Source: Octopus vulgaris | Lineage: Eukaryota | Reading direction: 5' to 3' | DNA length: 64,000 nucleotides | NCBI GenBank assembly: GCA_951406725.2 | Contig: OX597818.1 | Location: forward strand, 130,386,001-130,450,000 | Notes under the pieces: generated by a model | The model's database searches: none | What the model was told of the DNA's origin: nothing | The model's input: only the letters and a program-made list of their open reading frames with translations | Part shown: piece by piece, positions 1-64,000 of the stretch | Layout of the letters: each line of letters begins with the position of its first letter | How positions within the stretch are numbered: the first letter of the stretch is position 1 | Translations under genes and position numbers: made by a program

Positions 1-243
1 AAAAAGCTGGTAGTGGTAACAATAATTGTCGGAGCCCTGGGAACAGCGAGTAAAAACCTTGAAAAGTACATGTAACAAACAGGGGCTGCAATAAGGATGG
101 AGCACTTGCAGAAAATATCACTGCTTGGAACCGCTCAAATACTCTGGAAGGTGCTCGAAAAATAAGAGGTGTTACCCTAGTCCACTGGTAGTGAACAGCT
201 GACACCATAGTACATCTCCAGCTGTGCAAAGACAATACTAATA

Positions 244-292
<49 letters not shown>
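1..292 (+). mobile_element. Dong/R4-type non-LTR retrotransposon 3' end with (TAA)n tail (partial)
   Basis: Same sequence as 6680-6985. Confidence 0.75.
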
Positions 293-293
<1 letters not shown>

Positions 294-3200
294 TGAGCAA
301 TCAGTAGATAAACATAAATGATAAATAATATTAAATGTAATGATGGGAGAGGTAAAAAGAGTTTTTCTTTCATTTCTGTTTCTGTTGCTATACTTCTCAG
401 TGACTTGATGTTGTATTTTTTCTTTATCTTTTTCTTGTCCTTTCATAGACTTGATGTCAGTGGTAGCATCCTTCATAGCCTCGTGTGCCTGCAATACAAT
501 CACAACTTCCTCCACTTTACACTGCAACAACTCATGAGAGTCTATTAAAGGTAACAGCACAGCCTCTTCAAGCTCCAACAACATACCAGTGATCTTGCCA
601 GCCTTATCTGGATACATATTATGAATCAGTGGAAAGAGAGTCTCACCAAACACTTGTTTCTGTTCTTGTGGGGCAATTGCTCCTATCATACTGGAGCTAA
701 GCAGTTCTTGTCCTTCAGTAGTCTTGATGTCAGTGGTAGCATCTTTCATAGCCTCATGTGCCTGCAATACAATCACAACTTCCTCCACTTTACCCTGCAA
801 CAACTCATGAGAGTCTATTAAAGGTAACAGCACAGCCTCTTCAAGCTCCAACAACATACCAGTGATCTTGCCAGCCTTATCTGGATACATATTATGAATC
901 AATGGAAAGAGAGTCTCACCAAGCACTTGTTTCTGTTCTTGTGGGGCAATTGCTCCTATCATACTGGAGCCAAGCAGTTTTTGTCCTTTAATATTCTTGA
1001 TGTCAGTGGTAGCATCCGTCATAGCCTCGTGTGCCTGCAATACAATCACAACTTCCTCCACTTTTCCCTGCAACAACTCATGAGAGTCTATTAAAGGTAA
1101 CAGCTCAGCCTCTTCAAGCTCCAACAACATACCAGTGATCTTGCCAGCCTTATCTGGATACATATTATGAATCAATGGAAAGAGAGTCTCACCAAGCACT
1201 TGTTTCTGTTCTTGTGGGGCAATTGCTCCTATCATACTGGAGCTAAGCAGTTTTTGTCCTTTAATATTCTTGATGTCAGTGGTAGCATCCGTCATAGCCT
1301 CATGTGCCTGCAATACAATCACAACTTCCTCCAATTTTCCCTGCAACAACTCATGAGAGTCTATTAAAGGTAACAGCTCAGCCTCTTCAAGCTCCAACAA
1401 CATACCAGTGATCTTGCCAGCCTTATCTGGATACATATTATGAATCAATGGAAAGAGAGTCTCACCGAGCACTTGTTTCTGTTCTTGTGGGGCAATTGCT
1501 CCTATCATACTGGAGCTAAGCAGTTCTTGTCCTTCAGTAATCTTGATGTCAGTGGTAGCATCTTTCATAGCCTCATGTGCCTGCAATACAATCACAACTT
1601 CCTCCAATTTTCCCTGCAACAACTCATGAGAGTCTATTAAAGGTAATAGCTCAGCCTCTTCAAGCTCCAACAACATACCAGTGATCTTGCGAGCCTTATC
1701 TGGATACATATTATGAATCAATGGAAAGAGAGACTCACCAAGCACTTGTTTCTGTTCTTGTGGGGCAATTGCTCCTATCATACTGGAGCTAAGCAGTTCT
1801 TGTCCTTCAGTAGTCTTGATGTCAGTGGTAGCATCCTTCATAGCCTCATGTGCCTGCAATACAATCACAACTTCCTCCACTTTTCTCTGCAACAACTCAT
1901 GAGAGTCTATTAAAGGTAACAGCTCAGCCTCTTCAAGCTCCAACAACATACCAGTGATCTCACCAGCCTTATCTGGATACATATTATGAATCAATGGAAA
2001 GAGAGTCTCACCAAGCACTTGTTTCTGTTCTTGTGGGGCAATTGCTCCTATCATACTGGAGCTAAGCAGTTCTTGTCCTTCAGTAGTCTTGATGTCAGTG
2101 GTAGCATCCTTCATAGCCTCATGTGCCTGCAATACAATCACAACTTCTTCTACTTTTCCCTGCAACAACTCATGAGAGTCTATTAAAGGTAACAGCTCAG
2201 CCTCTTCAAGCTCCAACAACATACCAGTGATCTCACCAGCCTTATCTGGATACATACCATGAACCAATGGAAAGAGAGTCTCACCAAGCATTTGTTTCTG
2301 TTCTTGTGGGGCAATTGCTCCTATCATACTGGAGCTAAGAGGTTCTTGTCCTTTAATAGTCGTGATGTCAGTGGTAGCATCCTTCATAGCCTCATGTGCC
2401 TGCAATACAATCACAACTTCCTCCACTTTTCCCTGCAACAACTCATGAGAGTCTATTAAAGGTAATAGCTCAGCTTTGTCAAGCTCCAACAACATACCAG
2501 TGATTTTGCCAGCCTTATCTGGATACATATTATGAATCAATGGAAAGAGTGTCTCACCAAGCACTTGTTTCTGTTCTTGTGGGTCACTTGCTCCCATCAT
2601 ACTGGAGCTAAGAGGTTCTTGTCCTTCAGTAGTCTTGATGTCAGTGGTAGCATCTTTCATAGCCTCATGTGCCTGCAACACAATCACAACTTCCTCCACT
2701 TTTCCCTGCAACAACTCATGAGAGTCTATTAAAGGTAACAGCTCAGCCTCTTCAAGCTCCAACAACATACCAGTGATCTCACCAGCCTTATCTGGATACA
2801 TACCATGAATCAATGGAAAGAGAGTCTCACCAAGCACTTGTTTCTGTTCTTGTGGGGCAATTGCTCCTATCATACTGGAGCTAAGCAGTTTTTGTCCTTC
2901 AGTAGTCTTGATGTCAGTGGTAGCATTCTTCATAGCCTCATGTGCCTGCAACACAATCACAACTTCCTCCACTTTTCCCTGCAACAACTCATGAGAGTCT
3001 ATTAAAGGTAATAGCTCAGCCTCTTCAAGCTCCAACAACATACCAGTGATCTTGCTAGCCTTATCTGGATACATATTATGAATCAATGGAAAGAGAGTCT
3101 CACCAAGCACTTGTTTCTGTTCTTGTGGGGCAATTGCTCCTATCATACTGGAGCTAAGCAGTTTTTGTCCTTCAGTAGTCTTGATGTCAGTGGTAGCATT

Positions 3201-3605
3201 CTTCATAGCCTCATGTGCCTGCAACACAATCACAACTTCCTCCACTTTTCCCTGCAACAACTCATGAGAGTCTATTAAAGGTAATAGCTCAGCCTCTTCA
3301 AGCTCCAACAACATACCAGTGATCTTGCCAGCCTTATCTGGATACATATTATGAATCAATGGAAAGAGAGTCTCACCAAGCTTTTTTTTCTTTTCTTGAA
3401 GTGGTACTGCTGTTTTGATACTGGAGGAAAAATTATTGTTTTCATGGATGATCACCACTGCTTGCTGATTATTAGGTTGATCTAGCATCGACTGCATTGT
3501 ACCCATAGGTCTGAAAGGTCTTATTGATCCGAATTTAAAGTTAAATCTGGTATTCTCTGACTGCATTTTATTCATTTCTCTTGTGGTAAAAGGAGAGAAA
3601 GCCAT
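177..3605 (-). CDS. Poly-MLLE (PABC) protein, copy 1: 11 tandem MLLE domains, no RRMs, poly-Leu C-terminal tail
   Basis: 1142-aa intronless ORF. The 91-aa repeat contains [15 protein letters not shown]...[10 protein letters not shown]...[12 protein letters not shown], which matches the PABPC1 C-terminal MLLE domain ([15 protein letters not shown]...[10 protein letters not shown]...KVDEAVAVLQAH). DNA period is 273 bp (621, 894 ... 3351). Confidence 0.85.
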
Positions 3606-3893
3606 TGTTTGTCCTCTTTGTGCAGTGATGGGTCAAGAACCATGGTTGATGGAAACTGTACAATGAGATCCTGTTTGATTAGCTGGTCTCATCTACTGTG
3701 TGAGCAAAGGCTGGTACATAGTGTCCTGCTGGGTTGGGGTTGGCCTAACAGTTGTCCAGCAATGAGGACCCAAGGCCATAAACTGTATTAGCAGAGAGGA
3801 ATAGAATACTTTTCTTGAAACTTGGCTGGTATGAAGCAAAGGGTTAGGTTGCTGGCCTGGAAAATGGTATTGAATTAACTAAGTGGGCTTCTA
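3606..3893 (-). pseudogene. Decayed PABPC linker-coding sequence upstream of the ATG (also upstream of copies 2-4, partial in copy 5)
   Basis: Manual translation in the gene's frame gives QYHFPGQQPNP...RKVFYSS...GPHCWTTVRP...Q*MRP...[14 protein letters not shown], with stops at 3693-3695 and 3633-3635. EAHLVN precedes it after a 1-nt shift. These resemble the PABPC motifs AHLxNQY, PRW..VRP and GARPITGQ. Confidence 0.65.
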
Positions 3894-4178
3894 ATAATGT
3901 GTGTTCTCTTGAATATATTTCTAGATTATGTGGTATCAAGTAACCTACATGAGGAAATTTTAAGCAGAACAGTTGTCAGCAACAATCTAGGTGCTACTAC
4001 CAGTTATCAACACTGCAACAATTGTATCTGACACACATGTTTCCTAAGTCAGTCATAATAATAGAAGTAGTGATAACAATATTATCAGTAGTATTGAAGC
4101 GAATGACCACAATGATAATTCTAGTAGCACTCATACTGACAATAATGATAATAATCATATATGCAGGACCAGATTTAA

Positions 4179-4869
4179 CCCTTTCGTTACTATATTTCTG
4201 ACCAAAATACACCCCTCATGAGTTTCAATTAAATTCTAAAATAATCATGAATCTAGGCTTGTTTCATTAAATAACTGTAACTTTTTTACTTATCAACATT
4301 TTAATGTGATATTTGGAACACAATTAAAGAAAGGGTTCTTAATCAATTCTATTGCATAACTTTTGTCTCAAAGTGACTTTAATTACAGGTAAATCCAGGT
4401 AAATTGAGCAAAAGCTAAAAATATTAAAATTTTAAATTGAGCAAATCGTAAAAAATTAAATTTTGTTTAAACATCACTATAGAAAATGAATCATCAGCTA
4501 ATATTCAAATGGGTATGCAACAAAATTTTGATAAAGAAGAATTGTGCACATCACTATATCATCAGTTGAATTTAATCCACAACAGGTGTACCATAAAGGT
4601 GGAATAAAGTGAAATACTAGAATCCACCGTAAGTTTGACCGAACTAAAGAAATCGGTCAAAAAAATTATATACGGCCCTGGTTATGGTATGGAAGTAATA
4701 AATTCCAGACCACATCGTTCCCTAGGCCATGCTGACTAACATTTTCCCTGTATAAAAACTAAATCCACGCAGTACCCAGTAATTTGCTTGACAAATTTTC
4801 CGAAATTTGATCCCTGATTTTGTGCTTGTTTACGTTCTGCGTAAGTTTGTTTCTGCATTGATCGCTTCA
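4179..4869. mobile_element. Left part of a piggyBac-like MITE (copies at 13407-14098, 20413-21104, 28732-29422)
   Basis: TTAA (4175-4178) is followed by CCCTTTCGTTACTA. The reverse complement of this end occurs at 34427-34440. Confidence 0.75.
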
Positions 4870-4959
4870 TTTTGGTCCCACTGTTGTAAAGAACGTTTTT
4901 ATTATTGTACAGAATCCACTTTACAGAATTGATTTAGAGATCATATTTAAAATACAAAA

Positions 4960-5345
4960 AGGTGTTCCTTATGGAATTGGAACATTTCATCTAAAGTTCA
5001 TCCGATTTGTTAATAATTTTACTTGAACATTTAAAAAGTTTCAATTATTCCATGCAGCAGAGGTTACACAATTATCAGTTGTTAAAGTAAGGCTTAGCAT
5101 GTTTCACAATACTCCAGGTAATATGGAAGACAACATTATTATCCTTTAACTCCCAGATTTTTGCAGCAAGTGAAGTAGTTTTAACCTTATTCCTTCCTTT
5201 AAAGGTGTGAGTGTTGTTATGTGATCTCAGTTTGAAGGGGAAGGAGGTAGAACCTATACAGGTTAAAGTATTCTGGTTAGTGTAAATCATACATTTGTAA
5301 ATAATACTTTTAGCTAGGCCCCTATTATTAAGAGGGCACTAAAAT
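4960..5345 (-). mobile_element. Penelope-like element GIY-YIG endonuclease relic (copies ~14190-14570, ~21195-21575, ~29513-29893)
   Basis: Translation CPLNN...SIIYKC...CIGST..FKLR...LAAKIWELK...ITWSIVK..KPY...LCNLC matches the PLE GIY-YIG pattern and contains stops. Confidence 0.7.
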
Positions 5346-5597
5346 TTATTTCTACAATTACATAGTTTTGATGGCAGAGTAGTAGGGCTATTACAAGTAC
5401 AGGTAATTGGGTTATTATGTTGCAGATAGTTAGCATCACTAGAATTACTATTGTTGTTAAGCCTACCAATTCTACAAGCACCATTGAATAAATATAACTG
5501 TTATCATTAGTATAGTTGCTGTAATTGTTATTATTTATATAAGAATCACTGTGGTCACTATCAATAGTATTACCATCAGCATTACAAATATGAGAAC

Positions 5598-5633
<36 letters not shown>

Positions 5634-5867
5634 CATTATTATTATTATTATTAGTGGTATTGGAGCTAATAAAATGTCATTGTTGTCTTTTGCATGAATA
5701 CTATTGATAATATTGTTACCAGTACATCAGTATAATTAGTATAAAATTAAACTTTCAATTTTAGTTTCAATACAACTATACTTATTAAGAGGAAAATATT
5801 TTTGTGAAATACTAAAAATTTTCTTGGCAAGTTGCATAACAATATAGTAGTCATAATGTTACTACTA

Positions 5868-6240
5868 CATCATCATCATCATCATCATTTAAGGTCTGTT
5901 TTCCATGCAGGCGTGGGATGGACATTTTGACCAGGGCTAGCAAGCTATGGGCTGCACCAGGCTCCAGTCTGATTTGGCATGTTTTCTATGGCTGATTCCC
6001 TTCCTAATACCAACCACTCTGAGATTGTAACGGGTGCTTTTACGTGCTACTAGCATGGGTGCCAGTCACCTGACACCAGTATCTGCCATGACAATGATTT
6101 CCCTTGGCTTGATGGGTCTTCTTCTCAAGCACCGTATATTGCTAAAGGTCTCAGTCATTTGTCATTGCCCCCATGAAGCCCAGCACTCGAAAGGTGATTT
6201 TTACACACCACCTGCACAGGTGCCAGTTATGTGACACCAG
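5868..6240 (-). mobile_element. RTE-type 3'-UTR fragment with (GAT)n tail (copies ~15091-15463, ~24797-25169, ~30437-30809)
   Basis: (CAT)n is followed by sequence shared with the RTE 3' end at 46463-46995 and 49090-49212. Confidence 0.6.
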
Positions 6241-6244
6241 CATA

Positions 6245-6930
6245 AAACTACCTAAAATACAGAGTAGATAAAACACCAGAAAGTGATAAGTGCAGAATCT
6301 GTGGACAAAATGGTGAAACCTTATGCATATTACCAGCCAATATAAGCCATTAGTCTCAGAAGAATATAAGAGATGCCATGACAATATAGTAAGGCTTGTC
6401 CATTGGACACTTTGCAACAAGTATGGACTTGACAGAGAAAAAAATTAGTATGTCCATAATCCCGAAGGCATCATCGAAAATGATAATGCAAAGATCCTGT
6501 GGGATTTTATGATTCAGTGCAACCAAAAGATAGAGAATAGGAAGCCAGACATATAAGCAAACTATGCTGGATCATAGATATAGCATGCCCAGCTGACAAC
6601 AAGGTATGCAATAAGGAAGAAAGAAAAGTCAATAGATATGACGGGTTAGCTTGGGAGTTAAAGCAATTGTGATCAATGAAAAAGCTGGTAGTGGTAACAA
6701 TAAATGTCGGAGCCCTAGAAACAGCGAGTAAAAACCTTGAAAAGTACATGGAACAAATAGGGGCTGCAATAAGGATGGAGCACTTGTAGAAAATAGCACT
6801 GCTTGGAACCGCTCAAATACTCTAAAAGGTGCTCGAAAAATAAGAGGTGTTACCCTAGTCCACTGGTAGTGAACAGCTGACACCATAGTACATCTCCAGC
6901 ATTAAAAGCTGTGCAAAGGCAATAATAATA

Positions 6931-6971
<41 letters not shown>

Positions 6972-6985
6972 TAACAATAATAATG
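6245..6985 (+). mobile_element. Dong/R4-clade retrotransposon 3' relic: CCHC finger, REL endonuclease, (TAA)n tail (copies ~15468-16225, ~25174-25910, ~30814-31555)
   Basis: Broken translation KCRICGQNGETL.HI...YKRCHDNIVRLVHW...KILWDF...RKPDI...IIDIACP...VGAL...ALLGTAQIL, ending in a TAA microsatellite. Confidence 0.8.
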
Positions 6986-7278
6986 AAAATAGTAACAATG
7001 AGAAATCAGTAGATAAACATAAATGATAAATAATATTAAATGTAATGATGGGAGAGGTAAAAAGAGTTTTTGTTTCGTTTCTTTTTCTGTTGCTATACTT
7101 CTCTGTGACTTGATGTTGTATTTTTTCTTTATCTTTTTCTAGATTTGTTCTCTTCAGTCTTTCTTAATGACCCCTAGCCTTGATGGTAGCAGCTTCCTGA
7201 CCCCGATATTCCCGCAATACAACCATAGCTTCTTTGACTTTAGCCTGCAACAACTCTTGATGTCAGTGATAGCATCTT

Positions 7279-10200
7279 TCAAACCTCGTGCGCCTGCAAC
7301 ACATTCAGAGCTTCCTCGGCTTTAGCCTGCAACAACTCATGAGAGTCTATTAAATGTAACAGCTCAGACGTGTCAAGCTCCAACAACATACCAGTGATCT
7401 TGCCAGCCTTATCTGGATACATATTATGAATCAATGGAAAGAGAGTCTCACCAAGCATTTGTTTCTGTTCTTGTGGGTCAATTGCTCCTATCATACTGGA
7501 GCTAAGAGGTTCTTTTCCTTTAATAGTCTTGATGTCAGTGATAGCATCTTTCATAGCCTCGTGCGCCTGCAACACATTCAGAGCTTTCTCGGCTTTAGCC
7601 TGCAACAACTCATGAGAGTCTATTAAATGTAACACCTCAGCCTCTTCAAGCTCCAACAACATACCAGTGATCTTGCGAGCCTTATCTGGATACATGTTAT
7701 GAATCAATGGAAAGAGAATCTCACCAAGCACTTGTTTCTGTTCTTGTGGGTCAATTGCTCCTATCATACTGGAGCTAAGAGGTTCTTTTCCTTTAATAGT
7801 CTTGATGTCAGTGATAGCATCTTTCATAGCCTCGTGCGCCTGCAACACATTCAGAGCTTCCTCGGCTTTAGCCTGCAACAACTCATGAGAGTCTATTAAA
7901 TGTAACAGCTCAGACGTGTCAAGCTCCAACAACATACCAGTGATCTTGCCAGCCTTATCTGGATACATATTATGAATCAATGGAAAGAGAGTCTCACCAA
8001 GCATTTGTTTCTGTTCTTGTGGGTCAATTGCTCCTATCATACTGGAGCTAAGAGGTTCTTTTCCTTTAATAGTCTTGATGTCAGTGATAGCATCTTTCAT
8101 AGCCTCGTGCGCCTGCAACACATTCAGAGCTTCCTCGGCTTTAGCCTGCAACAACTCATGAGAGTCTATTAAAAGTAACACCTCAGCCTCTTCAAGCTCC
8201 AACAACATACCAGTGATCTTGCGAGCCTTATCTGGATACATATTATGAATCAATGGAAAGAGAATCTCACCAAGCACTTGTTTCTGTTCTTGTGGGTCAA
8301 TTGCTCCTATCATACTGGAGCTAAGAGGTTCTTGTCCTTTAATAGTCTTGATGTCAGTGATAGCATCTTTCATAGCCTCGTGCGCCTGCAACACATTCAG
8401 AGCTTCCTCGGCTTTAGCCTGCAACAACTCATGAGAGTCTATTAAATGTAACAGCTCAGACGTGTCAAGCTCGAACAACATACCAGTGATCTTGCGAGCC
8501 TTATCTGGATACATGTTATGAATCAATGGAAAGAGAATCTCACCAAGCACTTGTTTCTGTTCTTGTGGGTCAATTGCTCCTATCATACTGGAGCTAAGAG
8601 GTTCTTGTCCTTTAATAGTCTTGATGTCAGTGGTAGCATTTTTCTTAGCCTCATGTGCCTGCAACACATTCACAGCTTCCTCGGCTTTAGCCTGCAACAA
8701 CTCATGAGAGTCTATTAAATGTAACACCTCAGCCTCTTCAAGCTCCAACAACATACCAGTGATCTTGCGAGCCTTATCTGGATACATATTATGAATCAAT
8801 GGAAAGAGAATCTCACCAAGCACTTGTTTCTGTTCTTGTGGGGGAATTGCTCCAAACATACTGGAGCTAAGCAGTTTTTGTCCTTTAATAGTCTTGATGT
8901 CAGCGGTAGCATCTTTCATAGCCTCATGTGCCTGCAATACAATCACAACTTCCTCCAATTTTCCCTGCAACAACTCATGAGAGTCTATTAAAGGTAACAG
9001 CTCAGCCTCTTCAAGCTCCAACAACATACCAGTGATTTTGCCAGCCTTATCTGGATACATATTATGAATCAATGGAAAGAGAGTCTCACCAAGCATTTGT
9101 TTCTGTTCTTCTGGGTCAATTGCTCCTATCATACTGGAGCTAAGAGGTTCTTTTCCTTTAATAGTCTTGATGTCAGTGATAGCATCTTTCATAGCCTCGT
9201 GCGCCTGCAACACATTCAGAGCTTCCTCGGCTTTAGCCTGCAACAACTCATGAGAGTCTATTAAATGTAACACCTCAGCCTCTTCAAGCTCCAACAACAT
9301 ACCAGTGATCTTGCGAGCCTTATCTGGATACATGTTATGAATCAATGGAAAGAGAATCTCACCAAGCACTTGTTTCTGTTCTTGTGGGTCAATTGCTCCT
9401 ATCATACTGGAGCTAAGAGGTTCTTGTCCTTTAATAGTCTTGATGTCAGTGATAGCATCTTTCATAGCCTCGTGCGCCTGCAACACATTCAGAGCTTCCT
9501 CGGCTTTAGCCTGCAACAACTCATGAGAGTCTATTAAATGTAACACCTCAGCCTCTTCAAGCTCCAACAACATACCAGTGATCTTGCGAGCCTTATCTGG
9601 ATACATATTATGAATCAATGGAAAGAGAATCTCACCAAGCACTTGTTTCTGTTCTTGTGGGTCAATTGCTCCTATCATACTGGAGCTAAGAGGTTCTTGT
9701 CCTTTAATAGTCTTGATGTCAGTGATAGCATCTTTCATAGCCTCGTGCGCCTGCAACACATTCAGAGCTTCCTCGGCTTTAGCCTGCAACAACTCATGAG
9801 AGTCTATTAAATGTAACAGCTCAGACGTGTCAAGCTCCAACAACATACCAGTGATCTTGCCAGCCTTATCTGGATACATATTATGAATCAATGGAAAGAG
9901 AGTCTCACCAAGCATTTGTTTCTGTTCTTGTGGGTCAATTGCTCCTATCATACTGGAGCTAAGAGGTTCTTTTCCTTTAATAGTCTTGATGTCAGTGATA
10001 GCATCTTTCATAGCCTCGTGCGCCTGCAACACATTCAGAGCTTCCTCGGCTTTAGCCTGCAACAACTCATGAGAGTCTATTAAAAGTAACACCTCAGCCT
10101 CTTCAAGCTCCAACAACATACCAGTGATCTTGCGAGCCTTATCTGGATACATATTATGAATCAATGGAAAGAGAATCTCACCAAGCACTTGTTTCTGTTC

Positions 10201-12833
10201 TTGTGGGTCAATTGCTCCTATCATACTGGAGCTAAGAGGTTCTTGTCCTTTAATAGTCTTGATGTCAGTGATAGCATCTTTCATAGCCTCGTGCGCCTGC
10301 AACAACTCATGAGAGTCTATTAAATGTAACAGCTCAGACGTGTCAAGCTCGAACAACATACCAGTGATCTTGCGAGCCTTATCTGGATACATGTTATGAA
10401 TCAATGGAAAGAGAATCTCACCAAGCACTTGTTTCTGTTCTTGTGGGTCAATTGCTCCTATCATACTGGAGCTAAGAGGTTCTTGTCCTTTAATAGTCTT
10501 GATGTCAGTGGTAGCATTTTTCTTAGCCTCATGTGCCTGCAACACATTCACAGCTTCCTCGGCTTTAGCCTGCAACAACTCATGAGAGTCTATTAAATGT
10601 AACACCTCAGCCTCTTCAAGCTCCAACAACATACCAGTGATCTTGCGAGCCTTATCTGGATACATATTATGAATCAATGGAAAGAGAATCTCACCAAGCA
10701 CTTGTTTCTGTTCTTGTGGGGGAATTGCTCCAATCATACTGGAGCTAAGCAGTTTTTGTCCTTTAATAGTCTTGATGTCAGCGGTAGCATCTTTCATAGC
10801 CTCATGTGCCTGCAATACAATCACAACTTCCTCCAATTTTCCCTGCAACAACTCATGAGAGTCTATTAAAGGTAACAGCTCAGCCTCTTCAAGCTCCAAC
10901 AACATACCAGTGATTTTGCCAGCCTTATCTGGATACATATTATGAATCAGTGGAAAGAGAGTCTCACCGAGCACTTGTTTCTGTTCTTGTGGGGCAATTG
11001 CTCCCATCATACTGGAGCTAAGAGCTTCTTGTCCTTCAGTAGTCTTGATGTCAGTGGTAGCATCCTTCATAGCCTCGTGTGCCTGCAACACAATCACAAC
11101 TTCCTCCACTTTTCCCTGCAACAACTCATGAGAGTCTATTAAAGGTAATAGCTCAGCCTCTTCAAGCTCCAACAACATACCAGTGATCTTGCCAGCCTTA
11201 TCTGGATACATATTATGAATCAATGGAAAGAGAATCTTACTAAGCACTTGTTTCTGTTCTTGTGGGGCAATTGCTCCTATCATACTGGAGCTAAGAGGTT
11301 CTTGTCCTTCAGTAGTCTTGATGTCAGTGGTAGCATCTTTCATAGCCTCTTGTGCCTGCAACACAATCACAACTTCCTCCAATTTTCCCTGCAACAACTC
11401 ATGAGAGTCTATTAAAGGTAATAGCTCAGCCTCTTCAAGCTCCAACAACATACCAGTGATCTTGCCAGCCTTATCTGGATACATATTATGAATCAATGGA
11501 AAGAGAATCTTACTAAGCACTTGTTTCTGTTCTTGTGGGTCACTTGCTCCTATCATACTGGAGCTAAGAGGTTCTTGTCCTTCAGTAGTCTTGATGTCAG
11601 TGGTAGCATCTTTCATAGCCTCTTGTGCCTGCAACACAATCACAACTTCCTCCAATTTTCCCTGCAACAACTCATGAGAGTCTATTAAAGGTAATAGCTC
11701 AGCCTCTTCAAGCTCCAACAACATACCAGTGATCTTGCCAGCCTTATCTGGATACATATTATGAATCAATGGAAAGAGAATCTTACTAAGCACTTGTTTC
11801 TGTTCTTGTGGGTCACTTGCTCCTATCATACTGGAGCTAAGAGGTTCTTGTCCTTCAGTAGTCTTGATGTCAGTGGTAGCATCTTTCATAGCCTCTTGTG
11901 CCTGCAACACAATCACAACTTCCTCCAATTTTCCCTGCAACAACTCATGAGAGTCTATTAAAGGTAATAGCTCAGCCTCTTCAAGCTCCAACAACATACC
12001 AGTGATCTTGCGAGCCTTATCTGGATACATATTATGAATCAATGGAAAGAAAATCTTACTAAGCACTTGTTTCTGTTCTTGTGGGGCAATTGCTCCTATC
12101 ATACTGGAGCTAAGAGGTTCTTGTCCTTCAGTAGTCTTGATGTCAGTGGTAGCATCTTTCATAGCCTCTTGTGCCTGCAACACAATCACAACTTCCTCCA
12201 ATTTTCCCTGCAACAACTCATGAGAGTCTATTAAAGGTAATAGCTCAGCCTCTTCAAGCTCCAACAACATACCAGTGATCTCACCAGCCTTATCTGGATA
12301 CATGTTATAAATCAATGGAAAGAGAGTCTCACCAAGCACTTGTTTCTGTTCTTGTGGGTCACTTGCTCCTATCATACTGGAGCTAAGAGGTTCTTTTCCT
12401 TTAATAGTCTTGATGTCAGTGATAGCATCTTTCATAGCCTCTTGTGCCTGCAACACAATCACAACTTCCTCCACTTTTCCCTGCAACAACTCATGAGAGT
12501 CTATTAAAGGTAATAGCTCAGCTTCGTCAAGCTCCAACAACATACCAGTGATCTTGCCAGCCTTATCTGGATACATACCATGAACCAATGGAAAGAGATT
12601 CTCACCAAGCTTTTTTTGTTTTCTTGAAGTGGTACTGCTGTTCTGATAGTGGAGGAAAAATTATTGTTTTCATGGATGATCACCACTGCTTGCTGATTAT
12701 TAGGTTGATCTAGCATCGACTGCATTGTACCCATAGGTCTGAAAGGTCTTATTGGTCCGAATTTAAAGTTAAATCTGGTATTCTCTGACTGCATTTTATT
12801 CATTTCTCTTGTGGTAAAAGGAGAGAAAGCCAT
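7279..12833 (-). CDS. Poly-MLLE protein, copy 2: 20 MLLE units; 1-nt frameshift at 12611-12617 (real or consensus error) and damaged 3' end
   Basis: ORF 12504..12833 carries the shared MAFSPF leader and ORF 7279..12588 carries the repeats. The T-run has 7 T here versus 8 T at the same site in copy 4. Confidence 0.72.
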
Positions 12834-15800
12834 TGTTTGTCCTATTTGTGCAGTGATGGGTCAAGAACCATGGTTGATGGAAACTGTACAATGAGATCCT
12901 GTTTAATTAGCTGGTCTCATCTACTGTGTGAGCAAAGGCTGGTACATAGTATCCTGCTGGGTTGAGGTTGGCCTAAAAGTTGTTCAGCAATGAGGCCCCA
13001 AGGCCCGAAACTGTATTAGCAGAGAGGATTAGAATACTTTTCTTGAAACTTGGCTGGTATGAAGCAAAGGGTTAGGTTGCTGGCCTGGAAGATGGTATTG
13101 AATTAACTAAGTGGGCTTCTAATAATGTGTGTTCTCTTGAATATATCTCTAGATTATGTGGTATCAAGTAACCTACATGAGGAAATTTTAAGCAGAACAG
13201 TTGTCAGCAACAATCTAGGTGCTACTACCAGTTATCAACACTGCAACAATGGTATCTGACACACATGTTTCATAAGTCAGTCATAATAATAGAAGTAGTG
13301 ATAACAATATTATCAGTAGTATTCAAGCGAATGACCACAATGATAATTCTAGTAGCACCCATACTGACAATAATGATAATAATCATATATGCAGGACCAG
13401 ATTTAACCCTTTCGTTACTATATTTCTGACCAAAATACACCCCTCATGAGTTTCAATTAAATTCTAAAATAATCATGAATCTAGGCTTGTTTCATTAAAT
13501 AACAGTAACTTTTTTACTTATCAACATTTTAATGTGATATTTGGAACATAATTAAAGAAAGGGTTCTTAATCAATTCTATTGCATAACTTTTGTCTCAAA
13601 GTGATTTTAATTATAGGTAAATCCAGGTAAATTGAGCAAAAACTAAAAATATTAAAATTTTAAATTGAGCAAATCGTAAAAAATTAAAATTTTGTTTAAA
13701 CATCACCATAGAAAATGAATCATCAGCTAATATTCAAATGGGTATGCAACAAAATGTTGATAAAGAAGAATTGTGCATATCACTATATCATCAGTTGAAT
13801 TTAATCCACAACAGGTGTACCATAAAGGTGGAATAAAGTGAAATACTAGAATCCACCGTAAGTTTGACCGAACTAAAGAAATCGGTCAAAAAAATAATAT
13901 ACGGCCCTGGTTATGGTATGGAAGTGATAAATTCCAGACCACATCGTTCCCTAGGCCATGCTGACTAACATTTTCCCTGTATAAAAACTAAATCCACGCA
14001 GTACCCAGTAATTTGCTTGACAAATTTTCCGAAATTTGATCCCTGATTTTCTGCTTGTTTACGTTCTGCGTAAGTTTGTTTCCGCATTGATCGCTTCATT
14101 TTGGTCCCACTGTTGTAAAGAACGTTTTTATTATTGTACAGAATCCACTTTACAGAATTGATTTAGAGATCATATTTAAAATACAAAAAGGTGTTCCTTA
14201 TGGAATTGGAACATTTCATCTAAAGTTCATCCGATTTGTTAATAATTTTACTTGAACATTTAAAAAGTTTCAATTATTCCATGCAGCAGAGGTTACACAA
14301 TTATCAGTTGTTAAAGTAAGGCTTAGCATGTTTCACAATACTCCAGGTAATATGGAAGACAACATTATTATCCTTTAACTCCCAGATTTTTGCAGCAAGT
14401 GAAGTAGTTTTAACCTTATTCCTTCCTTTAAAGGTGTGAGTGTTGTTATGTGATCTCAGTTTGAAGGGGAAGGAGGTAGAACCTATACAGGTTAAAGTAT
14501 TCTGGTTAGTGTAAATCATACATTTGTAAATAATACTTTTAGCTAGGCCCTTATTATTAAGAGGGCACTAAAATTTATTTCTACAATTACATAGTTTTGA
14601 TGGCAGAGTAGTAGGGCTATTACAAGTACAGGTAATTGGGTTATTATGTTGCAGATAGTTAGCATCACTAGAATTACTATTGTTGTTAAGCCTACCAATT
14701 CTACAAGCACCATTGAATAAATATAACTGTTATCATTAGTATAGTTGCTGTAATTGTTATTATTTATATAAGAATCACTGTGGTCACTATCAATAGTATT
14801 ACCATCAGCATTACAAATATGAGCACTATTATTATTATTATTATTATTATTATTATCATTATTATTATTATTATTAGTGGTATTGGAGCTAATAAAATGT
14901 CATTGTTGTCTTTTGCATGAATACTATTGATAATATTGTTACCAGTACATCAGTATAATTAGTATAAAATTAAACTTTCAATTTTAGTTTCAATACAACT
15001 ATACTTATTAAGAGGAAAATATTTTTGTGAAATACTAAAAATTTTCTTGGCAAGTTGCATAACAATATAGTAATCATAATGTTACTACTACATCATCATC
15101 ATCATCATCATTTAAGGTCTGTTTTCCATGCAGGTGTGGGATGGACATTTTGACCAGGGCTAGCAAGCTATGGGCTGCACCAGGCTCCAGTCTGATTTGG
15201 CATGTTTTCTATGGCTGATTCCCTTCCTAATACCAACCACTCTGAGATTGTAACGGGTGCTTTTACGTGCTACTAGCATGGGTGCCAGTCACCTGACACC
15301 AGTATCTGCCATGACAATGATTTCCCTTGGCTTGATGGGTCTTCTTCTCAAGCACCGTATATTGCTAAAGGTCTCAGTCATTTGTCATTGCCCCCATGAA
15401 GCCCAGCACTCGATAGGTGATTTTTACACACCACCTGCACAGGTGCCAGTTATGTGACACCAGCATAAAACTACCTAAAATACAGAGTAGATAAAACACC
15501 AGAAAGTGATAAGTGCAGAATCTGTGGACAAAATGGTGAAACCTTATGCATATTACCAGCCAATATAAGCCATTAGTCTCAGAAGAATATAAGAGATGCC
15601 ATGACAATATAGTAAGGCTTGTCCATTGGACACTTTGCAACAAGTATGGACTTGACAGAGAAAAAAATTAGTATGTCCATAATCCCGAAGGCATCATCGA
15701 AAATGATAATGCAAAGATCCCGTGGGATTTTATGATTCAGTGCAACCAAGAGATAGAGAATAGGAAGCCAGACATAAAAGCAAACTATGCTGGATCATAG

Positions 15801-16153
15801 ATATAGCATGCCCAGCTGACAACAAGGTATGCAATAAGGAAGAAAGAAAAGTCAATAGATATGACGGGTTAGCTTGGGAGTTAAAGCAATTGTGATCAAG
15901 GAAAAAGCTGGTAGTGGTAACAATAAATGTCGGAGCCCTGGGAACAGCGAGTAAAAACCTTGAAAAGTACATGGAACAAATAGGGGCTGCAATAAGGATG
16001 GAGCACTTGTAGAAAATAGCACTGCTTGGAACCGCTCAAATACTCTAAAAGGTGCTCGAAAAATAAGAGGTGTTACCCTAGTCCACTGGTAGTGAACAGC
16101 TGACACCATAGTACATCTCCAGCATTAAAAGCTGTGCAAAGGCAATAATAATA

Positions 16154-16200
<47 letters not shown>

Positions 16201-16401
16201 TAATAACAATAACAATAATAATGATAATAGTAACAATGAGAAATCAGTAGATAAACATAAATGATAAATAATATTAAATGTAATGATGGGAGAGGTAAAA
16301 AGAGTTTTTGTTTCATTTCTTTTTCTGTTGCTATACTTCTCTGTGACTTGATGTTGTATTTTTTCTTTATCTTTTTCTTGATTTATTGTCTTCAGTCTTT
16401 C

Positions 16402-19400
16402 TTAATGACCCCTAGCCTTGATGGTAGCAGCTTCCTGAACCCGATATTCCCGCAATACAACCATAGCTTCTTCGACTTTAGCCTGCAACAACTCATGAGA
16501 GTCTATCAAAGGTAACAGCTCAGCTTTGTCAAGCTCCAACAACATACCTGTGATCTTGCCAGCCACGTATGGATAGATAGCATGAACCAATGGTAAAAGA
16601 GTCTCACCAAGCATTTGTTTCTGTACTTGTGGTGGTACTGCTGCTAACATACTGGAGCTAAGCAGTTTTTGTCCTTCAGTAGTCTTCATGTCAGTGGTAG
16701 CATCTTTCATAGCCTCGTGTGCCTGCAATACAATCACAACTTCCTCCACTTTAGCCTGCAACAACTTATGAGAGTCTATTAAAGGTAACAGCTCAGCTTT
16801 GTCAAGATCCAACAACATACCAGTGATCTTGCCAGCCTTATCTGGATAGATACCATGAACCAATGGAAAGAGAGTCTCACCAAGCACTTGTTTCTGTTCT
16901 TGTGGGTCAATTGCTCCTATCATACTGGAGCTAAGAGGTTCTTGTCCTTCAGTAGTCTTGATGTCAGTGGTAGCATCCTTCATAGCCTCTTGTGCCTGCA
17001 ACACAATCACAACTTCCTCCACTTTTCCCTGCAACAACTCATGAGAGTCTTTTAAAGGTAACAGCTCAGCTTCGTCAAGCTCCAACAACATACCAGTGAT
17101 CTCACCAGCCTTATCTGGATACATGTTATGAATCAATGGAAAGAGAGTCTCACCAAGCACTTGTTTCTGTTCTTGTGGGGCAATTGCTCCTATCATACTG
17201 GAGCTAAGAGGTTCTTGTCCTTCAGTAGTCTTGATGTCAGTGGTAGCATCCTTCATAGCCTCATGTGCCTGCAACACAATCACAACTTCCTCCATTTTTC
17301 CCTGCAACAACTCATGAGAGTCTATTAAAGGTAATAGCTCAGCTTCGTCAAGCTCCAACAACATACCAGTGATCTTGCCAGCCTTATCTGGATACATATT
17401 ATGAATCAATGGAAAGAGAATCTTACTAAGCACTTGTTTCTGTTCTTGTGGGTCACTTGCTCCTATCATACTGGAGCTAAGAGGTTCTTTTCCTTTAATA
17501 GTCTTGATGTCAGTGATAGCATCTTTCATAGCCTCTTGTGCCTGCAACACAATCACAACTTCCTCCACTTTTCCCTGCAACAACTCATGAGAGTCTATTA
17601 AAGGTAACAGCTCAGCTTCGTCAAGCTCCAACAACATACCAGTGATCTCACCAGCCTTATCTGGATACATGTTATGAATAAATTGAAAGAGAGTCTCGCC
17701 AAGCACTTGTTTCTGTTCTTGTGGGGCAATTGCTACTATCATACTGGAGCTAAGCAGTTCTTGTCCTTCAGTAGTCTTGATGTCAGTGGTAGCATCTTTC
17801 ATAGCCTCTTGTGCCTGCAACACAATCACAACTTCCTCCAATTTTCCCTGCAACAACTCATGAGAGTCTATTAAAGGTAATAGCTCAGCCTCTTCAAGCT
17901 CCAACAACATACCAATGATCTTGCCAGCCTTATCTGGATACATATTATGAATCAATGGAAAGAGAGTCTCACCAAGCACTTGTTTCTGTTCTTGTGGGGC
18001 AATTGCTCCTATCATACTGGAGCTAAGCAGTTTTTGTCCTTTAATAGTCTTGATGTCAGTGGTAGCATCCTTCATAGCCTCATGTGCCTGCAACACAATC
18101 ACAACTTCCTCCACTTTACCCTGCAACAACTCATCAGAGTCTATTAAAGGTAATAGCTCAGCCTCTTCAAGCTCCAACAACATACCAATGATCTTGCCAG
18201 CCTTATCTGGATACATATTATGAATCAATGGAAAGAGAGTCTCACCAAGCACTTGTTTCTGTTCTTGTGGGGCAATTGCTCCTATCATACTGGAGCTAAG
18301 AGGTTCTTGTCCTTCAGTAGTCTTGATGTCAGTGGTAGCATCCTTCATAGCCTCATGTGCCTGCAACACAATCACAACTTCCTCCATTTTTCCCTGCAAC
18401 AACTCATGAGAGTCTATTAAAGGTAATAGCTCAGCTTCGTCAAGCTCCAACAACATACCAGTGATCTTGCCAGCCTTATCTGGATACATATTATGAATCA
18501 ATGGAAAGAGAATCTTACTAAGCACTTGTTTCTGTTCTTGTGGGTCACTTGCTCCTATCATACTGGAGCTAAGAGGTTCTTTTCCTTTAATAGTCTTGAT
18601 GTCAGTGATAGCATCTTTCATAGCCTCTTGTGCCTGCAACACAATCACAACTTCCTCCACTTTTCCCTGCAACAACTCATGAGAGTCTATTAAAGGTAAC
18701 AGCTCAGCTTCGTCAAGCTCCAACAACATATCAGTGATCTCACCAGCCTTATCTGGATACATGTTATGAATAAATTGAAAGAGAGTCTCGCCAAGCACTT
18801 GTTTCTGTTCTTGTGGGGCAATTGCTACTATCATACTGGAGCTAAGCAGTTCTTGTCCTTCAGTAGTCTTGATGTCAGTGGTAGCATCTTTCATAGCCTC
18901 TTGTGCCTGCAACACAATCACAACTTCCTCCAATTTTCCCTGCAACAACTCATGAGAGTCTATTAAAGGTAATAGCTCAGCCTCTTCAAGCTCCAACAAC
19001 ATACCAATGATCTTGCCAGCCTTATCTGGATACATATTATGAATCAATGGAAAGAGAGTCTCACCAAGCACTTGTTTCTGTTCTTGTGGGGCAATTGCTC
19101 CTATCATACTGGAGCTAAGCAGTTTTTGTCCTTTAATAGTCTTGATGTCAGTGGTATCATCCTTCATAGCCTCATGTGCCTGCAACACAATCACAACTTC
19201 CTCCACTTTACCCTGCAACAACTCATGAGAGTCTATTAAAGGTAATAGCTCAGCCTCTTCAAGCTCCAACAACATACCAATGATCTTGCCAGCCTTATCT
19301 GGATACATATTATGAATCAATGGAAAGAGAGTCTCACCAAGCACTTGTTTCTGTTCTTGTGGGGCAATTGCTCCTATCATACTGGAGCTAAGCAGTTCTT

Positions 19401-19809
19401 GTCCTTCAGTAGTCTTGATGTCAGTGGTAGCATCTTTCATAGCCTCTTGTGCCTGCAACACAATCACACCTTCCTCCACTTTACCCTGCAACAACTCATG
19501 AGAGTCTATTAAAGGTAATAGCTCAGCCTCTTCAAGCTCCAACAACATACCAGTGATCTTGCCAGCCTTATCTGGATACATATTATGAATCAATGGAAAG
19601 AGAGTCTCACCAAGCTTTTTTTTCTTTTCTTGAAGTGGTACTGCTGTTTTGATACTGGAGGAAAAATTATTGTTTTCATGGATGATCACCACTGCTTGCT
19701 GATTATTAGGTTGATCTAGCATCGACTGCATTGTACCCATAGGTCTGAAAGGTCTTATTGATCCGAATTTAAAGTTAAATCTGGTATTCTCTGACTGCAT
19801 TTTATTCAT
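16402..19809 (-). CDS. Poly-MLLE protein, copy 3: 12 MLLE units
   Basis: ORF 16402..19839 starts with GTG because the paralogous ATG is mutated; the first in-frame ATG is at 19809 (MNKMQ). Ends [18 protein letters not shown]. Confidence 0.82.
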   Translation of the reverse strand: MNKMQSENTRFNFKFGSIRPFRPMGTMQSMLDQPNNQQAVVIIHENNNFSSSIKTAVPLQEKKKKLGETLFPLIHNMYPDKAGKITGMLLELEEAELLPLIDSHELLQGKVEEGVIVLQAQEAMKDATTDIKTTEGQELLSSSMIGAIAPQEQKQVLGETLFPLIHNMYPDKAGKIIGMLLELEEAELLPLIDSHELLQGKVEEVVIVLQAHEAMKDDTTDIKTIKGQKLLSSSMIGAIAPQEQKQVLGETLFPLIHNMYPDKAGKIIGMLLELEEAELLPLIDSHELLQGKLEEVVIVLQAQEAMKDATTDIKTTEGQELLSSSMIVAIAPQEQKQVLGETLFQFIHNMYPDKAGEITDMLLELDEAELLPLIDSHELLQGKVEEVVIVLQAQEAMKDAITDIKTIKGKEPLSSSMIGASDPQEQKQVLSKILFPLIHNMYPDKAGKITGMLLELDEAELLPLIDSHELLQGKMEEVVIVLQAHEAMKDATTDIKTTEGQEPLSSSMIGAIAPQEQKQVLGETLFPLIHNMYPDKAGKIIGMLLELEEAELLPLIDSDELLQGKVEEVVIVLQAHEAMKDATTDIKTIKGQKLLSSSMIGAIAPQEQKQVLGETLFPLIHNMYPDKAGKIIGMLLELEEAELLPLIDSHELLQGKLEEVVIVLQAQEAMKDATTDIKTTEGQELLSSSMIVAIAPQEQKQVLGETLFQFIHNMYPDKAGEITGMLLELDEAELLPLIDSHELLQGKVEEVVIVLQAQEAMKDAITDIKTIKGKEPLSSSMIGASDPQEQKQVLSKILFPLIHNMYPDKAGKITGMLLELDEAELLPLIDSHELLQGKMEEVVIVLQAHEAMKDATTDIKTTEGQEPLSSSMIGAIAPQEQKQVLGETLFPLIHNMYPDKAGEITGMLLELDEAELLPLKDSHELLQGKVEEVVIVLQAQEAMKDATTDIKTTEGQEPLSSSMIGAIDPQEQKQVLGETLFPLVHGIYPDKAGKITGMLLDLDKAELLPLIDSHKLLQAKVEEVVIVLQAHEAMKDATTDMKTTEGQKLLSSSMLAAVPPQVQKQMLGETLLPLVHAIYPYVAGKITGMLLELDKAELLPLIDSHELLQAKVEEAMVVLREYRVQEAATIKARGH

Positions 19810-21739
19810 ATCTCTTGTGGTAAGAGGAGAGAATGCCACTGTTTGTCCTCTTTGTGCAGTGATTGGTCAAGAACCATGGTTGATGGAAACTGTACAATGA
19901 GATCCTGTTTGATTAGCTGGTCTCATCTACTGTGTGAGCAAATGCTGGTACATAGTGTCCTGCTGGGTTGAGGTTGGCCTAACAGTTGTCCAGCAATGAG
20001 GACCCAAGGCTCTAAACTGTATTAGCAGAGAGGAATAGAATACTTTTCTTGAAACTTGGCTGGTATGAAGCAAAGGGTTAGGTTGCTGGCCTGGAAGATG
20101 GTATTGAATTAACTAAGTGGGCTTCTAATAATGTGTGTTCTCTTGAATATATCTCTAGATTATGTGGTATCAAGTAACCTACATGAGGAAATTTTAAGCA
20201 GAACATTTGTCAGCAACAATCTAGGTGCTACTACCAGTTATCAACACTGCAACAATGGTATCTGACACACATGTTTCATAAGTGAGTCATAATAATAGAA
20301 GTAGTGATAACAATATTATCAGTAGTATTCAAGCGAATGACCACAATGATAATTCTAGTTGCACTCATACTGACAATAATGATAATAATCATATATGCAG
20401 GACCAGATTTAACTCTTTCGTTACTATATTTCTGACCAAAATACACCCCTCATGAGTTTCAATTAAATTCTAAAATAATCATGAATCTAGGCTTGTTTCA
20501 TTAAATAACTGTAACTTTTTTACTTATCAACATATTAATGTGATATTTGGAACATAATTAAAGAAAGGGTTCTTTATCAATTCTATTGCATAACTTTTGT
20601 CTCAAAGTGACTTTAATTACAAGTAAATCCAGGTAAATTGAGCAAAAGGTAAAAATATTAAAATTTTTAATTGAGCAAATGGTAAAAAATTAAAATTTTG
20701 TTTAAACATCACTATAGAAAATGAATCATCAGCTAATATTCAAATGGGTATGCAACAAAATTTTGATAAAGAAGAATTGTGCACACCACAATATCATCAG
20801 TTGAATTTAATCCACAACAGGTGTACCATAAAGGTGGAATAAAGTGAAATACTAGAATCCACCGTAAGTTTGACCGAACTAAAGAAATCGGTCAAAAAAA
20901 TAATATACGGCCCTGGTTATGGTATGGAAGTAATAAATTCCAGACCACATCGTTCCCTAGGCCATGCTGACTAACATTTTCCCTGTATAAAAACTAAATC
21001 CACGCAGTACCCAGTAATTTGCTTGACAAATTTTCCGAAATTTGATCCCTGATTTTCTGTTTGTTTACGTTCTGCGTAAGTTTGTTTCTGCATTGATCGC
21101 TTCATTTTGGTCCCACTGTTGTAAAGAACGTTTTTATTATTGTACAGAATCCACTTTACAGAATTGATTTAGAGATCATATTTAAAATACAAAAAGGTGT
21201 TCCTTATCGAATTGGGACATTTCATCTAAAGTTCATCCGATTTGTTAATAATTTTACTTGAACATTTAAAAAGTTTCAATTATTCCATGCAGCAGAGGTT
21301 ACACAATTATCAGTTGTTAAAGTAAGGCTTAGCATGTTTCACAATACTCCAGGTAATATGGAAGACAACATTATTATCCTTTAACTCCCAGATTTTTGCA
21401 GCAAGTGAAGTAGTTTTAACCTTATTCCTTCTTTTAAAGGTGTGAGTGTTGTTATGTGATCTCAGTTTGAAGGGGAAGGAGGTAGAACCTATACAGGTTA
21501 AAGTATTCTGGTTAGTGTAAATCATACATTTGTAAATAATACTTTTAGCTAGGCCCCTATTATTAAGAGGGCACTAAAATTTATTTCTACAATTACATAG
21601 TTTTGATGGCAGAGTAGTAGGGCTATTACAAGTACAAGTAATTGGGTTATTATGTTGCAGATAGTTAGCATCACTAGAATTACTATTGTTGTTAAGCCTA
21701 CCAATTCTACAAGCACCATTGAATAAATATAACTATTAT

Positions 21740-24426
21740 AATAATAATAATAATAATTGTGTACAGTGCTCAGGTGCACTACAACTCATCTAAAGTGTAT
21801 ATATAATCAGGTGTAGTTTCGGCGGATTTCGGAAAGCATGAGGGCCTTAAAAGATGCAGTGTCATGGCAGTCAACAACTGACGCAGGCAGTTTATTCCAT
21901 GCTTCAGCAACTCTGAGCGTGAAAAAATGTTTCCGAAAGTCATGGGAGCTGTATTGTTTTCTGACTTTGTAGGCATGTCCACGTGTGTTAGACACATGGA
22001 GATCAAAAAGGTGTTCAGTGTTGTTGTTGGTGAGGTGGTTGATAACTTTGTGGGTGTTTACCAAGTCCGTCGCCAAACGCCGGAGCTTCAGTGAATCCAT
22101 GCCCAGGGAAACAAGGCGCTCAGAATATGGTAGGTGTCTGATGGAGGGTATGCGTTTGGTTGCACGTCTCTGGACAGATTCCAGGAGGTCAATGTTCTGT
22201 GCAAGATAGGGGTTCCAAACTGATGATGCGAATTCCAAGTGTGGTCGTACCATAGCTGTATACAGTTTTAAATAGATGGCTGGAGAGCGGCTAACAAAAG
22301 ACCTGCTGAGTGATGCCAAGACACCCTCGGCCTTCCTGACAATCTTAGAGATATGCTTTGACCAACGCAAATCACTGCTGACAGTGATGCCTAGGTCACG
22401 CTCACAAGAGGATTTCTTGATATCAGTGTTGTGGAGGGAGTATGTGAACGCAGGGTTTTTTCTCCCAAAATGCATGGTGGTACACTTGTCCACAGCCAGT
22501 TTCAGTTGCCAGTCTGTGATCCATTGCTGCATTGTGTCTAGGTCTGATTGCAGGAAAGAGTTGTAGACATCAGGATCTGTCCTCTTGATTTCAAGGTACA
22601 GCTTGATGTCGTCTGCATATTTCAATACTGTGGCATTCCTTAAATTGGCATCTATGTCGTTAATGTATGCCACAAACAAGAGGGGACCAAGGACAGATCC
22701 CTGTGGTACACCCGATGACATCTCATATGGTGTAGAGTGCTGTCCTAGAACTGTGACTACCTCCTTTCGGCTGAGGATGAAGGATTTCAACCAGTTAAAA
22801 AGGTCATCCCCCACACCCATTGCAGAGAGTTTCACCATAAGCCTTTTGTGTGGCACAGAGTTGAAAGCCTTAGCAAAGTCAAGGTAGACAACATCCACCC
22901 ATGAGCCACTGTCAGTAATCTGAGTAATGTCCTCAAGGAACTCGACAAGCTGGTCACTGCAGCTGGAGTTAGGGACAAATCCATATTGTGAGGGTCGGAT
23001 GAGACTGTGAGAGCTCCAGAAGTTCCAGAGTGTTTCTCTGACACACGATTCCATCAGTTTTGCAATACAGCTAGTGAGACTGACTGGGCGATAGTTGACA
23101 GGTGATGTGCGGTCGCCCTTTTTGAACAGAGGAATGACACTGGCAGTTTTCCACTGCTCCGGAGTAGCACCATTGTTGAGACAGTACTGGAAGAAAATAG
23201 AAAGCTGGTGTAAAAGGAAGTGCCTGCCACGTTTGAGAAGCAGGTATGTAACTCCATCGAGACCAGAGGAGGCATAGTTGCGCTTATTTTGAAGGTGACG
23301 TCGCAGCATTGCAGGTGTAAATTCCATAGTTGTTATGGAGTTTGCTGTTAGTGATGGTGAAGATGGTACATTTTGACTTTCAACAGTGAATATGTTTGCA
23401 TAGCACTCGGCAATGAGTTCTGCGCATTCCTTGGGGTCGTCAGTGATCTGGTTTGTGTGAGGGTTGCGAAGAGGGCCCACTGGAGAGTGAGGTCTCTGCT
23501 TTGAGTGCACATATTTCCAGAAAACCTTGCTGTCAGGATTGGCTGCTATGCACTGTTCAAATTCAAGCACTGCTTTTTTTGTCACTTGCTTGAGATGGTT
23601 GGAGGATTTATTCCGCTTCTTCCTGTTGGTGTCTGATTTATGCAACCTGTATTCCCGTTCAGCAGTCCGACGTTCCCTCCTGGCAAGTCGGACCGCTGAA
23701 GTTTCCCAAATTGCCCTTTTGGGGCGGTTCTTCTTTTTTTGTTTACGTGGCACTGATGCTGCACATGCTGCCCATATTGAGTCCAGGATACTCTGGAGTA
23801 TAGTATTCACATCTCCAGAGTTGTAGAATTCACGCCAGTTTGGGTGCTGTAGTTCAGTGTGGTACAGGTTCCAATCTGCTCTCTTCCAATCGAAGGAAGC
23901 AGATTGGAGATGGTTCAGGTTTTTGTTGCCCGCAAGAGCCAGATTGGCGATGATCATAGCATGATCAGAGTCACCTAGAGGTTCCTCCGTAGTGCAATTG
24001 ATAACTGCTTCAGGAGTTGTGGTGAAGAGCAGGTCCAAGGTGTTGTCGCCTCTTGTTGGAGAGGTGACTACTTGTGACCAGTTTGAGTCCAGCACAAGCT
24101 CAACAAAATCGTTTGCACTCTGTGGCCAATGGAAGGTCTCCCAATCGATCTCAGGATGGTTGAAATCGCCTGCAATAAACACATAAGTGGCTGTTTTCCT
24201 GGCAGCAGCTCGGAGGACATTGCAAAGCTGTGTGTCCCGATGGTAACTTGGGGGACGATAAACAACGCCAAGCAGGAGTGTTGACATGGTCATACGCACG
24301 TCACAGAAAAAAACTTCTTCTTGTGATTCGTTCAAATCGGCACAAGGAATTACCAAAAAATTTGAACGAACGTAGACCATCACACCACCACCACGGCGGT
24401 TAGTGCGGTCCTTACGGAAGAGGTCC
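21740..24426 (-). mobile_element. 5'-truncated CR1-like LINE inserted in spacer 3
   Basis: Absent from the other three spacers. Has a (TTA)n 3' tail and a candidate TTAT duplication at 21736-21739 and 24427-24430. Confidence 0.92.
21807..24425 (-). CDS. LINE ORF2 (partial AP endonuclease plus reverse transcriptase), lacking its true start
   Basis: Motifs LFRKDR..RRGGGV, GDFN, SDH, YRPVSLTS, YLDFAKAF, GVPQGSVLGPLLF and YADD. The frame is open up to the truncation point. Confidence 0.9.
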   Translation of the reverse strand, partial: DLFRKDRTNRRGGGVMVYVRSNFLVIPCADLNESQEEVFFCDVRMTMSTLLLGVVYRPPSYHRDTQLCNVLRAAARKTATYVFIAGDFNHPEIDWETFHWPQSANDFVELVLDSNWSQVVTSPTRGDNTLDLLFTTTPEAVINCTTEEPLGDSDHAMIIANLALAGNKNLNHLQSASFDWKRADWNLYHTELQHPNWREFYNSGDVNTILQSILDSIWAACAASVPRKQKKKNRPKRAIWETSAVRLARRERRTAEREYRLHKSDTNRKKRNKSSNHLKQVTKKAVLEFEQCIAANPDSKVFWKYVHSKQRPHSPVGPLRNPHTNQITDDPKECAELIAECYANIFTVESQNVPSSPSLTANSITTMEFTPAMLRRHLQNKRNYASSGLDGVTYLLLKRGRHFLLHQLSIFFQYCLNNGATPEQWKTASVIPLFKKGDRTSPVNYRPVSLTSCIAKLMESCVRETLWNFWSSHSLIRPSQYGFVPNSSCSDQLVEFLEDITQITDSGSWVDVVYLDFAKAFNSVPHKRLMVKLSAMGVGDDLFNWLKSFILSRKEVVTVLGQHSTPYEMSSGVPQGSVLGPLLFVAYINDIDANLRNATVLKYADDIKLYLEIKRTDPDVYNSFLQSDLDTMQQWITDWQLKLAVDKCTTMHFGRKNPAFTYSLHNTDIKKSSCERDLGITVSSDLRWSKHISKIVRKAEGVLASLSRSFVSRSPAIYLKLYTAMVRPHLEFASSVWNPYLAQNIDLLESVQRRATKRIPSIRHLPYSERLVSLGMDSLKLRRLATDLVNTHKVINHLTNNNTEHLFDLHVSNTRGHAYKVRKQYSSHDFRKHFFTLRVAEAWNKLPASVVDCHDTASFKALMLSEIRRNYT

Positions 24427-25859
24427 TTATCATTAGTATAGTTGCTGTAATTGTTATTATTTATATAAGAATCACTGTGGTCACTATCAATAGTATTACC
24501 ATCAGCATTACAAATATGAGCACTATTATTATTATTATTATTATTATCATTATTATCATTATTATTATTATTATTATTATTAGTGGTATTGGAGCTAATA
24601 AAATGTCATTGTTGTCTTTTGCATGAATACTATTGATAATATTGTTACCAGTACATCAGTATAATTAGTATAAAATTAAACTTTCAATTTTAGTTTCAAT
24701 ACAACTATACTTATTAAGAGGAAAATATTTTTGTGTAATACTAAAAATTTTCTTGGCAAGTTGCATAACAATATAGTAGTCATAATGTTACTACTACATC
24801 ATCATCATCATCATCATTTAAGGTCTGTTTTCCATGCAGGTGTGGGATGGACATTTTGACCAGGGCTAGCAAGCTATGGGCTGCACCAGGCTCCAGTCTG
24901 ATTTGGCATGTTTTCTATGGCTGATTCCTTTCCTAATACCAACCACTCTGAGATTGTAATGGGTGCTTTTACGTGCTACTAGCATGGGTGCCAGTCACCT
25001 GACACCAGTATCTGCCATGACAATGATTTCCCTTGGCTTGATGGGTCCTCTTCTCAAGCACCGTATATTGCTAAAGGTCTCAGTCATTTGTCATTGCCCC
25101 AATGAAGCCCAGCACTCGAAAGGTGATTTTTACACACCACCTGCACAGGTGCCAGTTATCTGACACCAGCATAAAACTACCTAAAATACAGAGTAGATAA
25201 AACTCCAGAAAGTGATAAGTGCAGAATCTGTGGACAAAATAGTGAAACCTTATGCATATTACCAGCCAATATAAGCCATTAGTCTCAGAAGAATATAAGA
25301 GATGCCATGACAATATAGTAAGGCTTGTCCATTGGACACTTTGCAACAAGTATGGACTTGACAGAGAAAAAAATTAGTATGTCCACAATCCCGAAGGCAT
25401 CATCGAAAATGATAATGCAAAGATCCTGTGGGATTTTATGATTCAGTGCAACCAAGAGATAGAGAATAGGAAGCCAGACATAAAAGCAAACTATGCTGGA
25501 TCATAGATATAGCATGCCTAGCTGACAACAAGGTATGCAATAAGGAAGAAAGAAAAGTCAATAGATATGACGGGTTAGCTTGGGAGTTAAAGCAATTGTG
25601 ATCAATGAAAAAGCTGGTAGTGGTAACAATAATTGTCGGAGCCCTGGGAACAGCGAGTAAAAACCTTGAAAAGTACATGGAACAAATAGGGGCTGCAATA
25701 AGGGTGGACCACTTTCAGAAAACAGCACTGCTTGGAACCGCTCATATACTCTGGAAGGTGCTCGAAAAATAAGAGGTGTCACCCTAGTCCACTGGTAGTG
25801 AACAGCTGACACCATAGTACATCTCCAGCATTAAGAGCTGTGCAAAGGCAATAATAATA

Positions 25860-25891
<32 letters not shown>

Positions 25892-26085
25892 CAATAACAA
25901 TAATAATGATAAAAGTAACAATGAGCAATCAGTAGATAAACATAAATGATAAATAATATTAAATGTAATGATGGGAGAGGTAAAAAGAGTTTTTGTTTCA
26001 TTTCTTTTTCTGTTGCTATACTTCTCTGTGACTTGATGTTGTATTTTTCTTTATCTTTTTCTTGATTTGTTCTCTTCAGTCTTTC

Positions 26086-28158
26086 TTAATGACCCCTACC
26101 TTTGATGGTAGCAGCTTCTTGACCCCGATATTCCCACAATACAATCATAGCTTCCTCGACTTTAGCCTGCAACAACTCATGAGAGTCTATCAAAGGTAAC
26201 AGCTCAGCTTTGTCAAGCTCCAACAACATACCTGTGATCTTGCCAGCCACGTATGGATAGATAGCATGAACCAATGGTAAAAGAGTCTCACCAAGCATTT
26301 GTTTCTGTACTTGTGGTGGTACTGCTGCTAACATACTGGAGCTAAGCAGTTCTTGTCTATGATTGGTCTTGATGTCAGTGGTAGCATTTTTCTTAGCCTC
26401 ATGTGCCTGCAACACAATCACAGCTTCCTCCACTTTAGCCTGCAGCGACTCATGAGAGTCTAATGAAATTAACAGCTCAGCCTCTTCAAGCTCCAACAAC
26501 ATACCAGTGATCTTGCCAGCCTTATCTGGATACATGTTATAAATCAATGAAAAGAGAATCTCACCAAGCACTTGTTTCTGTTCTTGTGGGTCAATTGTTC
26601 CTATTGTACTGGAACTAAGAGGTTCTTTTCCTTTAATAGTCTTGATGTCAGTGATAGCATCTTTCATAGCCTCTTGTGCCTGCAACACAATCACAACTTC
26701 CTCCAATTTTCCCTGCAACAACTCATGAGAGTCTATTAAAGGTAATAGCTCAGCCTCTTCAAGCTCCAACAACATACCAGTGATCTTGCCAGCCTTATCT
26801 GGATACATATTATGAATCAATGGAAAGAGAATCTTACTAAGCACTTGTTTCTGTTCTTGTGGGTCACTTGCTCCTATCATACTGGAGCTAAGAGGTTCTT
26901 GTCCTTCAGTAGTCTTGATGTCAGTGGTAGCATCTTTCATAGCCTCTTGTGCCTGCAACACAATCACAACTTCCTCCAATTTTCCCTGCAACAACTCATG
27001 AGAGTCTATTAAAGGTAATAGCTCAGCCTCTTCAAGCTCCAACAACATACCAGTGATCTTGCCAGCCTTATCTGGATACATATTATGAATCAATGGAAAG
27101 AGAATCTTACTAAGCACTTGTTTCTGTTCTTGTGGGTCACTTGCTCCTATCATACTGGAGCTAAGAGGTTCTTGTCCTTCAGTAGTCTTGATGTCAGTGG
27201 TAGCATCTTTCATAGCCTCTTGTGCCTGCAACACAATCACAACTTCCTCCAATTTTCCCTGCAACAACTCATGAGAGTCTATTAAAGGTAATAGCTCAGC
27301 CTCTTCAAGCTCCAACAACATACCAGTGATCTTGCGAGCCTTATCTGGATACATATTATGAATCAATGGAAAGAGAATCTTACTAAGCACTTGTTTCTGT
27401 TCTTGTGGGGCAATTGCTCCTATCATACTGGAGCTAAGAGGTTCTTGTCCTTCAGTAGTCTTGATGTCAGTGGTAGCATCCTTCATAGCCTCATGTGCCT
27501 GCAACACAATCACAACTTCCTCCACTTTTCCCTGCAACAACTCATGAGAGTCTATTAAAGGTAACAGCTCAGCTTCGTCAAGCTCCAACAACATACCAGT
27601 GATCTCACCAGCCTTATCTGGATACATGTTATGAATCAATGGAAAGAGAGTCTCACCAAGCACTTGTTTCTGTTCTTGTGGGTCACTTGCTCCTATCATA
27701 CTGGAGCTAAGAGGTTCTTTTCCTTTAATAGTCTTGATGTCAGTGATAGCATCTTTCATAGCCTCTTGTGCCTGCAACACAATCACAACTTCCTCCACTT
27801 TTCCCTGCAACAACTCATGAGAGTCTATTAAAGGTAATAGCTCAGCTTCGTCAAGCTCCAACAACATACCAGTGATCTTGCCAGCCTTATCTGGATACAT
27901 ACCATGAACCAATGGAAAGAGATTCTCACCAAGCTTTTTTTTGTTTTCTTGAAGTGGTACTGCTGTTCTGATAGTGGAGGAAAAATTATTGTTTTCATGG
28001 ATGATCACCACTGCTTGCTGATTATTAGGTTGATCTAGCATCGACTGCATTGTACCCATAGGTCTGAAAGGTCTTATTGGTCCGAATTTAAAGTTAAATC
28101 TGGTATTCTCTGACTGCATTTTATTCATTTCTCTTGTGGTAAAAGGAGAGAAAGCCAT
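26086..28158 (-). CDS. Poly-MLLE protein, copy 4: 7 MLLE units
   Basis: Intact 690-aa ORF from ATG to TAA, with KITGMLLE repeated every 91 aa. Confidence 0.85.
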   Translation of the reverse strand: MAFSPFTTREMNKMQSENTRFNFKFGPIRPFRPMGTMQSMLDQPNNQQAVVIIHENNNFSSTIRTAVPLQENKKKLGENLFPLVHGMYPDKAGKITGMLLELDEAELLPLIDSHELLQGKVEEVVIVLQAQEAMKDAITDIKTIKGKEPLSSSMIGASDPQEQKQVLGETLFPLIHNMYPDKAGEITGMLLELDEAELLPLIDSHELLQGKVEEVVIVLQAHEAMKDATTDIKTTEGQEPLSSSMIGAIAPQEQKQVLSKILFPLIHNMYPDKARKITGMLLELEEAELLPLIDSHELLQGKLEEVVIVLQAQEAMKDATTDIKTTEGQEPLSSSMIGASDPQEQKQVLSKILFPLIHNMYPDKAGKITGMLLELEEAELLPLIDSHELLQGKLEEVVIVLQAQEAMKDATTDIKTTEGQEPLSSSMIGASDPQEQKQVLSKILFPLIHNMYPDKAGKITGMLLELEEAELLPLIDSHELLQGKLEEVVIVLQAQEAMKDAITDIKTIKGKEPLSSSTIGTIDPQEQKQVLGEILFSLIYNMYPDKAGKITGMLLELEEAELLISLDSHESLQAKVEEAVIVLQAHEAKKNATTDIKTNHRQELLSSSMLAAVPPQVQKQMLGETLLPLVHAIYPYVAGKITGMLLELDKAELLPLIDSHELLQAKVEEAMIVLWEYRGQEAATIKGRGH

Positions 28159-30150
28159 TGTTTGTCCTCTTTGTGCAGTGATGGGTCAAGAACCATGGTT
28201 GATGGAAACTGTACAATGAGATCCTGTTTAATTAGCTGGTCTCATCTACTGTGTGAGCAAAGGCTGGTACATAGTATCCTGCTGGGTTGAGGTTGGCCTA
28301 AAAGTTGTTCAGCAATGAGGCCCCAAGGCCCGAAACTGTATTAGCAGAGAGGATTAGAATACTTTTCTTGAAACTTGGCTGGTATGAAGCAAAGGGTTAG
28401 GTTGCTGGCCTGGAAGATGGTATTGAATTAACTAAGTGGGCTTCTAATAATGTGTGTTCTCTTGAATATATCTCTAGATTATGTGGTATCAAGTAACCTA
28501 CATGAGGAAATTTTAAGCAGAACAGTTGTCAGCAACAATCTAGGTGCTACTACCAGTTATCAACACTGCAACAATGGTATCTGACACACATGTTTCATAA
28601 GTCAGTCATAATAATAGAAGTAGTGATAACAATATTATCAGTAGTATTCAAGCGAATGACCACAATGATAATTCTAGTAGCACCCATACTGACAATAATG
28701 ATAATAATCATATATGCAGGACCAGATTTAACCCTTTCGTTACTATATTTCTGACCAAAATACACCCCTCATGAGTTTCAATTAAATTCTAAAATAATCA
28801 TGAATCTAGGCTTGTTTCATTAAATAACTGTAACTTTTTTACTTATCAACATTTTAATGTGATATTTGGAACATAATTAAAGAAAGGGTTCTTAATCAAT
28901 TCTATTGCATAACTTTTGTCTCAAAGTGATTTTAATTATAGGTAAATCCAGGTAAATTGAGCAAAAGGTAAAAATATTAAAATTTTAAATTGAGCAAATC
29001 GTAAAAATTAAAATTTTGTTTAAACATCACCATAGAAAATGAATCATCAGCTAATATTCAAATGGGTATGCAACAAAATGTTGATAAAGAAGAATTGTGC
29101 ATATCACTATATCATCAGTTGAATTTAATCCACAACAGGTGTACCATAAAGGTGGAATAAAGTGAAATACTAGAATCCACCGTAAGTTTGACCGAACTAA
29201 AGAAATTGGTCAAAAAAATAATATACGGCCCTGGTTATGGTATGGAAGTGATAAATTCCAGACCACATCGTTCCCTAGGACATGCTGACTAACATTTTCC
29301 CTGTATAAAAACTAAATCCACGCAGTACCCAGTAATTTACTTGACAAATTTTCCGAAATTTGATCCCTGATTTTGTGCTTGTTTACGTTCTGCGTAAGTT
29401 TGTTTCTGCATTGATCGCTTCATTTTGGTCCCACTGTTGTAAAGAACGTTTTTATTATTGTACAGAATCCACTTTACAGAATTGATTTAGAGATCATATT
29501 TAAAATACAAAAAGGTGTTCCTTATGGAATTGGAACATTTCATCTAAAGTTCATCCGATTTGTTAATAATTTTACTTGAACATTTAAAAAGTTTCAATTA
29601 TTCCATGCAGCAGAGGTTACACAATTATCAGTTGTTAAAGTAAGGCTTAGCATGTTTCACAATACTCCAGGTAATATGGAAGACAACATTATTATCCTTT
29701 AACTCCCAGATTTTTGCAGCAAGTGAAGTAGTTTTAACCTTATTCCTTCTTTTAAAGGTGTGAGTGTTGTTATGTGATCTCAGTTTGAAGGGGAAGGAGG
29801 TAGAACCTATACAGGTTAAAGTATTCTGGTTAGTGTAAATCATACATTTGTAAATAATACTTTTAGCTAGGCCCCTATTATTAAGAGGGCACTAAAATTT
29901 ATTTCTACAATTACATAGTTTTGATGGCAGAGTAGTAGGGCTATTACAAGTACAGGTAATTGGGTTATTATGTTGCAGATAGTTAGCATCACTAGAATTA
30001 CTATTGTTGTTAAGCCTACCAATTCTACAAGCACCATTGAATAAATATAACTGTTATCATTAGTATAGTTGCTGTAATTGTTATTATTTATATAAGAATC
30101 ACTGTGGTCACTATCAATAGTATTACCATCAGCATTACAAATATGAGCAC

Positions 30151-30198
<48 letters not shown>

Positions 30199-31499
30199 CA
30201 TTATTATCATTATTATTATTAGTGGTATTGGAGCTAATAAAATGTCATTGTTGTCTTTTGCATGAATACTATTGATAATATTGTTACCAGTACATCAGTA
30301 TAATTAGTATAAAATTAAACTTTCAATTTCAGGTTCAATACAACTATACTTATTAAGAGGAAAATATTTTTGTGAAATACTAAAAATTTTCTTGGCAAGT
30401 TGCATAACAAAATTGTAGCCATCATGTTACTACTACTACATCATCATCATCATCATTTAAGGTCTGTTTTCCATGCAGGTGTGGGATGGACATTTTGACC
30501 AGGTCTAGCAAGCTGATGGGCTGCACCAGGCTCCAGTCTGATTTGGCATGTTTTCTATGGCTGATTCCCTTCCTAATACCAACCACTCTGAGATTGTAAC
30601 GGGTGCTTTTACGTGCAACTGACATGGGTGCCAGTCACCTGATACCAGTATCTGCCATGACAATGATTTCCCTTTGCTTGATGGGTCTTCTTCTCAAGCA
30701 CCGTATATTGCTAAAGGTCTCAGTCATTTGTCATTGCCCCCATGAAGCCCAGCACTCGAAAGGTGCTTTTTACACACCACCTGCACAGGTGCCAGTTATG
30801 TGACACCAGCATAAAACTACCTAAAATACAGAGTAGATAAAACTCCAGAAAGTGATAAGTGCAGAATCTGTGGACAAAATGGTGAAACCTTATGCATATT
30901 ACCAGCCAATATAAGCCATTAGTCTCAGAAGAATATAAGAGATGCCATGACAATATAGTAAGGCTTGTCCATTGGACACTTTGCAACAAGTATGGACTTG
31001 ACAGAGAAAAAAATTAGTATGTCCACAATCCCGAAGGCATCATCGAAAATGATAATGCAAAGATCCTGTGGGATTTTATGATTCAGTGCAACCAAGAGAT
31101 AGAGAATAGGAAGCCAGACATAAAAGCAAACTATGCTGGATCATAGATATAGCATGCCTAGCTGACAACAAGGTATGCAATAAGGAAGAAAGAAAAGTCA
31201 ATAGATATGACGGGTTAGCTTGGGAGTTAAAGCAATTGTGATCAATGAAAAAGCTGGTAGTGGTAACAATAATTGTCGGAGCCCTGGGAACAGCGAGTAA
31301 AAACCTTGAAAAGTACATGGAACAAATAGGGGCTGCAATAAGGGTGGACCACTTTCAGAAAACAGCACTGCTTGGAACCGCTCATATACTCTGGAAGGTG
31401 CTCGAAAAATAAGAGGTGTCACCCTAGTCCACTGGTAGTGAACAGCTGACACCATAGTACATCTCCAGCATTAAGAGCTGTGCAAAGGCAATAATAATA

Positions 31500-31534
<35 letters not shown>

Positions 31535-31729
31535 CAATAACAATAATAATGATAAAAGTAACAATGAGCAATCAGTAGATAAACATAAATGATAAATAAT
31601 ATTAAATGTAATGATGGGAGAGGTAAAAAGAGTTTTTGTTTCATTTCTTTTTCTGTTGCTATACTTCTCTGTGACTTGATGTTGTATTTTTTCTTTATCT
31701 TTTTCTTGATTTGTTCTCTTCAGTCTTTC

Positions 31730-32983
31730 TTAATGACCCCTAGCTTTGATGGTAGCAGCTTCTTGACCCCGATATTCCCACAATACAATCATAGCTTCCT
31801 CGACTTTAGCCTGCAACAACTCATGAGAGTCTATCAAAGGTAACAGCTCAGCTTTGTCAAGCTCCAACAACATACCTGTGATCTTGCCAGCCACGTATGG
31901 ATAGATAGCATGAACCAATGGTAAAAGAGTCTCACCAAGCATTTGTTTCTGTACTTGTGGTGGTACTGCTGCTAACATACTGGAGCTAAGCAGTTCTTGT
32001 CTATGATTGGTCTTGATGTCAGTGGTAGCATTTTTCTTAGCCTCATGTGCCTGCAACACAATCACAGCTTCCTCCACTTTAGCCTGCAGCGACTCATGAG
32101 AGTCTAATGAAATTAACAGCTCAGCCTCTTCAAGCTCCAACAACATACCAGTGATCTTGCCAGCCTTATCTGGATACATGTTATAAATCAATGAAAAGAG
32201 AATCTCACCAAGCACTTGTTTCTGTTCTTGTGGGTCAATTGTTCCTATTGTACTGGAACTAAGAGGTTCTTTTCCTTTAATAGTCTTGATGTCAGTGATA
32301 GCATCTTTCATAGCCTCTTGTGCCTGCAATACAATCACAACTTCCTCCACTTTTCCCTGCAACAACTTATGAGAGTCTATTAAAGGTAACAGCTCAGCTT
32401 CGTCAAGCTCCAACAACATACCAGTGATCTCGCCAGCCTTATCTGGATACATGTTATGAATCAATGGAAAGAGAGTCTCACCAAGCACTTGTTTCTGTTC
32501 ATGTGGGTCAATTGCTCCTATCATACTGGAGCTAAGAGGTTCTTTTCCTTTAATAGTCTTGATGTCAGTGATAGCATCTTTCATAGCCTCTTGTGCCTGC
32601 AACACAATCACAACTTCCTCCACTTTTCCCTGCAACAACTCATGAGAGTCTATTAAAGGTAACAGCTCAGCTTCGTCAAGCTCCAACAACATACCAGTGA
32701 TCTTGCCAGCCTTATCTGGATACATATTATGAACCAATGGAAAGAGAGTCTCACCAAGCTTTTTTTTCTTTCCTTGAAGTGGTACTGCTGTTCTGATAGT
32801 GGAGGAAAATTTATTGTTTTCATGGATGATCACCACTGCTTGCTGATTATTAGGTTGATCTAGCATCGACTGCATTGTACCCATAGGTCTGAAAGGTCTT
32901 ATTGGTCCGAATTTAAAGTTAAATCTGGTATTCTCTGACTGCATTTTATTCATTTCTCTTGTGGTAAAAAGAGAGAAAGCCAT
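31730..32983 (-). CDS. Poly-MLLE protein, copy 5: 4 MLLE units
   Basis: Intact 417-aa ORF. Its last two units are nearly identical to those of copy 4. Confidence 0.82.
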
Positions 32984-33098
32984 TGTTTGTCCTCTTTGTG
33001 CAGTGATGGGTCAAGAACCATGGTTGATGGAAACTGTACAATGAGATCCTGTTTAATTAGCTGGTCTCATCTACTGTGTGAGCAAAGGCTGGTACATA

Positions 33099-34440
33099 CT
33101 TATCAACATTTTAATGTGATATTTGGAACATAATTAAAGAAAGGGTTCTTAATCAATTCTATTGCATAACTTTTGTCTCAAAGTGACTTTAATTACAGGT
33201 AAATCCAGGTAAATTGAGCAAAAGGTAAAAATATTAAAATTTTTAATTGAGCAAAAGTTAAAAAATTAAAATTTTGTTTAAACATCACTATAGAAAATGA
33301 ATCATCAGCTAATATTCAAATGGGTATGCAACAAAATTTGATAAAGAAGAATTGTGCACACCACTATATCATCAGTTGAATTTAATCCACAACAGGTGTA
33401 CCATAAAGGTGGAATAAAGTGAAATACTAGAATCCACCGTAAGTTTGACCGAACTAAAGAAATCGGTCAAAAAAATAATATACGGCCCTGGTTATGGTAT
33501 GGAAGTAATAAATTCCAGACCACATCGTTCCCTAGGCCATGCTGACTAACATTTTCCCTGTATAAAAACTAAATCCACGCAGTACCCAGTAATTTGCTTG
33601 ATAAATTTCCCAAACTTTGAACCCCGATTTTGTGTTTGTTTACGTTCTGCGTAAGTTTGTTTCCGCATTGATCGCTTCAAACAATAACTTCCAGACCACA
33701 TCATACCCTAAGCCATGATGACTAACATTAGTTTCCCTGTATAAAAACTAAATCCACAACAGTACCCAGGATTTGCTTCACAAATTTTCCAAACTTTGAA
33801 CCCCGATTTTGGGTTTGTTTACAATCTGCGTAAATTTGTTTCGGAAGTGATCGCTTCAAGCTAGCATACTGAAGAAAATAAAAGTCTAATGATTTCACTT
33901 CCTAACAAAGGCTGTAGATAAACTTTATCTCCTCAGAAAAATTGCTAATAAAAACATTTAAAAAGTTTTTTTACTCCATTCCGATGTAAAATCGTCTTCG
34001 CTGTCGCCTTCGCCACTTTGTTTCTTCGGAAGGCGCGGCTTTCATTTTCGGATGAAAAAATATTCATTATTTTGTACACCACGTTCTTTAGTACCTATTT
34101 CATTCTTTTTCTCGATATCTCCCTATTTTCCGTTGAAAAAGCTTTAAATTCGGAATCAATGCTTGATAACATGAAACTCCTATCCATTTACAAAGTTGAA
34201 GAAAAATCGATGCCGAAAAACATGTGAAAAAAAAAGTTGAGATATAACTTCAAGCAATGTCGGATACTATAACTTAACTATTTACAATGTGAAATCACAT
34301 GTTTTAACGAATGTACCAACGAGATTTGGGTTCAAATTACATTTAAACAACAATAGGTTCTCACGGCCGGGTACGGCCGGCTTGGTATTATGAACCAAAA
34401 AGTTTTACGGCCGGCTACGCCCGGGTTAGTAACGAAAGGG
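33099..34440. mobile_element. piggyBac-like MITE, middle and right end (left end deleted)
   Basis: Collinear with 4289-4869, then continues to the right TIR TAGTAACGAAAGGG (34427-34440) followed by TAA. Internal ~170-bp duplication at 33513-33680 and 33689-33859. Confidence 0.75.
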
Positions 34441-34529
34441 TAACAGTGGTGAAGATGGTTGGGGTACTTCAAGTTTGGTGGGCCCCTCATACAGAAGAAT
34501 TAAAGTCATGGAAAATTACCGAATTTAAA

Positions 34530-34916
34530 TCTTTATATATAAATGAGAAGTTGTGTGTCTGTCTCCTACGATTTAGATTCCTAACTACTCCCACATTTTG
34601 CGGTGCAGTTTAACCAAATTCGGGTATCTTATAGTCGTGATTCATATCGAGTCCTTCTGGGTATTAGCTCGCGTCTACGATGAGTCTACGATTTTAAAAA
34701 TAATTTACCATCATCTTTTCCATTTTAATGCATTTTTTCGCTATTATATAAGGGAAGTAACCCTCTAAAAATGTCTACGATGAGTCAACGATTTTAAAAA
34801 TAATTTACCATCATTTTTTTCCCATTTTTTTTGCTATTTTTTGGCTATAACTCTCTAAAAATGCTTATATAGTTATTTCCCTTACAAACCCGAGCAACGC
34901 CGGGCGATACTGCTAG
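34530..34916 (+). mobile_element. Non-autonomous Helitron-like element
   Basis: A|TC 5' end, CCCG-N8-CGGG hairpin (34889-34904), CTAG|T 3' end, no TSD. Confidence 0.75.
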
Positions 34917-35340
34917 TTTCATATAATTGAATTTGATGAGTTAGCAGAAAATGTTACTTTATAAAATACACTTTTCAAAATTCAAATTTTGGTTTTCACA
35001 CATCCACTTGTGGTGTTTGACTTTTCCTTCATTGAAAAAAGTACAATGAAGGAGGGAAGAGGGCTAAGATTTAAAAAAACATTTTAACGTGAGTTACAAA
35101 TGTTTTGGTATGCAGAACACAATAAAATGGCAAAATATTACAAAAGGATAAAAAATAACGTTAGTGGTTGTTGTTGTCCTAAAGACATGACAAGTGTGTG
35201 TATGTGTGAGTGCGTCTGTGTGTGTGTGAGTGTGTGTGTGTACATGTATATGTGTGTGATGGGGTGGAGGCACCAACTTTTAAAAGACATAGATTTATAA
35301 AGTTCTTGCAAAACAATGAATATGTATATACAAACACACA

Positions 35341-35383
<43 letters not shown>

Positions 35384-35467
35384 TCTTTCAACATGTGATC
35401 TCTTGAGCACCACCAGCTCAAATATTTTTTCCTTTGTCTTCCCTTCTTGGGATCTTTCCTTCTCCTT

Positions 35468-35502
35468 GTTTCCGACGAAGAGCTCCGCTCGAAACGTTAA
35501 AC
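35468..35502 (+). ncRNA. Minimal hammerhead-like motif (variant core CCGACGA) in a Penelope-type repeat
   Basis: GTTT-CCGACGA-A-GAGC tcc GCTC-GAAAC-GTT-AAAC. Confidence 0.5.
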
Positions 35503-35607
35503 CTTCCTTCCCTTCTTTCCTGATCATCAATAATACTTTAATTGTTCCACATCCTGCGTTGCTGTGTTTTTTTTTCTCTTTTTTTCTGTGTTTTCTTGTT
35601 TGGATTA

Positions 35608-35647
<40 letters not shown>

Positions 35648-35736
35648 GGGAAAGTTTATGAAAATAAACAAAAGATGAAGGCAGGTGGAGTACAAACAAA
35701 CAAATGTATTAGTATAGTGATCAGGAATAGAAAAAG

Positions 35737-35774
35737 TCTTTTACGTTTCGAGCCTACGCTCTTCGACAGAAAGA
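35737..35774 (-). ncRNA. Minimal hammerhead-like motif (variant core CUGUCGA)
   Basis: Minus strand reads TCTTT-CTGTCGA-A-GAGC gtag GCTC-GAAAC-GTA-AAAGA. Confidence 0.5.
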
Positions 35775-35929
35775 TACACAGAAAAAAACAAGGAGAGAAA
35801 AAAATGCGTGTAGGAGCTAACAATCTATCATGGCATCCTCATGTATATATATATATATATATATATAAATACATGCACACAGACTCATATATATATATAT
35901 ACATGCACACACACATATATGGCATAGTT

Positions 35930-36147
35930 TTTTATTGTTTTGCTTGTTTCAGTCATGTGACTGGAGCCCTGCCTTTAGTCGAAGAAATCTACTACAGGAT
36001 TTATTCTTTGTAAGCCTGGTACTTATTCTATTGGTGTGTTTTGCCAAATGGCTAAATTACAGGGATGTAAACACAGAAACATCGGTTGTCAAGCGATGGT
36101 GGAAATACAAACAGACACACAAACATATACATACGCATACATATATA

Positions 36148-36196
<49 letters not shown>

Positions 36197-36362
36197 ACGA
36201 TGGGCTTCTTTTAGTTTCCATCTACCAAATCCACTCACATGGCTTTGGTTAGCCTGTGGCTATAGTAGAAGATATTTGCCCAAGGTACCACACAGTGGAA
36301 CTGAACCTAGAACCATGTGGTTGGTAAACAAGCTACTTACCACTAAGCAACTCCTATGCCTA
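35930..36362 (-). mobile_element. tRNA-derived SINE, family A (degenerate)
   Basis: Reverse complement of the element at 51213-51630. Confidence 0.65.
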
Positions 36363-37217
<855 letters not shown>

Positions 37218-37920
37218 TGTACTGTTTTATAGAAGTTCAACAACTTGGTATTAGAATTGTTCTTGTTTAATAAAGTGATATTGATATATTTCTTGCAATC
37301 GATAAAAACCAATAAATATTTAAGCATTAATAAATACACTTTTTTGGGGAAAGTAAGCCTTCAAAATATTTAAAGAATACAAAGAGAGATATAAAGATAA
37401 ATTAAAACGTATCAGTCAAGGTACAGCCCAGAAGAGTCTTCTTTGTCAGTCAATTTCTGAGGAGGGAAATTACTGGTTTTAGTTGTAAATCATCAAAAAA
37501 TAACTTTGGACTAGCTTAGTTTACCCTAAATCTTTTATTGAGTTGGAAAAAAAAATTAATGATAAAATTAATAGATGACTACATCAAAAATATCTCTAGT
37601 CCTCCTGACTGTCTTTTTTCAGTTTCTGTTTTATTCTTGATTCCAAGATGGTAGATTTGGCTTAGGTTCCCAACTTGTGGTATAGTTCCCTTATTTATTC
37701 AGCTGCTCCTGTTGTATGTAGTTGGTTGTATTTGTGTGTAATGTTTAGTCAATTTGTTTGACTAAAACCTTTAGAGATGGTGCTTCAACATGGTCACAGT
37801 CAAATGACTGAAACATATTTATTATCATACATATATATGATAGATTTTATATGTTATATATGTTTTCTATACACACATATTATCACACATGCAAACACAC
37901 AGACACACATACACACACAT

Positions 37921-37980
<60 letters not shown>

Positions 37981-38034
37981 GACAAGGTATAAATAATGGT
38001 CTTCTTTTATTGTAGTAAATTTGACTTACAGCTG

Positions 38035-38085
<51 letters not shown>

Positions 38086-38890
38086 CTTTGGAGATATGTT
38101 GTGCTTGAGAAGACCCTGCAAGCCAAGTGAGACCATAACTGTGGCCTATGCCAGTACCGCCTGATTTGCACCTGTGCCAGTGGAACGTTAAAAGCACCCT
38201 ATGAGCATGATTGTTGTCAGGGCCACTGACTGGCTCCCATGACGAGTGGTATGTGCTAGTCATTATAAATACTGTCAGTCAGTGTCAGTATAAGGAGAGA
38301 ATATGAAGTAGATGGTCATAGATAGTCATAGTCTTACATTTCTTTACTAACTATACTGCCATACCAGAGTGGGCATGATAGCAGCCCAACAGAGCATTAC
38401 AACAACGATGATGAGGAATTAACAAACTCATGAGGAATTAGCAAACTCTTGATGAATTAACAAACTCACAAGAAGTTACAAAACTGACAAAAGTTTTTGT
38501 GTAAATTTTATGGTATACAAAATCGTAAAATCATTGAAGAATTGTTGGCCAGTTTGTTCAAGTTGCAAAAACAACAACAACAACATAAATTACTATTGCA
38601 GCAAAGAATACTGCAATTAATGAAGTCATCAAAAAATGCTCAAAAAATGTTCTCACCAGATTATATTGCAAACTCGATAACAAAGTTTAAGTATGAACCT
38701 GATAAAGGAGTTACCTTCAAGGCATACTATAGAAGATACAAACAAATCTTCAATAAAGAGTGCAAAGATTGGAATGACGATATGAAAACACATTTCATCT
38801 GAAGAAAACTAGCAACAGGAGAGCAAGAGTGTTACAGCAATTATGTACTCCAGAAAAAAAACCTTCTGATATAAACTTTAAAAATACAAT

Positions 38891-39277
38891 GGATGGAAGC
38901 ACTCCGTCGGTTACAACGACGAGGGTTCCGGTTGATCCGAATCAATGGAACAGCCTGCTCGTGAAATTAACGTGTAAGTGGCTGAGCACTCCACAGACAC
39001 GTGTACCCTTAAATTAGTTCTCGGGGATATTCAGTGTGACACAGAGAGTGACAAGGCCGGCCCTTTGAAATACAGGTACAACAGAAACAGGAAGTAAGAG
39101 TGAGAGAAAGTTGTGGTGAAAGAGTACAGCAGGGATCACCACCATCCCTGCCGGAGCCTCATAGAGCTTTAGGTGTTTTCGCTCAATAAACACTTACAAC
39201 GCCCGGTCTGGGAATTGAAACCGCGATCCTATGACCGCGAGTCCGCTGCCCTAACCACTGGGCCATTGCGCCTCCAC
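38891..39277 (-). mobile_element. tRNA-derived SINE, family B, inserted in the Gypsy gag
   Basis: Head GGAGGCGCAATGGCCCAGTGGTTAG (A box) plus B-box-like GGTTTCAATTCCC. 12-bp TSD TAAAAATACAAT at 38879-38890 and 39278-39289. Confidence 0.85.
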
Positions 39278-39614
39278 TAAAAATACAATAGACACATTGT
39301 GTAAAATTTTTAGAGAGAGAAGTTTGTTGTTCAGTCACACGCTGGAAATGTTTGAACCTAGAAAAGAACAACAAGGACTTCATTAAAAATGCTGGTAGAG
39401 TTAACAGAGAATGTGAAAAGTTCAAACAGGATGAATTAATGCCAGATATGTTCAAGTGCCTGATATTTACTCAGGGATTAACTGCAGTAAATGATGCAGA
39501 AGTAAGAACAAGAATTCTTGCTAAGCTGGAACAAAACCAAGCTGTAACCTTACAACAAGTGCCAGAAGAGTGTGAAAGAGTAGTAAATATAAGATATGAC
39601 ACAGAGAAAATTTT

Positions 39615-39970
39615 GATCGTTGCCAGAGCAGCCAAAGGCTTCTGTACCCGTGGCATGTAAAAGGGCACCATTCGAGCGTGATCGTTACCAACGTCGCTTC
39701 ACTGGCACCTTTGTTGGTGGCACGTGTAAAAAGATTCGAGCGAGGTCATTGCCAGTACTGCCTGACTGGCCCCCGTGCAGGTGGCACGTAAAAAGCACCC
39801 ACTACACTCCGGAGTGGTTGGCGTTAGGAAGGGCATCCAGCTGCAGAAACTCTGCCAGATCAAGACTGGTGCCTGGTGCAGCCATCTAGTTGCCAGCCCT
39901 CAGTCAAAACCGTCCAACCTATGCTAGCACGGAAAACGGATGTTAAATTATGATGATGATGATGATGATT
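39615..39970 (+). mobile_element. RTE-type 3'-UTR fragment with (GAT)n tail
   Basis: Shares the ~60-bp repeat and GGAAGGGCATCCAGCTG with 48510-49212. Confidence 0.7.
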
Positions 39971-40156
39971 GCTCCCAAGTGAAACAAGTGCATCGGAAAA
40001 TACAAAAGCAGCAGAATAAAAATCGAGTGTGTACTAAAATGCAGTACAAACAGGACAAAAATCAGGAAAAAAAAACCAATGTTTTGCATGTGGAGGTCTA
40101 CACCTGAGAAAAAAACTGCCCGTTTAAGAAAGTGGAATGTTTCCATTGTGGAAAAA

Positions 40157-40528
40157 TCTCTCTCTATATGTCTGTGCGTGTTTCTGTGTGTCTGTTTGCT
40201 TGTACCCTCACCCTGACCACGGCTTTCAACCGATTCTGATGAAACTTGACACACACATAGCCCAATGTCATAATTCAAAACTAACGTAGCGAAAATTTTG
40301 AAAAGTTCCCCCAGTTCTGAAAAAAATCGATAAATTCGACATGGGGTCGAGAATCAGAAACACAAACCGCAAACTGTCTAGGGGACGCAACTCCACCTTT
40401 TTTCACTCTCAAAAAAAATTTACCATCATTTTTTTCCATTTTTTTGCTATTTTTTGGCTATAACTCTCTAAAAATACTTTATAGTTATTTCCCTTACAAA
40501 CCTGAGCAACGCCGGGTGATACTGCTAG
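40157..40528 (+). mobile_element. Non-autonomous Helitron-like element in the Gypsy zinc knuckle
   Basis: A|TC ... hairpin ... CTAG|T. The 3' ~110 bp are shared with the element at 34530-34916. Confidence 0.72.
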
Positions 40529-41107
40529 TTAGACTATAAACACACACTCTAAAACCAAGATTACAAAATATTGGAAAAAAGAAAAAAGAATAAACTGGAT
40601 TAAGGAAAATGGTAATATAACAAAGAGGAAATTTGTAAACGTGAAAATTGAAAATATAAGAGTAAATATGCTGTTAGACACTGGAAGTGACATTACCATT
40701 GTGAACAAAAAACGCCTGGAAGTATATCGGTAAGCTGAAATTCAGTAAATCTACAAAAGTAGCACACGGGTAAAAGTAGCACACAGGTAAAAGATTGTAT
40801 TTTGTTGGTGAATTTGTGTGTAACATAACAGTTCGTGACCAAATGAAACAGCAAAACTACATGTGTTAAAAAAAATTCAGTTAATCAATTCGGCACAGAG
40901 TCAATGGAGCTATTTGAATTGTGGTATATGCCCGTAAGAGTTGTGTGTGGGAATATAGTCGGTTCAGTCAAAGGTTCGAATTTGACTGAGGGATAGAAAC
41001 AAAAAAATAAAGCATTTATTTCCAGATGTTTCTTCGGAGGAACTGAACTGTTGCACGAAAGCAAAAGCAAAAATTGTAATAAAACAAAGTACAACACCTG
41101 TATTTAA

Positions 41108-41327
41108 CCCTTTAGTATTCAGATTACTCTGTTGAATGTAATATTTTTTTACTCAAATTGCTTTGAATTAATCAAGCATTATCTTATAGCTTTGGGGTTT
41201 CAATGATTTGATTGTTTATTTTTAGAATGTCAATGTAGGTTAGGTGTGAGAGACTAGATATCGCCAGTTTGAATATAAAACATATAGAATATTTGGGCCG
41301 GATATAGCCAGTTTAAACATTAAAGGA
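41108..41327. mobile_element. ~220-bp TTAA-flanked piggyBac-like MITE
   Basis: TTAA|CCCTTTAG...TAAAGGA|TTAA. An inverted paralog lies at 43921-44140. Confidence 0.7.
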
Positions 41328-41754
41328 TTAAGCCAAAACAGAATAAACTGCTCATTGTAATCATGGTAAATAAGGGACTTGAGAAACTTGAAAGCATAGG
41401 AATAATCAAGAAGACAGACCACTCAGACTGGGTAGCACCTATGGTCTATGTAAAAAAGAAAATTAATAAGTTAAGAGTTTGTGCGGATTTTTCAGTAGGG
41501 TTGAATGATTGCTTAATTTCACATAACTACCCATTGCCAAGTCCTGTGGAAGTGTTTTCAAAATTGAATGGAGGGAAATTCTACACAAAATTAGACTTCT
41601 CGGAGGCATATCTACAAATCCAAGTAGAAGAAAAATGCTCGTACTTATTAACCATTAATACACACCATAGGTAGTCATGGACTTACATGTCTTTAATAAC
41701 AATACTGTTCTACAGAGTGGGTGCTATAATAGTTAGACGAAAGGATTACAACAA

Positions 41755-41792
41755 TATATGCATACATACATATATGTATTATACATATATGT

Positions 41793-41832
<40 letters not shown>

Positions 41833-42063
41833 GCACATATATATACATGTATATATACATTTATATATATATATGTATATGTATATACATATATATATAT
41901 ATATATATATACATATATATATCTATACATACATATATATATATATATTTATTTATAGATACATATATATATTTATTTATACATATATATATATATACAT
42001 ATTTATATATGTATATATATACATATTTATATATGTATATATATATATGTATATGTATATATG

Positions 42064-42097
<34 letters not shown>

Positions 42098-42230
42098 TTT
42101 ATGCATATATATGTATATATATATGTATATATATATATATATGTGTGTGTGTATGCGTATATTCATGTATATATATATGCGTATATATAAATATATATAT
42201 GTATATATATTTATATATGTATGTATATAT
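41755..42230. repeat. (TA)n-rich microsatellite
   Basis: Direct inspection. Confidence 0.95.
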
Positions 42231-42689
42231 TAGAGAGAGTGACAGACAAAGACAGAGAGTGTGCAGGTCAGGTTTGTGGGTGGGGGGTATGTTTGTGTTA
42301 GATTTATATTGCATTTGTTCATTTAGAGATTTGTGCAGCAGGGAACCAATGTCGAATGCTATGAAAGTGGTGGTAGGGGTGATGGTCGCATGGGAGAGTA
42401 GACTGTGACCAGTTTGGCCACAGGAAATATAAAGCTCACACAACCCAGTGTATGCATGAACATCAGCATCAGCATCAGCATCAACATGACCATTTGTGAT
42501 AGGAATCACCTAACCATTCTCACCACCATGGATTGAGACTCAAACTGGACTTCCCTTTACTTTTCCTTTCCCATGCTCTCACTCCCCACTATAGAATTAG
42601 AAAGATTAGTGAAAGGAGCTTATTGGTTTGACTTAGTTTATCTTCATCTACATCTACAGTGGCAAACTGTCTTTGTCATCCATGACTCA

Positions 42690-43200
42690 TTTTGGCAGTG
42701 GTGGTGGTGGTCAAAGTGGTAGTGGTGGTGGTGATAGTGGTGGTCAAAGTGGTAGTGGTGGTGGTGATCGAAGTGATGGTGGGAGTGGTAGTCAAAATGA
42801 TGGTGGTGTTGATCAAAGTGGTGGTGGTGGTGGTGGTGGTAGTGTTGGTCTAAGTGGCGATGGTGTTGGTCATCGTCATGGTGGTGGTGGTGGTGGTTGT
42901 GGTCAGGGAGTGGAAGGATCTGATGGTGGTGTTAGATGGGAGGTACCTTGTTGAAGAGGTGAACTGATGATAGCTGTGGAAGCCGATGGTGGTGGAGGTA
43001 GCGTTCACAGTGGTGGTCATGGATAATATGGCAAGTTTATGGTGGTGGGTGGGTGGATGGTTGGAGTGTCAGTGATGATGGTGGTTAGATGGGAGTGTTA
43101 GTCAGGTGGTGAGAAGGTGATTTTTTTTGGTTGGTGGTGGTGGTGGGGTTGGGGCGGCGGTGGTGGTGGCGTGGGGCAGGGCAAGTGAAGGGATGAAGGG
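42690..43200. repeat. (GGT)n low-complexity tract
   Basis: Direct inspection. Confidence 0.85.
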
Positions 43201-43920
43201 TGGGTGTACCATTACATATCATCAAAAAGAAAAAAATAAAGAACAACAACAAACAGGTTCTTCAGTATCTTTCTGGAACAGAACAGCTTGCTAAGAATAA
43301 GTGTTCCCTGAACAAGGATCAGGTGTAACGGAGGGTAGAAATGGGGTGGGGGGAAGGAGAAAGACACAGGGAAGGAGGTGGCAAAGGAGGTGTGTCAAAT
43401 GGTAAAACCAGGAGCAGAAGAATAAGCAAGAGTTATGCAGTTGCTGTAGTTGCGCTGATATTGTCAGCCCTGGTTAAGCAGATATGGGATCAAATATGTG
43501 AAGGTACATGGCTCAGGGGTTAGAACGTCAGGCTCACACTCATGAGGTAGTGAATTCGATTCCCAGACTGGGCAAAGTGTTGTGTTCTTGAGCAAGACTC
43601 TTTATTTCATGTTGCTTTGGTATACTCAACTTTAGAAATGAGTTGCGATGTCACTGGATAATATCAGTGGCATGGAGGAGAGGCTGGTATGCATGGGCAA
43701 CTGCTAGTCCTCCATAAACAATTTTGCCCAGATCTGCACCTTGGAGGGGAACTTTCGAGGTGCAATCCAATGGTCATCCATGACTGAAGGGAATCTTTAC
43801 CTTTCTATGTTTCATGGCCATACTGTATTTTTAGGCGATATCTAGGAATACAGTATTCATTGATCCCTAGACTGAATTATTGCTGTCTTCAATTGTAGTT
43901 AGTGGAGACATGTGGCTTAA

Positions 43921-44140
43921 CCCTTTTGTGCTTAAACCAGCTATATCTGGCCAAAATATTCTCCCTTTTATAAGTTAAAACTGGTCAGATATGGTCTTTC
44001 ATAGCTAGCTTACAGTGTTATTTCAAAAATGAACAATCAGATCATTGAAATCTCAAAGCCATGAAATAATGCATGATTAATTTAAAATGGTGTTCATACA
44101 TAAGCTTTACATTTGACAGAATAATCTGAATGCTAAAGAG
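43921..44140. mobile_element. TTAA-flanked MITE, opposite orientation to 41108-41327, interrupting a SINE head
   Basis: TTAA at 43917-43920 and 44141-44144; ends CCCTTTT...TAAAGAG. Confidence 0.68.
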
Positions 44141-44936
44141 TTAATGGTTGGGGTGTTGGACTCATGATTGTAAGGTTGTGGCTTTGAATCCTGGACTGGG
44201 TGATGTGTTGTATTGGGGGATATATATACAGCATGGAAACTGAGAAACTGGCCCTTATGAGTTAGCATGACTCAAGTATCTTTACCATTGAAAGTGGAAG
44301 TGCATAGCTTAGTGGTTAGGGTGTTGAAATCATGATCGTAAGATTGCAGGTTTGATTCCTAGACCAAGCAATACCTTGTGTTCTTGAGCAAAACACTTCA
44401 TTTCACATTGCTCCAGCCCATCCATTCAGCTGGCAAAAATAAGTAACCCTGTGACAGACCAGCACCCCATCCAGGTGGGAATATATATGCCAGAGAAATT
44501 GCGAAACTAGCCCCTATGAGTCTATATAATTTGAGAAGGAACTTTAATCCTATTCTAGCCATTGTGGTCAAGGTATAATTTGAGGAAGACTTAGGTTGCA
44601 ACTTCTAAAAGATCAAGCATCCATGCAGGGATGGAATTAGCATGGTAAGAAGGACAGTGGCTGTTACTGGACAAGTGAAAGCAGGTCAACTGAGACAGTA
44701 GTAACAACAACAACAACGTTACCAACAATAGAAGTGATAGTGATGGTGGTGGTCGTGGTGGGAAATGGTTGGGATTTTTTGGTAGGGGTCAGCTGTTTTG
44801 GGGTGGAGTGTAGGTTATGTAAGCACGTGCTGTTTGTAATGGGACTTTTGGTTTCTGACAAAGAGGGAGTGGTCAGTAGTGATCATGGAATGGTGATGGT
44901 AGCAGTAGGGAGGCTTTTGTATAAAAAGGGGACACA

Positions 44937-44980
<44 letters not shown>

Positions 44981-45779
44981 TAGATAGATAGATAGATAGA
45001 TAAACAGATACATACACTCACACACACACACACACGTATAGCGAAAGACAAAGAGAGAGAGGAGGTAAGTGTTTGCATGGAATGGACAAGGAATGTAAGT
45101 TTATACATAGTTTGCAATAAGTCCATTGTCCAGTGGAGCTAGCCTGATAGCCACTGTCCTGGCTTCATTTTTTTTCCCTCTTCTTCCAGCCTTGCCCATC
45201 CACTCATGCACTATGGTCAAAGTGAAGTCCATTGTCCATCCATTGGCAATAATTATCTATAATTCTTACTGTTTCCTTTGACCAGCCCCCCCTCCCCCTG
45301 CTGCAATACCACTCCCAACTCCCCAACTCCCTCTGCTCCCCACAAAAACTGCCTTGCCCACAACCACTATTATTCCCACCCCTTTAAAAACCCAACCTCA
45401 ACCCCCCCAACAACACTACTTATACTCACTCCTCTCACTACCACCTTCGGTCTCCTACACACTGCTTTTCTTTTTCTCTTCTACCTCTCTAATCTACTCT
45501 ACACCCCCACCCCCCAACTTACCCCAACTCACAGTGAAACCCCTGGACCCAGAAATCTATCCCACCACCCAGTCCCTATGGTCAACTTCCCACTCACTTC
45601 CACACATTGTTGTATTAACTGGATGCCTCCCACCACCACCACCACCACACACTGTCTCCATTGAAAGCTCCGGCCACTCAGCAAACCTATCACATCATTT
45701 TGTCCAGTGAATTCAGGAAGTTTGATCTTCCTTTCATCCTCCCTCCTTTCTCCCCTCCTCTCTCTTTCGCTATGTAAGC

Positions 45780-46245
<466 letters not shown>

Positions 46246-46462
46246 CAGAAGTAATGACCTTTTTGCATTTCATGACTTTTAAAGTATATAAATGTTTATT
46301 AAGTAATTTTTTTTATTGAACACAAATTTATTGCATTACTTAAAGAAAAAAAGAAAAAATAATGAAAAAAAATTGCAGAAGTCTTAGGAAAGAAAAAAAA
46401 ACTCAATAAGAAATGAGAAAACTCAAATACAAAAGAGCGTTACTTCTGTCGTACCCTGTATA

Positions 46463-46995
46463 TCATCATCATCATCATCATCATCGTTTAACGTCCGCTT
46501 TCCGCGCTAGCACGGGTTGGACGGTTTGACCGGGTCTGGGAAGCCAGGGGCCGCTCCAGGCTCCAGTCTGAATCTGGCAGAGTTTCTACGGCTGGATGCC
46601 CTTCCTAACGCCAACCACTCCGTGAGTGGATTGGGTGCTTTTTACGTGCCACCTGCACAGGGGCCGGAGGGTCCGGCATCGTCACGATCGGATTCGAGCA
46701 TTTTAACGTGTCAGCGGCACGGGGGCAACGAGGTCCGGGGTACTTTGGGGATCGGGGTATTTTGGGGATCCAGGGTACTTTGGGGATCCGGGGTACTTTG
46801 GGTATCCGGGGTACTTAGAATGGGTAGGGGGTACTTAGAATGGGTAGGGGGTATGTGGAATTGCTGCAGAAAGCAGCCCGGGTCTTTGTAGTCACAGCAT
46901 ATCTCCAGAGATCTCGGTCCTTCGCCATTGCCTCAGTGAGGCCCAATGCTCTGAGGTCATGCTTGACCACCTCATCCCATGTCTTCCTGGGTCCA
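46463..46995 (-). mobile_element. RTE-clade LINE 3' end
   Basis: PRKTWDEVVKHDLRALGLTEAMAKDRDLWRYAV C-terminus, followed by 3' UTR and (GAT)n tail. Confidence 0.8.
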
Positions 46996-47111
46996 TATAT
47001 ATATATATATATATATATATTTAAAATATATATATAAAATGTGACTTCGTGTGTACCGTTGGCGATTTTTTTTCCTCTGTCTTCCCTTCTCGGGATCTTT
47101 CCTTCTCCTAT

Positions 47112-47146
47112 GTTTCTGATGAAGAGCTCCGCTCGAAACGTTAAAC
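47112..47146 (+). ncRNA. Minimal type I hammerhead motif with canonical core in a Penelope-type repeat (~47040-47245)
   Basis: GTTT-CTGATGA-A-GAGC tcc GCTC-GAAAC-GTT-AAAC. Paralog of 35468-35502. Confidence 0.6.
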
Positions 47147-47240
47147 CCTCCTTCTTCCCTTCTTTCCTGAGCATCCAATGATACTATATTTGTTCCATGT
47201 CCTCGCGTTGTTGTGTTTTTTTGTGTTTTCTTGTATGGAT

Positions 47241-47295
<55 letters not shown>

Positions 47296-47339
47296 ATATG
47301 TATGTATGTAAATATACATATACGTATACACACACAGAG

Positions 47340-49212
47340 GTATCAGGTAATGAAAGTCACGAATAGGGTCATAGCCCATCTAATTAGTGAAAGAGTTAGT
47401 TTAGATGAGATTCAGTTTGGGTCTGTATCAGGGCCTCATACTCAGAGTGAAAGGTAGACTGTATGATGCATGTATGCAAACAGCCATGCTACAATGCAGT
47501 GAAACATGGGCTGTGACTAATGAGGACATGCATAAACTTGTAAGAAATAAAGCTAGTATGCTCTGCTGGATGTGTAATGTCAGTCTGCATACTCGACAGA
47601 GTGTAAGCGCCTTGAGAGAAAAGTTGGACATAGGAAGCATCAGATGTGGTGTGCAAGAGAGACGACTGTGCTGGTATGGTCATGGGCGAGCTGGCAGAAT
47701 CGTTAGCACGCCGGGCGAAATGCTTTGCGGTATTTCGTCTGCCGCTACGTTCTGAGTTCAAATTCCGCCGAGGTCGACTTTGCCTTTCATCCTTTCGGGG
47801 TCGATAAATAAAGTACCAGTTTCGCATTGGGGTCGATGTAATCGGCTTAATCCGTTTGTCTGTCCTTGTTTGTCCCCTCTATGTTTAGCCCCTTGTGGGT
47901 AGTAAAGAATTAGGTATGGTTATGTGCTGTATATGGATGAGGACAGCTGTGTGAAAAAGTGTCACACCCTAATAGTGGAAGGAACTTGTGGAAGTGGTAG
48001 ACCCAGGAAGACTTGGCATGAGGTGGTGAAGCACGACCTTCGAACATTGGGCCTCACAGAGGCAATGACAAAAGACTGAAACCTTTGGAGGTATGCTGTG
48101 CAAGAGAAGACCCAAGTGAGACTGTAACTGTGGCCTATGCCAATGCAGCATAATCAGCCCATTTAAGAGTCCCCTTCAACCATTGGGCAATAAACTATGT
48201 TTGCCAAGACCTGTTGAGTCAAGTGGTCAAGTGAAGTCATAGTCATGGCTGATGCGAGTACTTATTTCTTTACTACCCACAAGGGGCTAAACACAGAGGA
48301 GACAAACAAGGACAGACAAACGGATTAAGTCGATTATATCGACCCCAGTGTGTAACTGGTACTTATTTAATCGACCCCCTGAAAGGATGAAAGGCAAAGT
48401 CGACCTCGGCGGAATTTGAACTCAGAACGTAGTGGCAGATGAAATACCACTAAGCATTTCACCCGGCGTGCTAACGTTTCTGCCATCTCGCCGCCTTAGC
48501 TGATGCGAGTACTGTCTGACTGGCACTTGTGTTGGTGACATGTAAAAAGCGCCATTTGAGCATGGCCAATGCCACTGCCGCCTGACTGGTCTCATACTGG
48601 TGGCACATATAAAGCATCATTTGAGTGTGGCCATTGCCAATGCTGCCTGACTGGCTCCTGTGCCAGTGGCATATAAAAAGCACCATTCAAGCATGGTTCG
48701 TTACCTGTGCCACCTGACTAGTTCCTGTGCAGGTGGCACATAAAAAGCACCATTTGATCATGGTCGTTACTAGTGCCGCCTGACTGGCCACAATGCCAGA
48801 GGCATGTAAAAAGCACCATTTGAGTGTAGTTCGTTGCCAGTCCCACCTGACTGCTTCCTGTGCTGGTGACACATAAAAAGCACCATTTGAGCACGCTCAT
48901 TGCCAGTGCTACCTGACTGGTTCCTGTGCTGGTGGCATGTAAAAAGCACCGTTTGAGCATGGTCGTTGCCAGTGTCGACTGACTGGCTCCCATGCCAGAG
49001 GCACATAAAAAGCACCATTCAAGCATGTTCGATGACAGCACTGCCTGACTGGCCCTCGTGCTGGTGGCACGTAAAAAGCACCCACTACACACTTGGAGCA
49101 GTTGGCATTAGGAAGGGCATCCAGCTGTAAAAACCTTGCCAGATCAGATTGGAGCCTGGTGCAGCCTTCTGGCTTGCTAGTCCTCAGTCAAATGGTTCAA
49201 CCCATGCCAGCA
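47340..49212 (+). mobile_element. RTE-clade LINE relic with SINE insertions and a ~60-bp tandem repeat in its 3' UTR
   Basis: LRVKGRLYDAC...SETWAV...QERRLCWYGH...GRPRKTW; about 10 copies of a TGACTGG...GTGGCA..TAAAAAGCACCA unit at 48510-49090. Confidence 0.78.
47685..47912 (+). mobile_element. tRNA-derived SINE, family C (other copies ~48260-48497 minus, ~53935-54150, ~57130-57540, ~58885-59030, ~59355-59565)
   Basis: A/B boxes (TGGCAGAATCG, GAGTTCAAATTCC). TSD GGTATGGT(C/T)ATG at 47673-47684 and 47913-47924. Confidence 0.82.
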
Positions 49213-50320
49213 AACATACATACACATACACACACATACACACACACATATGCACACAAACGCACACATACACACATACACACATGAACACATACACGCA
49301 ACTACATGCATATACACACATGCACGTGCATACATGAACAAAAAATGCACATATACCTCCACACAAGCCCTCGTTCACATACACATACACATGCACACAT
49401 ACACATGCACACACATATACACACGCATACACACATGCGCACACACATACACACATATATATATACACATACACGCACATGCATATGAACTCACACACAC
49501 CTCCCATACACACACATGCACACAAATTACACACACACATAAACACACACGCACATACATGCATATATACTCCACTCTTTACAATAACAGTATATGAACA
49601 TCTTAGTCTACTTGACTTCCAACAATTAACAATTGTAATTTGAAGTTGAATGGTTAGCAGTAAGAAAGATGTCCAGATTTGTTAAAAAGTTATTATACAA
49701 AATATTCTGAGAAAAAGTTCTTTTTTCACCACAATAAAACACACACCCACACAGAGGTGTGTCTGTGGTAACTTGAAAGGCTACAAATAGCAGCCAAATC
49801 TCTCTTAGAACACACCCTTTCATCAAAAGAAAGACTCAGGTTTACAGTATGTCAGGAATAGAAAAAAAGGGTCAGCTACGTCAAGGGCAATTCTGGGCTC
49901 AACAAAACAAAGTCAAACATACTTCACATTAAAAGATTATGTACTAACTAACACTAATAAGGTTGATGGTATAACTTCGAAGTTCCATTCCCTGGTAAAA
50001 CTCCATGTATTTTAAACATTTTCTCATTATGCTCTATCTATGACATAGATTGTTCAGGCAGGGTTGCCTCCCTAAGCTAAACACCTCAAAATTGTGCGAC
50101 CTGACTTCGTTTTCGAGGTTATTTTTGTCGTAAAAAAAATTTTGCTGCACAAAACATACTTTATTTGGTACCTCATACATCAAAATTGGCAACTCAGTTT
50201 TCAAATCCATAAGGATTTGTGTATATGCACACATATGCACACAAACTCTGTTTTATATATTAAGATACGTACATACATACATACATAAATACATACATAC
50301 ATACATACATACATAAATAC

Positions 50321-50351
<31 letters not shown>

Positions 50352-51212
50352 CATACATACATACATACATACATACATACATACATACATACATACATAC
50401 ATACATACATAAATACATACATACATATTTCAGTGGCATATTGTGGTTGTTGTCATTGGGTGCACTACCACACTGACCACATTATGACTAACATTAGCTA
50501 AAATTTTGTCACTAACCAGTATATAACCACTGAAAATTAAATTAAAAGTACATATTTCTGTGACTGTAAAAGCATTTAAGCTCATCACTAATTAAATTTT
50601 AAATAAAATGCCTACACACACAACTAAGAAAAATCACAAAATTCACTGAGCAAAATATCAATGCGCAACCTTTCACATCGAACCATTTCCAGTGACTAAA
50701 CACAAAACAGCTGACACTGCTCTAACTTGTAGTGTTTGGTGCACTAATAGCGTCAGAATTTGACCTGACTTAAGTTTTGTTTCTGACTTCTGAAAATGTA
50801 TTATTAGTTTTGAAAACAAATTAAGATCAAAGATATATGATGATATTGTAAGAAAAAAAATATTGTAAAAAGATTAGTCTTAGTTTAGGAATTTTAAATT
50901 AACTTAAGTAAACATGCAACTCTGCTGTCAAGCTGCCACATACCCTTTGCCAACAATTTTTCACCATTCTCCCATTATCCTATGATATGTCTGATACCAT
51001 ATTATGATTCAATGCACTGTGAATGAAGTGTGTAGTGTTATTTCAGGACACACACCACCAAATTTCAAAATTTTTGCATCATGATTTGTGATTAAATTAA
51101 TGAGTAAGGTTAATGTTTATAATGAATTTGCCATTTTCCATGAGTGCAATGCACACCTGGAATATACACCCCTGATATATATGTACATATTCATCTATAT
51201 ATATATATATAT

Positions 51213-51630
51213 AGGTGCAGGAGTGGCTGTGTGGTAAGTAGCTTGTTTACCAACCACATGGTTCCGGGTTCAGTCCCACTGCATGGCACCTTGGGCAAGT
51301 GCCTTCTACTATAGCCTTGGGCCGACCAAAGCCTTGTGAGTGGATTTGGTAGACGGAAACTGAAAGAAGCCTGTCATGTATGTGTATATATATATATATG
51401 TGTGTGTGTGTGTTTGTGTCTGTGTTTGTCCTCCTAGCATTGCTTGACAACCGATGCTGGTGTGTTTATGTCCCCGTCACTTAGCAGTTCGGCAAAAGAG
51501 ACCGATAGAATAAGTACTGGGCTTACAAAGAATAAGTCTTGAGGTCGAGTTGCTCGATTAAAGGTGGTGCTCCAGCATGGCCGCAGTCAAAATGACTGAA
51601 ACAAGTAAAAAGAGAAAAAGAGAAAGAAAG
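51213..51630 (+). mobile_element. tRNA-derived SINE, family A
   Basis: TGGCTGTGTGGT A box, GGGTTCAGTCCC B box, internal (TA)/(TG) tract and A-rich tail; multiple copies in the window. Confidence 0.8.
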
Positions 51631-51914
51631 AGATATACATATACACACAACGAACTTCTTTCAGTTTTCATTTATCAAATTCATTCACTAGGCTTTGGTC
51701 AGCTTGAAGCTACAGTAGAAGACATTTGCGCCCCAGGTGCCATGCAGTGAGATTGAACCCAGAACAGCAGCAACATCAGTATCATCAACATCATTGTCTA
51801 CATCCTTGAAACTAAGCAGTTAAAAAGTAAAATAAATACTACAGTTGGCTTGTTTATATATATATGCATGTATAATTAAATTATAAATAGGATATACATA
51901 TGTATATATATATT

Positions 51915-52124
51915 CTTTAATTTGTTTCAGTCATTTGACTGTGACCATGCTGGAGCACCGCCTTTTAGTTGAACAAATCAACCCCAGGACTTATTTTTTG
52001 TAAGCCTAGAACTTATTCTATTGGTCTCTTTGCTGAACCGCTAAGTTATGGGGACGTAAACACACCAGCATCGGCTGTCAAGCGATTGTGAGGGCGGGGA
52101 GACTAATACAGACACACAAACACA

Positions 52125-52166
<42 letters not shown>

Positions 52167-52328
52167 ACAGGCTTCTTTCAGTTTCTGTCTACTAAATCCA
52201 CTCACAAGGCTTTGGTCAGCCTAAGGCTTTAGTAGAAGACACTTGCTGAAGGTGCTATGCAGTGGGACTGAACCCGGAACCATGTGGTTGGTAAGCAAGC
52301 TTCTTACCACACAGCCACTCCTGTGCCT
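51915..52328 (-). mobile_element. tRNA-derived SINE, family A
   Basis: Reverse complement of 51213-51630. Confidence 0.8.
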
Positions 52329-52337
52329 ATATATGAG

Positions 52338-52475
<138 letters not shown>

Positions 52476-55049
52476 CACATATATATATATATATGAATGT
52501 GTTACTTTTAGTCCCTCTGCTATCTCCTCCTCCTTCTCCTCCTCTACTTCATTCTCCTCTTCTTATTGCTAAAGCTGATTCCTACTGATGGCTACCAATT
52601 TAGTGACTTCCCTCAAAACTCACATTCTTTTACCACACCATTGTGCAATGGCTTGAGACAAACCTATAAGCATTCACCTCCCACCTACTAAAATTTCTGC
52701 AGCCAACACCACTCTGACCTTTGTAAAAGTCACAGCTAGTACAATGACCACCACGATGACCACTACCACCACCACCACCACCACCACTACCATCACTACT
52801 TTTTCCTCTGCTATTACAACTATCACAATAATAAATATTACTACTGGCAAGAATGTGAAAGTGGCTGCCACCACCACCAGCACCACCAGCACCACCACCA
52901 GCGCCACCACCAGCACCACCACCAGCACCACCACCAGCACCACCACCAACAACAACAGTTTCTACTTGTATTACAATGACTGGAAGGAATTTCTAAGTGG
53001 TCAACTGGCCTGCTAGAAATAGCAACCATATTTGCCTTGAACAATATCCTACCATCCTACACTGTTTTAAAATAAAATGGATTGCCATGGCGGGAATGCT
53101 TTGATCATAGATCTTTCTGCCTGATCAGAACTTGTCTGGGTCTAAGCAATGACGATTGTGTACACGATCAACAACAACAACAACTGCTTCTACTTGTATT
53201 ACAATGACTACAGAAAGCCTCTATGTGGTCATCTGGCCTGCAAGAAATGGCAACCAAATTTGCCTCAGTCAACATCTTACCATCGTACAAACAAAATATA
53301 GAAATAATGTAGACCCAGATAGACTGTTTTAAAATAAAATGGATTGCCATGGCAGGAATGCTTTGAACATACATCCTTCTGCCTGATCAGAACTGACCTG
53401 GGTCTGTACAACAGCAATTACAACAGTATTAACCAATAAGGGAGTTTCTACAATGTGGTTTGACTAGCTAGAAATAGCAGCCAAATCTCCATCAAATAGC
53501 ATCTGACAATATTATAATAGAAGGACAGGATTCATTAAAGGCAAGCTGCTCATGGTTTTGATTACAGATCTGCTTGCTCAACAGGGTTGATCTAGTATCA
53601 AACAACTACAACAGCAACATGAGCCTCTACTTGGTCATTTGCCCTGCTAGAAATAACAACCGAATCTCCCTAGATTCACACCCTGTTGTTATAAAACAAG
53701 ACATACTGAATAATGGTAGTTCAAGATACATTTTTCAGAAAATACGACTGGATTAATCAGAGACAGAATGCTTTTGATCATAAGTCATCTTGACTAAAGG
53801 CTGACCAGTGGGTAAACAACAATAAATCTTTGGGACTGATTTGCTAGAAATAGTAGTCAGATATCCCTCTGAACATACCCCCATGATCTTAAATACACAA
53901 GATTACAATGGACAATATATATGGACCATATAACGGCAGAAACGTTAGCACGCTGGGCGAAATGCGTAGCTGTATTTCGTCTGTCATTACGTTCTGAGTT
54001 CAAATTCCGCCGAGGTCGACTTTGCCTTTCATCCTTTCGGGGTTGATAAATTAAGTACCAGTTACGCACTGGGGTCAATGTAAACAACTTAATACCTATG
54101 TCTGTCCTTGTTTGTCCCCTATATGTTTAGCCCCTTGTGGGTAGTAAAGAAACAAATATATATGGACCATGATATATGTACAAAAATATGAGATGGTCAA
54201 GGCTGGTGTGCCTTTGACCACAAGCCTACACAGACCTATCAGAAGTGACCAGGGGCTAAGAAACAACAACATTGTAAAACTACTTATTTCCAATCATATA
54301 ACTTGACCACCACCACCACCACCACCACCACCACCTACCACAACTTCAACTACCAATACTACTACTTTTATCATTAATACTACTACAACCTCCCAAATGG
54401 TGGTTGCGGTAACAGTAATGCTAGTAGTATGACTAACAAACACTACAACCAATACACAACATAACCACCAACAACACTAAAGGCAGAATGATTACAGTTA
54501 TGACCCTATATACCACTACTACAACTACTACTATCACTAATACCAATACAACCGGAAACTGAAAGAAGCCCGTCATATATATATATTCTTTTATTCCTTT
54601 AGTCTTTTACTTGTTTCAGGCAGTTGACAGCGGCCATGCTGGAGCACTGCCTCGAAGGGTTTTTAGTCAAACAAATCAAGCACAGGACTTAGTCTTTGTA
54701 AACCTAGTACTTATTCTGTCAGTGTCTTTTGCCGAACTGCTAAGTTATGGGGATGTAAACACACCAACACCCGTTGTCAAGTGTTGGTGGTGATAAACAC
54801 AAATACAAAGGCACTCACACCAACCAATACTGTTTGAAAACTGGTATTGGTGTGTTTACGTCCCCATAACTTAACAGTTCAGTAAAAAAAGACTGACAGA
54901 ATAAGTTTTAGGCTGAAAAAAATAAAAGTCCTGGGGTGGATTTGTGTGACTAAAAAAAAAAAACCTTCAAGGCAGTACTCCAGCATGGCCACAGTCAAAT
55001 GACTGAAACAAATAAAAGATTAAAAAAACCAGCTGTATTAATACTACTT

Positions 55050-56251
55050 GTACCACCACCACCACCACCACCACCACCACCACCACCACCACTACTACTA
55101 TTACCTCTTTCTCACCACTGTTAATACTACGATTTCAGATTCATAATAGTACAACTATTATTATAGTAATGTTAATACTAATACTACAAATACTACTACT
55201 ATTAACTCCTTTACTACTGCTGCCATCACAACCACAACCACCACCACTACCACTACCATCACCATAAATGCCTCCAATACCACAAACACCAGAAATCCTC
55301 ACCACCACCGCCACCACCACCACCACCACCACCACCACCACCGTCACCTTCCATTCCACTGCAATTTCCAACACTTACAGTAAGTATTACTACTATTGCC
55401 GTCTTCACCCCACCCCCACCCCCGTCCAACCATCACCTCCATACTACTACAACCGTTACTGCCACCGCCACCACCACCACCACCATCATCACTGCCACCG
55501 CCTTTACAAGTATTACCTCTTACTATCACTGTCACCACCACCACCATCACCACCTCTGTAACCACAGTCATAACCACAATCACCACAGCCTTGCCCACAG
55601 TCACTCCTACTGTAGCCACCACCACCACCACCACCACTACCACCAACAACACCAATACTACTGCATCTACTATTACATTCTGTACAAACATGTCCACACA
55701 ATGACCAATGCAACTTCCACCAACGCCACAATTACCCCCTACCCACTACCACCACCACCACTATCACCACCGCCATCACCACATCACCACACACTAATTC
55801 AGTGACTACTAAAACTACAACTCCTCTTGCCCTGCCCTGCCCTGCCCTGCTCTGCCCTGTCCTTCCCCCCCCCCCACCTTACCCTCACAGTGGCCACTAA
55901 TGCCAATACCACTTCTATTGTTTCTTCTTATTTGACCATCAGGCGCCATAGCAACTGCCTCCACTAGCTGCATTATCAGTATCATCATCATCATTATCAT
56001 CATCATCATCATCATCACCACTGCCATCGCATACATTCCCTTTCACTCACCACCACCACCACCACCACCACCACCACCACCACCACCACCACTGCCACCA
56101 GTATTCATACTAATACCACACAGCTTCTCACCATCACCAACCAACACTACCACTACCACTACCAAACCAACATTGCAAGACTATTAGTAATAACAGCTCC
56201 TTTCCTATATAACTGTCCCTACCTATAATACCATTATTCTTCACACAGAAA

Positions 56252-56283
<32 letters not shown>

Positions 56284-56315
56284 ACTACTTACTACTTACT
56301 ACTACTGCTACTGCA
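55050..56315. repeat. (CCA)n/(CTA)n low-complexity region
   Basis: Direct inspection. Confidence 0.85.
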
Positions 56316-56654
56316 TATTTGGAGACTTTGAGAATTGGTAAATGCCAGACATACTTTTCTGACCTATTGCTTTTACAAGTTCAATTCTTTCTGCAGTTGA
56401 CTCAAAAGATTTATCCTTTGGTGGCAGTGGTGCTGCTGGTGATCGTGGTCAATAAAAAGGAATACCAGTCACATATTAGTATTGATGTAATTAATTAATC
56501 AGTTTTTTTTACCTCCAGCAACTACAAAAAAAAAAAAAATGAAAGAAATGCCAAAAAAAAAAAACAAACTAATAATTCTACTTGAGTACTAGGATTGATG
56601 TAATCAACTTATCCCCTTTCCCAAAACTGCTGGCCTTGTGCCAAAATTCGAAAC

Positions 56655-57080
56655 TATTATTATTATTATTATTATTATTATTGAGTGAGAGAGCAGTTCA
56701 TGCCATCAAAGTGACACTGGGGTAAAAATTACGAAGCCCAGTATACCCATCATGACTACCCGTCTGATAAGGGTACACCAGGCACATGCATCACAACCAT
56801 TTGTGCGCGACGTGGTGATCTCATATCAAGATAAACAGCACATGACCTTGCAGGTGGGGCCCAGTTAGAATTTTCTTCAGGCTGAGTAGCCCATCCCGCT
56901 CAAAAGGTCCCTGAATAAGGGTTGTTTAAGGATGTTGAAAGAACTACCCATGTTTCCAGAGGTGAATTATTCAAACCCCAGAGAATCCCTCTCAACACAT
57001 GGCTATGATGCTCCCCCACTACTTCTGCTCGTGATCAGAGATGCACATATCGTCAGCCACTAAGGGACATGCTCAACTGG
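56655..57080 (-). mobile_element. (TAA)n-associated interspersed repeat, probably a non-LTR 3' UTR or SINE (copies 59030-59283 minus, 60660-61252 plus)
   Basis: Three near-identical copies, each ending CTGCTCTCTCACTCAA(TAA)n. Confidence 0.7.
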
Positions 57081-57561
57081 TTTATTATTATTATTATTAT
57101 TATTATTGTTGTTGTTGTTGTTAAGGAAGGTGGCAAGCTGGGTGAAATGCTTAGCGGTATTTTGTCTGCCCCTACATTCTGGGTTCAAATTCCGCTGAGG
57201 TCGGCTTTGCCTTTCATCCTTTCAGGGTTGATAAATTAAGTACCAGCTGAGTACTGGGGTCGATGCTATCGATTATCCCCCTCCTCCAAATTTCAGGCTT
57301 TGTGCCTATAGTAGAAAGAATTATCATTATTAAGGCTGTGAGATGGCTGAATCGTTAGCATGCTGGTCGAAATGCGTAGCAGTATTTAGTCTGTCTTCGT
57401 GTTCTGAGTTCAAATTCTGCTGAAGTTAACTTTGCCTTTCATCCTTTTGGGGTCGATAAATTAAGTACCAATGAAACACTTGGGTCACTGTAATTTACTA
57501 GTCCTCTCCCCCACCAGGCCTCGTGCCTTTAGTAGAAAAGATGACTATTATTAGTATCAGT

Positions 57562-57946
57562 GGAAGCACTCCGTCGGTTGCGACGATGAGGGTTCCGGTT
57601 GATCCGAATCAACGGAACAGCCTGCTCGTGAAATTAACGTGTAAGTGGCTGAGCACTCCACAGACACGTGCACCCTTAACATAGTTCTCGGGGATATTCA
57701 GCGTGACACAGAGAGTGACAAGACCGGCCCTTTGAAATACAGGTACGACAGAAACAGGAAGTAAGAGTGAGAGAAAGTTGTGGTGAAAGAGTACAGCAGG
57801 GATCACCACCATCCCCTGCCGGAGCCTCGTGGAGCTTTTAGGTGTTTACGCTCAATAAACACTCACAACGCCCGGTCTGGGAATCGAAACCGTGATCCTA
57901 TGACCGCGAGTCCGCTGCCCTAACCACTGAGCCATTGCGCCTCCAC
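57562..57946 (-). mobile_element. tRNA-derived SINE, family B
   Basis: 15-bp TSD ATTATTAGTATCAGT at 57547-57561 and 57947-57961. Confidence 0.88.
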
Positions 57947-58213
57947 ATTATTAGTATCAGTATTATTATTAAGGTAGAGTACTGGGAGAACCGTTAGCAT
58001 AGTAGACAAGATGCTTAACGGCATTTTCATCTGTCTATATTCTGAGTTTGAGGTTAATAAAATAAGTACCAGCTGAGCATATATGCCTTGAAGAGATAGT
58101 ACAAAGAAGAAAGTACATTTTTGTCCAGTAAGAGACAACACCTCTCTAGTGTCGTTTGTTGTGATAAAGTGCACTTAGTATGCTCTATACTATATTCAAT
58201 AGTAGGTATAGAA

Positions 58214-58598
58214 GTGGAGGCGCAATGGCCCAGTGGTTAGGGCAGCGGACTCGCAGTCATAGGATTGCGGTTTCGATTCTCAGACTGGGCGTTGTGAGTG
58301 TTTATTGAGCGAAAACACCTAAAAGCTCCACGAGGCTCCAGCAGGGGATGGTGGTGATCCCTGCTGTATTCTTTCACCACAACTTTCTCTCACTCTTACT
58401 TCCTGTTTCTGTTGTACCTGTATTTCAAGGGGCCGGCCTTGTCACTTTCTGTGTCAAGCTGAATATCCCCGAGAACTACGTTAAGGGTACACGTGTCTGT
58501 GGAGTGCTCAGCCACTGACACGTTAATTTCACGAGCAGGCTGTTCTGTTGATTCAGATCAACCGGAACCCTCATCATTGTAACTGACGGAGTGCTTCC
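58214..58598 (+). mobile_element. tRNA-derived SINE, family B
   Basis: 10-bp TSD AGGTATAGAA at 58204-58213 and 58599-58608. Confidence 0.88.
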
Positions 58599-59282
58599 AG
58601 GTATAGAAACAGAGGCAGAATAGGATAGAGAGAACTCATTAGTCTTATTGAGAACATGACAAACTTCTTGGTACTGGTGTTATGTTAAAAATGTGTTCAG
58701 TGCACTCTGTAGAGTGGTTTACATTAAGCAGAGCATTCACCTTCGGAAACCATGCCAAAATCAAAATGTATGAGAAAGATGTGCCACTTAGGAAAGTAGT
58801 GACACCAAATAAGAATTAATGTTAAACCTGTACCAGCAAAGGAAGCAAATGCGAAATGATGATGATGATGACGATGATGGTTTTCATGTTCTGAGTTCAA
58901 ATTCCACTGAGGTCAACTTTTCCTTTCATCATTGTGGGGTCAATAAATTAAGTACCAGTTGAGTGCTGGGGTTGAATTAATTGATTTACTTCTCTCCCAA
59001 AATTTCAGGCATTGTGTCTATAGCAGAAAGTATTATTATTATTATTATTGAGTGAGAGAGCAGTGCATGCCATCAAAGTGACACTGGGGTAAAATATACG
59101 AAGCCCAATATACCCATCATGACTACCCGTCTGATAAGGGTACACCAGGCATATGCATCACAACCATATGTGCGCGACATGGTGATCTCATATGAAGATA
59201 AACAGCACATGACCTTGCAGGTGGGGCCCAGTTAGAATTTTCTTCAGGTTGAGTAGCCCATCCCGCTCAAAAGGTCCCTGAA

Positions 59283-59354
<72 letters not shown>

Positions 59355-60282
59355 AGTGGCAAGCTGGCAGAATCATTAGCACATCATGCAAAATGCTTAT
59401 CAGTATTTCATCTGCTTTCACATTCTGAGTTCAAATTCCACTGAGGTCAGCTTTGCCTTTTATCCTTTCCGGGTCAATAAAATAAGTACCAGTTGAGTAC
59501 TGGGGTCAATGTAATTGACTGTCCCCTTCCTCCAAATTTCAGGCTTTGTGCCTATAGCAGAAAGGATTATTATTATTATTATCATTATTATTATAATATC
59601 CTGATTTCAAACCCCTTAAAGGTCAGCTGTGCCTGTCATCATTCTGGGTTTCCTATAATAAGTAGCAATCAAGTACTGGATCAATTTAATTGATTATGGA
59701 CCTTGTCACAACGATCTTGTCTTGTACCAATGATAAACATTCTTACAATCATCTCACTATCTTCCTCTGCTTGAGAAAAATGCTTTGTTTCCATCTGTTT
59801 GATGGCTACAATGAAAGAGGCTTTGTGGTGGAGGTGACTGAAGACTTAGGTCAGATACTTTCCTTTTCAGCCAAGCCTTCAATTGAATTTTTTTTTCAAA
59901 TCCCATTTTAAGAGCACAGTGAAGGTGAAGAAAGAGGTGGTGCTGTCCACCAGTAAATCTGTTGAAAGTTGGGGGAGAGTAGGGAGTACAGCTCAAAAGA
60001 ATGAGCCTGGAGTGTGTCTGAAGACCATGGAATAGAACTAAGAGAGGGCACCTATGTTTGCTTGTCAGAGTAATTTTGGATCTGTAGGTCCTTCTTTCAA
60101 TGGCTCTAGGTCAATGTTTCTTATGAGGGGAAGGTAAGACCTCAAGAGAGGCCAATAAGGATTGAAAAGGGTCAGATAAACTAACATTTTTAATGAAATT
60201 AAGAGGGTTTTAGATGTATTGAAACTTGTCCAACACCATGAAAAACGAAGTGCACAGAGTCAAAGTATAATATATATATTAA

Positions 60283-60350
<68 letters not shown>

Positions 60351-60398
60351 TAAAACTTACTTAGAAGTGGATGTGTGCGTTCTATCATAATATTTTGT

Positions 60399-60442
<44 letters not shown>

Positions 60443-61215
60443 ATATATTGTATTTTGGGTGGGAACTGGTATTTACCAATTTGAGACCTACTAGGTGACA
60501 GACATTCTCTAAGAACTATCAAATAATTGTATATTATTGCATTTTTTATTTGTTTGGCTTTAGTCTTCCAACCACCACACATATTTGTCACATATCCTGT
60601 AATATCTTCCTAGTCATTAACTGATTGGAAGTGTCATCATGTACATTGTTTTGTCTTGGATGCCCTGATGCAGTACCAAGCAGTGGCTCTCATGGCTTCT
60701 GATCTTAACTGATTGGAAGTGTCATCATGCACATTGTTTTGTCTTCGTATAAAAGATAGGCTACAGCAAATATTCTGCTCAATACCACAGATTTGCTTGT
60801 CAGTTGTTTGACTTTAACCAGTTGAGCATGTCCCTTAGTGGCTGACAATACGTGCATCTCTGATCACGAGCAGAAGTAGTGGGGGAGCATCATAGCCATG
60901 TGTTGAGAGGGATTCTTTGGAGTTTGAATAATTCTCCTCTGAAAACATAGGTGTTTCGTTCAACATCCTAAAGCAACCCTTATTCAGGGACCTTTTGAGC
61001 AGGATGGGCTACTCGACCTGAAGAAAATTCTAACTGACCCCCACCTGCAAGATCATGTGCTGTTTATCTTGATATGAGATCACCATGTCGCGCACATATG
61101 GTTGTGATGCATGTGCCTGGTGTAACTTTATCAGACGGGTAGTCATGATGGGTATGCTGGGCTTCGTATATTTTACCCCAGTGTCACTCAGATGGCATGC
61201 ACTGCTCTCTCACTC

Positions 61216-61254
<39 letters not shown>

Positions 61255-61367
61255 TTTATTTCTTTATTGCCCATAGGGGGCTAAACAGAGAGGGGACAAA
61301 CAAGGACAGACAAAGGGATTAAGTTGATTACATCGACCCCAGTGCGTAACTGGTACTTAATTTTTGA

Positions 61368-61645
61368 CCCCGGATATTATTATAAAAGATCAGACAAAAA
61401 AGATGTGTTTATTAATTGACATGAGTACTCCTTGCGATCACAATATAGCGGCAAATGAATTTGACAAGATCAGCAAATATAAAGACTTGCTAATAGAAAT
61501 TGAAAAAATGTGGCATCTCAAGGTGACTACAGTACCAGTGATTGTAGGATCTCTAGGAATAATAAAAAAAAGGTACTGAAACCTATTTGAAAATGATACC
61601 AGGCTTGCCATCCCTACAGGAAGTGCAAAAAATCGTATTAACTAG
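61368..61645 (+). mobile_element. Dong/R4-type REL endonuclease fragment
   Basis: PDIIIKD...CLLIDMSTP...KISKYKDL.IEIEKMW...VPVIVGSLG. Confidence 0.72.
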
Positions 61646-62482
61646 AACTTATTCTGTCAGTCTCTTTGTCAAAGTTACAGGAACTTAAACACATCAGCAT
61701 CAGTTGTTAAGCAAGGGCAGGGGACAAAGACACACACACACAAACATAAATATATACACACACACATATATATATATAAATATATCTGTGTGTATCTTTG
61801 TGTCTGTGTTTGTCCCCACCACTGCTGCTTCACAACCAGTATTGGTGTGTTTGCATCCAAGTAACTTAGCAATTCAGCAAAAGAGACTGATAGAATAAGT
61901 ATCAGGTTTAAAAAAGAAGTTCTGAGGCTGATTCATTCTCCAAGTGGTTGGCATTAGGAAGGGCATCCAGCTGTAGAAACTCTGCTAGATCAAGATTGAA
62001 GCCTGGTGCAGCCATCTGGTTTGCCTGGCCTCAGTCAAATCGTCCAACCCATGCTAGCATGGAAAGCGGACGTTAAACGATGATGATGAGGAGGAGGATA
62101 TGCATATGTATATATGACAAGCTTCTTTCAGTTTCTATCTACCAAATCCACTCACAAGACTTTGAGCAACCTGAGGCTAAAGTAGAAGACGCTTACCCAA
62201 GCTGACATGCAGTGAGATTGAACCTGGAACCATGTGGGTGGAGCGCAAACTTCTTACCACACAGCCATGCCTGCACCATGTTGAAAATTTTGAATAAAGT
62301 TTTGTTATAAAATTTACACATCTTTTTGTTATGGTATCATAATTAACCTCCTCCAAAGCCCAACCGTTCTCCTCACCGTGGTGCTGGGGGTGGCATATGG
62401 TAAGTATGCTGGCTAAACGGCTCTGGCCTGGGGAAAGACCTGGCCACCTACCCCAGTATCCTGGCCGATATACTCTCTCTCT

Positions 62483-62807
62483 CTTTTACTCTTTTACTTG
62501 TTTCAGTCATTTGACTGCGGCCATGCTGGAGCACCGCCTTTAATCGAGCAACTCGACCCCGGGACTTATTCTTTTGTAAGCCCAGTACTTATTCTATCGG
62601 TCTCTTTTGCCGAACCGCTAAGTAACGGGGACATAAACATACCAGCATCGGTTGTCAAGCAATGCTAGGGGGACAAACACACAGGGCTTTGGTCGGCCTG
62701 AGGCTATAGTAGAAGACGCTTGCCCAAGGTGGCCATGCAGTGGGACTGAACCCGGAACCATGTGGTTGTTAACAAGCTACTTACCACACAGCCACTCCTG
62801 CGCCTAT
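62483..62807 (-). mobile_element. tRNA-derived SINE, family A (internal deletion)
   Basis: Matches the reverse complement of 51213-51630. Confidence 0.75.
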
Positions 62808-63199
62808 GGATCAAAAGTGTAAGAATTCTAGGACATTGATCCAACGAGTGACCGAGAGTCGACTTCGACTGAGCGGATAGAGAGAGAGAGATCATAATTA
62901 AATAATAAACATAAAATTCTGTCAGTTTTTTGTTTTTTTTAATTTCCCTGATTTCATTGAAACTTATAGCTAATTCTGGAACTCCCTTAATAAATTCCTT
63001 GTTTGGCAATGGCTGTTATTGCTGTTCATGTTGTTTTGTCCCAGGACTGTCCCGGTCAAGCAAAACCAGGAGCAAAAGCATTCCAGCCTTGACTTAGCAT
63101 CTTTTTTTCCAAACACGCACTCAACTTTAATGAAGCTAGTGTGTCATTTGAGAGACATTTAGCTGCTATCTCTAGTAGGTAGACGCACTTAGAGACTCC

Positions 63200-63900
63200 A
63201 CAAAATTGTGGTCGCTGTGATGGTAGTAGCGGTAGCGATAATAGTAGTTGCAAGGGCTACGCTGGAGGTGCTGCGAGGTGTGTGTTGGTGCGGAGGTGTG
63301 TGGTGTACTGATTGCTGTAATGGTGATAGAGATAACTCTAGTGATGGTGGTGGTGGTGACAATTGTACTAGCAGTGTTGTGATGGTCGCGTGGGGTGGGT
63401 GGGTGGGTGGATAGGGGTTGTCGGTGTTGGTGGTAATGATATTGATGATGGTGGTGGTGGTGGTGGTGGTGGTGATAAGAATATTAAAGGAGATGATAAA
63501 AGTGAAGGTAGTGACAATGGTGGTTATAGTGATAGAGAGGTGGTGATAAAAGTGGTGGTGATGGAGGTGGTAGTTTGGTGGTGGTGGTGGTGAGGGTGAT
63601 GGCACTTATATTGGTGTAGTGATGGTGGTGCTGGGGATGGTGGTGTTGGCGGGGGGGTAATGGGGGTGATGGTGGTGGTGAGGGTGATGGCAGTTATATT
63701 AGTGTGGTGATGGGGATGGTGGTGGAGGTGATGGTGGTGGTGGTGAGGGTGATGGCAGTTATATTGGTGTAGTGATGGTGGTGGTGAGGGTGATGGTGGT
63801 GGTGGGAGTGATATTGGTGTTGGTGGTAGCAATGGTGATTGTAATATTAGTGTCATGGTGGTGGTGGGGGTGGTGGGGGTGGTGTTGGGAGAGGGGGGGG
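63200..63900. repeat. (GGT)n low-complexity tract
   Basis: Direct inspection. Confidence 0.85.
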
Positions 63901-64000
63901 CTTTATGTATTGGATGCTGTTGTGGTTATGTAGACACCCCTGCTTTGTTCACCCCCTACCCCACCCCCACCCCACCGCCACCTCCATCAGCTTCCCTTAG

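What the first reader, a model, noticed from the sequence alone, without database searches (positions are those of the whole stretch)
177..32983. Tandem family of RRM-less poly-MLLE proteins (54 MLLE domains in 5 genes): candidate multivalent PAM2 sponge or scaffold
Seen: five intronless ORFs made almost entirely of 91-aa MLLE units (11, 20, 12, 7 and 4), with no RRM, and with reading frames preserved across kilobases while flanking TE relics are full of stops. Known: MLLE normally occurs once per protein (PABPC, UBR5/HYD) and binds PAM2 motifs of eRF3, PAIP1/2, Tob, PAN3, ataxin-2, LARP4 and GW182/TNRC6. Inference: these proteins cannot bind poly(A) themselves but could titrate or cross-link PAM2 proteins, affecting deadenylation, termination, miRNA silencing or RNP granule formation, or acting as decoys. 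I know of no described family with this architecture; automated annotation would probably label them 'PABP-like'.
Basis: partly seen in the sequence, partly recalled or inferred. Interest (0 to 1): 0.93.

Follow-up and report, generated by a model that had tools for sequence, protein, structure and literature searches.

The report
Octopus poly-MLLE genes from truncated PABP
An octopus chromosome carries five tandem copies of a cut-down poly(A)-binding-protein gene that lost its RNA-binding half and multiplied its protein-docking domain 4 to 20 times, an undescribed design that may soak up mRNA-regulating proteins, although two copies are damaged and neither expression nor binding is shown.

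Summary
The counts are right: Pfam finds 11, 20, 12, 7 and 4 MLLE domains and no RRM in five minus-strand frames. The genome is Octopus vulgaris. Each gene sits in a 97-98% identical cassette holding a 5'-truncated copy of the intronless PABPC gene on C23 (residue 381 to 3' UTR). A linker Met became the start and a 91-codon unit was amplified. The same unit occurs in O. sinensis (5 MLLE) and O. bimaculoides (3), so it is about 34 My old or more. Selection kept the frame: the copied linker upstream of the start has 5-8 lesions in 102 codons, the translated part none; 110 unit variants include no stop (4.3 expected). But recent amino-acid change is neutral (86:24), only 18 of 53 units keep an intact Phe pocket, gene 2 is frameshifted at both ends and gene 1 lost its terminal unit. 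Expression and PAM2 binding are untested. RRM-less multi-MLLE proteins also occur in corals, amphioxus and snails; three-MLLE Rrm4 is in print. Best reading: a dose-variable, partly degenerate PAM2 competitor (0.45). New variant of a known kind.

The parts
177..3605 (-). Gene 1: 72-aa PABPC-linker leader + 11 MLLE units; terminal unit deleted, frame runs about 70 codons into the ancestral 3' UTR (poly-Leu from an ATT microsatellite)
3606..3919 (-). Disabled PABPC-linker remnant upstream of gene 1 (2 frameshifts, 3 stops in 102 parent codons)
7164..12833 (-). Gene 2: leader ATG at 12833, frameshift in A-run 12611-12617, 20 MLLE units (unit 9 with a 33-nt in-frame deletion), 1-nt loss giving TGA at 7279, remnant of terminal unit 7255-7164
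12834..13146 (-). PABPC-linker remnant upstream of gene 2
16402..19839 (-). Gene 3: GTG at 19839, next ATG at 19809; 12 MLLE units incl. terminal unit; intact frame
19840..20152 (-). Disabled PABPC-linker remnant upstream of gene 3
21743..24427 (-). 5'-truncated LINE (endonuclease + RT, open frame) inserted into one spacer after cassette duplication; empty site in the other spacers
26086..28158 (-). Gene 4: 690 aa, leader + 7 MLLE units; intact
28159..28471 (-). Disabled PABPC-linker remnant upstream of gene 4 (2 frameshifts, 6 stops); 28471 is the 5' end of the PABPC copy (parent CDS nt 1143, residue 381)
31730..32983 (-). Gene 5: 417 aa, leader + 4 MLLE units; intact; closest to O. sinensis LOC115212275
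32984..33679 (-). Upstream of gene 5: shortened linker remnant (to 33095) and partial spacer; end of the cluster
3399..7213 (.). Example of the ~3.8-kb non-array part of the cassette (3' UTR copy, spacer, linker remnant, leader), 97-98% identical to 12627-16451, 19633-21742 + 24427-26136 and 27952-31779

Best explanation
[quoted passage not shown] Shown: the copy starts after RRM4, translation can start at the parent's linker Met484, a 273-bp unit (end of linker + MLLE) was amplified in tandem before O. vulgaris and O. bimaculoides split, and the whole cassette was recently duplicated five times. Shown statistically: the frame has been protected from truncation. Inferred: the gene is expressed and makes beads-on-a-string proteins without an RRM. 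Their intact units bind PAM2 motifs (octopus eRF3-, Paip2- and ataxin-2-like motifs exist) and compete with poly(A)-bound PABPC or cluster its partners, damping deadenylation, termination coupling or granule entry where expressed. Because units are redundant, single amino-acid losses in one unit are nearly free while stops, which delete all downstream units, are purged. Unit and gene number act as a loosely controlled dose.
For: DNA homology to the C23 PABPC from CDS nt 1143 through about 280 nt of 3' UTR at about 75%. Upstream remnant: 2 frameshifts + 3-6 stops per 102 codons; none in leader + unit (163 codons; 8-13 expected, P 3e-4 or less). Syn:nonsyn versus parent 12:57 upstream and 23:27 in a unit (Fisher P 0.001); unit-core omega versus parent 0.17-0.32. 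0 stops among 110 distinct variants in 48 full units, 4.3 expected (P 0.012). Same 91-aa spacing, both unit subtypes and shared derived residues in O. bimaculoides; split dated about 34 Mya (10.1101/2023.05.16.540928, passages). O. sinensis models keep the same start, leader and terminal unit. M584, L585, K606, V613 and L614 are invariant in 53 of 53 units. Single-sequence AlphaFold gives four helical domains at pLDDT about 65-85 with low-confidence linkers. An isolated MLLE fragment binds a PAM2 protein in cell lysates (PMC3018788, passages).
Against: Among units omega is 0.76-1.14. Variant classes match neutral expectation in the core (51 nonsyn vs 49.7 expected), and contacts are not spared (13 variants at 18 positions vs 38 at 41). 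Only 18 of 53 units keep G563, E564, F567, G579, K580, T582 and L586; G563S/E564K (9), G579R (11) and K580E (9) hit residues that PMC2854688 shows contacting PAM2. A610V is in 36 of 53. Two of five genes are damaged. Frameshift scarcity inside arrays is no evidence, since spacers had only 2 non-microsatellite indels per 104 substitutions. The parent's linker is less constrained than its MLLE, which inflates the upstream/unit contrast. No transcript or peptide was demonstrated.
Confidence: 0.45

Rival explanations
1. A once-functional short gene (1-3 MLLE) whose array and cassette numbers now expand by unequal crossing-over with little selection; the big arrays are a by-product and the family is drifting toward pseudogenes.
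For: Neutral recent amino-acid change, pocket erosion in 35 of 53 units, lesions in genes 1 and 2, cassettes only 2-3% apart, unit number 4-20 within one cluster.
Against: No stop among 110 variants (P 0.012); lesions lie only at array ends; start, leader and terminal unit are kept in O. sinensis.
Confidence: 0.28
2. The units have been repurposed: variant pockets (G563S/E564K, G579R, K580E) recognise non-canonical or PAM2-like ligands, as accessory MLLE1/2 of Rrm4 may, making a mixed-specificity scaffold rather than a sponge.
For: The same variants recur in many units and some in O. sinensis (K580E; G563S/E564K-type unit in isoform X2). Rrm4 MLLE1/2 carry Ser/Arg at a conserved pocket Gly and do not bind PAM2 (PMC9249222, passages).
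Against: Recurrence is expected from unit copying alone; no excess of change at contacts; no ligand candidate.
Confidence: 0.15
3. Never functional: a processed pseudogene whose MLLE part became a coding-length minisatellite and stays open by chance and homogenisation.
For: 5'-truncated copy, no expression shown, neutral recent change.
Against: Disabled upstream part versus intact downstream part of the same insertion (P 3e-4 or less), omega 0.17-0.32 versus parent, open tandem frame also in O. bimaculoides.
Confidence: 0.07
4. Assembly artefact inflating unit or gene number.
For: Highly repetitive locus; I could not inspect raw long reads; the A7/A8 difference lies in a homopolymer.
Against: 42 of 48 full units are distinct in DNA; spacers differ by 104 substitutions and one carries a private LINE; contigs of 4 of 4 laid runs (four studies, two organism labels) bridge a penultimate unit into the terminal unit (joint 32009 to 27731); tandem units are in two other species' models.
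Confidence: 0.05

Closest known systems
[quoted passage not shown]
   Same: MLLE sequence (best PDB hits human PABPC1 MLLE, E 7e-25), part of the linker and the 3' UTR are copied from it.
   Different: All four RRMs missing; MLLE repeated 4-20 times; many units altered at PAM2 contacts.
Ustilago maydis Rrm4 tripartite MLLE platform (PMC9249222, passages read)
   Same: Several MLLE domains on flexible linkers, with canonical and pocket-variant domains in one chain.
   Different: Rrm4 has three RRMs and three old, divergent MLLEs; here no RRM, near-identical young repeats, metazoan PABPC origin.
UBR5/HYD E3 ligase
   Same: MLLE outside an RRM protein, used to recruit PAM2 proteins (PMC9249222 introduction).
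   Different: One MLLE inside a HECT enzyme; no catalytic domain here.
Uncharacterised RRM-less multi-MLLE proteins in databases (coral/anemone/amphioxus 4-6x family P0404, P0440, P0319, P0351; acroporid RING + 2-3 MLLE P0010, P0011; Babylonia P0141 7x; Plakobranchus P0007 3x)
   Same: Several MLLE domains, no RRM (Pfam).
   Different: Separate origins: different linkers and spacing, own clades where the tree resolves; at most about 8 domains against 12-20 here.
NBPF/Olduvai-type coding repeat expansions (recalled, no call)
   Same: Two-level amplification: domain repeats within genes and tandem gene copies, lineage-specific and variable.
   Different: Unrelated domain; analogy of evolutionary mode only.

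Membership tests
MLLE (PABC) domain, PF00658 | Profile match above curated cut-off | tested here: met
   54 stretches in five frames; each 68.9-98.7 bits against a 27-bit cut-off
MLLE (PABC) domain, PF00658 | Helical bundle fold per unit | tested here: met
   Single-sequence AlphaFold of gene 5: four helical domains, pLDDT about 65-85, pTM 0.27; modest confidence, no fold search run
MLLE (PABC) domain, PF00658 | Intact PAM2-binding surface (G563, E564, F567, G579, K580, T582, L586) | tested here: inconclusive
   Intact in 18 of 53 units scored, altered in 35; one deleted unit left out (residues from PMC2854688)
MLLE (PABC) domain, PF00658 | Measured binding to PAM2 peptides | not testable with these tools
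   Needs ITC or pull-down
PABPC proteins | Four N-terminal RRMs | tested here: not met
   No RRM family; homology to the parent begins at residue 381
PABPC proteins | Descent from a PABPC gene | tested here: met
   About 75% DNA identity over linker, MLLE and 3' UTR to C23 PABPC
Rrm4-type multi-MLLE proteins | Three RRMs plus three divergent MLLEs, fungal | tested here: not met
   No RRM; units derive from octopus PABPC
Retrocopy (processed gene) | 5' truncation | tested here: met
   Starts at parent CDS nt 1143
Retrocopy (processed gene) | Intron loss, poly(A) remnant, target-site duplication | tested here: inconclusive
   Parent CDS is itself intronless; homology ends in an ATT microsatellite with no poly(A) tail seen; target-site duplication not sought
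Expressed protein-coding gene | mRNA and peptide evidence | tested here: inconclusive
   See Tried and rejected; only computed RefSeq models in two other Octopus species

The most novel reading that the evidence does not exclude
RRM-less poly-MLLE proteins are an unrecognised, repeatedly evolved class of PABP antagonists or scaffolds in animals and other eukaryotes. The octopus cluster is its extreme, young member: an expressed multivalent 'anti-PABP' of up to 12-20 docking sites whose unit and gene number tune PAM2-dependent deadenylation, miRNA silencing, termination or granule assembly in particular octopus cells.
Probability: 0.25. Interest if true: 0.85.

Novelty: new variant of a known kind. 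Interest (0 to 1): 0.58.

Why it matters
MLLE-PAM2 contacts route most poly(A)-tail regulators to mRNA. A paper from 2022 lists only PABPC, UBR5 and fungal Rrm4 as MLLE carriers and calls Rrm4 the first with several (PMC9249222, passages). A natural protein made only of MLLE units would be a built-in competitor of PABP, a mode of regulation so far seen only in overexpression experiments. It would be a direct test of how valence shapes PAM2 networks, in an animal noted for RNA-level regulation. Its repeated origin in corals, amphioxus and molluscs suggests an overlooked class. If it is only drifting, it is still a clear case of gene birth from a truncated copy followed by two-level amplification.

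Tried and rejected
Expression: no RNA holder listed on record (20 of 24 rows hold part of gene 5, 17 of them only guessed to be RNA). I laid 4 of the 24 runs (X1, X2, X7, X18) on 27669-32010. All are contigs. X2 and X7 cover the spacer as well as the coding part (29 and 30 of 30 bins), so they do not separate mRNA from DNA or read-through. X1 covers mainly coding ends at depth about 2, and its 5' stop coincides with a break in the DNA-like run, so it is no transcript boundary. No GT..AG joint was among the joints shown (15 shown, 39 hidden). No deletion at the A-run matching gene 2 was among the 12 indels shown (4 hidden), which does not settle whether A7 is real. Complex prediction of an intact unit (gene 1 unit 9) with the eRF3-like PAM2 region of L044 gave 'no answer' (0.29 against a mark of 0.34). 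The protein tree of 90 rows and 80 columns did not resolve the octopus units into one clade and its bootstrap had not settled; I ran no one-clade test, so origin rests on DNA alignment. A frameshift-deficit test was uninformative. Further copies next to the window: none in 40 kb before and 10 kb after it, only a spacer remnant in L036. P0311 (13 stretches) was dropped as a non-MLLE repeat (no domain). Literature: 'MLLE + tandem + octopus' 0 papers; 'tandem MLLE' 0; the LOC/XP identifiers 0; 'PABP + Octopus + MLLE' 1 bivalve miRNA paper, listing only; one search gave Rrm4 papers (19 of 24 listed); two searches gave no paper on a natural MLLE-only protein in their listings; one search was uninformative (none of 15 listed held MLLE). 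Subscription papers and supplements were not searched, and octopus expression tables in supplements could bear on expression. Earlier scan findings: none. DNA of other octopus species was not obtainable, so cross-species dN/dS could not be computed.
Full report
OBSERVATION. Five minus-strand frames of 1151, 1793, 1154, 699 and 426 codons lie at the stated places, built of a 273-bp tandem unit. Pfam finds 11, 20, 12, 7 and 4 MLLE stretches and no RRM family. A genome-wide search gives 59 MLLE matches, 54 of them here; the others are two intronless PABPC genes (C23, C10), a HECT-gene exon (C3) and two weak hits. The leader DNA has exactly five copies plus one 76% match on C23. The C23 protein clusters with an entry named Octopus vulgaris PABP 4-like.

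CORRECTIONS. Only genes 3, 4 and 5 are whole (23 of 54 domains), and gene 3 must start at its second ATG. Gene 2 has seven A where gene 4 has eight (12611-12617), so its leader is out of frame with the 20 units; this could be a sequencing slip in a homopolymer. It also has a 1-nt loss creating a stop in unit 20 and only a remnant of the terminal unit. Gene 1 lost the terminal unit and reads into the old 3' UTR.

ORIGIN. With arrays masked, the locus is five cassettes whose ~3.8-kb non-array parts are 97-98% identical. Each holds a copy of the C23 PABPC gene starting at CDS nt 1143 (residue 381, after RRM4) and running about 280 nt into the 3' UTR, at about 75% identity. The new start is the parent's Met484. 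The unit joins the end of the MLLE to the end of the linker. A retrocopy is likely from the 5' truncation but unproven, since the parent CDS has no introns and no poly(A) remnant was seen. O. sinensis LOC115212275 (4-5 MLLE, same start, leader and terminal unit) and O. bimaculoides LOC106868392 (3 MLLE, 91-aa spacing) are orthologous. The O. bimaculoides units share derived residues with most of the 53 O. vulgaris units (I588L 53, M577K 50, G572N 45) and include both unit subtypes. These species split about 34 Mya, O. sinensis 2.5 Mya (10.1101/2023.05.16.540928, passages). So the tandem unit is old and the five-fold cassette duplication recent. Contigs from 4 of 4 laid runs bridge a penultimate unit into the terminal unit, and 42 of 48 full units differ in DNA, which argues against an assembly artefact; exact unit numbers are unverified.

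SELECTION, FOR. The insertion carries its own control. The 102 parent codons upstream of the new start have 2 frameshifts and 3-6 stops (three copies scored, sharing ancestry); the 163 codons of leader plus one unit have none, against 8-13 expected (P 3e-4 or less). Total divergence from the parent is alike (about 22%), but syn:nonsyn is 12:57 upstream and 23:27 in a unit (P 0.001). Core omega against the parent is 0.17-0.32; a neutral copy beside a constrained parent would give about 0.5 (inference). The parent linker is less constrained than its MLLE, which weakens this contrast somewhat. Among 48 full units (last units and the deleted unit left out), 110 distinct variants include no stop, 4.3 expected (P 0.012).

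SELECTION, AGAINST. The same 110 variants are 86 nonsynonymous and 24 synonymous, matching neutral expectation (78.8 and 26.9); pairwise omega is 0.76-1.14. Contact positions are not spared (13 variants at 18 positions, 38 at 41). Using contacts from the eRF3-MLLE structures (PMC2854688, passages), 18 of 53 units keep all seven Phe-pocket and backbone residues (6/11, 6/19, 2/12, 2/7, 2/4). 27 carry G563S/E564K, G579R or K580E, and 8 milder changes. M584, L585, K606, V613 and L614 are invariant; I588L is fixed and A610V is in 36. F567, K580 and L585 are the residues mutated together to abolish PAM2 binding in human PABPC1 (PMC11347130, passages). The pattern fits redundancy: a missense change costs one unit, a stop costs all units behind it (inference).

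MECHANISM. Shown: RRM-less chains of MLLE domains; a single-sequence model of gene 5 has four helical domains with unstructured joints. The genome holds eRF3-, Paip2- and ataxin-2-like PAM2 motifs (gene names by motif recall). An MLLE-only fragment of PABPC1 binds TNRC6B, less well than the whole protein (PMC3018788, passages). Inferred: if expressed, the intact third or so of units would compete with poly(A)-bound PABPC for PAM2 proteins or cluster them, with dose set by unit and gene number (0.45). Rivals: a by-product expansion now drifting (0.28); repurposed pockets binding other ligands, as suggested for Rrm4 MLLE1/2 (0.15); never functional (0.07); artefact (0.05). Expression and binding are not shown.

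COMPARISON. It is not a PABPC (no RRM) nor an Rrm4-type protein; it works like, at best, the isolated PABC fragment multiplied. PMC9249222 (passages) names only PABPC1, UBR5 and Rrm4 as MLLE proteins and calls Rrm4 the first with several. Databases hold more: 36 of 260 fetched proteins have 4 or more MLLE by my own profile, 30 outside Octopus and none with an RNP1-like motif (the profile was seeded with some of them, and Pfam confirmed the ones tested). In 1.84 billion representatives, 17 of the best 150 of 4515 hits have 4 or more stretches, one a false repeat; the octopus cluster scores highest and the rest have at most 8. These include a conserved 4-6x family in Pocillopora, Porites, Montipora, Acropora, Actinia and Branchiostoma, acroporid RING-MLLE fusions, and gastropod proteins. 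Where the poorly resolved tree has support, these form their own clades. Some may be gene-model artefacts. No paper on any of them turned up.

VERDICT. A real, at least 34-My-old, PABPC-derived poly-MLLE family with the highest MLLE count found, undescribed in the papers searched, protected from truncation but loosely constrained per unit and partly damaged. New variant of a known kind; interest 0.58, up to 0.85 if expression and dose-dependent PAM2 competition are shown.

Noticed in passing
P0440, P0404, P0034, P0319, P0351: An old, conserved, uncharacterised family of 4-6 divergent MLLE domains with no other Pfam domain in corals (Porites, Pocillopora, Montipora, Acropora), an anemone and amphioxus. 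Several begin MGNS/MGSS/MGNF, resembling an N-myristoylation signal (motif recalled, not tested): possibly a membrane-anchored PAM2 platform analogous to the Rrm4-Upa1 endosome link. May deserve its own study.
   Followed up: partly
P0010, P0011, P0018, P0023 (acroporid corals); P0314: RING finger fused to 2-4 MLLE domains, apparently more than once; could be E3 ligases that recruit PAM2 proteins, echoing UBR5.
   Followed up: partly
P0279 (JGI, unnamed): PHAX RNA-binding domain fused to 4 MLLE domains.
   Followed up: no
L035:4239-5267 (G000:C2): A 342-codon single-exon frame with one Pfam MLLE (E 2e-14 for the protein) and what look like further degenerate MLLE-like segments, no RRM: perhaps an older truncated PABP derivative in the same genome.
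   Followed up: partly
L032:3833-5818 (G000:C10) and L031:3759-5690 (G000:C23): Two full-length PABPC genes, both with intronless coding sequence; the C10 copy is strongly diverged.
   Followed up: no
window 21743-24427: 5'-truncated LINE with an open endonuclease/RT frame, inserted in one spacer only; suggests a recently active family.
   Followed up: partly
window 177-390: Gene 1's read-through tail encodes a run of 14 Leu from an ATT microsatellite, a chance hydrophobic segment that could anchor the protein if translated.
   Followed up: no
window 48508-49082: Degenerate 66-bp tandem repeat (about 8 copies, 74% matches), unrelated to the MLLE cluster.
   Followed up: no
window 3606-3919 and equivalents: In the linker remnant, synonymous divergence from the parent (dS 0.16-0.21) is lower than in the MLLE units (0.4-0.7) although total divergence is alike; unexplained, may be noise or constraint on the parent's linker RNA.
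   Followed up: no

What the first reader, a model, noticed from the sequence alone, without database searches (positions are those of the whole stretch)
480..32760. Unit-to-unit substitutions fall on the PAM2-binding surface
Seen, using human PABPC1 numbering from my manual alignment: G563-E564 to SK (LSKILF; copies 2-4), K580 to E (AGEITG; all copies), G579 to R or S, T582 to I (copy 3), G583 to D, L586 to F (MLFE; twice in copy 2), E587 to D, and F567 to L (terminal units). Known: E564, F567 and the G579-KITGMLLE-E587 segment line the PAM2 groove. Inference: each protein is a mosaic of canonical and charge-reversed domains, implying graded affinity, new ligands, or relaxed constraint.
Basis: partly seen in the sequence, partly recalled or inferred. 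Interest (0 to 1): 0.72.

Follow-up and report, generated by a model that had tools for sequence, protein, structure and literature searches.

The report
Octopus poly-MLLE array, groove not targeted

Summary
The listed substitutions are real: 54 MLLE units in five minus-strand genes, and the numbering matches published contacts. The headline claim meets its own refutation criterion. Codon omega is 0.45-0.61 in the groove and 0.70-0.81 outside. Each recurrent variant uses one codon, consistent with a single event spread by unit and block duplication. The array derives from this genome's PABPC on C23 and has orthologues in O. sinensis and O. bimaculoides. It is kept open: 0 nonsense among 125 alleles against 6.3 expected, while the upstream PABP remnant has decayed. 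Best reading: a likely translated, RRM-less multivalent PAM2 binder whose redundant units drift; variant units likely bind weakly or not at all. One residual, post hoc signal: four charge-changing variants at the Phe sub-pocket are common (P 0.001-0.09). I found no description in print. The scan's index already lists this same stretch (e1-8666990); no matching note on other DNA was among the 8 shown.

The parts
31730..32983 (-). Copy 5 poly-MLLE ORF, 417 aa, 4 units, PABP-linker-derived leader
26086..28158 (-). Copy 4 poly-MLLE ORF, 690 aa, 7 units
16402..19809 (-). Copy 3 poly-MLLE ORF, 1135 aa from the first ATG (the homologous start at 19839 is GTG), 12 units; units 2-5 repeated as 6-9
7279..12833 (-). 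Copy 2, 20 units. Leader (ATG 12833) is out of frame by one base in an A-run near 12610; 1765 aa from an internal Met at 12576; terminal unit largely deleted and frameshifted; units 7-11 recur as 14-18
177..3605 (-). Copy 1 ORF, 1142 aa, 11 units; terminal unit and normal stop deleted, reads through into former 3' UTR
28159..28463 (-). Decayed remnant of PABP residues 384-483 upstream of copy 4 (5 stops, 1 frameshift). Equivalents at 19840-20144 and 3606-3910 (3 stops, 1 frameshift each) and 12834-13138; shortened at 32984-33100
   Evidence: tblastn
31490..31729 (-). Sequence homologous to DNA just downstream of the parent PABPC stop (likely 3' UTR; alignment 72% identical)
   Evidence: blastn of L024
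32429..32431 (-). Example K580E codon (GAG), copy 5 unit 2; same codon in 9 of 9 carriers
27379..27384 (-). Example G563S-E564K codons (AGT AAG), copy 4 unit 3; always together, 9 of 9
10645..10647 (-). Example G579R codon (CGC), copy 2 unit 8; same codon in 12 of 12, on two unit backgrounds
21740..24426 (-). LINE (endonuclease + reverse transcriptase, open frame) inserted in the spacer between copies 4 and 3; passenger

Best explanation
These are five tandem genes made from the tail of the octopus's own poly(A)-binding protein gene, in which the MLLE domain was multiplied 4-20 times, and the groove changes are no more frequent than changes elsewhere, likely because redundant units can drift. 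Steps. (1) Shown: the segment from about PABP residue 384 to beyond the stop was duplicated; its 5' part decayed, and a 273-bp MLLE unit and then the whole gene were amplified. (2) Shown: variants spread by unit, block and gene duplication with recombination. (3) Inferred from the lack of nonsense alleles: the product is translated and kept full-length. (4) Inferred: it likely works as an RRM-less multivalent binder of PAM2-motif proteins, competing with or clustering PABP's partners, with selection on the total of working units rather than on each one. (5) Predicted: K580E, G579R, G563S/E564K and T582I units fold but bind PAM2 weakly or not at all.
For: No enrichment. Omega 0.454 at 18 contacts (differs from 1, p=0.024) vs 0.814 elsewhere (p=0.36); whole domain 0.675 (p=0.037). 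One codon per variant, and K580E rides with a neighbouring GGT synonym in 8 of 9. Identical or near-identical units within and between copies; 117 of 351 site pairs fail the four-gamete test. 0 nonsense among 125 derived alleles vs 6.27 expected (P=0.002), no internal frameshift and one in-frame 33-nt deletion, against 3-5 stops plus a frameshift in the adjacent 100-codon remnant. Units form a clade (100/96) sister to the octopus PABPC MLLE, apart from other animals' arrays. The majority state differs from the parent at 0 of 12 reader sites vs 14 of 46 others (p=0.028); O. bimaculoides units differ at 1 of 12 vs 21 of 45 (p=0.019): groove changes arise but do not fix. M584, L585, K606, V613, L614 are invariant. 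Literature: G579 is conserved because peptide and domain backbones approach closely, and polar contacts are to the backbone (PMC2854688); F567A/K580A/L585A cannot bind PAM2 proteins (PMC11347130); Rrm4 MLLE1/2, with Ser/Arg at the Gly equivalent to G563, do not bind (bioRxiv 2021.10.25.465676; equivalence from the Q733-G736-F740 spacing). Independent MLLE arrays in starfish, coral and sponge proteins also pick up groove changes.
Against: Frequency-weighted charge changes at the 8-residue Phe sub-pocket: 35 occurrences vs 9.3 (P=0.001); P=0.009, 0.022, 0.038 and 0.090 under four stricter nulls. This rests on four events and was picked post hoc from 40 statistics. K580E and SK are shared with O. 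sinensis. Groove and non-groove N:S ratios do not differ significantly (p=0.57), so power is low both ways. Recombination weakens tree-based omega. Copies 1 and 2 are damaged at their ends. Binding and expression were not measured.
Confidence: 0.6

Rival explanations
1. Selection favours altered Phe sub-pockets (E564K, G579R, K580E, Q560K) to tune affinity, change partner choice or escape an antagonist, while the Leu pocket is kept.
For: Frequent charge changes cluster at the Phe sub-pocket; the Leu pocket is depleted (4 variants vs 9.4, P<= 0.013); G579 was hit three separate ways (R, S here; D in O. bimaculoides); K580E and SK are shared with O. sinensis. Rrm4 MLLE2 does not bind PAM2 yet has an accessory role.
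Against: Event counts at the pocket are at background (9 vs 8.3); omega below 1; four non-independent events; post hoc. The asymmetry is also expected if ligand-only surface sites are freed while Leu-pocket residues also serve the fold (inference). No variant PAM2 family was seen (4 hits, canonical; a lower bound).
Confidence: 0.14
2. The protein is kept for a role that needs folded helical beads but little PAM2 binding (scaffold, self-association, another surface), and the groove is slowly being lost.
Against: The groove is the more conserved part against the parent and in O. bimaculoides; no other conserved surface stands out (non-contact omega 0.81).
Confidence: 0.14
3. The cluster is a functionless or dying PABP-derived repeat whose homogenisation hides decay.
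For: High omega; copy 2 leader frameshift and truncation; copy 1 lost its terminal unit; copy 3 lost the first ATG.
Against: 0 of 125 nonsense alleles (P=0.002); breaks occur only at array ends; the adjacent remnant decayed; an open three-unit orthologue exists in O. bimaculoides.
Confidence: 0.1
4. Variants or unit numbers are assembly artefacts.
For: Identical units occur (8 identical pairs); the copy 2 frameshift lies in a homopolymer, and contigs of three public runs show the in-frame length.
Against: K580E, SK and F567L occur in O. sinensis protein records; variants use single codons on consistent backgrounds.
Confidence: 0.02

Closest known systems
MLLE (PABC) domain of cytoplasmic poly(A)-binding protein PABPC1 (PF00658; e.g. 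PDB 2rqg, 3ktp/3kus group)
   Same: Ungapped alignment, E 1.5e-23; majority unit keeps Q560, G563, E564, F567 and KITGMLLE; direct descent from this genome's PABPC.
   Different: No RRMs, 4-20 domains per chain, new inter-unit linker, high omega, I588L in all units and A610V in most.
Ustilago Rrm4 three-MLLE platform (bioRxiv 2021.10.25.465676; PMC11572963)
   Same: Several MLLE domains on flexible linkers, a mix of binding and non-binding domains; Ser at the G563-equivalent as in the SK units.
   Different: Rrm4 has RRMs and three anciently diverged, position-fixed domains; here units are about 93% identical in DNA, interchangeable, and vary in number.
UBR5/HYD MLLE
   Same: MLLE used outside PABP to engage PAM2 proteins.
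   Different: Single domain in a HECT ligase; the genome has a separate UBR5-like MLLE exon (L026, identity by resemblance).
Database-only multi-MLLE proteins of other invertebrates (Patiria P0005, Montipora P0010, Acropora P0014, Plakobranchus P0008, Mytilus P0011, Corticium P0016)
   Same: PABP-like MLLE multiplied 2-6 times with scattered groove changes.
   Different: Independent origins for those placed in the tree; often fused to RING/B-box, RRM or MIF4G; fewer units.
Concertedly evolving tandem-domain genes (e.g. polyubiquitin; recalled, not from a call)
   Same: Unit and block duplication with recombination; variable unit number.
   Different: Polyubiquitin units are under strict protein constraint and are cleaved apart; these are loosely constrained.

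Membership tests
MLLE domain (PF00658) | Profile match above curated cut-off | tested here: met
   54 of 59 genome matches lie in the window, all over cut-off
MLLE domain (PF00658) | Helical bundle fold | tested here: inconclusive
   Model of copy 5: helical domains, low-confidence linkers, mean pLDDT 63, pTM 0.30
MLLE domain (PF00658) | KITGMLLE signature and Phe-pocket residues intact | tested here: inconclusive
   Met in the majority state and in 17 of 54 units (12 with Q560); altered in 37 of 54
MLLE domain (PF00658) | Binds PAM2 peptides | not testable with these tools
   Needs ITC, SPR or pull-down
PABPC | Four N-terminal RRMs | tested here: not met
   No RRM by Pfam; tblastn finds only PABP residues 384 onward
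PABPC | Single C-terminal MLLE | tested here: not met
   4-20 units per gene
Rrm4-type multi-MLLE platform | RRMs plus three diverged, position-fixed MLLE domains | tested here: not met
Diversifying binding-repeat array (positive selection on the ligand face) | Excess variation or omega above 1 at contact sites | tested here: not met
   site-class models (M7/M8) not run
Retrocopy | Intron loss, poly(A) tail, target-site duplication | tested here: inconclusive
   5'-truncated and carries downstream parent sequence, but the parent CDS is itself one open frame; tail and target-site duplication not sought in detail

The most novel reading that the evidence does not exclude
Octopus has built an RNA-blind, 4- to 20-valent PAM2 decoy from its own PABP tail, and selection is retuning the Phe sub-pocket unit by unit (E564K, G579R, K580E) while keeping the Leu pocket, so each gene copy is a differently weighted titrator of deadenylation, termination and silencing factors; other invertebrates repeated the trick independently, some fusing the array to RING ligases.
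Probability: 0.12. Interest if true: 0.72.

Novelty: new variant of a known kind. Interest (0 to 1): 0.33.

Why it matters
The claim as posed is a selection effect, which is useful to know. What remains is an apparently undescribed RRM-less poly-MLLE gene family kept open across at least three Octopus species. If it binds PAM2 proteins it would be a natural dominant-negative or clustering agent for mRNA-tail regulators. The 54 near-identical units also form a ready allelic series for how MLLE contacts set PAM2 affinity.

Tried and rejected
Recurrent independent origin of variants: no support, one codon each. Expression: no RNA holder listed. Contigs of four runs guessed to be RNA cover the copy 5 ORF; two of them also cover the spacer at 29420-30211 and two do not; inconclusive and not used as evidence. 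Copy 2 frameshift: contigs of three runs show the in-frame length but collapse copies; unresolved. More copies to the left: none in 30 kb, only a spacer homologue. Variant PAM2 partners: 4 canonical hits among 32 candidates. Structure model too weak for unit packing or mutant effects; no fold search run. Complex prediction not run: a pass would follow from likeness to solved structures and would not resolve point changes. Leishmania KITGMFLE (PMC6379680) is the neighbouring position (585), so it is no precedent for L586F. Weak Pfam extras (DUF134, GGACT and others) have no stretch passing alone and are repeat-summed noise. Print searches without a description of the family; subscription papers are not covered.
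Full report
What is there. The minus strand of 177-32983 holds five related single-frame genes separated by a repeated spacer about 97.5% identical between copies. Each is a short leader plus 273-bp units encoding an MLLE domain and linker: 11, 20, 12, 7 and 4 units, 54 in all. A genome search for PF00658 gave 59 matches of 68 candidates, 54 in this window; 30 kb to the left holds no further unit. Protein records name the nearest hits as Octopus vulgaris, O. sinensis and O. bimaculoides.

Origin. The C23 PABPC (L024) matches the leader, the units and about 265 nt past its stop. PABP residues 384-483 survive upstream of each gene as a remnant with 3-5 stops and a frameshift (shortened in copy 5); no RRM is present. 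In a tree of 58 distinct domain sequences (the unit with the deletion and duplicates left out; few columns), octopus array units form one clade (100/96) sister to the octopus PABPC domain, apart from the Patiria, Plakobranchus and P0007 arrays. The O. bimaculoides protein has three units with the same new linker, so the array predates that split (tens of millions of years, recalled). Two unit classes, parent-like (copy 2 units 11, 18, 20) and derived, occur in both species.

Observation. Unit position + 540 equals human numbering (checked against PMC7356810, part 2 of 5 read). All listed substitutions are present: G563S+E564K 9, K580E 9, G579R 12, G579S 1, T582I 4, G583D 1, L586F 2, E587D 1, F567L 3. 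F567L is in the last units of three of five copies.

Test of the headline. Contacts were taken from PMC2854688 (passages): 18 residues. With Q560K counted, distinct variants are 10 vs 12.4 expected and 14 vs 18.6; radical variants at contacts are 3 vs 7.7 (P<= 0.026); units hit are 37 vs 35.1. Dropping five divergent last units changes nothing. The N:S difference between groove and rest is not significant (p=0.57).

Why it looked patterned. Each recurrent variant has one codon in all carriers, and K580E carries a linked synonymous change in 8 of 9. Copy 3 units 2-5 recur as 6-9, copy 2 units 7-11 as 14-18, and copy 2 units 3-5 match copy 4 units 3-4; 117 of 351 informative site pairs show recombination.

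Result against this reading. Four stricter nulls give P=0.009-0.09 and 0.06-0.16. The Leu pocket is depleted (4 variants vs 9.4). This is one of 40 statistics, post hoc, and rests on four events; freeing of ligand-only surface sites would give the same asymmetry (inference). K580E and SK are shared with O. sinensis, and O. bimaculoides has G579D. Only 5 of 54 units keep all contacts apart from I588L.

Selection on the gene. Among 125 distinct derived alleles none is nonsense, against 6.27 expected from the observed change spectrum (P=0.002). The one internal indel is an in-frame 33-nt deletion; breaks lie only at array ends of copies 1 and 2, and the copy 2 leader shift is in a homopolymer where three runs show the in-frame length. 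The majority state differs from the parent at 0 of 12 reader sites vs 14 of 46 others (p=0.028; 2 of 18 vs 12 of 40 for contacts, p=0.19). O. bimaculoides differs at 1 of 12 vs 21 of 45 (p=0.019; 4 of 17 vs 18 of 40, p=0.15). Groove changes appear but do not fix.

Mechanism. Shown: origin, amplification, spread by duplication, no enrichment. Inferred: translation, and a role as an RRM-less multivalent PAM2 binder (the 'sponge or scaffold' wording matches scan note e1-8666990). Predicted: weakened binding of variant units. K580 and E564 bond to the PAM2 backbone and G579 permits backbone approach; F567A/K580A/L585A cannot bind (PMC11347130, passages); Rrm4 MLLE1 and MLLE2, with Ser or Arg at the Gly equivalent to G563, do not bind (bioRxiv 2021.10.25.465676, abstract and sections 6 and 12; equivalence from PMC11572963 passages). 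Excess PABPC1 suppresses miRNA silencing (PMC3018788, passages), which makes titration plausible but does not show it here. The genome encodes canonical PAM2 motifs. A model of copy 5 shows helical domains with uncertain linkers. Expression is untested in any firm way.

Novelty. Searches (listings only, except the papers named) found no description of octopus or animal poly-MLLE proteins; the only multi-MLLE precedent was Rrm4. Supplements were not read. Similar arrays exist as database records in several invertebrates. Verdict: observation partly confirmed, interpretation partly supported (relaxed constraint only), new variant of a known kind, interest 0.33.

Noticed in passing
L028:3239-4264 (+), G000 C2: A separate 342-aa open frame with one Pfam MLLE stretch (E 2e-14) and by eye two more degenerate MLLE-like repeats that have lost the KITGMLLE motif: possibly an older, independent multi-MLLE gene.
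   Followed up: partly
P0005, P0010, P0014, P0022, P0027: RING (and B-box) domains fused to 2-6 MLLE units in Patiria, Montipora and Acropora records: candidate ubiquitin ligases for PAM2 proteins, analogous to UBR5. Gene models unverified.
   Followed up: partly
P0011, P0013, P0023 (Mytilus): PABP-like proteins with an N-terminal MIF4G domain and extra MLLE domains.
   Followed up: partly
L024 and L025 (G000 C23, C10): Two PABPC genes, each a single open frame; the C10 one (661 aa) is more divergent.
   Followed up: partly
window 21740-24426: LINE with open endonuclease-RT frame inserted in the spacer between copies 4 and 3, with a (TAA)n-type tail at the low end; absent from the other spacers.
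   Followed up: partly
window 7279-10761 (copy 2 units 8-20): A parent-like unit class (A605, A610, H595) dominates the second half of copy 2 and is also present in O. bimaculoides; two old unit classes coexist.
   Followed up: partly
L027:3166-3465 (-), G000 C21: Divergent single MLLE exon (E 2.5e-8) of an unidentified gene.
   Followed up: no
window 38400-41700: Broken LTR-retrotransposon-like gag/pol fragments on the + strand (by eye).
   Followed up: no
window 48508-49082: 66/133-bp tandem repeat, about 8 copies of 66 bp.
   Followed up: no

What the first reader, a model, noticed from the sequence alone, without database searches (positions are those of the whole stretch)
3606..3893. Fossil PABPC linker in the 5' region reveals the family's origin
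Seen: the frame upstream of the ATG reads QYHFPGQQP...VFYS...GPHCWTTVRP...Q*MRP...GS*PITAQ, preceded by EAHLVN. The coding leader continues with RFNFKF and QQAVVII. Known: PABPC has AHLxNQY just after RRM4, then PRW..VRP, ARxITGQ, xxYKY and QxAVxxQGQEPL. Inference: an intronless PABPC copy, probably a 5'-truncated retrocopy, lost its RRMs. Two stops then silenced the front of the linker and an internal Met became the start, while the MLLE part stayed open and was amplified.
Basis: partly seen in the sequence, partly recalled or inferred. Interest (0 to 1): 0.7.

Follow-up and report, generated by a model that had tools for sequence, protein, structure and literature searches.

The report
Broken PABP linker before MLLE-repeat genes
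Five neighbouring octopus genes built from repeated MLLE docking domains derive from the tail end of the animal's main poly(A)-binding-protein gene, and the broken stretch before their start codon is the leftover of that copy; copying through RNA is possible but unproven, and the protein would likely compete for that protein's partners.

Summary
The core observation holds. Window 3919→3190 (− strand) is collinear with the host PABPC gene on contig C23 (554/735 nt, E 1e-142). It begins at parent codon 381, just after RRM4, and the start ATG (3605) is the parent's internal Met484. Details need correcting. The fossil has three stops and two frameshifts, not two stops, and EAHLVN and QYHFPGQQP are off-frame coincidences. 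The proposed intron test cannot work: the parent has no intron across the copied span. Homology ends about 270–280 nt into the 3' UTR at an (ATT)n repeat, with no poly(A) tail or target-site duplication found. A local ~215-bp inverted repeat flanks the insert. Retroposition (~0.5) and DNA-level copying (~0.4) both remain open. The fragment founded a five-gene array of RRM-less genes with 4–20 MLLE units (54 in all), with relatives in O. sinensis and O. bimaculoides. The frame was kept (5 of 5 lesions lie upstream of the ATG), but variation among units looks neutral (dN/dS about 0.9–1.2). Only 12 of 52 units keep all 15 core PAM2-contact residues. The fossil is an ordinary duplication scar; the RRM-less poly-MLLE family was not found in print.

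The parts
3606..3919 (-). Decayed PABPC linker (parent codons 381-483), now upstream of the start codon of copy 1
   Evidence: 77% nt identity over 99 aligned codons, 3 stops, 2 frameshifts
3875..3877 (-).
3693..3695 (-). Stop TAG (parent CAG); present in all five copies
3633..3635 (-). Stop TGA (parent CGG); present in all five copies
3809..3910 (-). Segment between a +1 (near 3910) and a +2 (near 3810) insertion, read in another frame; source of the off-frame EAHLVN and QYHFPGQQP strings
3603..3605 (-). Start ATG = parent Met484 (context ACAATGG); GTG in copy 3
3379..3605 (-). Coding leader from parent codons 484-559 (open; only in-frame indels; dN 0.30); its first 68 residues have pLDDT <50 in the copy 5 model
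3575..3779 (-). Upstream ATGs inside the fossil: 3779 (28 aa), 3719 (8 aa), 3692 (19 aa) in frame, and 3643 (23 aa, out of frame, overlapping the main start)
177..3605 (-). Copy 1 ORF, 1142 aa, 11 MLLE units; lacks the terminal unit and stop and reads on into former 3' UTR
3940..4155 (.). Right arm of a local inverted repeat next to the 5' junction; left arm lies about 1140-1375 bases left of the window (L018); 163/215 identical columns
6245..6900 (+). 3' end of a high-copy non-LTR-retroelement-like repeat whose (AAT)n tail abuts the end of the PABPC 3' UTR remnant (R4/Dong assignment recalled from motifs, not tested)
6921..7170 (-). Remnant of the parent's 3' UTR behind copy 2 (to about +270); the same remnant follows every copy
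7279..12833 (-). Copy 2: 20 MLLE units; 1-nt deletion in an A run of the leader (real or assembly error); downstream ORF 1765 aa
12834..13147 (-). Fossil linker of copy 2
16402..19839 (-). Copy 3: 12 MLLE units; first ATG changed to GTG, next in-frame ATG at 19809
19840..20153 (-). Fossil linker of copy 3
26086..28158 (-). Copy 4: intact, 690 aa, 7 MLLE units
28159..28472 (-). Fossil linker of copy 4
31730..32983 (-). Copy 5: intact, 417 aa, 4 MLLE units
32984..33098 (-). Shortened fossil of copy 5: a ~566-bp deletion removed its front part and the 5' junction

Best explanation
Bases 3606-3919 are the decayed front of a ~1-kb 3' fragment of the host PABPC gene (codon 381 to about 270 nt past the stop) that now lies on another chromosome, possibly moved through an RNA copy, and they likely serve as untranslated leader of an RRM-less gene whose repeated MLLE units are predicted to bind PAM2 proteins. 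Shown: the donor, the 5' breakpoint, the lesions, start = Met484, a 273-nt unit and five gene copies. Inferred order: (1) insertion after the Octopus/Argonauta split and before the vulgaris/bimaculoides split; (2) translation from Met484 (good start context) left codons 381-483 free to decay; (3) in-frame tandem duplication of the MLLE, perhaps seeded by the only two GTCGTC words of the parent CDS, which lie exactly 273 nt apart; (4) whole-gene tandem duplication with recent unequal exchange. Inferred function: a multivalent, RNA-free competitor or scaffold for PAM2 proteins, under weak constraint. Sub-odds: origin 0.97; RNA route 0.5; translated and binds PAM2 0.5.
For: Donor: a DNA search of the whole genome with 3400-3930 gave 6 matches, the 5 array copies and C23; the C10 paralogue gives no significant hit to the fossil. 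In the MLLE tree, the octopus units group with octopod PABPC (100/97). Frame kept: all 5 lesions lie in the 103 codons before the ATG and none in the following 156 parent-derived codons of copy 1's leader and first unit (P about 0.01). dN to the parent is 0.30 in the fossil and 0.13-0.23 in units. No stop appears among 80 amino-acid-changing variants in 48 units. Relatives: O. sinensis models start at the same Met, and an O. bimaculoides protein has the same 91-aa unit. Dating: the copy shares 14 Octopus-specific states versus 2 Argonauta-only, and keeps a residue length lost in vulgaris/sinensis. The F/K/L triad needed for PAM2 binding (PMC11347130, passages) is intact in 40 of 52 units. The model matches MLLE-PAM2 crystal structures at about 1 A rmsd. 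Contigs from three runs guessed to be RNA bridge the junction, fossil and ATG without gaps. For the RNA route: other chromosome, exon sequence only, 5'-truncated with stop and 3' UTR kept; the four PABPC-like loci found with all four RRMs each lie in one open frame, on three chromosomes.
Against: No retro hallmark: no poly(A) run (longest A run 9 and 5) and no shared word over 8 nt between the 5' flank and the 3' side. Homology stops at +270-281, while the parent's first AATAAA/ATTAAA is at +1306. Selection is weak: dN/dS among units is 0.86 (1.05-1.25 with transition bias); leader dN equals fossil dN (0.30); the fossil-versus-unit dN difference gives P=0.052. Only 12 of 52 units keep all 15 core PAM2-contact residues, 5 of 52 keep these plus A607 and H614, and copy 3 has 0 of 12. 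Three of five copies are damaged. Four upstream ATGs lie in the fossil, one overlapping the start. The same contigs also cover spacer DNA (4855-5588), so they do not define a 5' UTR. The connector sequence fits a 6-nt insertion plus a 267-nt junction as well as the GTCGTC junction, and other 6-mer pairs exist nearby.
Confidence: 0.55

Rival explanations
1. The same fragment was copied at DNA level (template switch or gap filling at a fragile inverted repeat or (ATT)n tract), not through RNA. Everything downstream is as in the best explanation.
For: The parent has no intron in the span, so DNA copying gives the same product. The 3' homology ends inside an (ATT)n tract. The 5' junction abuts one arm of a local inverted repeat whose arms (76% identical) are about as diverged as copy and parent (75-77%). 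No poly(A) or target-site duplication was found. Gap-filling capture is described for single-copy Pack-TIRs (PMC8277862, passages).
Against: That paper reports a bias to nearby donors, whereas this donor is on another chromosome. Junction microhomology is at most a few bases. The complex half of the arm has no relative in 7 of 7 dispersed hits examined, so it is not shown to be a transposon end. A later retroelement insertion at the (ATT)n may have removed the true 3' end.
Confidence: 0.4
2. The array is a transcribed but dispensable or decaying duplicate: the frame was kept early, and the recent unit and gene amplification is neutral unequal crossing-over.
For: dN/dS among units is about 1. 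Three of five copies are damaged. PAM2-contact substitutions are common. Mouse PABPC retrogenes Pabpc2 and Pabpc6 are dispensable (PMC12151635, passages).
Against: No lesion in leader plus unit versus 5 in the fossil (P about 0.01). No stop among 80 amino-acid-changing variants. An open multi-unit frame is also annotated in O. bimaculoides.
Confidence: 0.35
3. Gene fission: one PABPC duplicate split into the RRM-only genes on C11 (homology ends at parent codon about 385) and this linker-MLLE half (starts at codon 381).
For: The two pieces are almost exactly complementary.
Against: Fourfold-degenerate sites are saturated for both C11 genes (77/105 and 74/100 differ) but not for the C5 copy (3/22 in the fossil, 7/17 in the leader, 10/23 in a unit), so the C11 genes are much older. 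No linker or MLLE remnant was found in about 10 kb behind either C11 gene.
Confidence: 0.03

Closest known systems
Mammalian PABPC retrogenes (mouse Pabpc2 and Pabpc6, primate PABPC3; PMC12151635, passages read)
   Same: Dispersed, intronless derivatives of the main cytoplasmic PABP gene.
   Different: Those come from an intron-bearing parent and, as recalled, keep their RRMs. Here the parent CDS is intronless, all RRMs are absent, an internal Met is the start and the MLLE is repeated 4-20 times.
Ustilago maydis Rrm4 (bioRxiv 10.1101/2021.10.25.465676, abstract and outline seen)
   Same: Several MLLE domains in a row form a binding platform, with unequal roles of the units.
   Different: Rrm4 is an RNA-binding protein with three MLLE domains. 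The octopus proteins have no RNA-binding domain and carry near-identical, recently amplified units from PABPC.
Single-copy Pack-TIR / gap-filling gene-fragment capture (PMC8277862, passages read)
   Same: A host gene fragment lies between inverted sequences.
   Different: The arms here are not shown to belong to a transposon family, and the donor is on another chromosome.
MLLE domain PF00658 of PABPC1 and UBR5
   Same: Sequence and predicted fold match; KITGMLLE or a close variant is in every in-frame unit.
   Different: Frequent changes at PAM2-contact positions (G576R, K577E, E561K, A607V in parent numbering).

Membership tests
PABPC (cytoplasmic poly(A)-binding protein) | Four N-terminal RRM domains | tested here: not met
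   No homology to the parent upstream of codon 381 (score 32 vs shuffle maximum 49); a genome search with RRM1-4 listed no match at this locus
PABPC (cytoplasmic poly(A)-binding protein) | C-terminal MLLE domain and linker descent | tested here: met
Processed retrocopy | Loss of parental introns | tested here: inconclusive
   The parent has no intron in the copied span
Processed retrocopy | Poly(A) tail at the 3' end | tested here: not met
   Homology ends in (ATT)n at about +270; longest A runs downstream are 9 and 5; age and a retroelement insertion could have erased a tail
Processed retrocopy | Target-site duplication | tested here: not met
   No shared word over 8 nt between the last 41 nt of the 5' flank and the two 3' regions searched
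Processed retrocopy | Dispersed site, 5' truncation, stop and 3' UTR retained | tested here: met
   C23 to C5
Pack-TIR | Flanking inverted repeats belong to a dispersed DNA-transposon family | tested here: inconclusive
   Only the ATT-rich outer ~110 bp has dispersed relatives; the inner half matched none of 7 loci examined
MLLE/PAM2 reader | F567/K580/L585-equivalent triad | tested here: met
   40 of 52 units (triad from PMC11347130)
MLLE/PAM2 reader | Full PAM2-contact surface (contact residues from PMC2854688, passages) | tested here: inconclusive
   12 of 52 units keep a 15-residue core; 5 of 52 keep 17 residues
MLLE/PAM2 reader | Measured PAM2 binding | not testable with these tools
   needs a binding assay

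The most novel reading that the evidence does not exclude
Octopus carries a natural RRM-less poly-MLLE protein, up to 20 docking units per chain, that titrates or condenses PAM2 proteins (PAIP2, eRF3, PAN3, TOB, ataxin-2, GW182) away from poly(A)-bound PABP. It would be one of several independent births of such MLLE arrays, since octopus, sea star, sea cucumber, sponge, sea slug and coral-type repeats each form their own group in the tree. This would make MLLE multiplication a recurrent, undescribed way of tuning mRNA turnover.
Probability: 0.25. Interest if true: 0.75.

Novelty: new variant of a known kind. Interest (0 to 1): 0.45.

Why it matters
The fossil gives an unusually complete record of a gene's birth: donor, breakpoint, recruited start codon, dated decay of the discarded part, and a repeat period matching a direct repeat in the donor. 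It also shows that 'intronless' cannot diagnose retroposition for octopus PABPC copies. If the product is made and binds PAM2 motifs, it is a natural multivalent antagonist or scaffold of the PABP-PAM2 network and can be tested directly; similar arrays in other invertebrates suggest a recurrent solution.

Tried and rejected
Intron test: void, because the parent is intronless over the span. C10 PABPC paralogue as donor: rejected (the DNA comparison printed no hit). Fission with the C11 RRM-only genes: rejected on divergence. Further parent 3' UTR beyond the retroelement: 7 of 8 spacer pieces scored below the shuffle maximum, and the eighth (3920-4175) scored 45 vs 43, in ATT-rich sequence. Against about 40 kb around the parent, the right arm scored 65 on the reverse strand vs 44-49 in only 4 shuffles and the left arm 50 vs 40-49; this was not followed up and is likely ATT content. 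Expression: no RNA holder was listed on record; 17 holders are only guessed to be RNA. The one nearly single-copy bin outside the array (35123-35340) had depth 0 and 0.2 in two RNA-guessed runs vs 6.8 and 1.6 in two genome-sized runs; this is a single bin and not taken as evidence. A search for short leader-bearing proteins found none at E<=0.001. Pfam found nothing in three 41-43-aa pieces of the retroelement fragment. Literature: 'MLLE domain'+'tandem'+'octopus' gave 0 papers; 'MLLE'+'cephalopod' listed 2 whose titles are on other topics (not opened); 'multiple MLLE domains' occurred in none of the 20 listed; six tandem-MLLE phrases listed only the Rrm4 paper and one unrelated plant paper. 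Subscription journals and supplements were not searched. Earlier scan findings: none.

Full report
Setting. The window holds five head-to-tail genes on the minus strand, built from a 273-nt unit that encodes an MLLE domain (PF00658, E 6e-51 for the first 273 aa). There are 54 units: 11, 20, 12, 7 and 4 in copies 1-5. A genome-wide MLLE search found two full-length PABPC genes elsewhere, on C23 and C10. The C23 protein matches database records named Octopus sinensis and O. vulgaris PABPC4-like, so the host is an octopus.

Observation. Window 3919→3190 aligns to the C23 gene at 554/735 nt, E 1e-142. The part upstream of the ATG scores 322 against the parent CDS versus a maximum of 45 in 200 shuffles, and gives tblastn E 1e-14 by itself; the C10 paralogue gives no significant hit there. 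A DNA search of the genome with 3400-3930 returned 6 of 6 scored candidates: the five array copies and C23. The junction is at parent codon 381, just past RRM4, and the flank 3920-4175 shows no similarity to the parent upstream of it (32 vs shuffle maximum 49). Read in the parent's frame, the fossil has three stops (3875-77, 3693-95, 3633-35) and insertions of 1 and 2 nt (near 3910 and 3810). The start ATG is parent Met484. All three stops are in copies 1-4; copy 5 keeps the last two after a deletion of the 3721-4286 equivalent.

RNA or DNA copy. The parent CDS is one 643-codon open frame, and homology continues without a jump to about +270-281 of its 3' UTR. The four PABPC-like loci found with all four RRMs are each in one open frame. 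At the 3' end the homology fades into an (ATT)n tract that is also the tail of a high-copy repeat (40 scored of 5125 candidates, 84-88% identity outside the array). That repeat's broken translation shows a CxxC knuckle and endonuclease-like motifs; I recall these as R4/Dong-type, a clade reported to target (TAA)n in molluscs (PMC7998251, passages). No poly(A) and no target-site duplication were found, and the parent's first AATAAA/ATTAAA lies at +1306. A new feature is a local inverted repeat: 3940-4155 matches, inverted, a stretch 1140-1375 bases left of the window (163/215 columns; inner half 85 vs shuffle maximum 41), and the alignment runs up to the junction. Its inner half has no relative in the 7 dispersed loci examined. 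I put retroposition at about 0.5 and DNA-level template switching at about 0.4.

Age. Against O. bimaculoides and Argonauta PABPC, the copy shares 14 Octopus-only states, 2 Argonauta-only states, and 2 states plus a residue length shared by bimaculoides and Argonauta but not vulgaris/sinensis; 1 state is vulgaris-only. O. bimaculoides has a 273-aa protein with the same 91-aa unit (73% identity), and O. sinensis has three models that begin at the same Met. In a 71-row MLLE tree, the 11 octopus repeat rows form a clade (99/96) within a 14-row octopod group (100/97), away from the C10 paralogue (80 columns, at most 4 units per protein). The copy therefore likely arose within Octopus before the vulgaris/bimaculoides split. 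The bimaculoides DNA could not be read, so its fossil is untested.

Repeat birth. GTCGTC occurs exactly twice in the parent CDS, 273 nt apart and flanking the MLLE. A crossover there predicts a connector of the observed length, AHQAKEAAATNAGVVHGQEPL versus [21 protein letters not shown] in bimaculoides. This is a lead only: three other 6-mer pairs lie in the same windows (spacings 266, 282, 327), and the connector letters fit a 6-nt insertion with a shorter junction equally well.

Selection. For: five lesions in 103 fossil codons versus none in the next 156 (P about 0.01); unit dN 0.13-0.23 versus 0.30 in the fossil (P=0.052 for a typical unit); no stop among 80 amino-acid-changing variants in 48 of 54 units (first units and one deletion unit left out). 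Against: dN/dS among units is 0.86-1.25; leader dN is 0.30, as in the fossil. Copy 1 has lost its stop, copy 2 has a leader frameshift (possibly a homopolymer error) and copy 3 has lost the first ATG.

Function. The copy 5 model (mean pLDDT 59.7, pTM 0.29) shows a low-confidence leader and four helical units, and matches human MLLE structures at about 1 A rmsd. Human F567/K580/L585 are needed for PAM2 binding (PMC11347130, passages); their equivalents are intact in 40 of 52 units. Only 12 of 52 keep a 15-residue contact core drawn from PMC2854688 (passages), and copy 3 has none (2 of 54 units left out). With no RRM, a translated product could not hold poly(A) and would compete for or cluster PAM2 proteins; this step is inference. 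Contigs of three runs guessed to be RNA (X1, X3, X6) bridge ATG, fossil and junction with no gap, and none of the 12 of 13 listed differences per contig touches a stop. One contig of X10 shows the copy 5 deletion joint. These runs also cover spacer DNA, and contigs give no strand or start, so transcription and 5' UTR status are likely but not shown. Four upstream ATGs in the fossil could damp translation.

Rejected. Two RRM-only genes on C11 end at parent codon about 385, nearly complementary to this fragment, but their fourfold sites are saturated (77/105, 74/100) whereas the C5 copy's are not; fission is unlikely.

Comparison and novelty. It works like a truncated gene copy with a recruited internal start, a known route to new genes. 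It is not a PABPC (no RRMs) and fails two of the retrocopy hallmarks tested. The nearest described multi-MLLE protein is fungal Rrm4 (bioRxiv 10.1101/2021.10.25.465676, abstract and outline), which is an RNA-binding protein. Four literature searches found no description of an RRM-less tandem-MLLE family, although databases hold such proteins from many invertebrates. Verdict: the fossil is real and settles the donor, not the mechanism; the finding is a new variant of a known kind, interest 0.45.

Noticed in passing
G000:C11:20543923-20545080 and 20581991-20583133 (L027, L029): Two intronless RRM1-4-only PABPC genes that end a few residues after RRM4 and lack linker and MLLE; much older than the C5 copy. 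The architecture recalls mammalian PABPC5 and PABPC4L (recalled).
   Followed up: partly
G000:C23:9276758-9278689 and C10:102744832-102746817 (L013, L014): Both full-length PABPC genes have a single-exon CDS; the RRM search found no intron-split PABPC-like locus, so the main gene may itself be an old retrogene.
   Followed up: partly
G000:C2:78134334-78135170 (L017:3332-4168): Another, highly diverged locus with two to three MLLE-like stretches in a row (23-35% identity to the parent); a weak single hit also lies on C21 (L016).
   Followed up: no
proteins P0005-P0014, P0025, P0131, P0132, P0141: Tandem-MLLE proteins occur in sea star (RING/B-box plus 6 MLLE), corals (RING plus MLLE), sponge, sea cucumber, crinoid, gastropods, mussels and Symbiodinium. 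In a 71-row tree (at most 4 units per protein, few columns), several species' units group by themselves, which suggests repeated origins; gene models were not checked.
   Followed up: partly
window 21807-24380: Open 857-aa ORF with endonuclease and reverse-transcriptase domains (LINE) inserted in the spacer between copies 3 and 4 only.
   Followed up: partly
L018:9007-9070: Perfect 64-bp palindrome left of copy 1; the downstream spacers of copies 2-5 diverge from this region near its centre, consistent with a deletion there.
   Followed up: partly
window 3606-3919 versus 3204-3605: Synonymous divergence from the parent is lower in the fossil (dS 0.19; 3/22 fourfold sites) than in the leader and units (dS 0.47-0.76; 17/40). 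The numbers are small and the difference is unexplained.
   Followed up: no
window 4175-4433: High-copy repeat starting TTAA-CCCTTT, also found 93% identical about 3.6 kb upstream of the parent gene in the opposite orientation; it looks like a MITE and is not part of the copied fragment.
   Followed up: partly
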